64,000 nucleotides of DNA from NCBI GenBank assembly GCA_002633005.1, contig NMRA01000546.1, forward strand, positions 178,106 to 242,105, read 5' to 3'. The notes beneath the pieces are model-generated. The model worked only from the letters and a program-made list of their open reading frames with translations, was not told the origin of the DNA and did not search any database. The position numbers were made by a program, and so were the translations under genes. The stretch is from Phoronis australis (lineage: Eukaryota > Animalia > Phoronida). Positions within the stretch are counted from its first letter, which is position 1. Each line of letters opens with the position of its first letter. This document shows, one piece after another, positions 1 to 64,000 of this stretch.

Positions 1-3000
1 GTTATACCAGCTTTGTCTGGCTCACGCAATGAAGATGTCATTCACGATTAGGACATTGATGGATTGAGGATAACCATTATCACATTTTTATATAACATTT
101 AATATGTAATTGGATACGGAAAAGTTTAACCCTGATCAAATATTTTGAGCAACTAAACTAAAAAACGCAGATGACATGAACAGAAGCATTGCTTCTTGTT
201 TGTTTTTGTCCTATCATTTGTTCAGTATTTTTACGATATTCATTTATCCAAGCAATCATATTCTTAGACAATGCTTATCATTTGGTCATGGCAAAGGCAA
301 AACTAATAATAACTCGCTTTATATCCGCATTTTGCGACCTAGCCAAAATCCGATCTAACCGTCACGAAATCCACGTTGAAAGAAATAAACAAAATGCCAA
401 GTTAAGTTTTAAGCCATCAAGAAAATATTGAGATTATGATTTTACTTGTGGCGTAAAGTCATCCCAAATTTCAGGTCGCATAATTGAATTAATAATGTTT
501 GGTGCATCCGTATTTTTCGCTACTGCTATGGAAACCCCTTGAAGCTAATCGAATCCAATCCGAGTGCCTTCGTGTTTGCTCCTTATCACCGAATACACTG
601 TACGTGCCATATCATTTTGCAGAAAATAGATTAGCCTCGAAACTACACGTGACCGCAACATGCATGTTGCACGGATTACTTCTCCTTTGGAGACATCAAC
701 CGAGTTCGGGAATATTTTTTAAACATTGATGAAGGAGAGGTTCCTTTGGGAAACAAATCTTTTTGTTAAGCAGAATAAGTGTGTGACCCACTACACTCTG
801 TGTATGTGACAAATTTCAACCACGCGGTCGCAAACAGAAGTTGTTGTCTCCGTGGACCACTAAACGCCTAAATACACTGCCACTCAAAACATTGGTCCGG
901 TTAACGCATATTAAACGCATCTTGCAGTATTGAAAATCAATTTTAGCAAGGTAAATTAATAGTGGGGGCTTGCCAGAGCTGTTGGCGGTTTATTGCATTT
1001 TGTCAAAAGTTAAGTGTGGCGATTAGTAGACCAGTGGGCGCTTGTTATGAAACGTTTGAAAGGTCGACAACAGGCGCAAACTTGAGTATGGTCGTTATTC
1101 CGAATGGTTGCGGACTAAAAAATATAAAGACGACCAAAAAAGAAATGAAGAAATGACGCAACACCATATTTTTGTCCAACGCACACAACCAAGGCGTGAT
1201 GGTGTGGACTTCGTTAACACCCAATTGTTTTATAGGCATGCGCAATTTTTTTCAAACCCTTTTTTGGTTGATGTTTCAGTCAGAACACTATTTTTTCAAG
1301 CAAGTTTTAAAAATCGGTGACCTAGTCGACTGATGCTCTGAGGAGTAAAAAATTGGCATGTTACGAATAGAAGAATAAAATAATCGCTCAAAAGTTTACC
1401 TGTGCTTGTTTAAAAAATAAGTTCCAATAGTTGCATGTACCATCTCACAATTTGTCTGCTGAACAAGGGGTCGTTTGCCTATTAGTGGATCTAGGGTCGT
1501 AATTTACTCGCTTTCTGTAATTTTCGGAAAACAAGACGCATGTTCAAACAGGCTTTTACTTTCCCATTCCGAATCGTGATCCCCTGCCTTGACTCGACCG
1601 TGAGCACAAAGAACAAAACCAAGCAGTGTCTGATTGGGATCTACTATCTGCATTGGCGTCGCTCCATATCGGTGAGGAGATGGCTGTACACCCCACTGTT
1701 TTCATTACCCCATGGATTACGGGCGTTCATCCACAGGGGGTCTAGGGGCTATAACCCCCTCTTTCTTCAGTGCTGCTCTTCCCATGATCTGGGCTATTAT
1801 AATTTGATAATCCTGACAATTTACTCAAAAATGATGTTTTTTCCAAGAAAAAATTTGGTAACTTGATCGTTTGAACATTATTGTAAACGTCACTGTTTTG
1901 TGACGTTTTACCACGTGGCCTGGAATATTCTTCGGCACATCCGATAATTTGAAAAAATACCCAAAAAACGCGTCAAAAACTCTTTCTGCATTATTTCAAG
2001 TTTTTGCGATACATATATGTTTTACAAATGCTAGTCATTTATCGTGCTGTTCTCCATTAGTGTTCTTTTGAGCTTAATTTGACGATAAAAATATGGTGGC
2101 GCCCACATGAGTTGTTTCATACATGCCAGGTTTCTGCCCAGAGGTGTACGTGTAAAGACTCAGTACGGTTATGTTGGGGATTCAAATGCGCATATTGCGA
2201 CTTGATACGAGTGGCCAAAATCTCAGCTCGCATGAAAAGTTGGGTCCGTACAGTAGTACACCAGTAACGTGTCAAGAATGAATTCAATACAGTGGCGAAA
2301 CTAGGATATCATAAAGTGGGGCGACATTTTGTCTCTGGAATTCGCAAGCACGATTGCATGCAAGCACCCAGCATAAACCGGAATTCTAACCTTTTATTGA
2401 AAACCATCCACTAAAAAAGATTGCGCCGTTGGTCTGAGCCCTCCCCCACACGCTCAACCAAATTAAAACTGGGCTCATTATTAAATATTGTCTCAGAAGC
2501 ATGTTCATTACGGCGATTAAATAATGAACTAAGTATTTCCTCTAACCCTTGCTGCTTTATTTTTGCGGCAGCCAAGGGGGTGTGGTTGAGGCGGCAAAAT
2601 TAAAGCGAACGCATTAACTTTGCCTTGATTTCAATCCTGCGTCATCTGTATTGCTAAATTGTGTAGGAGGTTTTGAAAATTGTGGTGAAACGCAGTACAG
2701 TGTTGACATCCAAATGCATGTTTACTTATTGATTTCCAGATTGTCTTCTTTTAATAGATGGGGTGATGTTCACGTGACGCATTGTACTTCTGCGGTGATT
2801 TTTCATAAACGACGAAATTTTAAAGATTTATCCACGTAAAGATATTTTTCAAACAGGCAGTTGTTTTCAAGTTCAACATGTTACTATGATTTTGGGTCTG
2901 AGTGCCATATTCTATTACGCATTATTATCAATCTGCACGTATTTTTGTTTATTTTGTTTATTTACTAACCGTGTGGTCCAAGTGGCCGTCTGCTAGTCGT

Positions 3001-3824
3001 GACGTAACATCAAAGTGCGGCTTATGTTCAAAATGTAGAATTTTTTGTACTCCGTGTTTGTTTATCAGCAAAGCAATGGTGATCTTCCCTTTGAATATGA
3101 AATTCTTTGAGAATTCAAAATCTTAGCATTTCCCTCTTTAAACACCATGTTAAGGTAAAATATCGATATCTTAAAATTTCTGGTACAAAATAGAAAATTA
3201 TAAGCATGCTTTCAACCCCATTTAGAACGTCTGCACGTCAAACGAATGTCAAACAACTCAAATAGAAGAATTATAGCTTTATGGTGATTGGTCATGGTCT
3301 CTTTAATTGGTTCATTGGGATAAGGAAATGCCCCTTTAAATATTTTCAAGAACAGGCAAATGTATCAATTTATGGCGTGTACACGTGAAAATTGTAGCCT
3401 ACGGCAAAGCGCTATTTTTAAAAGCAACGATTCGCCTGGCCAGACCACTGCCACGTCGTTTCAAGAGAGGAGAGCAGAACCTATTCTTAAAGGCGAAGGC
3501 AACCTTTTTCCATGTCATTTTGAGCTAAAATAAGGTTGGTTGGTTATTCTAAACATATGATCCACTTAATTACAGCTTTTCGTAATTTTATTAATTACTC
3601 GTCCGCTACTCCGGAAGTGACGTTTTAGGAGGCAAGCGTTTCCCGCCACTTGGTTTTGCGTTGACTTTACCGTGCGAATCTGTTCTATTCTACTTTTGTT
3701 TTGTGCTGTTTTTCAACAAATGTCGCCACCGCTTTCCATCGGCGAGTATTCTGCGGCAAGATAGGTTAGAAGAGAACTCAACTACGTTGAATTTAGGGAT
3801 TGTTTAGTGTGTTGTAAGCTGTAA

Positions 3825-4060
3825 ATGGCTGGAGTCGGTGACCCGTATCACAGTGGCAGTAGTGTGATTGACGGAGACCTTGTTCACAGCAGTGGTGACG
3901 AGGAATTTTTTCACGGACATTCAGTGGGTGGGGACAGTTTGAGCCCGAGTGTAACGAGGCAGAGTACGCACAGGCACAGGCAGCTGTTGAGAGAAACGAG
4001 GCGGCTACTGAAGACAGACGTGGTGACACATCTTGGTGCAAATGCACTGTGTGCGTTGAT
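3825..4060 (+). pseudogene. 5' remnant of KolX accessory gene (P2X7 C-terminal/ballast-like Cys-rich family)
   Basis: After a frameshift near 3930 it reads QFEPECNE...EDRRGDTSWCKCTVCVD, the FEP...WCxCxxC signature. Confidence 0.75.
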
Positions 4061-4064
4061 ATCG

Positions 4065-4840
4065 GCCTACCTCAATGGAATGCATATCACGGACAGAGGA
4101 ACAACTGTCCCACTCAGTTGCCAGAGTCTCCCGCGACACACTCCCACTAAATGGTGATCTGAGCACCCAAACTGCTTACATCGTGTCGTGTGACTCCCTC
4201 GCCACACATCTGGCACCTTCTAAATAGACAAGTCTACAATAAACTTATCAAAGTTTGCCTCACCGATCTGTTCACTGAACGACAAACTGTCCTCCCCAGT
4301 GGGTGTCGAACTGGGCCTGTAATCACTCCCACTACTCAATATCGCTGCAGGGCTGGTAATGGGCTGGAGAAAACAGCACAGGGCGAATCACTACTGGTTC
4401 CAGGTATTGCACGCTTTGGGGTACGTTCGGAGGCACGGGTGACAGTAGATGAAGTGCCTCCCCTGGCTCCAGTCACTGTACTGGCCACAGCTCGCAAAGC
4501 TTCTCGCCTCAAAAAACGCACTTCTCAGGGGTGGCGACGGGGCACTGCCGGGAATCAACACAGACGGAATGGCATCCTTCTTCAGGCGTTGTTTCGCAGG
4601 AACCTTCATCAGTTCAGCGTACAAATCCCTTTCGTAACCGGAGGACAGAAAGTGCTTGCTGCACACACGGTAATTCTACACTGCTCTGTACGTTGCGTGG
4701 ACGGGTAACGCTGCGTTCTTCACACGAACGAGCCAAGTACGGCGAAGTGTGTCATCCAACGGAAAGCGATGCAAAGGTACTCCCAAAGCGCGCGTGAGCC
4801 GATAACTAGTATATTCCGGTACGCAGCAACAGTGTGGCAT
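4065..4840 (-). pseudogene. 5' remnant of Kolobok transposase: THAP domain plus second Cys/His zinc motif
   Basis: ATG at 4840: MPHCCCVPE...LHRFPLDDTLRRTWLVRV /frameshift/ NYRVCSKHF...LKKDAIPSV; downstream FRRCQMCG...GAQITI*WECVAGDSGN* with stops. Confidence 0.85.
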
Positions 4841-5104
4841 GTTGACTGACTACTAAATGAAAGCAAACGACAGCGGAACTTAACACAACCGAGGTAGAAC
4901 AATTACTGACTCGGCAGCTCTCACAGTCAGACTGTATGAAAAGAAATTGGCGCGAAATGCTTGCCTCCTAAAACGTCACTTCCGCAGAAGCGGACGAGTA
5001 ATTAATAAATTACGAAAAGCTGTAATTAAGTGGAAAATATGTCTAGGATAACCAACCAGCCTTATTTTAGCTCAAAATGACATGGAAAAAGGTTGCCTTC
5101 GCCT

Positions 5105-5201
5105 TTAACCCTAACCCTAACCCTTACCCTAATCCTAACCCTAATCTTAACCATAACGCCAACACTAAAACCTAACACTAACCACGAACCCTAACCCTAA
5201 C
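5105..5201. repeat. Degenerate (CCCTAA)n telomere-like tract
   Basis: ttaaccctaaccctaacccttaccctaatcctaaccctaat...gaaccctaaccctaac. Confidence 0.9.
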
Positions 5202-7704
5202 GACGACCACTGCAGCGACTNTGGATCATGAAATTAATCACTACGAGTGATTATCACCCTGCTGTAGGTACATGTAACTAGTGAACACTCGGGTCTTGGA
5301 ATTGTATTTGTAAAGTAAGAAGAAGCGACATGTTCCAATTCTTGATCTTTAACCCCGATGCCCTGTTCTAACGGTCACTAATATATTGTGAACTCAAAAT
5401 TTATTTCTCAACACGATTAAAACGATCGCAATGACGTTGTTTGATTTAATTCAGAAGCCATTTGATGCTCAAATACAGGTTTTGAGCATTTCAGTGAAAT
5501 GAAATGCAGTGTTGACGTGCAAATGCATCTCTAGTTATGAACTCCAAAATATCTTTTAATAGAGGCTTGGAACCCGATAAACAAACTGAATTGAAATATT
5601 GGAAGTAATTCTTCACCACTGAAACAGATTTCAACCAGCTTACCTGGTCTTTTTAAGTTTTGTTCGTAAATATTTTTAATTTCTTTTGATGTCAGAGCAT
5701 TTTCTGTCATTTCCAAATTACAAAAATAAAATCTGTCAACTGCAAATGCGTGATTTCTCTGTAAATTTAGTAACAGGGGAAAGTGAATTCCTCTGTATTA
5801 GACGAGATTGGAATTTCATGAGAATTTGATTAAATGATACATTTAACATCTGCCGTGCAACCTGTTATCATTAATTTTGGTATGGATTATATGATTCTAT
5901 GACGCATAATTTTCCATTTGTACTCATCATTTATACGTCTGTTTCTATATTTTGTTCGACTAACCTTCGGGTTCAAGTGGCCGTCGGCAAGTGGAGGCGT
6001 AACATCAAAATGCAGCTTATGTTGATGTTAACTCTTTGTGTCAAAAAATTCAAAATTCGTCCAGTTTCATGATATTTGTCATGGTCATAGTCTCTTTAAT
6101 TGGTTCCCCGTGATAAGGAAATGCCCCTTTAAATATATTCAAGAACAGGCAAATGTATCAATTTATCGCGTGTACACGCGAAAACTGGCCGGCAAAGCGC
6201 TCTTTTTAAAAGCAGCAGTTCGCTTAGTCAGGCCACTGCCTCGACGTCTGAAGACTCAGAACAGCAGAACAATTCGTTTGGACTTTTGGCAAAATGGAAA
6301 CTACGTGATGTATTGACTTTTCTGAACATGAATCCTGATAAGAGGAAAGGTTTTGGTAAAATGTGTTTAATTTGTAGAGAAGAATTTGCGCTTTTCCAGG
6401 ACGTTTTGTCTGTTAGCAATTTGTTCAATACCATTAGGGCTGTCGTCCAAGATGGCCGAACCGATCCAAACAAGTGACCCAAATTTCGCCACAAAAATTG
6501 CAATAACTTTGCACNTCTCTTTAATTGATTCCTCGCGATAAGGAAATGCCCCTTTAAATATATTCAAGAACAGGTTAATGTATCAATTTATCACGTGTAC
6601 ACGCGAAAACTGGCCGGCAAAGCGCTCTTTCAAAAGCAGCAGTTCTCTTGGCCAGGTCACTGCCTCGACGTCTGGAGACTCAGAACAGCAGAACAATGCG
6701 TTTGCATTTTTGGCAAAATGGGAATTACGTGATGTATTGACTTTGCTGAACATCAATCTTGATAAGAGGAATGGTTTTGGTAAAATGTGTTTTATTTGTA
6801 GAGAAGAGTTTGTCCTGTTCCAGGACGTTTTCTCACTTAGCAATTTGTTCAATACCATTGTCATTAACAAGTTGAATTGTTCTCTGTGTACTTGTTCTTA
6901 ACCAGTAACACATCATATACCAAGGATTGCTTAACTGAATTAATTTCCTTAAACTACTTCATAATTCAGTTGCATTTAATAATAACCTATTCCAATATTA
7001 TTTTAATCATGCATTAATGTTCTGTCTTAATTCAATTCCTGTTTGTTAATGACCCAAATTTGTTAGAAACTATTTTGGACCTCGGGGAGAAGTGAAACTG
7101 TTAAATTGATACACCCAGCAGGTATTCGGGTAGATAAACTAACAAAACCAGGCGACCCCGTAAGTTTTACCCATACATGTATAATCGCTGCTTTCACATA
7201 GAGCACATTTGGTTTCAACAATGCCGTCTATTACATCGTATTTTATGTCAAAAAATATTTTCCGGCAATCTCCATTTCGTCTTGTTTAGCTGGCTAAAAA
7301 ACAAAAATTCAGTTATTTTTTTACTCTCATAAATTGATCTCATCAAGATTATTATTAAGTTTGAATAAAGTCACGTTTTTGTCAATAAAAGTGATAGACT
7401 GTAGCTTGGTTTAGCTAAAACTAGTCGTCCAGACTTTGATAAAAGTTTTCATATTTCTAAGAACATGTATGTCTTCGCACTGAGAATTTTCAACATTAAC
7501 AAATGTACTGCTATAGTGACGTAAACTTGTTCTTTAAAATGGTGATCTGTTCCAACCACGACTAATAAATTACCTGGTTAACAGAGAATAAATTTGGCAA
7601 TTCTGTGTACAAATGTATTTCAACCTTTGCATGACGAGTAATTAAGATTCACAGTGAAGTTAGTGATTGTGAAGTTTGCTATAACTTGTTCATTGTTTCT
7701 GCAG

Positions 7705-7800
7705 GACAGCACAGCACTTCACCTGGCAGCAGAGAGGGGCAGGACGGAGGTGGTGAGGGTGCTGGTGCAGGGTGGGGCCGATGTAGACGTGCGAGACAAG
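7705..7800 (+). CDS. Ankyrin-repeat exon 1 (DSTALHLAAERGRTEVVRVLVQGGADVDVRDK)
   Basis: tttctgcag acceptor, AAG|GTAATA donor, 96 nt, phase 0-0, matches the ANK consensus TxLHxAAxxG...GADV. Confidence 0.93.
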
Positions 7801-10800
7801 GTAATAGAAACTACTTGAGCCGACATTAGAATTAAGACAATGTTATCTTTATTACAAAAGCAGTAGACTATGTGAAATTTTACTAAATATTTGGTGTATA
7901 AATACACTTTTCATATCTCATGATTTCAAAAAGTATTTTTCAATCTGTACCGTGTACATGCATCTTACGAAACATTGAGGTTTGAATTGTGTCAACAATA
8001 TATTTATTGACTTAACGTTGATACTTTTCTATTCTTAATGACAATCGTCCATTCAACATTACAATTTTATATTAAACACGAAGCCAGAAAATCGGTGAAG
8101 AAATACAACATGGCTGGATCGCTGTCAAGTTATGGAGGAACTCTGTAATTTCTGGCAATCGACGTCTACAACATGTTCTGTTGTTACAGCAACACTTGAT
8201 TCTTGAAATCATTACAAATATTTTAGCATCTTAGAGGGGTCAGTAATGTTTCATTGATGTCATCTTACAAGTTCACTTTCCCCCGTGTATGTTAATTAGC
8301 TCTAAACGTTGATCGTCCATTCACACATCTCCATTATATATTACATAGGATGGCGTGACACCGCTGCACAGGGCAGCAGAGGAGGGTCATACAGACATAG
8401 TGAAGCTGTTGTTGGCCAACAAGGCCAGTGTAGATGTACGTGATAAGGTAAGTAATGACACACAGGTTGTTTAGTTGAACTAGTTGTTAACAAACACGAT
8501 GATTAAAACTGTTTAGGAACACATTTCGTTGATATTTTTCACAATTTATTGTCCAAAAACAATGACAAGTTCAATGTCGTCTGCTTTTCTTGGTGAAGAA
8601 CCAAAGCTGCGTAGAGTTGTAACATGTTCTGTAACGTTTTAAAATGTGTAACAATTGATTCTTGAAATCATTACAAATATTGTAGCGTCTTAGAGGGGTC
8701 AGTAATGTTTCATTTATGTCATCTTACAAGTTCACTTTCCCCCGTGTATGTTTATTAGCTCTAAACGTTGATCGTCCATTCAAACATCTCCATTATATAT
8801 TACATAGGGGGGCGAGACACCGCTGTACATGGCAGCACGGTGTGGTCATACAGACATAGTGAAGCTGCTGTTGGCCAACAAGGCCAGTGTAGATATACGT
8901 GATGAGTGGGTAAGTAATGACACACAGGTTGTTTAGTTGAACTAGTTGTTTACACAACGATGATGAACCCACAACATGTGACTCGGCTGAATCATTCAAT
9001 GATTTAATTAATCGTGATTTATGATTTCATTTTAAACATTGACATTTTTGTTGCATTCCACCGCACGTGACGTGACGTGCACGCGACTTTAACTAATTAT
9101 AAACAGTTTTTAGTTCACCTAGACTTGCACAGTGACTTGGTTCTTTGCTTGCATTTCCACAGCACTCATTAAATGAATGTCGATATGTTGTAATGTATAA
9201 GATCAAGTTGTTATATTTAAAACACTATTTCTTTCTACATCAGATCAGAACAACAGCTAAAAAATCCCGCGCAAGTTATGTCTGAATTTAAATGTCAGGT
9301 TTTAGTCTGTCCTGTTGAGTCACTCACTTTATCAGTATTGCAACTGATGTTGAAGTTTAAACTGGAAAAGTATAAAACTCGACCTGTTCACCCACCCACA
9401 TCACTATGTATGATGCTGATCAACATTATCTATTTTTGTTCACTTACTGTAGTTTGGTAACACACCGCTGCACGCGGCGTCAGCAGGTGGACATACAGAG
9501 ATAGTGAAACTGCTGTGCATGGAAAGCGGCTGCGACGTCAATACCGTCAACGAGGTATTGCAAGAGTGTTGCACTCTTTGAATAGTTGAGACTGCAATTA
9601 ATGTGTTTTAAATGTAATATGAGTTCGTAAAACTATTCATTCGTAATAAATATCTTGTCAAAAATGATCTCTCTCCTACGTACAATGTAATAATTCGGCA
9701 CACAATAAAAACAGACCAAACGCGCTTTCAACGGCAGACAACAGCCACAGGTTCAGATTTTCTCACTGTTTTAATTATAAAACAAGCAGGTTTTTAATCG
9801 GAATGAGATGCGCATTTAGTAAATCTCTCTGAAGGTTTTAACCTCGCTTGGTTTAATGTCGCCATTATTTAGAAATCCATTTATCCATGTGTTTTAGCCC
9901 CATGGCTTAACTGTACATGTATTTCAACGCCGCCACATAACCGAGTTTGTTCCTGCCATGGTCGGATTTACTATTCTATGATGTTGAAATCTAGGGCGTG
10001 ACTGAGGCAAATTCCCGGGCAGTCCGTCGAAAGCACAAATCCTTTTATCACGGTGCCAAGCCGAGCCCTCTGAACCTAGAAAACGAGCTGTGATCCACAA
10101 TAAATGTAAATCCAAAGTTTGTGTATACATGTGCAGGTTCTTTAAATCGTGTATACACTGAAGCTGGTTTGTTTACGGTTTGTGCGTGAATGTTGTTGTC
10201 GGAAACAGTACCGTGTTTTTTACCTGTCGTCTGCTTCACATGTTACAAAATATGGCATCGTGCTTCATCTCTTTGATTTCTCGTCTTCTTGCTATGTCAG
10301 CAAGTTTTATTGTTTGGTTGCGGAAACTTTTAAAGTTATAAGGATGTATTTCATCATTTCAATGCGGGGCTTGTGTTGTCGTACGTGATTTCTTTTTGAA
10401 ACATCTTGATTAGGAGTGGACGTGATTTTTGTTGGTGACCACGTTATCAAAAGTTTCGTGTGTCAAACATGCAATTATCAATCCAAATATCTCATTGACC
10501 ACTTTCGAAATGTATTACAGGAACTTAAAAATGATGTAGGAACTTACAGTGTATCCGAGGTCGACAGCATTGGAGAATGAATACTCGGGATGTACGGAAC
10601 CGATTTTCAGTTTGGTGAGCAGTGCTCACAAGATACACGGAGTTTGAGGATTAATTCATTCAACAAAATATTCCATCAAAAAGAACGACTTCCTGCTTCA
10701 TAACCACTTCTTTGCATATTTAATTTCAGTTATTAAACCGAATTGTCATTTCTTTCTTTCTTAGCTATGAATGTGTTGGTTAACCCCAGTTTCATTCAAA

Positions 10801-13800
10801 TTGTTATTTCAGATGAATATTGGCTGCACGTTCTTTTATGCTCCTTTAATGTCAATACAATTATCTAAGTTCGCCAACTTCAAGCTGAAAGAATTCAAAT
10901 TGATGCAGGAATATCTTGCAGAAAAATAAATTAATTACAAGTGGGTGCTTACTTCACTAAAAACCTTGAAAGTGACAAGTCATTGAGATAGTAATGTTTA
11001 TGTTACAAAAGGCCAGGTTGATGCCATTAATTGCGTTTCGTTTAAACTAAAGGTGGCGGTATGTGATGGTCTCGATGGTGTACGTGTGTCGGTGAAGTTG
11101 ATTTTACTTGTAAACATGTTATTTATAGGATTATATATTTATTACCCAGGTTAAAAAGCATCACTTAAAAAACATCACTTCAGCAGAGCAAAAACAAACA
11201 AAATCAAAGAGCAGAACAATCGCTTTCTTAGAATTTTACAAATCTGCAAGGGAATAAAAGATTAATTCGTTTGCTCAGTTGCAGTTGATTCAGCGAACTA
11301 AGTTGACCAAGGTGAATACGTTTTTGATCATTTTGATGATTTTGTGTTTCTTCTGACATAGGCGGAAACATTTCTATCAAAGTTGTTTCACATCTTGACG
11401 AGCTTAACAGCATTTTGCCTCTCTCTTAACCTAAACAATGCCAAAAGTGAAAAATTTCAGGATAGGGCAGTCAGTGTGCACTGTGTAAAAATGCTTAACT
11501 GGGTGAAAAACACACGACGGTGAGTCGCCTAGCGCCCGTGAGCTACACGTATCATTCAAACCCTTTGTAAACAACGCACTATACTTTTCCATCACATGTT
11601 CAAGCCATGCGGCGGCAGAGTACTTTAGTATTTGCCCGTATCCGTGAAATAATGAAGAGTTGGCTCGGGGAAATGATCCAATACTTTGTGTTACCGATTG
11701 AGTACTGTGCAACTTTGAATTAGTCTGATCTTGGCCAACCGTCGTATTCTTTACTTTTCTAGCAATGCACATTGTCAAACTGTTCAAGTTTTTGACCGAT
11801 GGTGAAACCGGCGCATCACATATGCCGTAGCCTTCACTTTCCGTTCTACTATAATGAAAAACGGGATGTATCTTATGTTGCGACACTCTTACAAGTAAAT
11901 ATCCAGTAGAATTAAGACAAAAATTTCGGGCGCTAGAGGGCGTCACATCACCCGTAATCTTCGTTTGACGAAACGATGTCTGGTCGTTTCTTCTGTTGCT
12001 GCGATCTTGTCACCATTTCTTTAAGCAGACCCAGATGTACCGCTTTGTATCTTGGTGACGTGTTTTTTACTCAAATTGTCACTTTCCCTTCTCTAATATT
12101 TACTACATGTGGGTGATCCAAATAACATTGTCTCTTTCATGACTATTGTTATATTGTTATTTTTCACACAGCAGATTCTTTAGCAACATACATGTAGCAG
12201 TCGTAAATTAGGTTGCAGTCTCTCGTTTACAGTAATGCAATGTATCGCTGATTTTTATAGTTTATGATGCAATAACTTCCTTTCTAAAATCAACACGCTT
12301 CCCAATAGTGTCCGAACTTTGCTCACGGGTTCATATCCATTTTATTGAAACTCAGCATTGAGAAATGGAAATATAACGTGCAAGTTTTTTAAAAGTCACA
12401 CTGGTATAGCCTATACAGTACACATTAATTGACATTTGGCAGTGTAGCCTATACAGTACACATTAATTGACATTTGGCTCAGACTTTGTGGTGCATTTAA
12501 CGTAGCTCCTATTATTTTAAATAATTGATTTTCCGGTCACTAAGCTAAAAACAGCGGGTGCCATACAAATTCCCCTTTCCTCTACACACGTGTGTACTTT
12601 GGTTAAACCGTCATGTAACGCTTCAATAAATACATAATACAGCGTCTTGGTTCCCAAGTTCCACATTCCTTAAATTAGGGTTACCAATCTGATGTAAACT
12701 AAAGTCTTAAAAATTGACGTTTTGGTTCATTTTGACCCACGATAGTCAAATGGCACATCTGCCACCCCTCCAGGATCGCAAGTTCCGAATGTTTTTATTG
12801 TGTGCATACAGCATGGACAGTTTATATAATTAAACACGAAATTGTCTTCTAACTGCGTTCCACACGTCGTGTATGCCAGATAAAATGCCAACTAGGCAAA
12901 ACGGTTCTGACTCCTATTGTGTCGAGAATATATTTGATTGGAATCTCGAAAGATTGGCATGCGACACATGCAAATCAGTTGCAGAACGTCTACAGAACAT
13001 CGAGCAATGTTGTCCACAGTTAGTCAGTCGGCGTCGTTAACAGGAGTAAACTGAAATGATATTGTACAGTGACGACGTTGGTAATTTATGTATTGGGCTA
13101 GTCCTTGAATTGAAATTAAAATTATAACACGGCTCAATTCTCAGATACCATAAAATTTGTATATGCGTATCGGTTGCAAGTAGCGGAAGACCACAGCACT
13201 GAAAAGAAATGGGCGGCGACATGAATTCTCTTATCTCTGTTCGGCTAGAGTAAACTCTCCGCTACTCAAGGGGGACTTGATTCAAATAAATGATACCTGG
13301 ATCGTTTTGGTTTTGCTTATTTGTCAATTTTTTATACATTTTAAGTTTCCGCGCAACGCTTTTCCACAACCCTAATTCAGCAGTAGGAACATGGCTCCTT
13401 TTCTTTTTGTTTTGTTAAATTTGAAAAACTAGGGTAAAGTCGCGCGATTTTCGGGCACTGACAATTAATTCCGATAGAAAAAATCATTCTTGGACGAATC
13501 TCGTGAAAGATCATTTTTGTGGTGTCCGAATTTGGCGGACCTCCAAATTTGGGTTTCAGCTAGTGTCCAAATTTGGTGGATGTACATTATTTCGATGAGC
13601 GGTCGTAGTATCAACATTGCTGGCTCGGTCATTTGATAGCAGTATAATTGCAGGTCAATGAGACTCAAACGGTCTGCGCGATTTATTTTTGAAAATCTGG
13701 CTTTCCCATTAAGAAATGTGCGTTGTCGACGCACAAAGACCGTTCCCGAGTGTTGGGTCTTCTTTTCAAAGATGCGCATTCTCAATATGAAATATTGGGC

Positions 13801-16800
13801 TTGCATTGCGATGCTCAAAATCCGTTCTCGGCAAGCGACGGGATCTTTTAAAAAATGCCTTATCTCACTTGAAATAACGGGCTGCGTTGTGAAAAAGAGT
13901 CCTCCTTGAGACAAACATGTTCTTTCCAATGAGTGGGTCTGGTTTGCGTTGTTGACGAACATGAAACGTTCCAGATAACTGATTCTCTTTTGTAAAAATG
14001 CGTTTTCTCAATAGGAAATGTCGAGTTTGCGCTGTCAACCCACAAAGAGCGCCTCAATAGGCGCTTTTTAAATATGGTTTCCCAATGAAAAGCTGGACTT
14101 GCGTATTCGACGCACATACAGGGTTCCCGACCATCAAAACAAGCGCTTTTTCAATTTTAACGAATTTTGAAATGATTCATTGTGTGGTGTGAACTTTTGT
14201 GTAATCGTGTGTTATCGCCGTTTTGACATGAATTACTCATTACCGTTTGATAGTCCTTCTTAAGGTTTGACTATGCCGACCTAACATAAGCGAATAGCAC
14301 GAATTACTCATTACCGTTTGATAGTCTCTCTTGGATATAATGATGCCTTTAACTTTATTTGCTAAACTGCTAGCTCAACCAATACTTGCAGATCTCAGTG
14401 GACATCTTATCCCAATGCAAGTGACAGATCTGATTGAAAAATACCAGAATACGGCAGTCAGTGGGCTCTGTGTGAGAACCCAGACTGTTCGTTTTTCTGT
14501 TAATCGAGTCTTCTGGGTCCCGAACAAACTGCAGTGGGTCTTCAAGACCTCCTGAGCTTTTAGTCAAACACCTTGTTAAAGGGACAATTCTCCTATATAC
14601 ACCGCTTAGTTGGAAACTGACCCATAAAAAATATACTTAAATGTAATTCCATCCGTTTTAACAGTTGGGGAGACCCTCCTTAGCCAGTTTCAAATAATCT
14701 TTTGATGGATTTAGAAAACAATTACTATGATCTGCAGGTGAAAACTATTCCACGGGTGTTCCACTATAAACTCTAGCTAGGACCCACTAACCTCATGTTG
14801 CAGATTGGCAAACAGGTGTTTTGTCACCTTGCATGAAACATTGCGAATTGGTGTGTGGAAGAAATTAATCGCACATAGGCGAGTTATTGCTTGTCCCCGA
14901 TTGGGGTCCAGAGGATCGTACACTGTTGCTAGAGTGTAAAGGCAATTCCACCATTTCCTCCCGAGATTATAGTCACTGCTTTGTATTATCTAACAATTTT
15001 GATCACTCGTACATTATACGAAGGGGACTTGGACACTGACAAGTAGTGCTTCGATTTGTGTCGCAGTCAAAACTCAGACGGAACGTTGATATTCCCCACA
15101 TTCCCTTTCAAACGTGTTAGATCCAAAAGTGGCCACAGACTTACTAAGTCCTACTTGGCAGTCTTTGGCCTCCAGTTTCTATTTCAATTCGAACACAAAT
15201 ATTTTGAGAATTTGAATAAAGTGTAAAGTATGCAAGAAAGGTAATAGGATGTTTAGAAATATCCCACGAAATATCAACTTACGCCTCTGGTTTGCTTGGT
15301 ACTTTTAAATCAATGGAAACAGCGGATTTTGAAGTTGATCATCACGATTTTGTAGTTCTTTAGCTATTTTTTAAAAGTAAAATTCCAAGAAAACTTACCT
15401 CTCGCACTGTGGCATACGGTTTCTAATCTCTAAATTCAGCTACACTCCGATTGGCACTCAAACTTTCTCGTTGTTTATCAGGCGAAAACCGAAGGTCAAG
15501 TTGGCGGGCATTACTGGCGTGAACTCGTTTTCGTAAAATCCTTTAATTTCGAACGCGTAACTTATGGGATGATCAACTCGAGTTGAAGGCAATGTGTATA
15601 CTTGCGTTACTTTTGAATGCGCAACTTAAGGGATGGTCAACTCGAGTTGAAGGCAATGAGTACACTAGCGCTAATTTCGAATGCTCAAATTAGGGTATGG
15701 CCAACGCCTAAACCTGAGTCGTTTTAATGAATTGATGATGATTTTGATGTTCTTGTTGGCGACAAGTTATTAAGCGCGTTTTCGCATCACTCTGCTTTAC
15801 ACACCTCAAATACGTGGTCCATATACTATTCTGGTCTTAAAGTAGCATGTGTATTCGATTAAAGTAAAACAACGGAAATATTAGCTGACTAACTAAGATG
15901 ATAACTTATGCAAGTTGTTTTGAAATTAAGCAGTTCGTGATCGTGTTATCAAAAATACCTAAAATGAATATTTTGGAGGTTTGAACATTAATCGTATAAA
16001 GAATGGCGTAGTCATCTGCGCATAAGATTTGTGAAAATCATGATCTGTGCAAAAAGGCGCACTTTTGCAGAAATAACTCAGCCACTGTTTTGAGGCTTGA
16101 ATCCAATTTTTCATTTTTTGAGGAATCCAAAAACATTGCATTTTAAAGTTGAGCGTACAGTTAGAAAGTGATTTGATGAAGCGAGAGCGGACTTCACCAA
16201 TGATGACAATTGCCCTTAAGAGCATGTCCACGAATGGACCAGGCAAAAAGTGATAAAGGCTCTTCCACGGATTTCATCGATTGTTTGCATGATGGTAGGG
16301 GTTGATGCCCCAACCTTCATACCCACATTATTTTTTTACGTGCGCCACCTTGTGGTTGCTATGACAACGCGTTGTTTTTCTGCCAATTCCAAGCTTCTTT
16401 ACAGCTACATTTTGGCATTTTTTGCGAACTTACCTTGAGAACAATAGTGCAAACTGAAACACTTCATGTTGATCACTGAATTAAGGTGTCTTTCAACTTG
16501 CCAGTCATAGAAAATATCACGGTTTCAGTTTCATCTTAGCTGTTTTTGAAGGCTACCAGGTTATCTAGTTTGTGGTGATTCCGAAATTTTTGAAAATTGC
16601 CCTATTTCCTGCCTCAATATCTCAGCTGAAGCCAAATTTAAAACAACAAAACTACAACCAGTGTTTAGATTGATCTTAGCTCTACAAAATAAAACCATAA
16701 AAAGTCTAAGCAATCACCCTTCTTCATACCGCATTGGGCTCTAGAAGTAGGGTACCTCACCAAAATTGTACAACTGGTCAATGTCTGCATAGTAACAAAT

Positions 16801-19800
16801 GTACATGTATGCGAGGATTCAAAATAGTTTTGAAATCTTAAAATAGGCGATCGAACATAACAAGAAAGCTTTAATTTTGTTACTTTACAGAAAAGGATTA
16901 GAAGCACAACGAGTCACATTATTTCCCTTTGACCTTGACGATAACGCTGCCAATAACATATGCATAAACTCACAAAATGCATTATGGTTGAATAAAAAAT
17001 CTATAAAGTAAGTCCAGTTATACATAACTGCAAGCTCGAATTCTGAAATTTCAATGTGTGGGTCTGGTTGAAATTTAGTTTTCTAATTTTCTCGAAGTCG
17101 GTTGATCGTGTCCCAACGCATCTCAGTTCAACGAATTTTATAAAAAACAACAATAGGTGTATCGGGCCGGAAGGAGACAAGTGCGTCCATACAGTGTATA
17201 TCACGAAACCCGAACAAATCAGACAACAAAGTAGTTAGTCATAAAAAAGAGATATATTGAAATGCTATGGGATAGATGCTGTGAAATGAGGTTAGAAAAA
17301 CTGATCTTATAAGTACAATCGACTACCTGTGAAATTGGCGTTGTTGAATAACTTTTCTTACGCTTGTCTTTCGGGAAAGTCCCCGAACAGCACACGCCTA
17401 GATGTGCATATGGATGTCTGAATATTCTCGCATTATGGATACCAATGTTTTTTTAGTTTTTGCCCACAACGGGTATTTGCGGAAGGTTCGTAGACATTTT
17501 CATAAAAAACAAAGGAAACCGAGTATTTCACACGCAAGAAAGCACAAAAATCAGTTCAGATGTTTTTTGCATCTGTCACAGTTTCAATGGCGAATTGCTG
17601 ACTAGCATATGCGCGTACTCTGTTCAATCACATGACTACATCACATCAAGGGAAGTTATATCTGAGTTTAAACGTCAGATTTTAGTCTCGTCCTGTTGAG
17701 TCGCACTATTCATCAATATTGCAACTGATGTTGAAGTTTGAACTGAAAAAGTATAAAACTCGACGACCTGTTCACCCACCCACATAGCTATGTATAATGC
17801 TGATCAAAATTCTCTATTTTTGTTCACTTACCGTAGAGGGGTAACACACCGCTGCACAAAGCATCAGCAGGTGGACATACAGACGTAGTGGAACTACTAT
17901 GCATGGAAAGCGGATGCGACGTCAATGTCGTCAACAAGGTATTGCAAGAGTGCTGTACTTCTTGATTAGTTAAGACTGCAATAAATGTTTTTTAAATGGA
18001 CTATGAGTTTGAAGTATTGTGAATTCGAAATAAATACAGTGTATGTCGTCAAAAATTTTCTGTCTCCTGCGTAGAGTTATACAAACAGTCACTTCATTAC
18101 TGCATGAACTTTCCCAGAACACTCAGTGGTTCAAAGCAGCTTGTGTAATCGCAATAATTCGGCACGCCATAAAATCAGACCAAATGAATGGCAGGCAACA
18201 GCCACATATTTAGATTTTCTCACCTTAGTAATTATAAAATATGCAAGTTTTTAATCCTGTCACTGCAAGAAATCAGACGTACGTTTAGGAAGTCTTTCAA
18301 AGGAAAATCTGAAGGTTTTAGTCACGATTGCTATAAGATGACGAATATTTAGCAATCAATTTTTCCATGTGTTGTAACCTAGTGGCTTAATTTCAAACCT
18401 ATCACACTGTGTGTGTTCCATAGTCGGATTTATAATTCTATGTTGTAATGTAGGTCGTGAGTGAGGTAGTGTCCAACCCGTCGAAACACAAGTCAATTTT
18501 ACGGTGCTAAGCACAACACCGTAACCGTATTAAAAGAGCCGTGATATTTTTTGATCCACAGTACATGTAAATCCAAAGTCTCCGTGCACTTTAAACTGTG
18601 TGTACACTGAAGCTGGTTTGTTTATGATTGCTGCGTGAATTTAGTTGTTGGAAACACAGTAACGTGTTTTTTTTACCTGTCATCAACTTCATTTGTCTCA
18701 AAGCTAAGGTATCGTGTTTTATATCGTTGAAATATATAGATTATTACATGGCGAAGTCGTTATCCCCCGTTATCTAGAGCCCGAGTGGATTTTGGAGAAT
18801 TATCGCCCCAGGGATCGGATACACTAGTGCAAGGTTTACTTGTCGAACTTTTTGCCAATCTGAGGTAGGCCAATGTTACCCTATAACGTGATCGAACATA
18901 ATTACATGGACATTGCATAGGCGGATTTAGGGGGCCCCAGGGGGCCCGCCACCCCCCTTGGCTGCCGGAAAAAAATAAAACAGCAAGAGCGTTCGGAAAT
19001 GTTGAGTTGATTAATTAACACCGGTAATTAACATTATACGGCGGAAACAAGATTTTAATGTGTGAAGTTTTAGTGTGTTTGGGGAGAGGGGCTAAGACTC
19101 AATTTCAAGTGTCAAATTCGGAACACGGCTCAATCGTAACGAAACTATGTCTAAGTATATTCTCTCCCGCGATATCCCCTGGCGACCGCCAGTGGTGTTG
19201 CGCACTACGACTCCGTTTCCGTCGTCTGCTTCACTGTGCAATGAAGAAAATTACTTCAGTTTTTTAAAGAAAATGGAATCTGAGTGACGATGAAAAAACA
19301 CAAGCTGGTGGTAAGATGTGAATTGTAATCGAAGCCTCAGTGAATCACTCAGAAACTCATAATTATCTCTTTGTCAAACCTTAACTTAAGTTGATTTCCA
19401 AAGCAGTCGCGTCATTAAAGCCAACACAAAAGCGGATTTGGTCTTTTGGTCAATTGAAGACTAATTTAAATACAACAATTTTGTTACGAACTGATTGCAC
19501 AAAGTATAAAAAGGTAATAAGCATTACAAAAAGAAGTAGGTTTCGGGCGTAAACGCTGTGGACCATAAACAGGTAGGTCTCTTATAATCAACTTTTACGT
19601 GAAGTCGTGGTGTAGTGGTAAAGTGCGCTCGCTCTTTCCGCCAGATCGTGAGTTCGAGTCTGTGATATTAGTAGTATTTTTTTCCTTTTTCTTTGCCTTT
19701 TTTTCTTGGATAATATTTCAGGAATCAAGGAAAATGCTAGATTTTTAGAGGAAAAAACAGAAATATTTTCCTGGGCGGGAGGGGGGTTCGCCTCCCTCCT

Positions 19801-22800
19801 GACCTCTCCCCTTTTGTTGCTACGCGCATCTGATCGTGCCCTGCACGAATGTTTTCAGACAACATATTGGGCCCCCCTTGTGATATCCTTGATCCGCCAC
19901 TGCATTATGATGTGGACCTAAAATGGCGATTGTAGAAGGTAAAGGTTGAACACTCGTCCGCTTAACGCCTGGATTAGGATGCAAAACATTTGGACACATG
20001 TGAAACCCTGGACACAGAACCCGAACTCCATATAACGAGACACATAGAACCCGGGACAAAAAGAACCCGGGATGAACAGCTACATTAAATCCGTGAATTA
20101 GGTTTACCTATCCGAATTAAATCTACCTTTTTGCAAATAGGTGTACACGTTGACTGTATTAGGGAGCTGTATAAAGAGTGAAAAAACATTATTGTCCGCA
20201 TCTGCGGCTTTTTGAAAAGTTATTCTCAAAGCCTGGAAATGCTATGACCAATGAAATGCCAACTTGTCAAGATGGGGCTGACAATCCTAATGTATCGAAT
20301 ATCAGAACCGTTTTATTTTAAGTGTAGATGAAATATTAGATTATTCAGTGATGGAAGTGACAATCATAATTTATCGAATATACACACTCAACTTGCACAA
20401 AAATCAAGTCCAGTTAGACAGAGTATTCATATTTTTATTTTTTGTTTTTGTATTCAAAAGACAGCAGAGAGCGCCATGGCATCTTCAGACAATGTTTCCT
20501 ATTGCTTAACAAATCCATGAGATCTTCAGACAATGTTTCCTATTGGTTAACAAATCCATGAGATCTTCAGACAATGTTTCCTATTGGTTAACAAGCATAT
20601 CCTAAATCTGCATCTTCTTCTTTTATGAACAGGAGGAAAACGGAAATATTTCGTGATTTAAATTTAATTTCAAATTTGGAGGAGGTTGACAGAAATGTGG
20701 CAGTTGCTTATGAAATGCATTTGTATTTCAAAGTATCACGGTTCAATTTCTGAATTATTCACTATTAATACATGCTATTAAGCGCGTTCGCAAATCACCC
20801 TGCTTTGCACACCTCAACTGCATGGTCCATATACTATTCTGGTCTTAAAGTAGTATGTGTATTCGATTAAAGTAAAACAGCGGACATACTAGCTGACTAT
20901 CTAAGAGGATGGTCTATGCAAGTTGTTTTGAAATTAAATGGTTTACTATCATGTTATCTAAATAATGTAGTAGCCTAAATGAATATTTTATGAGGTCTTA
21001 ATATAAGTCACATAAAGAATGACGTAGTCATCTGCACATAAGTTTTATGAAAATCATGATCAGTGCAAAATGGCAAACTTTTGCGGAAATAGCTGAGCCA
21101 CTGTTTTGAGGCGTCAATCAATTTTTTCATTTTTAAGATTCCAAAAACATTGCATTTTAGGTTTGACATTACGCTTAAAAAGTGATTTGATGGAAGGGAA
21201 GTAGACTTCACCAGTGTTGACAATTGCCCTTAAATTGACTAGGACGATTTTTGGACTCGTACCTACATGTAAGTGGTTAGAGTGGTTGTACAAAGTCGCT
21301 AATCTCCATACTATAGGAAAAAGCCCATTCCAGTTAAATCAAAACGTAAAACTTTTTTATAAGATCTCACATGTCATAATTGCTTGGGTTCAACAATTCT
21401 ACCGCCGTGTTTTCCTCTTGCTGTGTCGTATCAAGCAGTTATTTTTTTCTATTTTACTCCTATTTTAGCAGTAGCCCATCACAAATATAAGTGTGTCTAT
21501 GTTTACAGGACAATAAAACTGCTTTCGACGTTTGCGGGGAACGCTGTAGTAATGACAACGATGATGTTGAGAGAACGAAGACTATCCTTAAGGTACCGAA
21601 TAAACGACAGTGGGTCAAAAACGTGTCAATACTGTGCATTGGTAACGATAGACTATTATCATCTGGTCATACATTCATGAGGTGGANTTTCACATTACAG
21701 CTGCTGCGAACTGAGTTACAAGCACTAGAATTACCATCTACCTTACACTCAGTAGCCTTACTTTCAGCATTTGAAACACTTTCGTTAACAGGAGGTTCTG
21801 TCCGTGTGAAACCAGGATCATGCAACCATTAACACTGCAAACCACCTTGACTCTGCAATACTTAGAGATGTGACCCTGTTTCAGACAAACAAAACATCTT
21901 CTTGCCTGACGAATGGTTTTCTTCCTACCTTCAAGAGAGTCATGAACAAACCTAGAACAAGTCAATAGTTCATGATCGGTTGTCTGACACAAGGAACAGA
22001 ATTTCTTATCTACAGCATTACCCTGTGACTGTGTGGCAAAAGACACTTTATCATCACGTGACTGAGTTTTAGCAACTTGCTTTTCAGATCTGTACTTAGA
22101 TTTTGAACCAACAATCCGTCCATACAGAGTTTTAGCTACTCTAGCCTTTGACTCAATGAAATCAGTTAAATCTGAGAACTTTGGCTCTACACTTTGTTTA
22201 TCCATGATACCACTAGCATGCTCTGCCCACTTAGCTTGCATATGAAATGGCAAACGCTTCACAGTTTTGATCAAAGTGTCGGAGCACTTCAAATCTGACT
22301 CATAATTCATTTGTTCCAGAGTGAGCATGCCTCTCCTCATGAGCACAGCTAAGTCTGAGAGAGCCACACTGTTAGAACCATCAATGACTGGACCTTGGGT
22401 CACCTGTTTAATAAACGCATGAGCTATAACATGTTGCTGACCAAAATTATCATACAACATCGCTTTTGCTTTTCTGTAGGCTAGCTCTGAGTTACCAAAA
22501 ATAGAGCAGTTTTCAATACACTGTCTAGGTTTCCCTTTACACTGTTGCAAAAGATACATTAGCTTAGACTGACTACCACTAACTCTAGATTCAATATTAG
22601 CCTCGAAATTTCGAATAAAATACCAATACTCAGTAGGATTGCCATCAAATGTAAGCAGTTCTTTTTTCGGCATTTCAAACCCTTCTCTCAAAGTTTCTGC
22701 GAGCTGCTTCATAACTTCCGGTAAACCAGGATACGACCACGGCGCCTCTTGCGGTAAACTAGGGAACCGCGCTGCACCAGCATTCGGTTCTGCACGGGGT

Positions 22801-25800
22801 CTGGGAGTGCTAGTATGCTTAGCACCAGCGGCAAACGAAGTATTCAATGGCGAGACTTCATTATCGGCGGCTAACGTGGCTTCTTGAAGCTGCATTTCCA
22901 TGCGAAGCATTTCCTCACGCCTACGTAATTCAGACTCTGCCTCCATCTGTTTCAGTGCTTCACGCTCTCTCTCTATTTCATGAAGCTGCTGCATTTGCTT
23001 TAATTTCAGTTGTACAAGTGCTTTCCTAGAGTAGACCTCCTTCATGTTTTTTGACGATTCCTCGTCCCCAAACAGGTCATTTTTCACACTCTCCATCACA
23101 CTCTCTCTTTCGGCTTCAGCCATCTCACAGTTAAGAGCTTATTGAGAACCAATGTGAGTGTTNCTGCCACAATGTAAGTAAATCGAGTCAGCGCACAACA
23201 CTTATACTGAAATGAGGGTCAGGTCATATGCAAATTACATTCAGTCCATTCAGTCATGAATATACACGTGACCATGAGCCACCCGGAGCAAACAAACGTG
23301 AAGTATCTTACACCCTACTTGTAAAACTCAATGACAATTTTATCACATCATGTCGAACTTCCGTGTTAAATACTATTGATGGTTTGTATAATTTCATTGT
23401 TTGTGATGTCAGCGTCCAGCTCCATGTCATTAATAATGATATTACCTGAATTATCATTTTTACTGAGTTTTCACTTAACGAATATCATTCAGTGAACTTT
23501 GGATTAGTAACGAAATAACGACCTTCAAACAGAGCTGACATAATTAATCCATTCCTCTGCTTTCTTTTGTTTAATGTTTATTACGAAATCTTCAGAATAC
23601 AATGAATATGCATAACCCAGAAAGTGCCAAGAGGCATTAGATCTGCTTTAATGTTGGTTTTTACGGATTTCTTCTTAATATTAAATGTGCGGCAGAATTT
23701 TTGCTGTCTTTAGTCTCCACAGCTGACTTTAAGTTTATGTGGTGTTTCCTGTTACACTCTAACCGTATCACTTTTTAATTTTCCATAATTCCTTCTAGCA
23801 TATACATATATAATTTAGCTAAAGCTTCCTCTCAGTATTCCAACACTGAATCTAAAATTACTTCATTTTTGCCTAACAACAACTCTCATTTACCTACATT
23901 CAGCGTCAAATCATACGTGGAAACCAAGTGGAATATGCAAGATGTTTACTTTGGGTTTAAACATGTCGGCTACACACGATTCAGAGGTTTCTGTTAAACT
24001 TTCCACACGTGAATCTGTGACTGATCCACTTCCGGTCTCGTCCAGTTTTTTTGCAAACCTCAAGCACATCTCTTCATCCCATTTATAAACATTTTCACTC
24101 TGTTCATCTCGAGCCCAGTGGTTTCGCTGCGTCTTACACATTCTAAAAACAATCATTAACAAAGTCTACATCCTCTGTGTAGTATTTTTATCTCATTTCG
24201 TTGACAAAATTCTAATAAAAATGGTTACGATACGCGTTAATACTATACAATGCTAACGATAGAATACAATCATATGGTCACACTTTTATGAAGTGGCGCC
24301 ACCTGTGTGTCGATTGATCCACTTGAGCATCCACAACCTAGATCTCAGTGCAAGAAGCGAACTTTTGGATTGGATCACGTTCCACGTATTTGTAAATGCG
24401 GAGCGATTGCAGACTCCGGAAAGAATTGATCTTTTGTTATTCAACGAGGCCACGATCCTTGCATAAATTAAATAACACCTCGTGACAAGTAAGCTTGTGG
24501 AGTGTGGTCTTAATGCAACGGCTGTCAGTTCTTCTGAAGCCCGAAAGTGATCATCAAATCGACTAAGTTACACTTTACGCCCAGACCTGACTCGCTGCTG
24601 AATTTAAACGTAATTTGATTTGCACGTTCTATTCTACGGACAGTGGAAACTAAAAGAAACTTATTCCCAGAAACGCATGGAACTGGAACGACAAAGGCAG
24701 GATTTAGTTGTTGAAGTTCCATCACGTGCCTTGGAAGGGGCAATCGCTGGATCTTCCAACCAAATTTTAAAAGTGAGTCCGATTAAAAGATATTCGAAAC
24801 TTACTTCCAGAAACACTTGGAACTGGAACGACAAAGGCAGGACTGTGCTGTTGAAGTTGTACCACGTGCACTGGAAGGAGCAACCGCTGGATCTTCCAAC
24901 CAAACTTTAAAAGTGAGTCCGATTAAAAGATATTCGAAACTTACTTCCAGAAACGCTTGGAACTGGAACGACAAAGGCAGGACTCTGCTGTTGAAGTTCC
25001 ACCACGTGCCTTGGAAGGGGCAACCGCTGGATCTTCCAACCAAACTTTAAAAGTGAGTCGTATTAAGAGATATTCGAAACTTCCTTCCAGAAACACTTGG
25101 AACTGGAACGACAAAGGCAGTACTGTGTTGTTGAAGTTCTACCACGTGCACTGGAAGGAGCAACCGCTGGTTCATCCGACCAAACTTTGCAAGCGAGTGC
25201 TGGTCCGACTGAAGAACATGTTGGCACAGTACTCGAAAGTTTTAGCAAATCAGAAGGCAATACCAACACAGAGGGTGAAGTGCACGACAAAGTAGAAGTA
25301 AGTGAAATTCCCTAAAAGATGACGAGTTTGTTTTTACTTGGCCAAATAACTTTCGCTAAGTATGTTACTTTGTCATCAAAGTTGATTTCATGGTGCTTCG
25401 ACACTATTTTTTGTTCTTTTTATGCGCCAACATATTCATTTGTGCACGCATTATGCCGTCATTTCCGTCCGACTTCCGTCCGGCATCAGGAGTCCGGCGT
25501 CTGTTGCTTTATCTCCAAAACCTTTTGAGGTATGTACAATGAAATTGTGCACGTGTTCCTATCATGGATGGAACGGCATGAGCGAAACTTTCGGACGGTT
25601 CCGAATACCGGTGCGGAGGAGCTTTACTAAGTTTAACAAGTGTATGACTAAGATGTTGACAATGGACGAATACCGGTGACCACCCTACTGGCAGTTTTAA
25701 GTTTTTACACTTACGTCTGTATCTTCGTATTTTCGTAAAATTTGTCGTAGTTTGCGGCACCTACTGTACTACCAAATTTACTGTTTTTGCGTCTGTTTTT

Positions 25801-28800
25801 GGCGTCCATTCCTCTACCAACCAGACCGCTTCCAGGATGATTGTGAAAATTGGCATGTATGTTTCTACTATGAAGACGACGGCTTACGATGACTTTCCGA
25901 CGACTTTGGTTTCTCCGGGTCCTGCCGCTGGCAGATTCGTTTTTTGCGCCTATGCCTGTGTATACTAACTCGTTTGCATGACATTTAGTAAAATTTTGAA
26001 GTGTATTTAGTTGATACTGACTACGGACAACGACTCTTTTAGGAAAGATCTGACAACCACTTTGCCCCTTGTGGCAATTTTATGTTTTTACGTTAACTAT
26101 GTATCTTCAAAAGTCCTCAACGGATTTTCACGTTGTCGTAAAGAATTGCTATATTTTTGGCATGTAGTGGACAAATTGTTGTTTTCGAGTTCGTTTTCCC
26201 ACCCATGTCTCTGTCAACCAAACCTCTCAGAAGATGGTTTTGAAAATTAACGTACATCTTCTCAGTTTAAAGAGGACGGCTGAAAATGAGGACTTGCATA
26301 CCGTGGCACCTCCTAGTGGTAGCTTTGCTTTGTTTAGCACCCAATGCAGGATCTTTATTTAATTTAGTAAGTGATGCTAACGACAGACAACGGCCACTTT
26401 CAGGCGGTTCTGAGAAACATTGTGTCCCCTAGGCGCTATTTCATTTTTTCATGTTTTCCTTTGCCTGGTTGTAGTTTCTCGTTAGATTTTCTTTGACATT
26501 TGGTGAAAAATCTTTCTATTGTTTTCCATTTTTGCATCATCAAGTGGCCATTTATAAACTACAAAAACAATCCTAAAAGTACACCATTTGCGGCGCATTC
26601 GTGGCCGCATTTAAACTCTCCCACTCGCTCTTGTTTTTGTTTGTCCTTACTCCACATTGTACAGGTTGCATTTGTAGACTGATTCGTATGGAGTCTTCAC
26701 AAAACCATTAGTAGTAGTAGACGCCTGCTGTTTTTCGTAATTTTTGAATTCAAATGGCAGACATGGCCTCCATTTTGTCTTAGAATTCAGGTTCAACTGC
26801 TCATAGAGATGGTAATTTTTTACGTAGGCAATTAAAAAAACGGCAGTAACGTGTACTTCAAATACACTGGAAATCATTTCTTCCTGTTAAAGATAAAGGA
26901 TATATCGACCATTGCATGCGACCCTCAATTTTGGAAAAGAAAGTTTTGTCCTGTAGAGAGTGCATTTTAGAACCAATTGCTTCCAAATATTTCATGTTGA
27001 AGTTTCATGTTGGATTTAGCGCATTTTCATCCATTTTTAACCCTCCTGCCGATTTGAATGAAAAGAGTAAATGACGTGGAATTTTGTATGTTGATTCACT
27101 GAGGTATATTGTATCAAATGATTGGCAATAATTTCCTCTCAGACTTACTGGTTTTGAGCTATTTGACTTTGGAAATATTGAAAATTTTATGGACTTTTGT
27201 TGAACTAATGCGTCAGATAGAGTTTTGAAGGCTGTTTCTATTTGTCACAAATTTTGAATTATTTGAGATTTTCATTTGTATAATGATTTTGCTGCACTTT
27301 TGGTGGTCTACCTTGCAATGAACAAGACTATAGCCTATTTCTTACTCCTTTCAGACAGCTTCATTCGGCCCATGAATGTTATCATCGTGTTCATTATCGC
27401 CATTTTAATCATCAACTTCATCATCGTCATCATCATCTCCACTGGGATATTTTCAGCTAATTTGACCAATACTCGCTACTCCGAGCGCTTTCATTGTATT
27501 CTTTATTTGATTTAATTCCCTGCAGTGTTAAGAACAATAATACACTAGATTACAAAAATAGCGTATTTGCACCGTCTTTTTTGTTAAGACCATTCATCAT
27601 ATCTCACACGTGTCACCGTTCTAAAATTCTACCGTCTTATCTTCTTGCTGTGTCCTATCAAACTCTCTTTTCTATTTTACTCCTGTTTTTGTATCTGTTC
27701 ATCATAAATACAAGTGTATCTTTGTTTACAGGAAAATGAAACTGCTTTCGACGTTTGCGAAGGACACAGTGGCATCGGCTATGTTAAGAGAATAAGGAAT
27801 ATATTAGAGGTACCCAATAAATAACTGTGCAATGGTAAAGATAGACTAATATCATCTGGTCGCATTTTTATGAACTGGCGCCACCTGTTCGACAACTGAT
27901 CTGCTTAAACGTCAGTTGAAGTTGTGTTCAATCCAATAAGCAAATTCTTATTCAGACCACAGTTCACGTATTTGTAAAATTGCTTCCAACTTGTTCTGCA
28001 CTTGGATGTGGAATCAATTCTGACTTGGCACAGAGCTGATCCTTTGATGATCGACAATATCACGTCATGAAAAGGTAGCTTGAAGAGCCTGGCCTTAAAC
28101 CAATTACCGTCAGAGTTCTTTTGAAGCCAGTCACATTCAAATTGTCTAAGTAACAATTTACTCCCCAGTATGGCTGGCTGCTGTACTTCAGCGTATTTTG
28201 GTTAGCACGTTGTACTCTACGGACAGTCAGATTGAAACATATCTGAATCACACTTCCAGAAAGACATGGAAGTGGAACAACAAAGACAAGGTTGTGGGGT
28301 TGAAGGTATACCACCAGCCTCTGGAGGAGCGACCACGTTTTCACATGACCAAACTTTAGGTGGGAGTGCTGTTCCGACTGAGGAACAGTTTATAGCAGCA
28401 GGCCAACTTGAAGCTTTTAACAATTCAAAAGGCAAAACCATCACTGAAGGTGAAACGGACGACGCAATAGAAGTAAGTGATATTCGCTGAAAGTTTTTAA
28501 GCTCTTTCTTATTTTTTATTGGACGGATGTCAATTCCCTGTAACAAAAATGGCCTCTGGCTACATGAAAAATAACACAGTGGATTACAGAAATAGCAACC
28601 GTAAATTTAAAGTTGCACACGTCAAGTGTCATTTCGCATGCCATGTTTTTTATCTTGGAAGCTGATAGTGGACAATTAAAATAATATTCATTTTGATCAC
28701 ATATTCCTGTTTGGTTTGTTTTTTCTAGTGACAGCATTTTCCCTACTTGATTTCATAGATTATTGTGAAAATTGTTAGAGTTAAAAAGAGCTGACACCAT

Positions 28801-31800
28801 TGCTTGAAACCACGCTCAACATACAAATGATGCGCCGTAAATAGTCACTGTGTTGAACTGTTGATCATTCCGAGCAGGGAAATAATGCGTTATTTGAATG
28901 TGAAACAAGTTGTGACCATACTAACATCTAGCCAAAACCTTGTGTTATCTTTTAAAATGCTCAGCAATACTTCACGTTATCTTGCAGTCTTACTTTTAAC
29001 GAGGTCCTAACGTTATTGAATTCACTGAGGCATGTTTAAAAGCAGAAAATAAATTAGTACATTATAAAGTATGCCAATCGATTTTGGAGGCGGTTGACGG
29101 ATATGGAATAATTTTAACTCGTAGGCGGCTGAAAGCTTTTTGCTTCGACGTCTTACACCTCTATCTCACCTTAGCGACCGTATATTAAAGGTACCAAAAA
29201 CTAACAATGATTGCGATACCTGTAAATACTGTACATGTAGCCAAAGCCATGTGTTTCCATTTAAAATGCACTGCAATACACAAATTCTTACTTTTTAACA
29301 AGGTCCTAGAGTTATTGAACTCACTGAGGCCTGTTTACAAGCAAAAAGTGGATTCATCCATGTATAAAGTATGTCAATCAATTTTGGAAGGGACTGACTG
29401 GTTCTGAATAAATTAAACTTGTAGGCGGCTGAAATATTTTTGCTTGGGCGTCCTACACAACTAATTTACCCTAGTTTCAGTATATTAATGATGCCGAGAA
29501 AATAATGTTCCTATAGATGTCAGTACTGTACAACGGCAACAATAGAACACAATTATGAACTGCCTTCACATGTTTAATTGTCTACTGATACACTTGGGCG
29601 TCCACGAACCCTTGTTCTGTCCAAGAATCGACTTTTTGAGTAGAACCACGTTCCACGTATTTTTAAAATTGGTTTCAACTTAATCCGTACCAGACGAGGA
29701 AGAATTCCAGGTTTTGCAAAGAGCCGTTTGTTATTCGACGAGGTTACGAGCTGTGCACAAACTAACACCACGTGACAAGTAAGCTTGTGGAGCGTGATCT
29801 CAAAGCAATGACTGTCAGGTCCTTTGAAGGCCTGATCTGATCTTCAAATTGATTAAGAGCAGTTAACACCGCAGTTTGGCTCGCTGGTGTATTTTAACTT
29901 ATTTTGGTTGCCACGTTATACTTTGTGGACAGTCCGATTAAAAGATATTCGACAATTACATTTGTATGCGTTGAATTTTGTTTCGTTTCAGGAAGAGTCG
30001 ACAAGCGGAACGCCAACGGCTTTTCTACTGACGTCCCATGCAACAGGTAAGAAAGATTGAGTTTCCATAGCGTGAATTTGACCACCTTCGTGGCGCATAC
30101 CGGAAAAGCGCTCTGTAGCCCTATTTTCACTAAAAAGCAAGATACCTGAAGACTTCGGAAAATCACTGTAATGAAACGCTTGCGTTTCATAAGTATGCTA
30201 GCGAGCTTTCTAGCCTGACCTACAGTAGAAAAAATGGTGATCGCTGAACGAACTTCAATGTTGGTGAGAGTGGATTGTCCAATAAGCTGGAATTTTTCGC
30301 CTACAGCTTAAACGAATATCTCACAACCTATTACCTTACCCTCACGGCCAAAACGAAACATCGGCACTCACAATAATGGAAACGGCGAAATCAGTACCCT
30401 TATACAATATTTTGACATCAACTTTCATTCACTTTGACTGGCACTATTCATTACGTCCACGGATTTGCCATCATGCCTGGAAATGAGGTGATGTGTCAAA
30501 ACTACGAATGGTTCGGCATGTTTGGAAACCCACGCTTTCACGTTTGCGTGGTTAAAACAGATATCGTTTCCTAAACAACAATCATTTTTTTAGCGTCATC
30601 AAAGTGTGGGAATAAAGAAATTTACCTGGATATGCAAGTTAGCTTCCAAGCATACACTTGCACCTTTGTATCCCATGCACGTTGGACGTTCTTGGTATAC
30701 ATGTATTGTACTTGTTTTACTTGGTACCTCACTTTGGGCACGCCTTTCCGGTCGGCTGGGATGCACTCTACAGAGGAGGACATCGTCAAACAGTAAAATT
30801 ACGAATCTGTATTGTATTTTTAAATGTTCTCTCTTTAAAAAACTACTGTCGTGTTTTCGTCAGTATCTTTTGAAGAATCACACCATCATGGACAGGGTTC
30901 CAAGTACAATGTACTAGAAATATTTTGTAGTGGTAACTTTGCATTAACCAAGTATACACTACGTATGGCATACATGTAGAAGTAATTGTACAACGTAAGG
31001 TGCCAGGGTAAAAGGTGCTTTTTTGGCAAGTTATCGTTTATCTAAATTATAATCTATAGATGCCTTTTGAGTACCATTAGATGTACAGATATTGTTATTC
31101 CGCAAAACTTCAAATTTGATGAACCGTTGTTAGTAAGACAAAACAACACTTACACTAATTAGAAATGAGATTGCTTTATTAAAAATACTTAAAACTTTTG
31201 CTTGCAGTTGGGTCACGTAATCGTGTTTGAATCAGAGTAGCAAAAATAGTCGTTCGTTGCAAAACTACTGCATGGTTTTAATAACACGGTTAATTTTCGT
31301 TTAATGTAAATGTTCACGATGAAGACCATATTACTGTCCTTAAAGTTATTTTTTCGTGTTTATTCCATCCACAATTTGAGTCCTGCTAAATTGTAAGCCT
31401 TGAAAACAATTATCAACAAAATAAATTAAAGAGCGATGAATCAAACATGGTGTGTGAAAGCTTCATATTGATACGGTCATTTCTTTTTGCGACAAGACGT
31501 TAGCTAAGAATGGACATTTTTAAGAGTACTGGTTGACCTTAAAGGGGCATTGAACTGTAAATTTGTAAAAACTACATTTCAAAATGTCGTGGATAACCTT
31601 CTTCACGGGGAGGCTAAATGTGAGCGTTTTACATCTTGAATATTGCCAGAGGAAATGTGGCGTGCGTTCAAAAAGTCGGGTTGGCTACCACTTGAACTCT
31701 CCATTGTTTTGTTTACATCAAGGGTCATAGGGCACATGTAAGGGCAGTTTTCGGACACCCTTGCGCTCTGGTAGCCGTATCAATTTCCGGTCCGTTTCCT

Positions 31801-34800
31801 CCGTATTTTGGTCTTTGTTTCATGGAAGGACGATAGAGTAAGCACATTTACTTTTTTAGAGAGATTTTCTTTTTTAATTTATTACTAGAGTCGGTCCTTT
31901 AGTTAAATTATACCGACTTTTTGTTAAGACTACATGCACTTCTTGCTGGCTGCATTTCTTGTATAGACGAGTGGATAAACAATTGGACAGTACACAGGAA
32001 TCAAAATGGGAATCCAAAACGACATGGCAACAGTTATGCACTCAGGCGGTATCGTTACGTTTTCAGTTATGGCCGTCATTCACAACTCGTTCCTCACTGG
32101 ATGTGTAGGGTATCGCAGTCACTGAAATAGACGAGAATGGTCGATCATTTTCTAATTTCGGCCGAGGTACAACATTGTGTTCATTAGACTAGCGTTTTAT
32201 TATCAAACAGAACGAAACCTTATAGCGTGCACATGTTGTTTGATTTTGTGTTCTTTGCTTTGAAATGTTTCGTTTGGTGTAAACACTCAAAATCGACTTC
32301 AAATGAAACTCTAAAATTTCATGGCTGGCAAAGAGATCATCTCCTTAACGTGCCTTATTTCAATTGTATGCACTGGACATGATTTACTTTTGACAAAAGG
32401 CGGCCCTCAAACCGACTTGGCCAAAGTGCCATTAGTTCAAACCTTTCTTCAGTCCGAAAAACTCGCGTGAAATTTAAACACTTAACGGGGCCCAGCGGTT
32501 CTGCCTTATTTGGAATGGAACGTTGGAAAATTGCACTATTAAGGTTATGGTATCCTGAAAACAGCTGGTCAATTTATCGTCAATAAATCATATTAAATTG
32601 TGGGTATACGTGTTTATGCATACGGTCAATGGAGTTGGGACGCTTTTTTAGAAGTGGGTATACGTGTTTATGCATGCGGTCACTCACTTTATCTGATCAG
32701 AAAATTTTCTCTATGTCTGGGTCTGAAAAAAGGTCAGATTTCTTACCAAAAACTCTCCTTGTGCATATTATTGCTGGACACTTGTTCCAGTAAACACTGC
32801 TTATACAGTACATGCGAACCGTGTTCGATCCCCTACCTTGCTTACAACAATCATTAGTACTCCATGTGTGACTTAATTGTTTGTGTTTAATAGTTTTACC
32901 ATGTTCCTAAATCTTGCACAACCAAGAGCTGCGCAATGTAAAGTACTGAATATCTTCAACTGGGACAAACTGGCTACGTGACGTAAATTCCAGCACCCTT
33001 CCGTATTCCTTTAAAATCTGGACAACTTTACACATACAGTCTTTTTGACTCTCACAAGTGACAGGCATCAGACCTTAAGTGCACAAAGTAAATGTGACTG
33101 GGACAAAATATGGTACTTTATTCCACCTTTCCTCCTTCAGGACTCTAGGACATCCATAGTTATAACCCGTTTTGATAACTGGGATTTCCCGTCGCGTAAA
33201 ATCAACGACAGCACCTCAATTATGCTAATATAGCCTGATTTCAAACAGCATACGACTACTCCAGTTTTGATCAAGGTTAATGTTGTTTTTCAAGAAATTT
33301 GAATGTACACACTGTCTACAAGTATAACCAGTAAATACAAAAAAAAACATCCATGTAAATTACGATTTAAAGCAAAGACCACAACTGAGACACTTAAACA
33401 ACATAGAGAACCGTATACTAGCACTTTCAATTACGACGCAATCATTATTTGATAACGAAATGAACAATAAAAAAACCGTGTCTTCTTTCATTAGGCAAGC
33501 ATGAAATATCTCCGTGTCCATTTACATGAAACAGTTTTGCAAAACGAGATATTTGAGAGTGTAGTTGAATGCGAGTCAAAGAACATGTTGCGCGGGACAG
33601 TATAGAACTTTATTTCGCAATGCGTTACAAGTGATATGTTTGTCAGTCTGATCGTTCGTGGAACTCGAACACACATAATATTCAGTAACAGTTCAAACAC
33701 ACATACACGGAACTCGGAAAGTAGACCATATTAAAGACAAATTAAAAGCAAAGCGGTAAATGACATTAAATAACTAGAAAGACTATTGTCACGGCTTGAC
33801 AATAACGGACTCTGCGCGTGCGTATTACTGGAATTATTATGGAAAGTTACTGACAGCAACCCATTTACCAATATGAAAAGGAATTCTTTAAAATTGTAGG
33901 AGAAATTACACATTAATTTTTTGATGACCTTTCCACTAATTGACCTCTTCCAGTGCATTATGAGCCCCCGATGAGGGAGTAATTGTTGACTCGATTAAAA
34001 GTGTGGTTAATACTAATAATCACAGATGTTTTACTTTAAGCACTTCAGAATACAAGATGAATGAAGTGGTCAAACTTTCAGAAGAAAAATGCACCTAATG
34101 ACCCCATGGGTGCACCAAATGACCTGAAAATTTAGAATTCAAACTTAATCGTACTGAGTAAACAGATACAGTACGTAATTCTGAAGTCTCTGGCTCAAAA
34201 TTTTAGTTTGCAGTCAATGACCTTTGACCTATTTTTTTCTGATTTGTTAGGCCTATTGGCATGTTGACTTACACCTGTGTGCTGAAATTGAAAAGAATTC
34301 CTTGAAAAACGTAAGACATATAACATTTTGAACGTTACATGACCTTTGCACTAATTGACCTTGTCCGGTGCATTTTAAGCATTTTTAGGAAAATTATTGC
34401 AAAGCCCATGGAAAATGTGTTTAACGCTGAGAATTACAGTTGTCTAACGGTTGACACATCAGAATAATTGCTGATTGAAAAGGACAAATTTTCAGAAGAA
34501 AAATGCACCTAATGACCCCATGTTTGCACTAAATGACCTGAAATTTTGGATTCCGGTTTGATTTACTTGTGGCAATCAGACCTGTCAATTTGAAGGGTCT
34601 AGCTTAAAATTTTAGTTTGCACCTAATGACCTTTGACCTATTTCACCTGATTGGATGACTCGATTACTTAGAAAAGTAATTTTTTAAATTGTCATTTTGA
34701 CTTATACCTGTGCACCAAATTTGAAAAAGATAGCTTTATAACTGAAGGAGGAGTAGCATTTTGAAAATTATACATGTATGACCTTTGCACCAAAAGACCT

Positions 34801-37800
34801 CTTCCGGTGCAATATGACCGTACCTGCACCCAATTTGGAGCTATTAAGCCTCAAAGTTGGTCGGAAGAAGAATAAGAATGAGAATAAGAATAAGAAGAAT
34901 AAAATTGAAGAAAACCCAGGAACAACAGTACTCTGCGCTTACACGTGCAGAGTAATAACTTAATGATGTCTTGAGCCTCCAGCAACTCAAATCACATCCG
35001 ACCAGTATGACAACATTCACAGGAGGGCCTCAACATGCCGGATAACCCGGGTGTGATCTCAGCGACCTGAGTGCACTCGGCCATTTATAAACAAATTAGC
35101 ATTCACAGAACTCAGTGCGTGGTAGGCGGAGCTAAGTTCATTCACAGTAAATATCAAAGGAAGGGAATTGTATTTCTATAAGAAGAACAAAGACAAGGCG
35201 ATTTACTTCTCGTTGAAGGCAACATGTCACCACGTGTACAGCACCATTCTTTTTCAATTTGCTGGTGCTTCAATATGAGTCAGGTTCAATGTTAATAACT
35301 CATCTGGTTTTGTAGAAATTTGTGTGAGAAAATAATGACGTGCGATGTCTTCAGCCAGAGTTCAGCAGTTTAGGACTAACCCGTTGCTCTTTTGTGGGCA
35401 TTTATTGTCATNGTGTTTAACGCTGAGAATTACAGTTGTCTAACGGTTGACACATCAGAATAATTGCTGATTGAAAAGGACAAATTTTAAGAAGAAAAAT
35501 GCACCTAATGACCCCATGTTTGCACTAAATGACCTGAAATTTTGGATTCCGGTTTGATTTACTTGTGGCAATCAGACCTGTCAATTTGAAGGGTCTAGTA
35601 TAAAAATTTAGTTTGCACCTAATGACCTTTGACCTATTTCACCTGATTGGATGACTCGATTACTTAGAAAAGTAATTTTTTAAATTGTCATTTTGACTTA
35701 TACCTGTGCACCAAATTTTAAAAAGATAGCTTTATAACTGAAGGAGGAGTAGCATTTTGAAAATTATATGACCTGTTGTAATAGAAAGGGGTCGGCTGGC
35801 TAAGCAGACACACAAGTTCGGGCCTATTAACACGGTGCAAGAGCAAAGTCTGGAGAATACTCACATTGCGTCCGCACAGGACGGCAGCGAACTCCAGAAG
35901 GCCCAGACGATCTTGTCACGTGGTCTTGATGGTTGACTCGTCACGTGATAGGAGTATGACCTCGGCTGGGCTCTTCTGGCGTTAGATGTCGCACCAGGCC
36001 AAGACCAACATTGTTAACAAAAGGACATCACAACATAGAGACGCCACAGCCGAGACTAACGTCGACATTTACTACATTCCTCCCTTCCCTAAAGAAAAGG
36101 AGTGGAGCCCTTATAGTAAATGGCGAACGTCATTCCCAACCTCTAAACATAAACCCTTGACCTATGATTGCAGTGACAAGACCTTAAACCCTATAACTAA
36201 CATGATGAAGAGTGACCTTGTAAAGAATTACTGATTAAAATTAAATCCAACTATTCTCCCCCCCTACCAAAAAAACACTAACAAATAAGACACACAGTCA
36301 TAGCATATATCCACTATAATAGTCGAACATGACTAAAAACAGGAAAAAAAAAGAAAAATATGCCCCACTAATACAAGTACCAGGGGGCATAGAATTTCTG
36401 GACTATGATATGACAACACTCTTATTGTTGGTGATGACATGGCGAGAGNTATACACAAATACATGCACATACAAATTAAAAAATATGTTAAGATTACAAT
36501 GACTTATGATTGCGAATGTAAAAAATCATTTTCATGCATACACATGCATAAAACTCTATAAAGAAATTTTGATACTATTTGGAATAAAACCCTATTTTCA
36601 TTTGGGTTGAGTTCTTGACCTTATTGAAGAAATTATATTTGTTGTACAATTGTGTAATTTCAGATTTTTTTGTAAATATTAAGGTATTGTATAACACACC
36701 CAATAAATTTTTCATGGTTTAGTGCATGTCATGCGCGTCTGCTGTTTCAAATACTATAAAACCAACCATCAACAGGCTGTATTGATGTTTTGGGCTAGAA
36801 ATGGTTAGGCGTACTTGTTATTAGTGTCAACTTAGCGTTGACGTTAAGGGAATGGAAATGCTAGTCTTGGCTCGAAGTTAAAAGCTTAATTTCAATGTTT
36901 TTTGTTGTAAGCCGATGGATTTAACAGTGGAGCTTGGACGCGATGGTACACCTGAAAGGGTCACTACAGTCGTATTACACCACTGGGTGGCGCTTAACAT
37001 TGACTGTTGAAACTTATTCAAATTTAACCTTTCCTTCTGTTACGGCAGACGGTAATTAACAAACTAACAAAATCATTGGTTTTAACCCCAAAGCCACAGT
37101 TTGTATGCAATTATTACGCAATAAAAGATAGTGCGTTTAAACTGCCAAACTACTCCATGTTATATTAATTGGGTGAAAAGTGAATGTCGACTAGCTAAAC
37201 GTCTTTACAAATCCAAAATATTTGAACAGCTCCTGAAGTTTTCGCTAAACTTTCCGCTTGCCAGCAATAAGTATTTAAGAAAAGTGAAAGAAGAGCAAAA
37301 TGTGAGTTAAAGTGTGACAAAATAACCATCGTATACTCAGAACAAGTAAATGCCAGTCGTAGCAATCACATTCAACTTAAACTGTCCAGCTAACACTGCA
37401 CGTGCAAATCCCTAATGAGCTTGCCACAGGTAGAAATTAATCCGTCACTTAAGATATTGAGGACCACTAGGACTACATTTTACTCGAACTTTATTTCAAA
37501 TCAAACGGCAGTCTCATCAATGATGGTGAGATTTATATCAACCTAAGCATTAAATCCAAAAGTTAAATATTGATAAACTAAATTATGGTTCCAATTGTTA
37601 TTTGATTGACGATACTTTATAAGAAATCAGAATCCATACAGACCCAGAACTTTTTTCCAATATTCTATGATTTGGATGAATTAAATTTCATAGAATCACC
37701 GTTTTCACAATGGGGCCTCTCAAACTTAAATCTTGCCCTGTGAAAGACCAATGTTTACCTCTTTTGTTCAATAACGTGAGTCTTTGTTTTGTGTAGAATA

Positions 37801-40800
37801 AGAATTTTGCAACGAAGGGCAAATTTCATATAACATATTTTTAAGACAATTTTGGGATGACAACCAATTCTACGGCACTATTTTAAACTTTCGAATTTTG
37901 AAGTAGAGTTTAAGCATGACTACATAACAGGCCTGAATAATGAGGGCAAGTATGAATTTTGTTTAAAATCATATTTTTTCGAAAACTGGAAATTCCATAG
38001 TATATTAAAGAAGTTTGATTGTATTTAAAAAAACAAAGGCAACACGATTTATTTATCTTTGAAGACAGAACTTTTCCATATATACAGTAGCGTACCTCTT
38101 CGCTTTTTGCTTTGCTGTTCTTTACCGCTTCTTCAAAGTGGGTAAAATTACAACAATGGTGTGAGATATAAATAAAATTGATGTGAGAAAAACATGGAAT
38201 CAAAAATGATTGTGAATGTTTCTCAATTTCTCTTAGTTACGTGCAGTACATTTAACCAGTAACATTTGTCAAATCTGCATTTACATGTAGTTTGTTGACA
38301 TTGCTTGTCTCGAGGATAGTGCTTCATACCTCCCTTACATTAAAGGTAGTCGCCCTCTCTAATAGAAATCAAGCGGGGGTTCAGCAACGCTAGGACCTAA
38401 GCTAGGACCTAGCTTGAACCTACCCAAAGCCATGTGTTCCCATTTAAAATATATAACAAGATCTCATGAAATCTCCCGAAGTCTTGCCTTTTAGTGAGGT
38501 CATCGCGTTACTGAACGGGAGCAGGATTCGTGGAGCTCCTACTTTTCCTTATTTTGTCAATTTTTAAAACAATTTCTACTTCCTATACTAGTTCTTTAGA
38601 TTCTTACCTTTTAAAAATGGTATGGGAAAATATTCATTCTTTTTTAATTTTCCTCAATTTCGTAATTTCTGACTACCTAATTGCGCTCAATAACTGGAAA
38701 TCATAACCTGTGTAAAATGTAACATATCATTTAAGCTCGATTTTTGGTTCACTTAAATTTCACCTATTATTCACATGAATACCAAATTGTCTTCAAAGCC
38801 GAGCCAAAGATGAATCAAGTGTTTTCAACACCTATGCATTTTGAAATGGTGACAGATTTATTTTTGTTTATATTTTAAGCAAAAACCATTAACTGTTGTC
38901 AAATGTCTGACATTTTCTAAATATCCAAAAACTATAAAGACAGCTCTTCATACCAATTCCTAAAACTATACAGTACATCGATATATCCATCCGCTGGCAA
39001 AGGTTCTACTTGAAATGTGTCTGTGATATGTATGAGGAGTTTTCGACTTTAGTTTAACCTTATCTTTCCTCGACCCAAGTAATCTATTCGGAATTTAAAG
39101 CTTTCACTAAAAGCATTCCGATGCGATTCATCGAACAACCGGTAGTTTTAGGAAACATCATCCGTAAGCTAGAGTTTACAAAAGGTGCGAATCGTTACCT
39201 TCTGGTGTACTAATTTCATCAGTTACTGACGAGAACAAGATGCATGTATGCAGGTTCTAGGACCATCGTACGACCTAAAATACAAGTCCTATATAATGTT
39301 TCATGAGCTCTATTGAATCGAACGTCACTTGCAAGAACTTTTTAAGAAGCTCGTCAGAATCAGTGCTCTCTCTTTAAATTTCTGCGAACTCATGACACTT
39401 GACGTAAAACCAGAGTGTGTTTAGAACAAACTAATTGCTATGAAACACTTCGCAACTATAAAATGTATATTTATGACTGAAAACTGGTGCATCAACCAGA
39501 ATGTTTGTCTGTCTGACGTAGGATTCTGTCCTCAGACTACCGTGGAGCCAAATAAGGTCAATTACACTGTACCCCAAAAATCCTGTTTCAAAACATTTGA
39601 CACGACCTCATGGTAATTTTACCCGATGAATGCACTGTGTAACCTGAATAAATTAATCAGTTTCAGCTCCAAAAGCACGTGCTCCGAAAACTCATTACGA
39701 GATCGACATTTTTCAAAAGCATGACGACCTGTCCGAGAAGCCAGTAAATCGGCCACGTTCGCCTGTGGATGAAAGGGAGAATGGTGCGTATTGTTATCTT
39801 TAGTGTAGTAGCTACACTGAAACATGTACTTTCATAAAGTATTAATTACTCAAATATTTGAGAGTGCGCTGACGCGTACATTACGAGAACTATTTCTGTC
39901 AAGTTTCGTTAAAGCTCCAACGTATGATAAAGGATGTTATTGAAAGAGCAAATACAAAATTACTTATGCAAATGTTGCGAACCCTTATGTGAAGATGGAA
40001 GTGATCGCTATTAAAATCACTATTAAGACACAGAACAGTGTTTTAGTGGACTGTCGCTTCAATTCCTCCCAGAATTTGATAAATGTCAATTTTTATCCTT
40101 ATAGCGATTATAAATGGAACGACTGGTGGTGTTATTCGCTGGAAAGAGGTTGAATTTAGAGTACCTTCAAATGCAGTATGTGGACACATACACGTTGAAA
40201 TAGTAGATCAGCCGTTATTAGTGCAAGCAGTGATTGACAACACGAACGGCAGGGCTACACTCCATCGTCAGAGAATATGCGTGACTTGTGCGGATGAAGA
40301 TGTGATATTCTCAGAGCCAGTCGAAGTGCGAGTGACTGTTAGAACAATGTTGGAAGGACTATATCTCCAACAACTAGACAGAGAAGGCTTTTGCATATTG
40401 CGTGAAAAGAATGGTGAAGTAACGGATGTTACTGAAGAGTGCAATGTCAGGGTACAAGGAGAAGAAATATTTTTCTACTGCAAAACATTTTCGATTTTTC
40501 GTACTGCATGGGTGGGCGCTGCCAAACTTCTCAGGCCCATCAAAAATATTATATTTACGTCGTACTCGTGTAAGTTATGCCCGTACATAGAAGGTGAACC
40601 TCATGGAGGGTTGACAATTATGGTATTTTGCCATGGCATCGATGTCGTCTGTTCTGCTAACCTTCAACATGAATGCATACGTGAAAGCTGGTGCTTGACA
40701 GATAAAACCTCACTCATCTTTGAAGTTGAGTGCCTGGGCGTTAAGAGTAACGAAATGAAACTGATCTCGCATGAGTTTGAGCTTGATAGAGACTGTTGTG

Positions 40801-43800
40801 AAAGCACTGGTACATCATTTGGAGAATCTAAGCCTGGCGTTAAACCTCTTGTAGCTGACAAGGTTAATGTGAAGCTGAGGGTATCAAACTATCCGAAACC
40901 ACTGCTAGACAGGCCTGAGAAGGTTCATGTACATGTAAGTACTTGTTTTACGTGTTGGGGTGTCAATATGGTCGTGCAGATATTCTTGTGAGGTTGCACT
41001 TGGCATTTGGTGTATTTATACTGTACCGTGAATCCGCGTTTCTGTTACATTGCTCGGAAGAAGTTAAAATGGCTAAGGGGAAAGGAGAAATGGATATCCA
41101 TTTAAGAGTGTTTGTTGATCCATAATCAATGTTTTGGATCATCTGCGATTCATAAAGGTTATGGAAGCTGTTCTAAGAAAATTGACATGGATAAGACACA
41201 TCTTAAGTTAAGTTCATTCCAAGATTTAACTTAAATTTGTTTCAAGAAGTAGGAGACAAATTTGACTAAAATTTTTGACTTACCTTTTGTCTTAAATTTA
41301 CTAACTTGCAGGATGTGAAACTTGCATAGTTGGAAGTTAAGACAAATCTTAAAGATAATTCCAAAATGAATTTAACAGCCCCATGATTTCCACGCACACC
41401 AAATCAATACTCTTTAAAATATCACGTTAGTGTGTGCATTATGTTTTTATTGATTTAGACAATACAGTCGGTGTAACATGACGTTTTGAATCCATGGGAA
41501 ACATACCTGGGGTCACGTTCAACGCTGAAAAACTGACTGTTTGGTTATTTTCATCAAGATTGTGACACATTGGCTTAGTGGTTTTGAACTCTGGACTCCT
41601 GTTTGTGGGACCAGGTTTCGAGCCCTCGACTGACAATCGAGTCTTGCACAAAGGTGTCATCTACTCCTCTGTGCTCCGTCTTACAAGTGATTGTACATGT
41701 ATGCAAGGTAGTGAACGAGAAGTGAATGAAAACCTGGATTCAACGAGAAAGCAATTTCCGGGGGTGTTCTAAAAACGATCAAATTGAAGCTCCTCGCGTG
41801 ATTAAATGGAATTTCCTTAAATTTTTACCCCTGGGTTTCATATTTAATGGAATCTTATTCTGAGCGGCGAAACATTGGCGAGTAACATGACGAAATGAGG
41901 AAGTTAGACAGGGAACAACTTCCTATACGACCACCACACCGGCACGGAATCGGCAGGTTGGAAATCGAGAGTTTTTGGATTGCGATACTAGGGCCCATTG
42001 CACTTTTCAGCCAAATTGCTCCACCATCGTTGCTGTCGGCCTTTTTTGTTCGAACAGCTTTTCGCTCGCGGTTTCTTGCTCTATAGTAGATGTAGTGATC
42101 AAACGTGATGTGAAATGCGGTGAATTTATGAAATATACGGGTCAATTGCGATTAAAATGTAACAACACTAGATAAACCATAAGCAGTTTGAAATTCTGTA
42201 GTCAAGACGAGCTTCGAAACTAATTTAGGGGGAATTACAGTCTGACTTTGGCATTTGCAGTAGCGACTTCGAGCCCATTTGAAATTTTTCCAAGGTGGCC
42301 CAATAGGAAGCTTTAATGTAACAAAACTAGATAAACCATAAGCAGTTTGAAATTCTGTAGTCAAGACGAGCTTCGAAACTAATTTAGGGGGGATTAGAGT
42401 CTGACTTTGGCATTTACAGTAGCGACTTCGAGCCCATTTGAAATTTTTCCAAGGTGGCCCAATAGGAAGCTTTTGCAATGTCTTCCAAAGTTAGCTCATT
42501 TTCATCTCTGTTCTTGACCTTCTGCAACTGTTTCACAGATAAAAGTTTTACTTAGAATTTGAAGGAAACAAATGACAAGATAGGAAGAAACACGTTATTG
42601 CAAGACTATAGTAAGGATTGTTATAAAACCATGCATAGGTGGACTCGTATAGAAGGCAGTGACACTGCAATGGATCAGCAACAAATCGATCTGTGTTTGA
42701 CTTGACACACTAACTCAATGTTTTAAGAACCATGCCTAATGTGGTAAACAAGCTTCTAAACTAAAAGTAACTTAAGCTTTTTGAAAGAGGTTTTGTGATT
42801 CGCTGCTGAGCTTCAATCAAACTATAATTCATCAAAACTTGCAATAAGCCGATGTTAATGAAAAGATGGAATGGCAAAGGCATCAGATTTGTCTACGACG
42901 TACACTGTAGTTGTCAGTTATGCTAAATTTGTGGTGGCGGGGGCAAAGTATTTAGGGCCTTACCTCGCTTAGGTTTGCTTCTGATCTACGCTTTTTCAAA
43001 ACCTTAATTCCGCAGCCATGTGCTGATGACCGAGCCAAGTGACAGTATAATCATGACCTTTTTCATACAGCCGAGTTGAAGACCGGGAGCTTGGAGACGT
43101 GGTTGTTATGAAGGTGTACCAACTGTCAAAAGAAAACAAAGCTGTCCTCCTACGTTCAAGGAAAGTCCAAGTGAGTATCAAATACAAACAATCAAATACC
43201 TGCTCACCTTCAACGCATTGTTTACTTGTTGCTATGGAACAGTGTGCTCACCTACAGGGGTGCATTCTGTTGTCAGACTTCTGGGACGTCCCAAAATGAC
43301 CACTCAGCTGATTTAGAATGTTTTTACTTCTACCAAAACACCTTTTTGAAAGATAACAAACATAATTCCACTTAACAGTTGATAGGTTTCAGCCCAATTT
43401 CAGTCTTGTTTGACCTGCATGTATGGGTGTCCCTTATACGGGCCGTATTCATGTATTTCGTGTCTGTTTTTGCGCTCCCTTCTTTTGGCAGATGAGTTTC
43501 TTTTTTAAAGTCATAACAGATAATATCGACGGGTAGACTTATTAACGTCTGTCCTATTTTTCAAGTTGACTGATAAAACTTCATGAATTTAGACATATGT
43601 GATTATGTAATCCTACCAGGAATGCACGTCTGCCTAAAAAGATGGTGAAAGGAAATGTTAAATGCTTAAAAACCGTTTCATGGGATTTGTTTTTTTCTCA
43701 TTAAGTCATTGATAAGCTTGTATGAACACACTTGGCTGGTTTTAAATGAGACAGTTCTTCTACAGTAGGTGTTTGTTGAAAAGAATGGTCTCACGGATCT

Positions 43801-46800
43801 GCAACTGGTGTAAGGATTGCCGCTGACTGAGAGATGTGATCTACGCTCATTTGTTTGCATCATGTGCACGATAGATGACGTCAAGACGTGAAAATACGAT
43901 ACAAAACTACGATTTAGCTGCTAATTCATTCAATCTTGTTACCTTGACGTGAGCTGTCGATTCAGAATCCTTTATTTGACGCATCCGGCTCAACGCCCAG
44001 GCATAACTCTCCGTCTCCAATGGTTTTCTTAGAAAGCGGTGACAGCTTAAGCCATATAGAACATTTAAGCACAGACTCTACGACAGCATCTGGACATATG
44101 TTATCGCACGTTGTGGTCAATCGATATTAAACATTGACTCTATGTTTCTTCATAAAACTGGTACTGGATTGCAGTTTTTTTTTGGTTTCCGGTATCGTAC
44201 CAAACCTAACCCAGATGGCCATTTTATTTCCACCCTTGAATCTTGGTATCTTTAGCCAACGTTAATTCGAGATATATGGATAACGACCTCACAGGGCCAT
44301 CAAATGATGAATACTTTTAACGCATACGTGTTTGGTCACTGAAACCCTTATAAAAAGTGCCCGCTTTAGTCTTGAACAACGCCTTGACAAATCTGAGTCT
44401 CTCTTAACCTCTAGATTTCACGTACTAAATATTGCATGTATTAATTTTTAAATATTAACAAATAATGCACTGAACTACAAACAGTAATCTGTTTGCAAAA
44501 CAGAGTTCTGGGCAAAGCGACTTGCATAAAAACAATTTTTATCCAAACCTGAATGCAGCTGGGTCCTATATTTCCAGATTCAAAAAGACACGACTACTGA
44601 ATCACCTTCAACACCTGCTTGTCTTCCCTCAAAACTACGTAAGTATATTGTAACTCAATTCTTTCGATAACAACTTCTCTCACATAACCTTGAATGTGTA
44701 ACGAAATGACTTGTTAATAACAACGAGTACTGTTTTGATATTACGTGGGCGAATCACAAAGTAGTACAGAGTAGAAATCCAAACGCCTTGCATTTTATTA
44801 TCAGAAAAACAGTAAAAGACAAGGTTATGATTGACAAATCGGGAGTCGCAACGGAACATACTCCCAGTCGGAAGGACAAGCAAACAACCTCTTAAACCGA
44901 CCCAGTTTCGGCCGCGAATTCCATATCCACGTTCACTCAAACGGAGACGAACCCCCAACTCCAAAAGCGCAGCGAGACTGTCTAGCTGTTCTGCTTCAAG
45001 TTCAATTCAGTGTTCACGCTTGCTAACTGTTATTTATAAGCACTTTTTTAAGTATTACTGTTACAACTTCAAACTAGAAAGATTATTGTCACGGCGTGAC
45101 AATAACGGACTCTGCGCGTGCATATTACATGAATTATGGGAAGTTACTGACAGCAACCCGTTTACCAATATGAAAAGGAATTCTTTAAAATTGTAGGAGA
45201 AATTACATATTAATTTTTTGATGACCTTTCCACTAATTGACCTCTTCCGGTGAATTATGAGCCCCGATGAGAGAATAATTGTAAACTCGATTAAAAGTGT
45301 GCTTAATGCTAAAAATCACCGATGTTTTACTTTAAGCACATCAGAATACAAGATGAATGAATTGGTCAAACTTTCAGAAGAAAAATGCACCCAATGACCC
45401 CATGGGTGCACCAAATGACCTGAAAATTTAGAATTCAAACTCAATCGCACTTAGTAATCAGATACCTAATTCTGAAGTCTCTAGCTCAAAACTTTAGTTT
45501 GCACCCAATGACCTTTGACCTATTTTTTCCGATTGGTTAGGCCTAGTGCAAAGTAAAGTAGGGTCTTCACTTGGCATGTTGACTTACACCAGTGTGCTGA
45601 AATTGAAAAGAATTCCTTGAAAAACATAAGAGATATAACATGTTGAACGTTACATGACCTTTGCACTAATTGACCTTATCCGGTGCATTTTAAGCATCTT
45701 TAGGAGAATTATTGCAAAGCACATGGAAAATGTGTTTAACGCTGAGAATCACAGTTGTCTAACGGTTGACACATCAGAATACTTGCTGATTGAAAAGGTC
45801 AAATTTTCAGAAAAAAATGCACCTAATGACCCCATGTTTGCACTAAATGACCTGAAACTTTGGATTCCGATTTGATTTACCTGTAGCAATCAGACCTGTC
45901 AATTTGAAGCGTCTAGCTCAAAATTTCAGTTTGCACCTTATGACCTTTGACCTTTTTGACCTGATTGGATGACCCGATTACTTAGAAAAGTGACTTTTTA
46001 AATTGTTATGTTGACCTTTACCTGTGCACCGAATTTGAAAAAGATAGCTTCAAAACTGTAGGAGGAGTAGCATTTTGAAAATTATATGACATTTGCACCA
46101 AACGACCTCTTCCGGTGCAATATGGAATATGATTATATAACCGATCAAAATTTATACACTGTCAAAAGTCATATGCTGAATTTAAAGACCGTACCTGCAC
46201 CCAATTTGGAGTTATTAAGCCTCAAAGTTGGTCGGAAGAAGAATAAGAAGAATAAGAAGAAGAAGAATAAGAATAAAATCGAAGAAAACCCAGGAACAAC
46301 AGTACTCTGCGCTTACATGCGCAAAGTAATAATATTTAATAGATTCCAATTTGAATATTTGCTAAGAATGATGAATGTAATTTACAATTGCTATGTTTAA
46401 GATAAGCCTATTAACAAAAGTAAGGTCTCAGTTTTAGCAAACCAAGTGCACGGGGCACGCAATAATAAAATAGCCACAAGGTTGAGCAGAAAACCTCAAA
46501 TTCGTTCGACTATGAAAAAGGAGAAATTACTCTGGAGAAACGGGTGACGGCTTTTTACATTCCCAGCACAATTTGCTAAGAGTGCAAGGGGTTGACATAA
46601 GTGATTTAGTGATAAAACAATAAACGTGGAAGACTGAACTACGAACGCAAAATTGACCTCAATTGTGCAGGCCTATTTACTTTTTTCTCTATGCCATTCC
46701 TGTTCGCGCCAACCCTGCGTTTGAACTTTTTTCAAACTCAAGACTCCTCTCAGTAATTGCCAAAAACCTCCCTCACTCTTTTTAGAGTTAACGATAATAA

Positions 46801-49800
46801 AGCCGTTTGTGCATAGATTGGTGATCCTGAAAATCAATGTGTCGGGCTTACACGTAAATTTCATCAGAAGAAAGTAGTGTTTAGTGTTGATTAGGTATTC
46901 AAAAACTAGTTTTGCATGAAATTATTAGCCTTAAAATACCCCGACATGGGCGGAACTGAATTGTAGACGATTCTAGTTTGAACATCACTTTTTGCAAGCT
47001 CAAATCCGAAAAGACGATTTAAAGTACCTGCACTACATTTGCAGCCATTGGAAATTTCCGATCATAAATGTTGTCTGTTTCTGGCGCTGAAAATTATGTG
47101 GTTTTTAACAAAAACTCTTCTTGTGTTTCGCTTGGTGATGAGTCTTTCAACGGTCACACGTGGTATTAGTCTCTGGTAACTGTGGTATACTTTTGCTGAA
47201 CGCTTTGTTACCAATAAATATAGAACATACATGCAACACGTGTACTATCTCTTTCCTTGCTGACACCTGCCATGTGATTTAACTTTTGTGTTTTAACTTT
47301 TTACACTTTACAAGACGTCCTGGAAGTACGTAGCGGTGAGCCTTCAAAGGCCTGCAAACAATCTTATATAAATAACTCTTTTTCAGAAGTTCACCAACAA
47401 GCCAACAGGATCGAGCAACCTTTATTAAAGCAGGATGACCGTGAAGAGTTTAGAGTTGGAGTGGCAATGAGCCAAATCGGTCAAGTCCAGTTTGCTCGAA
47501 GCGTTAGTATTTTATTCATATTTCCGTAACCATTTTCTTTAAAACTGTCATAAAATGGCCAATTTTGAATCCAAGTTTGGAATTGGTTGCATGAGAGCCG
47601 TCAAACTGACGATGACATTACTTATATTGCGGGAAAAAATATTCCAACTCAGGGCCTACGGGTCTGATTATCGTACATGTATATAGTGATTGTTGGAGCA
47701 AAACAAAACAGACTCGGGGGCTTTACTCTTTTATTTGTCAGTATAATAAGTAGTAGATGACGTAATAGGTCAACTGAAATATCGCAAAAAATATGTTTAA
47801 GTTCACACGTTGCGTAATGCTACACCATGTACATATACAGTAACGAATTCGAGGACAACGCCCTAGAAAATGATGACGGGCAAAGAGTACAATGAAACAC
47901 AGATAATGTTTTTGCTTGCAAGGGCAGCCAACGTGAAATCACTATTTAACAACTACTGAATGTTAGCTGGGTTCTATATTTCCAGAATCAGAAAGACACG
48001 ACTGCTGAATCGCCATCAACATGTGCTTATCCTTCAGAAGAACAAAGTAAGTAATCGAGTCTAAATAGATAATGCCATGCAGACTGTGGGATTTTGTGAC
48101 GAAAAAGTATGAATTACTGACGGAATAAGTGAACTAGAGGAGGATTTCTTAAAATTGTGAAGAATGAATTTTTTGCATGTAAACATGAACTGTGTTATTC
48201 ACGTACAATCAAAAACTTTTGGCTCGTATTGCAAAAGAATTGAAAGCATATCATGTAATACTTAGCATGTCGCGATGTCTTACGTTACCTCGCGTATCTG
48301 CAATTTCCTGGAGTCTACCGAACGCACGCCAGGTCTACGACACTCCCGTTTGGCTTGCAAGTCTAAAGTCGACATTTGGACGCATGCGCGTTGATGGTGA
48401 CATGGGCTGTGTTCCAAGTGCAAAGACGACTAATACTGATGCGATCACGTACCCAAGTAATATATACATAAAAATACACGCACACATACATATACATGTA
48501 CATGTGTTTGCATAATTCATTGTGCAGTGGCGGATCGACAATTTTAGTAAGGGGGTGTTTAGGATTTGTGCTTTGCGCACGTACATGAAGCGCCAAGCGG
48601 AGGAAGGTCGGGAGATTCCCCTCCAGAGCAAGACAACTTTTTTTGTTTTTTTAACCAAATAGCGCAATTTGCATACAACCTGGCGACGTTTGTGGCAGTT
48701 AACATATCTCTGGAGGTTTCTTGAGACGATTTAAAGCCTTCTCGATTTTGTCTCATGAACTCGGTTCAGAAGTTCAGTAAAAACATATTTTTGCTCACTA
48801 AGTGTATGAGTCAGGCCACCATCAAAAATTTAGATGGAGCAACTGTCTACATAGGCACATCGATGTTTCGCATACGAAAAGCAGTACACAAATATGTGTG
48901 GTATATACATGGTTTAGGTAATTACCAAATATTCAAGAGCATAAGGAGCACCGACGGTCACGTAAAAGCACAACATTTGAATATCAGATGATCACGTGAC
49001 AGCAGTCTCAAGTTTTTAAAAACGAAGACCGGCACTGTTACATGTATCCCAAGAGATAAACATATCCCGTCTAGTTATAACGAAAACTGACGAACGATGA
49101 TGATCCCAGGGCATAGTTTGTTATTGAAAGCGACAATTAACACTCGAGTGTCACTTTTAAACGGAATCAAGTTGCCTGTTGACTTATCTGTAGAGAACTT
49201 TACAAAACACACTGTGGTAAAACTATTACTACACCAGTGCACTAAGAGTCGATGGCTACATTGTATACACACTGTGAACTAACCTTACCTGGTCCGTTGC
49301 AAGAACTAAAGTACCCTATGCGAAGGAGTTTTTCCATAGACACGTTTTGATCCCCAGTGATTGCTCATACATATATTTCATGTATTTTCCCGTTACCCAT
49401 TGACAAAACTTCACGCACTTTCAGTCAAAGAAGAAAGACTTGCAGAATGCATACTTAGGGCTGCTCTGGACCAGTGACTTGTGTATTTTTGCATAATGCA
49501 TGTCCATCAGTGATACCCCAGCCAGCATATCCTTAGAGATTGTTGACCTAAAATGTGTCTTCACACGCCTCTGAGCACAGGAAGTGCTCTATCAGTCACA
49601 CAGGATCCAATAGGAGTACACACGGGGGGTTTAAGCCCCTCAATCTCCCATGTATCCACCTCTAGTGACGGTATTTTGCACCCACAAGCGTGCACTGAAA
49701 TAGGTAGGATTGAATTTTGCGTGAAATTGCGATAATTTTGTTTATATCAGAGTTCACATTTCCGTATAAGGTAATTTTCAGAGACTCAGTTGTGTTGGTG

Positions 49801-52800
49801 GTCCGGCAATAAAAATCAAGCGCAGGTGCCAGATACTAAAATTTGGGTGAGGGACTTATTGTTTTGAGCTCAAGAGTTACATGTATGTTTGTTTAGAACT
49901 CAACGCCCGTGGATGTTTTATCGATTTACATGTTTAACTGTCACCAGGGCCAATGTTTGTTTTCTGTTTATAGTGAACTTACATTTATAACGTGCCCTGT
50001 TGTAGCCCCGTATTTTGATCGCGGTTTTGCACTTGGGCGATGAAGAAAGGTTTTCTCTAAGTTATCATTAGATTGGGTCCATTAGCTAAAATGCTCTTTC
50101 TTTTTGTCAAGAGTCAAGTCACTTGTTGCTGTCTGCGCTTCATGTGTAAACAAATGGATGTCACTGAACATTTGGACAGTTAATGGAATTAAAATTTGAA
50201 TAAAAAGCAGTATAAGGACAGTGACACACTCAGATGGTACCAATACATTTTCAAAAACACCATGGCCGTCATTCAGGAATCGTTCCTCACCGGATGAATA
50301 AGGTATTCCAGTCACGGGAATAAACAACAATGTTAGATGACAATTTGTAATTTCGGCCGAGGTACAACATCGTGTTAATTAAATTTGTACTTTATTTCGA
50401 AACAGAGTGAAACATTACATCATGTTACACACTGCTTAATTTTGTGTTCTTTGTTTCCAAGTGTTTCATTTTGGAATAAGCACACAAGATGGACTTAAAC
50501 CGAAAGTCAAAAATTTCAAGGCTACCAATGGCAGGATGGCTCGTGGTTTAAGTATCACCGGCTACGCAAGTTTTTTGCGAAAATTTGCCAAAACAAAACA
50601 CACGCTCTTAAGACAATAGAAATATTTATGACTGAAAGCTCCAGACAACTGTCATACACACCTCCGTGTAATCATCTTCAACTTAAAGAGTGACGTGTAG
50701 CAAACACTAGCAGGAAAAATTACCTTCAATAAACTTTAGTTGTGTGGTACAGTACATTATAGACTTATAATTAAATGGAACTATGTCTAAGACAGCATTG
50801 GGTCATGTGCAAACTAACGGAAACAACTATCCGTACATGTATTGTTAACAGAGCTTAGAAATGTGTCAATTTATTCTCAGGAATACGGAGAGGGCCAAGA
50901 GAACTTCATCAACAGCTGCTACTGAAGGTTGCTGACAGTGTCATTGATCCTGACTTTAAAAGACTAAAGGGGTTGTGTAAAGCGTGGATAGAGTAAGAAA
51001 GACAACGTTGCATAATTGTACAAATTATACATGTATATGCACAGTGACCGCAAGTAATCACGAGTGTATCATACTACATTATCAAGTTATCCTGAGCACT
51101 GCTTCTGAAGCTGTTGATTCCTACAATAGAGCCAAAGAGCTCTACTCCGATCACAAAATGAACATGGATTGTGACTCCATTTTCGTCAGAGGCATCAAAA
51201 CAAAAATTGTCGCCTTTGCTCTAAACGAAATGCCCTAAGGTAATTGTAGTATTATCGGCCACAACCACGAGATTTTCGTTTCAAGATGAGTTACCGAAAA
51301 ACAAGCGTAAATGGCACTACTGGCGCCGTCTATTGTTGAACGTGTTCCAGGTTTATGTAGGTTCAATGGAGGTGACTGGGTTAACATTGTTCAGGAGCGT
51401 GTTAATTGTCATGTATCAAATATCTTCAAAATTGTGCTTTTATCTCAGTAATTGTAAATCTTTTTAAAAGAACAAAGCCTGTAGAGTTTGATCTGTGACC
51501 TTATACTATCTGTAGCAAAACAACAGTGTTCATATTTCCTCCATAAAAATGTTCAATATCTCAAAATGACAGACACTTTTTTCTAAATTATAGTTTCGTT
51601 TTCGCGTCATACAACAGAAAAATAATAAATCTTCTCTTTATATCCCTCATGCAGAAGTGGAAATGTTCAAAAACCATTAAGAATAGCATTTTGGAGAACC
51701 GTCCATAAAGCATAATGTCTTTCACATGAATCCCAACAGCCATTTGTAAGATGTGATGTTCCGAAGCAAATTTGGCCATTTTCGTGGCTCCAACACAACC
51801 ACCAAATTTGATTTTCACAGCGCTTGAGTTTTTTACATCAGCCTGCACGTTTCATGTTTTTGGAAATCTCATTTCTCCTTTCATTCTCCAACGCTTTAAA
51901 TAATCTTGATTGGGACATGAAAGATAGTCCATTAGTTATATGCTGGTGTCAGGGAGGACACAACTCTAAAGTAATTGGAAGTAGTCGATTGTGGATTTGT
52001 CTGTGAATATAATTAACACTTATTCACGGAAGGTTTTTCCAGTCAATGTAGCGGACTTGTAGAGTCGTGTTGCTTCAATCTCCAAAAACTCTGAACGGAT
52101 CTTTATGAAATTTTGTAGACATGTTTATATCATAGATTGTACGGCATGACCGAATTTTTGAACGGATGCAATTACCCGACGCTGTGCCACTTAAGGCGAA
52201 TTTATTTTTTACGTTTCCCTTTTTACCTTCCGAGTTTTGACTGAATTTTCATAAAAGTTTGGAAATAGGTATTGGTTAAGAAGACGACGCCTTGTTCTAT
52301 TTTTACTGGGATTTGATTGACGTTCATGTATTCTGCACCACCTAGTCGCTGTTTTCATTGTTTTTGGCGTCCACTTTCTCTCTACCAAGCTACTGGATTG
52401 ACATACATGTATACACATGATTTGCATATTCATATACGTTAATGACGATTGCGAAGATATACGTGGTCCTTCTGGGACGCACACGGCATACCATGGTTTT
52501 TGGATGGCTCTTTACAACGGTGGCACAACCTTGTGGTATTTTGTTTTCTTCTTTATGTCCGTAACTTCAGCCGTACTGCTGCAATACGTTTGACACGCCA
52601 CATGTTCCAAACTCGTTATGGAAAGTCTTATCAACCGGGTTCTAAACGTTGTACTCAAATCATATTCGATTTCTTGTTGCTTTTTCCGTTTTTTCTTTCG
52701 TGTGAACTCGAACTAACTGTGCATTATTCTTTGCTGAAGATCATTATGATTTAAGCAAATGTTGCTTCAGTCCAAGTTCTCACCTGGTGGACCTCTATTT

Positions 52801-55800
52801 CGATCTAAAACCTCGTGGAATGACAACTCTAGACTTCAAATTCAGACTCAAACTTCAAACTTCAGTGATAACCTCATTAAGTGCAATCTCGGATTACATA
52901 GTTGACCACGTAACACATTATGTATTTGAGAATGTTGACCACGTGACACATTATGTATTTGAGAATGTTGACCACCTGAGACATTATGTATTTGAGAATG
53001 TTGACCACCTGAGACATTATGTAATTGAGAATGTTGAACACGTGACACATTATGTATTTGAGAATGTTGTCCATTGTAGACGTCATGTTTTTGAGAATAG
53101 AAAGTTGTCCACCCTAGACACATATTCGCGCATAGAACAATAGACACGCATCTTGTGTTTCACAAAAGTGGAATAGAAAATGCTGAATTAATTCCGAGTT
53201 GATGTCAATTAAAAATATTAGACCACAGACCCTAGCTACAACCTAGAGTGGCTAACATCGCTTCAATCAAGGTGAATGTTTTTTATCAATATGTAGTGTT
53301 AAGTCTTACAAAGTCTTGTGTGTGACACTCTGTCCTAGAGTAGTCACATCACAGGATGGATAATAGGGGCGTTAAAAAGGCGATAAACTAAAGGTGTTGA
53401 AAATCTTCATCAATGTTTGAATTAGTATTTGAGATCTATTGATTCGTCTTGCTTTGTGTCGTGCAGTCTTTTTATTCTCGTGTGAGCAGGCGTGATTTTA
53501 GATTCATGTGATCATTAATGTTTTGTTGATTTTCAGACCAGCAATACTGCAGAATATAACAAACACTCAGGAACTTCTTGAACAGCTTCAGCGGCAAGAG
53601 ATAATTAATGTTGGAGATTACAGTGAATTAACCCGCATGCTGCACCAGCTCCATCTGGAGGAACTTGCAGAACTAGTGGAAAAACTGTCAAGTGAAATAA
53701 AGGGACTAGGTATGAAAGACAATGTTGACCAATTTTATGTGAATACTCAACAACCACTTGGGTATGAATATTATTTAGTAAACAGGTGGATTTCACAGTG
53801 AATTGCAGGGGTCATTAGTGTGTTATTACACCACTTGGTGGCGCTCAAGAAAGGCTCTTGAAACTGATTCCAATGTAATATTTTCCATCTTTACGAATCC
53901 CGGAAGTGCAGCTGGTTATTCGATAAAATACGAACAAAATCAGCAGTTTGACCCCAAATCCATGGTTTGCATGCAATTACTAAGAAGTGAAAAAAGATGC
54001 GTTGAAACCGACAAAATGCTCTGCATTAAAGGAGTCAGGTTAAAAGTGAATGTGGACAAGCAAAATATTTTTAAAATCCAAATTATCTGTACGTCTCATG
54101 AATTTTCCGAAAAAATTCCCGCTTAATTTCCCGTTAGTCAGCAGTATGTGTTTAAGAAAACCCAAGGCAGAGCAAAACGTGAGTTAAAGTGTGAAAAGAC
54201 AACAGCTGTATACTCAGAACAAGCAAATGCCTGTCGTAGCCGTCACGTGCAACTTAAACTGTCCATTCAACCCAGCATTCGCAAATTATGTTTGAAGTTG
54301 GCGCGGGTAGGAATTAGATCGTGACTCAAAAATATTGAGGACCAACAAGATCACCTATAACTCGAACTTTACTTCAAATCAAACGACAGTGCCATCCCTG
54401 ATGGTGAGACATACATGTACTAAAGGAAGGTTTCAGTTGTAATTTGAATGACGATACTTTATAATGAATTAGAATCCATTCAGATTCAGATTTTTTTCTA
54501 ATATTCTATGGCTTGTCTGGATCAAATTGCATAGAATCACTGTTTTCAAAAAGGGAGAGCTCTCAAACAGGCGTGGTCCGTGCCCAATTACTTTTAGTCT
54601 TTCCCTGTCAATGACCAACGACGTTTAACACAATGAATGAATTGTTGGCTGCCAAATAGACTGCCTGTATACAGCATAATGCGTTTTGTGAGAGAAGGTC
54701 ATGCCAAATTAGCCGTTTATTATTTTTCAGTTCTCGTGTATTTCACAACCTCACAAATCCACTAGGAATTTGTTTTACAGGAATTATTTACACTAATCCG
54801 TTGTGTCATGGCTAACAATTTCCAGGAGTTAGTCTTGCAAAAACTGTTCTTGTGTAAACACAGTTTAACCGATCTTAAAACGCAATAGGTGTTTTTTTAC
54901 TATTTTCAAGTAAGTATGGTTTCACATTTATTGATGTGACAATGTTTGTTCCGTTTGTAGCGAGTCAAATCTTGACAACCTTTGACACAAAAAAGTGTTC
55001 AGGGATCTCTTTTTTATTTGAGTTACATGTAAATGCCTCACTATATTCGAAGCACTGGCATTACGCAGGATAGGCATAGCAGGTAACTAAAGCAATTCCA
55101 AGCGTTTAAATAACCAATAGTTCATCGGCTAAAATCAAGCTTCTAGAAGTGTTTATCAATATCACAAAAATGGCTCCCAAGTGACGCAAAATATCTCAAA
55201 CGTCTTGAAAATCGGAGTGTGTCATCATCTTGCTAACAGACAGATATTTACCTCATTGTCCGGAGTTGCAGGGGCAAACATACATGTGTAAAACTTCAAA
55301 TCGCCATTAAAATGCACCTCTACCGCTGAAATCCGCCAGTGTGATGTTCGTAGGAATACATATACCAAAGTTTCACAAGGACGGTTTGAGTTTAGTGTTG
55401 CTAAGGTATTAAACAACTAGTTTTGTATGAAACCAAAAGCCTCAAAATAGCTCAATTTTGTACTGCACTGAAAAATGCCCAATATGGAAACACATGTTGA
55501 TTAGCAACAAAATGCAACGTGATACCGATTTGAATATGTGTCATAAGTGAAGAAGTTCCAAAAAAATGTCACGTGTAGAGCAGGCGTTACTTCTACTTCG
55601 GGTGTTAACAAGGCCAGGACTTTGCTCCTATAACTGCAGGAAAAGAATGAATATTTTGAAAGAGAAATTTGTTGAGTATTATAGGAGTTTTGAGGTGCAC
55701 TTTGGACCTAGAAATTTCAATTTCATCAACTCACTCATTCTTAATGCACGGCAGAAGATGCTACACACCATTGGCACTGGTGACAACGGTAAGTCCATGG

Positions 55801-58800
55801 GCTCGAAATAAAGTGCGAAAAGCAATCGTAGAATCGAACGGAAGAGTAAAAATACTAGCTAGAAATTGGGTCATTCTCACTCGTGGCAATAGAGTTGTGA
55901 CGCCTGTTTTCGAACATCACTTTTAACGAGCCCAAATTGGAAAATACAAGTGGAAATACATTTATGCCGACACTCGAAATTTCCGATCGGATATTTATAA
56001 CCCAGGTTTATATCAATATAGATTTGGTAAAATTGCCAAAGAACCAATAATTTATGCTTGCATCCTCGTGTTTTTGATAAAATGAAAAATTCCCAAGAAT
56101 CCGCTTTGCAGGAATTATAATTTCAATTAATGAGTTCCATGTTGAATAGATTTTACGGGGATATTGTTTGTAGGAATTTTTTGTCACAATGCTTGAAAGG
56201 GCACTATCGTGTTATTATACCGAGTATTTACTTAAGTGCATTATCGTAATGAGGACACTTGAATATTCGATTGTTATTCTTTACTAGTAAACTTTATGAT
56301 ATGTCATTCACACGGAATTCTGCATGGCAGCTCTTAAAATTTCAAACATCTCTGTTGATCAGGTTCAATTTGAGTATGACTATATTGTGTATATAACAGG
56401 CTACCACGACAGGTTTAAATTTTGTTTAAAAACCCCATTTTTGAATAATAGAAATCACATGGTAAATAGTGATGGAGTTTAATTGTATTTCAAATGAAAA
56501 GAACAATGACAAGGCAGTTTAATGCTCGTTGAAGGCAAAAAGTTTCCATGTACATAGTCGCAATAACTTATTCAATCAATATTATTGAAAATAGGTAAGG
56601 ATCATTTTATGCAACGCCCCTAATTTAAAGACTACATGTACGTGCCTAAACGTTTTGACTCATTTAAGGACTCGGGTTTTAGTTACATTTTTAGAAAACG
56701 TTGTAAGTCAACAGAGTAGCTCGTAATGGAGATGAAATGATAGATAAACATAAATCTGAGTAAAGAACAAAAAATACGAAAAAGACTTAAGCAACACAGT
56801 TGAGCACATGTGAATCCTTTGTCAAAAGGGTTCCGTCCCCCAATTTTTCCTCGACCCTAGTGATGGCAAAGTTGATTTTTCAAATTGTTGACTTGGGCCA
56901 CCCTTCTTAAAAATCTTTGACTGGACCCCCCTTTTTAAAAAATGGTATATCTTTCCCGGTTGAGTCGATATTTGGAACTGTTTCATGTAACTGGGCACAG
57001 CCCCCCCCCCTGCTTGAATGTAGAATGTCGTAAGGTGTGGGTTTTCGAAACAAATATAAGGAAAAGTTGATTATTGGGGGTATGCGAGGCTGTTAATTTT
57101 TCAATTATATTTTAAAATAAAGTTTTTGCAATGAAAGTTTTAATAATTAATTGCTAATTAATTGATATTAACACGTAGAATATTCGGAAAGGAAGCAATT
57201 TCCGCCCCCAATCTTCTGGTTGAGGGGTGCCCCCTCTCCGTTTTTGCTTCTTCAGCAGATCTATTTTATGTTTATTACTAACCTGAACACTCTGGACAAA
57301 ATCCTACAGGTTCTATACGTGCTCACCCTCCAATCACCTATTTTCACCTGTTTACCTCTGATTACTGAGTCACACTCTTGCTTATGGCGTATTTGCCGAA
57401 ATGTTTATTACCTTTACAGCCCAAATTTTCTCTTGATATACTGTATATTTTGCTTTTTGTATTTTCGATTGCACTGTTCAAGTTTTTTTTTTGTAAATAT
57501 TTTAAGAAGACACTTCACAATTTTAAATTTGACAAGCTAAAATCGGCCGTAGTCAACGCCTCGCGCAATTTGTCGGAGCACAAACACCCGCTAGGTGTCG
57601 TCACGGTCCATGACACAATAATGGCGGCCCCGTTAGTGAATAGTCTTGTTAACGTCTTTGGGTCACAATGACTTCTTCAAATTTTTGATTTTCTTTCACG
57701 CTTCTTTAAAATGCAGACAATGAGAACAAACAATGGTGTGACATACACAAAAACTTGTTATAAAAACCTAGAATAACAAATGAATGTGAATATTTCTTCA
57801 ATTCCCTTAGATACGTTTAGTGTATTAAACCACTAGCATTTGTAAACTCTGAGTCTATTTTGTTGGCATCGGTTGTCTCATTGAGTCTATCGTTAACTCG
57901 TTGTTATCTTGGTTTATTAGAATCACGGATGAAAAAGATATACCTCTGCCATCAAAAAGGGCAAGGAAGACAAATGTAGGCAAGTTCCTTTATTAAAACC
58001 ATGTCTATGAAAAGGAGTTAAAGGTCAACTGACTATTTCCATTCGCTGTCTCAATTGAACTTCTAAGGTTGACTATACTGGAATTACAATTATGTGAGAA
58101 AAAACGAACAGTGACCCCCTTTTATAAAATTTGAAATTTAGTAACACTGTTAGTTTTTCTGATAATACTTTGCACTTTCGAGATATTTCTACATGTACTG
58201 GCCAACGGTATTTAACTCAATGGATGATATTTGGCTGCAAAATTGACAGTTGTTACGAAGTATAATATGTTTTGTGTGAGATGGCTTTGCCAAATCATCT
58301 ATTTTCTGTTTTGTGTCGTCGTGTATTTCAGAGTCCACAAAATCCCACAGGACTTTCTTTTATAGGAGTCGTTTCGATTGTTATTTAATATATTTAATGC
58401 TACAGAAATTGTTCTAAGTAAAATGTTTCTGAACTGATTAATGTTGTCATGTAGTTTTGACATGGGAAAAGCACTCAGGCGTTATAACACGGAGTAAATT
58501 TTCGTGGGCATAATTGTAATTAGGCAACTTTAACATTCATATCATTATTGTTCCTTGTGCGGAGCAGCACTGAAGAAAGTGGGGGGGGGGGCTAAAAACC
58601 CCAGTCCTCCTGTGGTGCACCGCCTAATGTGTTTGCTTGTAAATTTTATGATGTCTATTTTTGTCCTGCCGTTTATAGTAAATTTTAAAATTTAAGGCCC
58701 TCATGGCATCGTTGTCATTGACATTTTTTATAGCAAGAAATCAGTCCTAACATTTTCTACGACAACTGGTACACGTACATGTATGCATCTTGTGTAAAAT

Positions 58801-61800
58801 CACAATTTTTCGAATACTGGAAAAACTATGGTAAATAACAACGGGGATAAATTACATTACATTAAGGCGAACGAAGACAAGCCGATTTACTTCTCGTTGA
58901 AAGCAACGTGTTACCCCGTATATACATTACGGTAAATTTTCAAATGATTGTTCCTTTGAAATGACCCTGGTATAAGAAAAACAAACAATCTGGTTATCTT
59001 GAAATCACAATTTGTGCGAGAAAATCAAGAAATTAAAAAAGAGTGAATATCTGTCAGTTTACTGTAGTTGCCTGCTGTGTCTTTCAGCCATAGGTAACAG
59101 TTCATTACAAACCCGCCCTCTTTTGTCAGCATTCATTGTCATCTGCTTTAAGGTAACATTTCAAGAATTAGAATTACATTGGTTGCAAACAACTTGTAGA
59201 ACATTCCTAATATGTTCGTTGTGGTTTGGTGCATACTTGTACCATGTGTGTCTGCTGTTTCGTATACTTCGTAAGTTCAACACTTATCACACTGTCTTGA
59301 TGTTTTGTGGTGGAAATGTTTAGGCGTACATGTACATATTACTAGTGTCAATCTAATGTTCAGGGTATATAGGGGAGCCTCAGTTAATGGAAATACGAGT
59401 CTTAGCTCGAAGGTAGAAAGCTCAACGTAATTATCTTGGCAGTAATCAGATGGATTTAACAGTGACGCGTCGAGGCGTTGCTATAGCTTCTGGGGTCACT
59501 ACTGTCGCATTACACCGCTTGGTGGTAGTCAACAAAGTCTTCTGAAACTTATTCCAATGGAGACTTGTCCATCTTTTACGGTAACCAAATGTTCGTCCGG
59601 CTATTTGAGAAAAACGAACAAAATCATCAGTTTGTTCACAAAGCCGCGGTTTGCATACAATTACCTTGAAAGATATTGTGTTCAAACAGCCAAACTACTC
59701 CACAATTACACTAATCAGGTGTAAAGAAGATGTCGACTATCAAAGTATTTTAAAAACCCGCATTTCCTTAATTTTCCACTAAGTTTCCAGCTTGCAAGCA
59801 GTGAATGTTTAGGAAAAGTGAAGGCAGAGCAAAACCTGGGTTTAAGTGTTAAAAGCTAATATTCATATACCCAGAGCAGGCAAGTGCTAGTCGTAGCCAC
59901 TTCACGCACTGTCCATCCAACCATGCATGCGCAAATTATTATTGAAGTTGACGCAGGCAGGAATTAAACCGTGACTCAAAAATATTGAAGACCACCAGAA
60001 CCACCTAATACTCAAACTTTATTTCAAATCAAAAGACAGTGCCACTCCTGATGTTGAGACTTATATCAGCCTAAAATTTAAATTAGATAAGGAAACAGCG
60101 ACATACTAAATAAAGGAAGGTTCCAGTTGTGATTTTAATGACGATACTGTAAAATAATTATAATCCATACAGACCCACATTGTTTCTAATAAATCTGATG
60201 TTCTCTGGCTTGTCTGAATTCAATTGCATAGAATCACTTTTTCCACAAATGGAAAACTCTCAAACAGACGTGGTCCACGCACCATTAGTTTAAAAACTTC
60301 CTTTTCAATGACCAAATATGTTTAACACAATGAATGAACTTTGGCTGCCAAATAGATTGCCTGTATGAAGCTTATTGCGTTTTGTGAGAAAAGGTCTTGC
60401 CAAATTACCCATACATTATTTTTCAGTTCTAGTGAATTTAAAAATCTCAAAAATTCCCCAGGAGCCTGTTTCCCAGGAATTACTTCAACTTCTCTGTTAT
60501 AACATGACTAGTATTTTCTTGCAAAAATTGTTCTTGGTAAAAAATTGTCTATGTTGAGGGATTATGCATGCAGTTTTTTGATGAGGACAGCATTGACGAA
60601 ATATTTCATTGAGGCTATAATTATAATGCTTATGAATTTTCAACTGTTACGGTTAAAAAAGTAATATTTTATATGTTTCTAAGACCACGTGTAGGCATCA
60701 AAGATAACGTCTTACAGGGTGTACGTGATTTTGGCAGCTATGACAATTGTGTTCGTTCTTGTGACTGCAAATGGAGGCCCTGAGTCATTTTTGTGCAGGC
60801 ACGCCCCTAAATGTAGCCGTGAGTTTGCTCAACGGTAAGTCTGACACGTGAGTTAAAGCTTGTATAAGTAAACTTTTAGTGAGACCTAACATCATAACGA
60901 ACATTAACCAATAAAACTAGTAGAAATACAACGATAAGCGTCGGTACTAAAATATATTAAAATATTCAACACCCTTCGAGCGATGCGCTCTCTGACAAGG
61001 GTATGACACAGACTACCGGAAATGTGTACACCTGTAGATGGATGTAAATAAAATCGCACAGACGACCAAATGATGGTATACAATTGACAGCATTAACAAT
61101 TCCGGTCATAGTTTTACTATTTCAGTAATTTATGTTTTTATCCGTCGATAACTGCACAGCATTCCAGCATCTATTTGATTTAATTATTATTATCAATCAG
61201 CAAGCGGTGACCATGACCCAGGGGAGCACGATCAAATGCCCATTTTTTCATTGAGGTTACGACGGTTTTGTATCAAACAGACGTACACAATAATTTCAAG
61301 CAAAATTGCCACCTAATATGAAACTCGGACGGATATGTATGGTGAAGATTTATATCTGGAATCCTTTTGATTTTGTGTCAGAAATGTGAATTTTTAAGTT
61401 TTGTATTTTGGAATTTGTGTGATCTTATTATTACTGGACACCTTTTTTCCAGTAAAGCTTGATTTTACATGCGAAACGTGTTCCGTCCATTTCCTTGCTT
61501 AAAACAAATAATTTTACTCCATGTCTGACTTAATTGTTTGTGTTTAATAGTTTTACCCTGTTCCTAAATCTCTCACAACCTAGAACTGCGCAATGTAAAT
61601 TCCTAAATATCTTTAACTGCGACAAATTGGCTACGCGACGTAAACTCCGGCACCCTTAAGTATACCTTTAAAATCTGGACAACTTTTCACATACGGTCTT
61701 TTTGACTCTCTGTTAGGTATATTAGGTATTCCCTATAGGGGGCATCGTTATGTGTGATGGGAGAGTACTAGTTGGTCGGCGAGGGTGTTGAGACAATTCA

Positions 61801-63941
61801 GTTCACGTCTGCTTATTAAGCAAGAAGGGCACGCAACAGTTCACTCCTCAGACAACGCTTGAACAATCGGTTGAGATAATAATTGAAATTCCTAAGCCCA
61901 TATTGGAAGCATATAGACAATGGTGAAGCTAAACATTACAATGTAGAAACACGGTGTCATAATTACATGTACAGCTTCTAACGCCAAGACTAAAGTACCT
62001 CTCCGCTAACTTGTCTATTACACCTCTCGTAGCCGAAGGACCGACAAAACTGAAATTTGCAATCTTGGACTGAACTACTTCCCATTCACCTACCTGAAAG
62101 ACAGGGACGAGACAGCCTAAATAGTTTGATAACCATAACATGAGTTGTTTTATTGACCATGTGTATTTTCCAACGGTTTATATTACAGTAACATATATGT
62201 TCAGGCTCGACTGTTGAGAAACATAATCCACTTATTTTACAGGTCATGCCTATTTTACTTTAGATTACCTACATGTTCATGTAAGCAGATTTATATGAAA
62301 CCAAAAGCCTCAAAATAACTCAAATTTGCGCAGCACTGGAAAAAATACCAAATGTGGAAAACATGTTGGTTAGCAACAAGATGCCACGTGATAATGATGT
62401 GTGCTTACTTGGCTCTGAAGACGTGTCATACGAGAAATATTTCCATAAAATGTCACCTGTAGAGCAGGCGTTACTTCTACTTCGGATATTGACGAGGACA
62501 GGACTTGGCTCCTATAACTGCAGAAAGAGATGGTTCATTTGAGAGATAAATTCATTGAGTATTATAGTAGCGTGTGGCAGCCTTTTGGCCTGGAAATATG
62601 TTTCAATAGCTCACTCATTCTTAGTGCACGGCAAAAGATGCCACCAACCATTGGCACTGGTGACAACGTTAACTCCATGAACTCGAAATTACGGGTGAAA
62701 AACAATCGTAAAACCAAGCAGAAAAGTTGAATACCAGCTAGAAATTGGGTCACTCTCACCTGCCGCAATGGTGTTGCGACGCCTTTTTTCGAATATCACT
62801 TTTTACTACCCCAAATACGAAAAGACGAGTGAAAATACATCTTCTGTATGCGGTGCAGTGTAGGTGAGGTGGAACTGTAGATAATACACGCCCCTAGTCT
62901 TCACCAATTTCACTCACATCAAGGATGAAATAAAAAGAGATGGTCACACTTGTCACCAAGTATAGTGCATAATGAAACAGGTCACGTGACCATGATCTTC
63001 ATGATACACATAAGCAAGATGATCCTGTATCAAGCAAACTACATAATCACATACACAGACTTGTCACTAAGTTCAACATGACCGTAAGAGAGTGGCTATA
63101 CATATTGCAAGTGATAATTTCCTGTTTTGTGGGATTACATTATGTCATGAACTTTATATAGAGTAACAGCACTCGTGCGTTACTACGCATTTTTTTCTTA
63201 CAGACATAATTATAATGAGACCACTTCAACATTCACGTTTTTGATATTTAATTTACTTTTACGGTCTCCCCTTTTATGTTGCCCTCTACAGTAAATTCTG
63301 TATTACAGAGCCCCATGTCAGTGCTGTCATTGAAAGACAGAGGACAAAAACTCGGAACGCTGGCATGTATGCATCTTGTATTAACATGGTATTTTTTCAA
63401 ACACTGAAAATCAGATGGTGAATATTCATGAAGTTGAATTGAATTTCAGATAAAAATAACCATGGCAAGACTAATTACAGAACAACTGTTGCCATGGATA
63501 CAGTATCATACCGTACCTCTTTAATTTATTGTTTTGTTGCTCTTTCATGCTGCTTCAAAGTGGGTCACATTAAAAAATCGTGTGATGTAGAAATGAAAAG
63601 CTGTGTGAAAAAAACATGGACGATCCATATTCAATGCGCGTTGAATATGGAGAAGTAGTTCTTCTATATCAAACCTCACAATAATAACAGTAATAACAGT
63701 AATTCATGACCAAACCATAACGCGTATATTTCTCAGTTTTCTTTAGTTAGGCGTTTTCATCCAGAGGAAAATAATTCGTGCCAAACCAAATCTTATTTTG
63801 TTGTCATTCTTTGTCACCTTTTCATTGCTTTTCCATTTATAAATACTGCTGTTATCTTTATTTGCTTGTTCCCATTAGGACTACAGAGGGAAGCAGAAGG
63901 CTCATTACAGTTCCCATTAGGAAAAGTGGCGGAGAAAGAAG
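7705..63941 (+). CDS. Spliced gene (partial): ankyrin repeats - linker - ZU5/UPA-like - linker - death effector domain; putative innate-immune or cell-death adaptor/receptor
   Basis: About 21 AG/GT-bounded exons with a consistent phase chain: all phase 0 from 7705 to 29190; 29992-30046 (0>1); 40105-40934 (1>0); 44578-44638 (0>1); 47387-47502 (1>0); 47986-48046 (0>1); 50881-50992 (1>2); 53537-53709 (2>1); 63879-63941 (1>1). No in-frame stops in this chain. Joining all exons into one transcript is an inference. Confidence 0.7.
8349..8447 (+). CDS. Ankyrin-repeat exon 2 (DGVTPLHRAAEEGHTDIVKLLLANKASVDVRDK)
   Basis: ttacatag acceptor, AAG|GTAAGT donor, 99 nt = one 33-aa ANK repeat. Confidence 0.95.
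8808..8909 (+). CDS. Ankyrin-repeat exon 3 (GGETPLYMAARCGHTDIVKLLLANKASVDIRDEW)
   Basis: Tandem copy of exon 2 with flanking intron (459-bp offset); TGG|GTAAGT donor; 102 nt. Confidence 0.93.
9453..9554 (+). CDS. Ankyrin-repeat exon 4 (FGNTPLHAASAGGHTEIVKLLCMESGCDVNTVNE)
   Basis: cttactgtag acceptor, GAG|GTATTG donor, 102 nt, GxTPLH motif. Confidence 0.93.
12405..12478. repeat. 38-bp direct duplication (tagcctatacagtacacattaattgacatttggc x2)
   Basis: Read directly. Confidence 0.9.
13695..14130. repeat. Degenerate ~75-80-bp tandem array (tttcccaatg...ttgcgttgtcgacgcaca..cgttcccga)
   Basis: About 6 diverged units visible; explains the spurious ORFs here. Confidence 0.6.
15540..15705. repeat. 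~65-bp tandem repeat, ~2.5 copies
   Basis: gggatg(a/g)tcaactcgagttgaaggcaatg repeated. Confidence 0.8.
17837..17938 (+). CDS. Ankyrin-repeat exon 5 (RGNTPLHKASAGGHTDVVELLCMESGCDVNVVNK), paralog of exon 4
   Basis: cttaccgtag acceptor, AAG|GTATTG donor; lies within a ~1-kb block duplicated from 9270-10270. Confidence 0.92.
18916..19902. mobile_element. hAT-like non-autonomous element with GC-rich imperfect TIRs
   Basis: CATAGGCGGATTTAGGGGGCCC at left and GGGCCCCCC...GATCCGCCACTG at right; no clean TSD found. Confidence 0.55.
19603..19665 (+). repeat. tRNA-derived SINE-like head / pseudo-tRNA
   Basis: A-box-like GTGGTGTAGTGGTAAA and B-box GAGTTCGAGTC at tRNA spacing; acceptor stem does not pair. 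Confidence 0.55.
20474..20595. repeat. 41-bp minisatellite, 3 copies
   Basis: catgagatcttcagacaatgtttcctattggttaacaaatc x3. Confidence 0.95.
21509..21592 (+). CDS. Terminal/capping ankyrin-like exon A (DNKTAFDVCGERCSNDNDDVERTKTILK)
   Basis: gtttacag acceptor, AAG|GTACC donor, 84 nt; the xTAFD motif is typical of the last half-repeat of ANK arrays. Confidence 0.8.
21738..23123 (-). mobile_element. gag: BEL/Pao LTR retrotransposon gag ORF (DUF1759-type)
   Basis: 461-aa ORF with a coiled-coil N-terminus, LLTFDGNPTEYWYFIRNFE...KLMYLLQQCKG, KRLPFHMQAKW, and three Cys/His knuckles (CSLCQTTDHELLTC, CFVCLKQGHISKYC, CSVNGC, the last broken); bounded by N joins. Confidence 0.93.
23164..23312 (-). mobile_element. 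Possible part of the 5' LTR of the BEL/Pao element
   Basis: Ends ...gtatcttaca (TGTAAGATAC on the minus strand) upstream of gag, after an N join. Confidence 0.35.
24671..25190. repeat. 140-bp tandem repeat, ~3.7 copies
   Basis: Unit starts at 24671, 24811, 24951 and 25091 (aaacgc/aaacac..tggaactggaacgacaaaggcag). Confidence 0.97.
24671..25297 (+). CDS. Four tandem linker exons: 24671-24772, 24811-24912, 24951-25052 (102 nt each) and 25091-25297
   Basis: Each begins after a (t/c)tccag or cccag acceptor with K(R/H)(M/L)ELERQRQ. The first three end AAA|GTGAGT and the last ends GAA|GTAAGT. All are phase 0. Confidence 0.65.
27732..27809 (+). CDS. Terminal/capping ankyrin-like exon B (ENETAFDVCEGHSGIGYVKRIRNILE), paralog of 21509-21592
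   Basis: gtttacag acceptor, GAG|GTACC donor, 78 nt; upstream intron is homologous to 21360-21508. Confidence 0.78.
28260..28472 (+). CDS. Linker exon (KDMEVEQQRQGCGVEGIPP...ETDDAIE), paralog of 25091-25297
   Basis: cacttccag acceptor, GAA|GTAAGT donor, 213 nt open in phase 0. Confidence 0.78.
29125..29190 (+). CDS. Small linker exon (AAESFLLRRLTPLSHLSDRILK)
   Basis: taactcgtag acceptor, AAG|GTACCA donor, 66 nt, open in phase 0. Confidence 0.55.
29425..29490 (+). pseudogene. Duplicated copy of exon 29125-29190 that has lost its donor site (pseudo-exon)
   Basis: 300-bp offset duplication; acceptor gtag|gcggctgaa retained but ttaaag|gtacc has become ttaatgatgcc. Confidence 0.55.
29992..30046 (+). 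CDS. Linker exon (EESTSGTPTAFLLTSHAT), phase 0>1
   Basis: ttttgtttcgtttcag acceptor, CAG|GTAAGA donor; supplies the phase-1 end needed by the ZU5 exon. Confidence 0.75.
33772..34958 (-). mobile_element. Helentron-associated (HINE/DINE-like) non-autonomous element, copy 1
   Basis: Minus-strand 3' end: palindrome tattgtca..tgacaata then CTAGTT. Other end: stem-loop ctctgc..gcagag next to an (AAG/AAT)n microsatellite. Internal tgacctttgacct repeats. Confidence 0.7.
35413..35773 (-). repeat. Partial near-identical third copy of the HINE-like element
   Basis: Matches ~34417-34783 almost base for base; starts right after N at 35412. Confidence 0.85.
35777..36448 (-). mobile_element. LTR retrotransposon 3' end: ~300-bp LTR (35777-36076), polypurine tract and short internal part
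   Basis: TGTAATAG...TTTACTACA termini followed immediately by ttcctcccttccct (PPT on the minus strand); interrupts the HINE copy; truncated at N 36449. Confidence 0.7.
40105..40934 (+). CDS. ZU5-like domain followed by UPA-like beta-rich region
   Basis: Longest non-TE ORF (302 codons). tttttatccttatag acceptor, CAT|GTAAGT donor. IINGTTGGVIRWKEVEFRVPSNAV resembles the ZU5 start (GGxL..VxLxIPxGA). FSEPVEVRV resembles FxxPVxLxIPH, and CKTFSIF sits where ZU5 proteins have HFSxF. Confidence 0.75.
42155..42473. repeat. 159-bp tandem duplication, 2 copies
   Basis: aatgtaacaa..ctagataaaccataagcagtttg...caataggaagcttt twice. Confidence 0.95.
42539..43170 (+). pseudogene. Possible decayed or alternative exon pair 42539-42610 and 43071-43170 (...KHVIARLY/RVEDRELGDVVVMKVYQLSKENKAVLLRSRKVQ)
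   Basis: Both have strong acceptors and donors (tttcacag/GTAAGG; tttttcatacag/GTGAGT) and join in phase 2, but the first has stops in all frames. Confidence 0.35.
44578..44638 (+). CDS. S/T/P-rich linker exon (IQKDTTTESPSTPACLPSKL), phase 0>1
   Basis: tatttccag acceptor, C|GTAAGT donor, 61 nt; paralog at 47986. Confidence 0.75.
45072..46332 (-). mobile_element. Helentron-associated (HINE/DINE-like) element, copy 2
   Basis: Collinear with 33772-34958; perfect ttattgtcac-ggc-gtgacaataa hairpin; (AAGAAGAAT)n near the other end. Confidence 0.72.
47387..47502 (+). CDS. Linker exon (VHQQANRIEQPLLKQDDREEFRVGVAMSQIGQVQFARS), phase 1>0
   Basis: ctctttttcag acceptor, AGC|GTTAGT donor, 116 nt; bridges the phases of both neighbours. 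Confidence 0.7.
47986..48046 (+). CDS. Linker exon (NQKDTTAESPSTCAYPSEEQ), paralog of 44578-44638
   Basis: tatttccag acceptor, A|GTAAGT donor, same 61-nt length. Confidence 0.75.
48525..49664. mobile_element. Possible decayed hAT-like MITE
   Basis: CAGTGGCGGATC...AAGGGGG left end; degenerate gggggg..cccc..gtatccacctctag right end. Confidence 0.35.
50881..50992 (+). CDS. Death effector domain, N-terminal exon (IRRGPRELHQQLLLKVADSVIDPDFKRLKGLCKAWI)
   Basis: ttattctcag acceptor, GA|GTAAGA donor; LLxxV.D.+...D+..LKxLC pattern of DED helices 1-2. Confidence 0.82.
52901..53110. repeat. 33-bp minisatellite, ~6 copies, in the intron splitting the DED
   Basis: gttgaccacgtgacacattatgtatttgagaat repeated. 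Confidence 0.97.
53537..53709 (+). CDS. Death effector domain, C-terminal exon (EPAILQNITNTQELLEQLQRQEIINVGDYSELTRMLHQLHLEELAELVEKL)
   Basis: gattttcag acceptor, G|GTATGA donor; phase 2 matches the previous exon; L..I....ELL..L....I...D+..L..LL pattern of DED helices 3-6. Confidence 0.85.
57921..57979 (+). CDS. Possible small exon (ITDEKDIPLPSKRARKTNV) with a basic NLS-like patch
   Basis: ggtttattag acceptor and a possible AG|GCAAGT (GC) donor; phase does not fit directly after the DED exon. Confidence 0.3.
61711..62140. mobile_element. Possible solo LTR
   Basis: TGTTAGGT...ACCATAACA termini; starts exactly where homology to 32630-33052 stops; no TSD seen. Confidence 0.3.
63879..63941 (+). 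CDS. Exon (LQREAEGSLQFPLGKVAEKE), phase 1>1; gene continues beyond the window
   Basis: Long pyrimidine tract + cattag acceptor, AAG|GTAAAG donor, 63 nt. Confidence 0.65.
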
Positions 63942-64000
63942 GTAAAGAACATGACGCTATTTCTACTCGCTGTCTAACTTGCACTTATCAATTCTGGTAA

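What the first reader, a model, noticed from the sequence alone, without database searches (positions are those of the whole stretch)
7705..63941. Hidden ~56-kb gene with an ankyrin-ZU5/UPA-like-DED architecture
Seen: a phase-consistent chain of exons that the ORF track almost entirely misses, encoding at least 5 ANK repeats, a ZU5/UPA-like module and a death effector domain. Known: ZU5-UPA modules normally end in a death domain (ankyrins ANK-ZU5-ZU5-UPA-DD, UNC5, PIDD LRR-ZU5-ZU5-UPA-DD), while DEDs recruit caspase-8/FADD-type partners. Inference: this may be a lineage-specific PIDD-like sensor using an ankyrin recognition array and signalling through a DED.
Basis: partly seen in the sequence, partly recalled or inferred. 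Interest (0 to 1): 0.85.

Follow-up and report, generated by a model that had tools for sequence, protein, structure and literature searches.

The report
Fast-evolving ankyrin–ZU5–death-effector sensor gene
This invertebrate DNA holds an expressed, spliced gene that likely joins a fast-diversifying ankyrin binding array to a distant ZU5-like module and a remodelled death-effector-like domain, which would make it a new variant of the mix-and-match intracellular immune sensors of marine animals, although the reads seen do not link its two ends.

Summary
The exon chain is real. Five single-repeat ankyrin exons pass Pfam. The downstream exons carry sense-strand RNA reads, and 8 of 22 modelled junctions were listed; 7 lay outside the laid stretches (all ankyrin exons) and 7 inside were not listed, including the ZU5-to-DED link. 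One gene is likely (about 0.7), not shown. ZU5 and DED are top Pfam hits below cut-off (E 0.043 and 0.0021); UPA has no sequence or fold support; the ZU5 exon has no hit in 1.84 billion proteins. New here: ANK2 and ANK3 are recent duplicates (introns 12/237 different) that differ at all six most variable repeat positions (10/18 bases, p 7e-8), a sign of diversifying selection. Against the PIDD reading: the self-cleavage histidine is missing, and the DED lacks its FL and RxDL motifs, so caspase-8/FADD recruitment is doubtful. Shuffled ZU5 modules are already catalogued in marine invertebrates; this combination was not found in my searches. The scan had not noted this architecture elsewhere, only related ankyrin-cassette and DED genes.

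The parts
7705..7800 (+). Ankyrin exon 1 (phase 0/0; upstream exon and start codon not found)
8349..8447 (+). Ankyrin exon 2; recent duplicate of exon 3 with its flanking intron
   Evidence: Pfam E 2.2e-11; duplication; divergence test
8808..8909 (+). Ankyrin exon 3
   Evidence: Pfam E 5.6e-11
9453..9554 (+). Ankyrin exon 4; older duplicate of exon 5
   Evidence: Pfam E 9.9e-11
17837..17938 (+). Ankyrin exon 5
   Evidence: Pfam E 1.7e-10
21509..21592 (+). Cap exon A: half-repeat resembling the C-terminal cap of an ankyrin array (label by eye)
   Evidence: phase 0/0; sense depth 10 and 10 at 21514; no Pfam hit
24671..25297 (+). Linker A: three 102-nt exons separated by 38-nt GT-AG introns, then a 207-nt exon (140-nt tandem repeat)
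   Evidence: tandem repeat; 4 stops if unspliced; joint 25297>27732 in 6+6 reads; the 38-nt introns were not among listed joints
27732..27809 (+). Cap exon B (duplicate of cap A)
   Evidence: joints from linker A 6+6 and 12+2 reads; depth 22 and 8
28260..28472 (+). Linker B, low-complexity exon (duplicate of the last linker A exon)
   Evidence: sense depth up to 17 and 21; joint from cap B in an allelic form, 8 reads
29992..30046 (+). Optional exon, phase 0/1; may alternate with 39522-39612
   Evidence: strong splice sites; bin depth 0.9 and 1.8, sense only; no joint listed
39522..39612 (+). Linker exon, phase 0/1
   Evidence: frame; bin depth 10 and 5.6 needs this exon as well as the next
39667..39783 (+). 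Linker exon, phase 1/1
   Evidence: joint to the ZU5 exon in 31+14 reads
40105..40934 (+). Large exon: ZU5-like unit (about residues 1-133, ending C-K-T-F-S at 40479-40493) followed by a beta-rich UPA-position region
   Evidence: Pfam ZU5 top hit E 0.043; ranked 2nd of 1248 frames by a small ankyrin ZU5 profile, E 0.8; depth about 30
40935..40987 (+). In-frame extension: either retained, or a 45-nt GT-AG intron plus an 8-nt micro-exon (40980-40987); needed to reach exon 43071 in frame
   Evidence: inferred, no read seen
43071..43170 (+). Exon, phase 2/0; may hold the last strands of the UPA-position domain
   Evidence: joint to 44578 in 22+7 reads; match to ankyrin UPA end not significant
44578..48046 (+). 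Three spacer exons (44578-44638, 47387-47502, 47986-48046), 80 residues between the UPA position and the DED
   Evidence: joints 20+12+1 and 31+8 reads; length
50881..50992 (+). DED exon a (first helices; L-K-G-L-C where the FL motif is expected)
   Evidence: joints in 12+9 reads, out 5+5+1 reads; no Pfam hit alone
53537..53709 (+). DED exon b (remaining helices; L-H-L-E-E-L where RxDL is expected)
   Evidence: Pfam DED top hit E 0.0021; joint from exon a
60799..60834 (+). Candidate tail exon, phase 1/1
63879..63941 (+). Candidate tail exon, phase 1/1; gene end not in window

Best explanation
The exons likely form one gene for a cytosolic, enzyme-free sensor-adaptor in which a variable ankyrin array would bind a ligand and a probably uncleaved ZU5/UPA-like module would hold a divergent death-effector-like domain until that happens. 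Shown: the exons, their frame, sense-strand expression of those laid, 8 junctions, and excess change at the variable positions of one duplicated ankyrin pair. Inferred: (1) one transcript from ANK to DED (about 0.7); (2) the ZU5 and UPA folds (ZU5 about 0.8, UPA about 0.6); (3) autoinhibition of the death fold by ZU5-UPA, by analogy with UNC5 and ankyrin-B; (4) release or clustering of the DED on ligand binding, recruiting lineage-specific DED partners rather than a standard caspase-8/FADD filament; (5) an immune role. Whole-exon duplication of single repeats and of the cap-plus-linker unit is the visible route of diversification.
For: Five Pfam-passing single-repeat exons. Stop-free chain of 1067 codons, no membrane-like stretch. 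Sense-strand depth of roughly 10-35 from cap A to DED b, and joints linker A>cap B, 39783>ZU5 and the whole run 43170>44578>47387>47986>50881>53537. The true DED a>b joint was counted in only 5 reads per run at depth above 30, so counts fall where alleles differ, and 18 of 33 and 31 of 46 joints were hidden. No AATAAA/ATTAAA within 800 bases after the ZU5 exon. ANK2 vs ANK3: introns 12/237, framework codons 3/78, six most variable positions, set from 231 repeats of 120 other proteins, 10/18, all six residues changed, p 7e-8. ZU5: top Pfam hit, 80 columns in register to an ankyrin ZU5 profile, and C-x-T-F-S at the place of the C-x-H / H-F-S end motif (passages of PMC3482391, PMC9162469). ZU5-UPA sequesters the death domain in UNC5 and ANK2 (passage of PMC9162469).
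Against: Coverage fits an exon end at 40934 (X1 about 40950, X2 40934), whose donor is out of phase with 43071; the rescue by a micro-exon is unseen and its donor is weak (3.2 against 7.3). ZU5 and DED are under Pfam's cut-offs; pairwise scores against two ankyrins were reached by 79/300 and 55/300 shuffles, the UPA scores by 246/300 and 68/300. The second ankyrin pair shows no significant excess on the strict six positions (4/18 against 43/308, p 0.31). The DED lies 80 low-complexity residues beyond the UPA position, further than a compact ZU5-UPA-DD unit needs. Reads differ from the assembly at many fixed sites, so some may come from a paralog. No ligand, partner or immune induction was tested.
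Confidence: 0.5

Rival explanations
1. Two neighbouring genes: an ANK-ZU5(-UPA) gene that stops at 40989-40991 and a separate short spacer-DED gene from 43071 on.
For: The ZU5>43071 joint was not among 15 of 33 listed joints although its neighbours had 20-30 reads; the strong donor is out of phase; unchecked notes on this genome describe short DED-only genes beside other genes.
Against: No polyadenylation hexamer near 40991 and no coverage beyond about 40950; exon 43071 has a strong acceptor and no first exon shows in 41-43 kb (bin depth at most 1.6); depths are alike on both sides; a GT-AG route keeps the frame.
Confidence: 0.2
2. A true PIDD/FIIND-like platform: the ZU5 unit cuts itself at F|S (40488-40493) and frees a UPA-DED fragment that nucleates caspase-8/FADD filaments.
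For: Phe-Ser is kept at the end of the ZU5-like unit; in CARD8 the residue before Phe tolerates change (passage of PMC3210808); caspase-10 also lacks RxDL (passage of PMC4915230).
Against: No His between exon residues 54 and 165, so neither the H-F-S nor the CARD8 His270-type position (27 residues upstream) is filled; the FL motif used in DED chains reads G-L.
Confidence: 0.12
3. A decoy or scaffold: the degenerate DED dampens DED signalling (as PEA-15 or cFLIP do) or only scaffolds, and the locus may be a relaxed, partly decaying paralog rather than a sensor.
For: FL and RxDL both lost; a read form in X1 is 16 bases shorter at cap B>linker B (8 reads), which would shift the frame; a transcribed BEL/Pao gag remnant sits in an intron; 11 of 17 read differences checked change a residue.
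Against: Relaxed constraint cannot lift change above the intron rate, yet ANK2/3 variable codons are ten times above it while framework codons are at it; the assembled chain has no stop.
Confidence: 0.18

Closest known systems
PIDD1 (LRR-ZU5-ZU5-UPA-DD; passages of PMC9162469)
   Same: Repeat array, then ZU5/UPA position, then a death fold; cytosolic, no enzyme domain.
   Different: Ankyrin repeats instead of LRRs, one ZU5-like unit, His of His-Phe-Ser replaced, DED-like instead of DD, long linkers; no detectable sequence relatives.
Ankyrins (ANK-ZU5-ZU5-UPA-DD; P0067, P0080) and UNC5 ZU5-UPA-DD
   Same: ANK before ZU5, death fold last; autoinhibited module is the model for step 3.
   Different: Five repeats seen against 17-19 Pfam stretches, one ZU5, DED-like end, no significant similarity.
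NLRP1/CARD8 FIIND (ZU5-UPA-CARD; passages of PMC3210808)
   Same: Single ZU5 plus UPA ending in a non-DD death fold; x-F-S at the ZU5 end. That paper's alignment also lists a dog protein labelled 'ded'.
   Different: No upstream catalytic His; no FIIND or CARD hit; ankyrin front end.
Shuffled ZU5 proteins of corals, sea urchin and amphioxus (supplement files 4 and 6 of PMC8195603)
   Same: ZU5(-UPA) joined to changing sensor and effector domains in marine invertebrates, including Ankyrin+ZU5+ZU5 in a coral and DED with ZU5 in one 7154-residue amphioxus model.
   Different: No ANK+ZU5+UPA+DED row among 66 of 66 and 90 of 96 ZU5 mentions read; those lists hold only TRADD-N or GT4 proteins.
Ectocarpus exon-per-repeat ROCO and NB-ARC-TPR receptors (abstract and section 15 of PMC3341825)
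   Same: One repeat per exon, exon duplication, diversifying selection on the repeats.
   Different: Ankyrin rather than LRR/TPR, no NTPase, and no inverted or silent repeat exons in the introns.

Membership tests
Ankyrin-repeat protein | Repeats passing Pfam PF00023 | tested here: met
   5 of 5 exons, 39-43.8 bits against 21.1
PIDD1 | N-terminal LRRs | tested here: not met
   ANK repeats in the exon chain; 5' end outside the window
PIDD1 | Two ZU5 domains | tested here: not met
   one weak ZU5 stretch; the exons upstream are low-complexity
PIDD1 | His-Phe-Ser self-cleavage motif | tested here: not met
   Thr-Phe-Ser at 40485-40493; cleavage itself not tested
PIDD1 / ankyrin / UNC5 | C-terminal death domain (PF00531) | tested here: not met
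   top hit is DED, Death not listed; a small ankyrin DD profile did not rank it
ZU5 domain | Pfam PF00791 at its cut-off | tested here: inconclusive
   top hit, 14.5 bits against 21, profile 7-79 of 97
ZU5 domain | ZU5 fold | tested here: inconclusive
   single-sequence model pLDDT 36; fold searches uninformative
UPA domain | Profile or fold match after the ZU5 end | tested here: inconclusive
   no Pfam hit, not ranked by a 3-sequence profile, model pLDDT 35
FIIND (NLRP1/CARD8) | S-F|S with a catalytic His about 27 residues upstream | tested here: not met
   F-S kept, no His between residues 54 and 165
Death effector domain | Pfam PF01335 at its cut-off | tested here: inconclusive
   3' exon alone 18.7 bits against 35.9, top hit; the two exons were not scored together
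Death effector domain | RxDL motif in helix 6 | tested here: not met
   L-H-L-E-E-L in that slot, placed by eye; also absent in caspase-10
Death effector domain | FL hydrophobic motif | tested here: not met
   L-K-G-L-C in that slot, placed by a recalled consensus; role of the motif
Exon-per-repeat shuffled receptors | One repeat per exon, same phase | tested here: met
Exon-per-repeat shuffled receptors | Diversifying selection on repeat surfaces | tested here: met
   ANK2/3 p 7e-8; ANK4/5 not significant on the strict set
Exon-per-repeat shuffled receptors | Inverted or silent repeat exons in introns | tested here: not met
   five copies only, all sense and intact
Exon-per-repeat shuffled receptors | Multigene family with high turnover | not testable with these tools
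   no genome held

The most novel reading that the evidence does not exclude
This is one member of an undescribed family of animal intracellular receptors that diversify by duplicating single-ankyrin exons under positive selection, like natural DARPin libraries, and signal without any NTPase through a ZU5-UPA switch to a private class of DEDs.
Probability: 0.3. Interest if true: 0.75.

Novelty: new variant of a known kind. Interest (0 to 1): 0.52.

Why it matters
If the single gene holds, it adds an NTPase-free route from a variable binding surface to a death fold, and its positively selected ankyrin tips give a direct handle for finding what invertebrate intracellular sensors recognise. It also shows a gene that ORF tracks and a 1.84-billion-protein search both miss. 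If it is two genes, or only one more shuffled ZU5 protein, it is a modest addition to a known trend.

Tried and rejected
No genome held, so no paralog count. Run search: no RNA holder listed; three raw runs came by species label; about 18-19% of each was read. Homolog searches: ZU5 exon 0 of 726 candidates, DED b 0 of 106, 0 hits in 1.84 billion representatives, 0 in PDB sequences; DED halves gave only chance PDB hits. The ankyrin profile search listed 120 of 1729 proteins, none with PF01335; 2 were ankyrins. Atlas look-ups with the ankyrin P0067 showed ZU5 clusters, none with DED among the rows shown; window sequences could not be read there. Both structure predictions failed (pLDDT 36 and 35); no ZU5/UPA entry among fold-search rows, which is uninformative. 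The complex job of the ZU5 exon with the 43072 peptide gave no answer. Rejected: short donor 40934 joined straight to 43071 (15 stops); linker A read unspliced (4 stops); exon 57921-57979 as an in-frame tail (wrong phase, weak acceptor); the LRR_5 hit of the 33-nt intron repeat as part of the gene. No Rfam hit. Paper searches for ZU5+DED+ankyrin and variants found no description of this architecture; subscription papers and InterPro were not searchable, file 4 of PMC8195603 was cut when stored and its file 13 not searched, and the Additional File 1 that PMC3482391 cites for sponge ZU5 proteins gave no text.

Full report
Setting. 

Exons. Five phase-0 exons each encode one ankyrin repeat and pass Pfam; a six-frame profile scan found no other copy. 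They are followed by a half-repeat cap exon and a low-complexity linker that are duplicated as a unit (21509-25297 and 27732-28472). Linker A is a 140-nt tandem repeat made of 102-nt exons and 38-nt GT-AG introns; unspliced it has 4 stops. Then come two short exons, the large exon at 40105, exon 43071, three spacer exons, two DED exons and two candidate tail exons. The 23-exon chain has no stop over 1067 codons, but only with the donor at 40988. No start exon was found.

RNA. Three raw runs came by species label. First mates lie on the minus strand over the exons, which in most stranded libraries means plus-strand RNA. Of 22 junctions, 8 were listed: 25297>27732 (6+6 reads), cap B>linker B in an allelic form (8), 39783>40105 (31+14), 43170>44578 (22+7), 44638>47387 (20+12+1), 47502>47986 (31+8), 48046>50881 (12+9), 50992>53537 (5+5+1). 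Seven junctions lay outside the laid stretches (the five from ANK exons, the two tail ones). Seven inside were not listed, but only 15 of 33 and 15 of 46 joints were shown, crowded by repeats. Reads differ from the assembly at many fixed sites and show linker exons in other orders, so alleles or paralogs vary in structure. The open point is ZU5>43071. Coverage fits an end at the strong, out-of-phase donor 40935. The sequence offers a rescue: 40935-40979 is a 45-nt GT-AG stretch and 40980-40987 would be an 8-nt micro-exon that restores the phase. No read seen shows it. I put one gene at about 0.7.

Domains. ZU5 is the top Pfam hit but under cut-off (E 0.043). A profile of nine ankyrin ZU5 pieces ranked the exon 2nd of 1248 frames with 80 columns in register (E 0.8); pairwise scores were within shuffles. 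The unit ends in C-K-T-F-S, at the place of the C-x-H and H-F-S motifs (passages of PMC3482391 and PMC9162469). UPA rests on position alone. DED is the top hit for the 3' exon (E 0.0021, profile 33-81 of 82), and the 5' exon has the length to supply the rest; the joined domain was not scored. Its FL and RxDL slots (passages of PMC4915230; placement by eye and recalled consensus) read G-L and L-E-E-L. Sequence searches found no relatives and structure prediction failed.

Selection on the ankyrin array. An earlier, unchecked note on a feather-star gene prompted this test. ANK2 and ANK3 differ at 12/237 intron bases and 3/78 framework bases but at 10/21 bases of seven surface codons, which I chose from recalled DARPin positions plus one added after seeing the data. 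The strict recalled six gave 9/18 (p 9e-7). Positions set independently by entropy in 231 repeats from 120 other proteins gave 10/18, all six residues changed (p 7e-8). That such positions form the binding face is from passages of PMC8683736 and PMC8229355; the position numbers are recalled. The older pair ANK4/5 gave p 0.03 on seven positions and p 0.31 on the strict six. One pair is a small sample, and conversion between exons cannot be excluded, though the codons between the variable ones are nearly unchanged.

Mechanism. Most likely a cytosolic sensor-adaptor (no membrane-like stretch). The ankyrin face would bind a changing ligand; ZU5-UPA would keep the death fold masked as in UNC5 and ANK2; release or clustering would recruit DED partners. 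Self-cleavage is unlikely without a His but Phe-Ser is kept, so it is not excluded. All of this is inference.

Known context. ZU5-UPA ends in CARD in NLRP1/CARD8 and is fused to many domains in corals, sea urchin and amphioxus; no ANK+ZU5+UPA+DED row was among 66 of 66 and 90 of 96 ZU5 mentions in two supplement files of PMC8195603, which list only TRADD-N or GT4 proteins. Direct sensor-to-death-fold hybrids are described in amphioxus (passages of PMC2575513) and exon-per-repeat receptors in brown algae (abstract and section 15 of PMC3341825). Passages of PMC11874512, PMC12909245, PMC8260672 and PMC9573974 did not describe this architecture. Six searches found none in the held library; InterPro could not be searched, so database records with this architecture may exist.

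Verdict. A real, expressed, fast-evolving locus; a new variant of a known kind. Observation partly confirmed, interpretation partly supported. Interest 0.52.

Noticed in passing
window 21738-23138 (-): BEL/Pao-type retrotransposon gag remnant (DUF1759, E 1.9e-6) right behind cap exon A; reads on the opposite strand at depth 13-30, possibly from other copies.
   Followed up: partly
window 24671-25090: Three 38-nt GT-AG introns inside a 140-nt tandem repeat; a 54-nt intron at 39613-39666 too. Very short introns seem usable in this animal; the 38-nt ones were not among listed joints.
   Followed up: partly
window 27809-28285: 8 reads in X1 join cap B to linker B in a form 16 bases shorter than the assembly, which would shift the frame and leave an ankyrin-only product; allele or paralog unknown.
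   Followed up: no
window 25215-27732 and 28359/24808: Reads show an allele-specific in-frame donor near 25220 (12+2 reads) and a linker exon spliced to a further linker exon not in that order in the assembly (11+3 reads): the linker array varies.
   Followed up: partly
window 50672-53339: Opposite-strand reads at depth 5-24 in X1 and X2, none in X3, across the DED intron; includes a 33-nt tandem repeat (52901-53098) whose + frame hits LRR_5 (E 4.6e-9), probably by low complexity.
   Followed up: partly
window 57921-57979: Exon-like stretch with a basic motif and a GC donor that is out of phase with DED b; in the DED b phase it ends in a stop and could be an alternative last coding exon.
   Followed up: partly
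window 33772-34958 and 45072-46332: Two copies of a highly transcribed repeat with a 432-nt internal period.
   Followed up: no
window 3487-5201: Element with 171-nt inverted ends, a THAP-domain fragment (4391-4675, E 1.3e-4) and a telomere-like TAACCC run at its edge.
   Followed up: no
window 6091-6859: Two 345-nt copies (a third, partial, at 3289-3480) with open frames of 114-119 codons and no Pfam hit for the one scanned.
   Followed up: partly

Follow-up and report, generated by a model that had tools for sequence, protein, structure and literature searches.

Copies of a diversified one-repeat ankyrin cassette in Phoronis australis and their probable place in a predicted cell-death receptor

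The window analysed here, a 64,000-nucleotide stretch of the Phoronis australis genome, consists of intron-rich, animal-type DNA with a GC content of 38%. A motif scan of the window identified five ankyrin exons, all on the forward strand, the first of which lies at 7705..7800:

7705..7800, + strand: ankyrin exon 1; 32 codons, phase 0, AG/GT ends, Pfam Ank E 2e-10
8349..8447, + strand: ankyrin exon 2; 99 nt, one full repeat, AG/GT ends, phase 0, Pfam Ank E 1e-11
8808..8909, + strand: ankyrin exon 3; 102 nt, 34 codons, AG/GT ends, phase 0, Pfam Ank E 3e-11
9453..9554, + strand: ankyrin exon 4; second scaffold type, Pfam Ank E 5e-11
17837..17938, + strand: ankyrin exon 5; older duplicate of exon 4, including its flanks

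All five exons encode one repeat each, run from phase 0 to phase 0, and match Pfam Ank (PF00023) at 40.7–44.7 bits, against a cut-off of 21.1. Their boundaries cut the repeat at the tip of the hairpin, between positions 2 and 3 of the 33-residue ankyrin consensus, which is used for codon numbering throughout. Exon 3 carries an additional Trp codon immediately before its donor site. The unit shared by exons 4 and 5 is 83% alike, with whole-codon changes at positions 3 and 10 and an overall pN/pS below one (0.142/0.205). Scans of the window found no ATG-bearing exon upstream of exon 1, and the 5' end is missing from the gene model.

Splice scans extended the ankyrin row into a chain of 16 exons (7705–53801), all with AG/GT ends and in phase, which is open for 877 codons. 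In it, five ankyrin exons come first, then a probable capping half-repeat, the five exons of a linker, one 830-nt exon and finally a domain split over two exons; the predicted members behind the ankyrins are as follows:

21509..21592, + strand: predicted exon for a capping half-repeat; phase 0 to 0, C-cap likeness judged by eye, no Pfam match
24671..28472, + strand: five predicted linker exons (24671–24772, 24811–24912, 24951–25052, 25091–25297 and 28260–28472)
29992..30046, + strand: predicted 55-nt exon; phase 0 to 1, connecting the linker to the ZU5-like exon
40105..40934, + strand: predicted 830-nt exon; ZU5-like first part, T-F-S motif, beta-rich UPA-like part
47986..48046, + strand: predicted 61-nt exon; phase 0 to 1
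50881..50992, + strand: predicted first half of a death-effector-like domain; phase suits both neighbours, no Pfam match on its own
53537..53801, + strand: predicted exon for the death-effector-like domain's second half; ends with a stop at 53801 or a donor at 53709

The first four linker exons derive from a 140-bp tandem unit; sense RNA depths of 7.0, 4.3 and 0.1 were recorded on 24664–25327, and a contig of X9 covers 25088–25284 within this region. The best Pfam match of the 830-nt exon is to ZU5, at E 0.03–0.12 and 13–15 bits, which is below the cut-off of 21. The T-F-S motif (40485–40493) corresponds to residues 127–129 of this exon and is followed within it by approximately 147 residues that match neither Pfam nor PDB entries and carry the UPA label by position only. 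Protein searches with the 830-nt exon found homologs among 0 of 1066 longer and 0 of 208 similar-length candidates, no homolog at E 0.001 among 1.84 billion representatives, and nothing significant in the PDB. AlphaFold single-sequence models were poor (mean pLDDT 37 and 35), and fold searches with the first of them yielded no meaningful match (best Z 6.2, to an unrelated structure), a result that speaks neither for nor against ZU5.

At the 3' end of the chain, the exon at 53537..53801 matches Pfam DED at E 0.002 over profile positions 33–81 of 82, with 18.7 bits against a cut-off of 35.9 and so below it; the length of the exon at 50881..50992 suits the 32 DED profile positions absent from that match. 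No death-fold match to the DED-like domain was found in the PDB. An exon-like stretch at 43071–43170 was excluded from the model, as it needs phase-2 entry. Neither NACHT nor NB-ARC was found in the 877-residue model, from which the first exon or exons are missing, or among the open frames scanned (18 of 102), and the exons behind the ankyrins gave no match to ROC, COR or NB-ARC. In the search with exon 2, 26 of 39 candidates were generic ankyrin proteins, 39–86% identical over part of the sequence, and none had the same architecture by its Pfam list. Strand and phase tentatively suggest that the ankyrin row and the linker, ZU5/UPA-like and DED-like exons could form one gene.

Exons 2 and 3 are the closest pair in the row, and each lies within a larger homologous block:

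8170..8506, + strand: cassette copy A; exon 2 between its two intron flanks
8621..8967, + strand: cassette copy B; exon 3 between its two intron flanks

These blocks are 89% identical over 348 columns (blastn, 8170–8506 against 8621–8967). The initial annotation, made from the sequence before this analysis, placed the two exons in a recent 459-bp tandem duplication. The copies do lie 459 bp apart, and their introns differ by about 4% overall (6 of 158 nt upstream and 1 of 43 nt downstream; when extended to 59 nt, the downstream block holds 3 mismatches plus one gap). Homology, however, is limited to about 340 bp. The spacer between the blocks is unrelated, its sole likeness being a 12-nt match at the block edge. 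Because the homologous stretch is this short and the spacer unrelated, the pair is no clean head-to-tail duplication.

Between the exons themselves, 25 of 33 residues are identical, and the earlier tally of their differences proved exact: 12 nucleotides in eight amino-acid-changing codons, a single silent change and an added Trp codon. Read from exon 2 to exon 3, with the number of nucleotides in brackets, the replacements are K2E (1), D3G (2), V5E (1), H9Y (1), R10M (1), E13R (2), E14C (3) and V32I (1), accompanied by the silent L23L (1) and the added TGG codon; H9Y and V32I fall at framework positions. The classic DARPin positions are 2, 3, 5, 13, 14 and 33. These six positions hold 9 of the 13 differing nucleotides (binomial p 8e-5) and 5 of the 8 changed codons (hypergeometric p 0.0013), more than expected by chance. 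When codons 2, 3, 5, 10, 13 and 14 are taken together, 10 of 18 nucleotides differ, compared with 7 of 201 in the introns (p 1e-8); this set is the one randomised in an engineered ankyrin library (PMC3308923, available text) and was matched to it after the data had been seen. The remaining 27 codons differ at 3 of 81 nucleotides, which is the intron rate. The comparison of exon with intron divergence that had been proposed as a check thus places the surface codons about 16-fold above the intron and leaves the rest of the exon level with it.

A public DNA run (X1), placed on 8760–8960 (201 bp) with copies less than 80% alike dropped for exons and introns equally, gave 137 contigs. The resulting table comprises all 37 variants at a frequency of at least 5%, rarer ones lying outside it. 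Thirty-five of the 37 fall in the 102-nt exon and two in the 99 intron nucleotides; codons 2, 2a, 3, 5, 10, 13 and 14 account for 23. Within exon 3, the codons that vary among copies are 8808–10, 8814–16, 8829–31, 8838–40 and 8841–43, together with the exon end. At codons 3, 5, 10, 13 and 14, all ten first- and second-position sites were variable, with a diversity of 0.55; the corresponding values were 0.053 for 52 such positions in the framework, 0.014 for 14 fourfold sites and 0.005 for the flanking intron. The resulting ratio of about 40-fold is inflated, because variants below 5% are unlisted and their omission lowers the neutral diversity; the exon pair alone gives about 16-fold. Codons 4, 6, 7, 8, 11, 12 and 15, which are interspersed among the variable ones, contain no variants at 5% or above, and the same holds for position 33. 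Position 9 is dimorphic for His and Tyr, with the His letter at 57%. Several framework types occur side by side in the family.

Ten more X1 variants, from helix 2 onward, look like a second framework type.

The depth in X1 of the private letter of exon 3 at position 8895, which is 6.5, was taken as one copy. At flank position 8783, 22 contigs share a depth of 4834; therefore at least one contig must have a depth of 220 or more, compared with 3–14 for the long contigs listed. The family comprises roughly 16–34 copies at least, a rough figure, since contig depth does not equal the number of copies and X1 could be a pooled sample. A run under a second organism label (X5) contributed three contigs on 8760–8960, with changes at the same codons and a flank near-uniform with copy B (1 difference in 48 nt). 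Exons 2 and 3 thus belong to a multi-copy family of one-repeat ankyrin cassettes.

Turning to the history of the pair, codons 2, 3, 5, 9, 10, 13 and 14 hold 11 differing sites, and at each of them both letters exceed single-copy depth in X1, where one copy amounts to about 2% or less of depth over most of the exon and about 5% at codon 2. The letters of exon 2 make up 7–70% of the depth at those sites and the letters of exon 3 up to 25–93%; private to copy B are only 8895 (V32I) and intron position 8783. A single recent tandem duplication at this site, followed by selected point mutations at the surface codons of the pair, is the history that the initial annotation implied, and the adjacency of the copies, their low intron divergence and the clustering of their changes speak for it. 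The unrelated spacer and the presence of the surface letters of both exons in other copies argue against it, and we regard it as improbable. Since those letters are common to other copies, both exons were likely supplied from a reshuffled pool, and fresh divergence following one duplication is the less likely origin. Shared letters combined with a diverse surface are what concerted evolution together with diversifying selection would be expected to produce. The shared letters point to exchange between copies, a signature that recurrent mutation under selection could mimic.

Transcription was assessed in three raw RNA runs of the same species (X6, X7 and X8), placed on 7400–27300 with about 18–19% of each sampled; their sample codes differ from that of X1, and the RNA samples may be without the exon 3 allele. 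In all three runs, reads over the ankyrin exons lie on the sense strand, with about 260–320 sense against 0–5 antisense reads in the exon 3 region (X6 and X8). Diversity at the same ten surface sites was 0.54 in X6, among the 36 of 50 variants listed, and 0.47 in X8, among the 36 of 43 variants listed. One cassette exon-to-exon joint was covered by 30 reads in X6, 28 in X7 and 0 in X8, and the joint between the end of exon 2 and the start of exon 3 by 1, 0 and 6 reads, respectively. The letters at these joints vary, and hairpins, read by hand, range from two residues shorter to one longer; the extra codon is therefore a recurring type of change. Most reads were less than 95% alike (378 of 418 in X6 and 360 of 437 in X8), so transcription is established for the family rather than for this very locus. 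Accordingly, the expression of exon 3, on which the initial annotation had made its proposal depend, stands for the cassette family, which is transcribed and spliced, but not for its own allele, whose private letter occurs in at most 1 of 276 reads in X6 and 1 of 149 in X8. A decayed cassette is also transcribed (X9 record 2). In the RNA placed on 7400–27300, no read was seen to connect an ankyrin exon with a linker or ZU5-like one.

The proposed diversifying selection on the predicted binding face is supported, and more strongly than the initial annotation could tell: it holds across the many copies in X1, X6 and X8. Neutral drift or assembly noise, with ankyrin surface positions merely unconstrained, would be compatible with the whole-exon pN/pS of exons 2 and 3 (0.150/0.073), which alone is not significantly above one (p 0.34), and with the high entropy of the same positions in ankyrins generally (PMC4308713, in the portion available). 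However, unconstrained sites should evolve at the neutral rate and not exceed it 16-fold or more, and relaxed constraint is therefore insufficient, as it would only raise the surface codons to the intron rate. The recurrence of the pattern in the DNA run and two RNA runs also speaks against noise, and exon 3 is real DNA, because its private letter occurs in X1. We consider neutrality very improbable, the least probable of the alternatives weighed here.

A dedicated diversifier, acting by targeted mutagenesis or by templated, possibly somatic, exchange of cassettes as in lamprey VLRs, would account for several multi-base codon changes, for silent sites that lie 1–3 bases from hypervariable codons without a variant at 5% or above, for flanks that are near-uniform even in X5, and for the existence of transcribed decayed cassettes. 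Against it, the variant-bearing X1 contigs have single-copy-like depths (3–14), as germline copies would, and variation is commoner at codon positions one and two, as expected under selection; a long inverted repeat flanking the cassette was looked for and none was found, and the window showed no mutator gene. This reading, and with it the boldest form of the more ambitious version set out below, in which cassettes are also exchanged or mutated by such a dedicated and possibly somatic process, is one to which we give very little credence.

We propose instead that these exons are copies of a diversified ankyrin cassette that probably forms the sensing end of a predicted intracellular cell-death receptor. 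The copies are many, and their variation is centred on ankyrin positions 3, 5, 10, 13 and 14 and on the hairpin tip (position 2 and loop length). Selection likely maintains a natural library of predicted binding surfaces. With exons uniformly in phase 0 and flanks nearly identical, repeats could be added, dropped and swapped through unequal crossing-over and gene conversion, and the framework, silent sites and flanks are likely near-uniform because sequence exchange between copies keeps them alike. We hold it highly probable that same-phase exons in near-identical flanks are swapped, gained and lost in this way while selection keeps the binding residues diverse. The repeat row of a gene would then offer a new combined surface after each reshuffle.

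On weaker grounds, the ankyrin row may be joined through the linker to the ZU5/UPA-like module and the DED-like domain. By analogy with CARD8, NLRP1 and PIDD1, the protein would cut itself at F/S, and binding of a foreign protein by the ankyrins would free or cluster the UPA-DED piece, which would in turn recruit a DED caspase. That the ankyrin row binds foreign cytoplasmic proteins and thereby triggers the ZU5/UPA-DED module is, in our estimate, an even proposition. Domain content and analogy suggest that the role may be one in immunity or allorecognition, as the initial annotation had proposed. The chief alternative is a diversified family with a non-immune job (gamete or self recognition, transposon control, or substrate choice for a signalling scaffold), or ankyrin exons that belong to a different gene from the ZU5 and DED exons. 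Strand and phase are what ties the two halves together, and the ZU5 and DED calls are weak. Canonical ankyrins also combine ankyrin repeats with ZU5-UPA-death domains in non-immune roles. Canonical ankyrins are, however, conserved and low-copy, whereas the ZU5-like exon has no homolog among the representatives searched, and the repeat pattern agrees with that of the non-self receptors of fungi and brown algae, as far as the available accounts of those systems go. We judge this alternative unlikely. Ranked in falling order of probability, the competing explanations are another recognition task, a single duplication, a dedicated or somatic diversifier, and neutrality.

A more ambitious version of the proposed cassette receptor is a germline "DARPin library" of tens to hundreds of interchangeable cassettes, recombined into rows and wired to a self-cleaving ZU5-UPA-DED module. 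Such a system would constitute an anticipatory repertoire of intracellular receptors, CARD8/PIDD-like with a programmable front end, and may recur across marine invertebrates; we offer it as a speculative possibility that is rather doubtful at present. It would bear on the question of how antibody-less invertebrates recognise fast-changing intracellular pathogens. If real, the receptor would be small and expressible, with its variable residues already mapped, so that ligand hunts and cleavage tests would be direct. Evolution would have picked the same six positions that engineers randomise, and natural additions, such as changes of loop length and His or Tyr at position 9, could inform binder design. 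A literature search of main articles, few of them from subscription journals, found no description of animal one-exon ankyrin cassettes that vary at library positions and carry a ZU5/UPA-DED output. Variable repeat sensors are already described in fungi and brown algae, in the parts of that literature available, and the present family is an animal case.

Among known systems, the ankyrin, TPR and WD40 sensor repeats of Podospora NLRs show high internal conservation (PMC4986451, available portion). The fungal NLR ankyrins resemble the cassette in their concerted evolution and in a positively selected binding face of inner helix and hairpin, the evidence here being a diversity contrast rather than codon models. 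The two differ in that each repeat here is its own exon with conserved intron flanks in an intron-rich animal host, that NACHT and NB-ARC are absent from the 877-residue model, which lacks its 5' end, and that the repeats precede the predicted output domains. By the fungal definition in the same source, repeats are more than 85% identical across at least 100 residues; here only exons 2 and 3 are close, at 25 of 33 residues.

Brown-algal genes of the ROCO and the NB-ARC-TPR type have one repeat per exon and undergo exon shuffling (PMC3341825; PMC11378527, both as excerpted). The cassette resembles them in encoding each repeat in one same-phase exon (5 of 5 in phase 0 here), and the algal genes, according to the same excerpts, likewise show diversifying selection on the ligand face and decayed spare exons. 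Shared flanks, shared surface letters and differing neighbours are compatible with exon shuffling here, where one locus was read whole. In the algae the repeats are LRR, followed by ROC-COR, or TPR, preceded by NB-ARC, whereas here they are ankyrins, and predicted ZU5/UPA-like and DED-like parts follow them instead of ROC-COR.

The predicted output resembles the FIIND (ZU5-UPA) death-fold sensors. Where ZU5 ends, the cleavage site is S-F/S for CARD8 and NLRP1 and H-F/S for PIDD1 (PMC3210808, available text); the UPA-death-fold piece that CARD8 and NLRP1 produce by self-cleavage stays restrained until its release, whereupon it polymerises and recruits a caspase (PMC7794386, available text). The predicted order of sensor, linker, ZU5-like part with F/S, UPA-like part and death fold is the same, as these sources present it. 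The putative phoronid protein differs in having a variable ankyrin row as its sensor, a DED-like death fold and domain calls below cut-off. Its motif is T-F-S, in which F and S are kept and the first residue is neither the S nor the H given in the available text of PMC3210808.

The engineered library of PMC3308923, in its available description, randomised positions 2, 3, 5, 10, 13 and 14, the set that varies here, and PMC4308713, likewise in part, assigns its randomised positions to a single surface made up of the hairpin and helix 1. The phoronid family differs from DARPin-type libraries in being natural, in having no variant at 5% or above at position 33, in its His/Tyr dimorphism at position 9, in its Cys, Gly and loop-length changes, and in its several framework types. 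Ankyrin genes are also expanded in abalone, another marine invertebrate, with a suggested role in defence (PMC12627906); the accessible part of that report describes no site-level selection, cassette exons or death domains. Lineage-specific invertebrate proteins that mix ankyrins, death folds and ZU5-UPA are covered by PMC8195603, whose available text does not describe the cassette pattern. Lamprey VLR-type receptors are assembled somatically from cassettes, whereas the variant contigs in X1 occur at germline-like depth. A member of neither group by the criteria tested, the cassette would, by analogy, work in the manner of the ankyrins of fungal NLRs and the one-exon repeats of brown algae.

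The intron flank of the cassette, a multi-copy, one-repeat ankyrin exon with its flanking intron sequence, is covered at 8663–8957 by a deep RNA contig (record 2 of X9, the source of RNA contigs) and by many sense reads of the RNA run X8. In this RNA the exon carries a gap and there is a step back of 295 nt; its likely source is a decayed array of cassettes, transcribed at a different locus. The same intron flank, with 1 difference in 48 nt, was found at 8760–8861 in X5, a run under a second organism label, and the changes in its exon fall at the same codons.

At position 8826, within exon 3 (8808–8909), Tyr replaces the His of the T-P-L-H motif at up to 43% of depth in the DNA run X1 and in about 22% of RNA reads. 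Such a swap is unusual at a framework position. Exons 4 (9453–9554) and 5 (17837–17938) constitute an older duplicate, with flank divergence of 10–16%; between them, positions 3 and 10 are changed at all three bases, and overall pN/pS is below 1.

Downstream of the ankyrin exons, further features accompany the linker and the ZU5-like and DED-like exons of the predicted gene:

24656–25188, 140-bp tandem unit in 3.8 copies, in the linker
43071–43170, exon-like open stretch between the ZU5-like and DED-like exons
47387–47502, second exon-like open stretch in the same interval
52901–53098, 33-bp tandem repeat of about 6 copies with an open frame, within the intron splitting the DED-like domain

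Exon duplication also seems to have lengthened the linker, since each 140-bp unit pairs one phase-0 exon of 102 nt with a very short intron of 38 nt. Both exon-like stretches have phases that do not fit the gene model, and could possibly be alternative or decayed exons.

Several sequences that are repetitive or mobile, or probably so, also lie in the window:

3487–5108, element bounded by long terminal inverted repeats (arms of 102 and 71 nt)
5106–5201, degenerate TAACCC array adjoining the right end of that element
21738–23138, minus strand, 466-codon open frame
25328–26655, region of very high strand-specific RNA depth (440–600)

Two frames lie in the inverted-repeat element: one is THAP-like (E 0.0003), the other resembles P2RX7_C weakly (E 0.054). 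Reads covering 25328–26655 match only in part, and this region is likely a common repeat present in many transcripts. RNA over the minus-strand frame runs opposite to the ankyrin gene; with its match to DUF1759 (E 2e-6), this frame is likely a Bel/Pao-type gag remnant residing in an intron.
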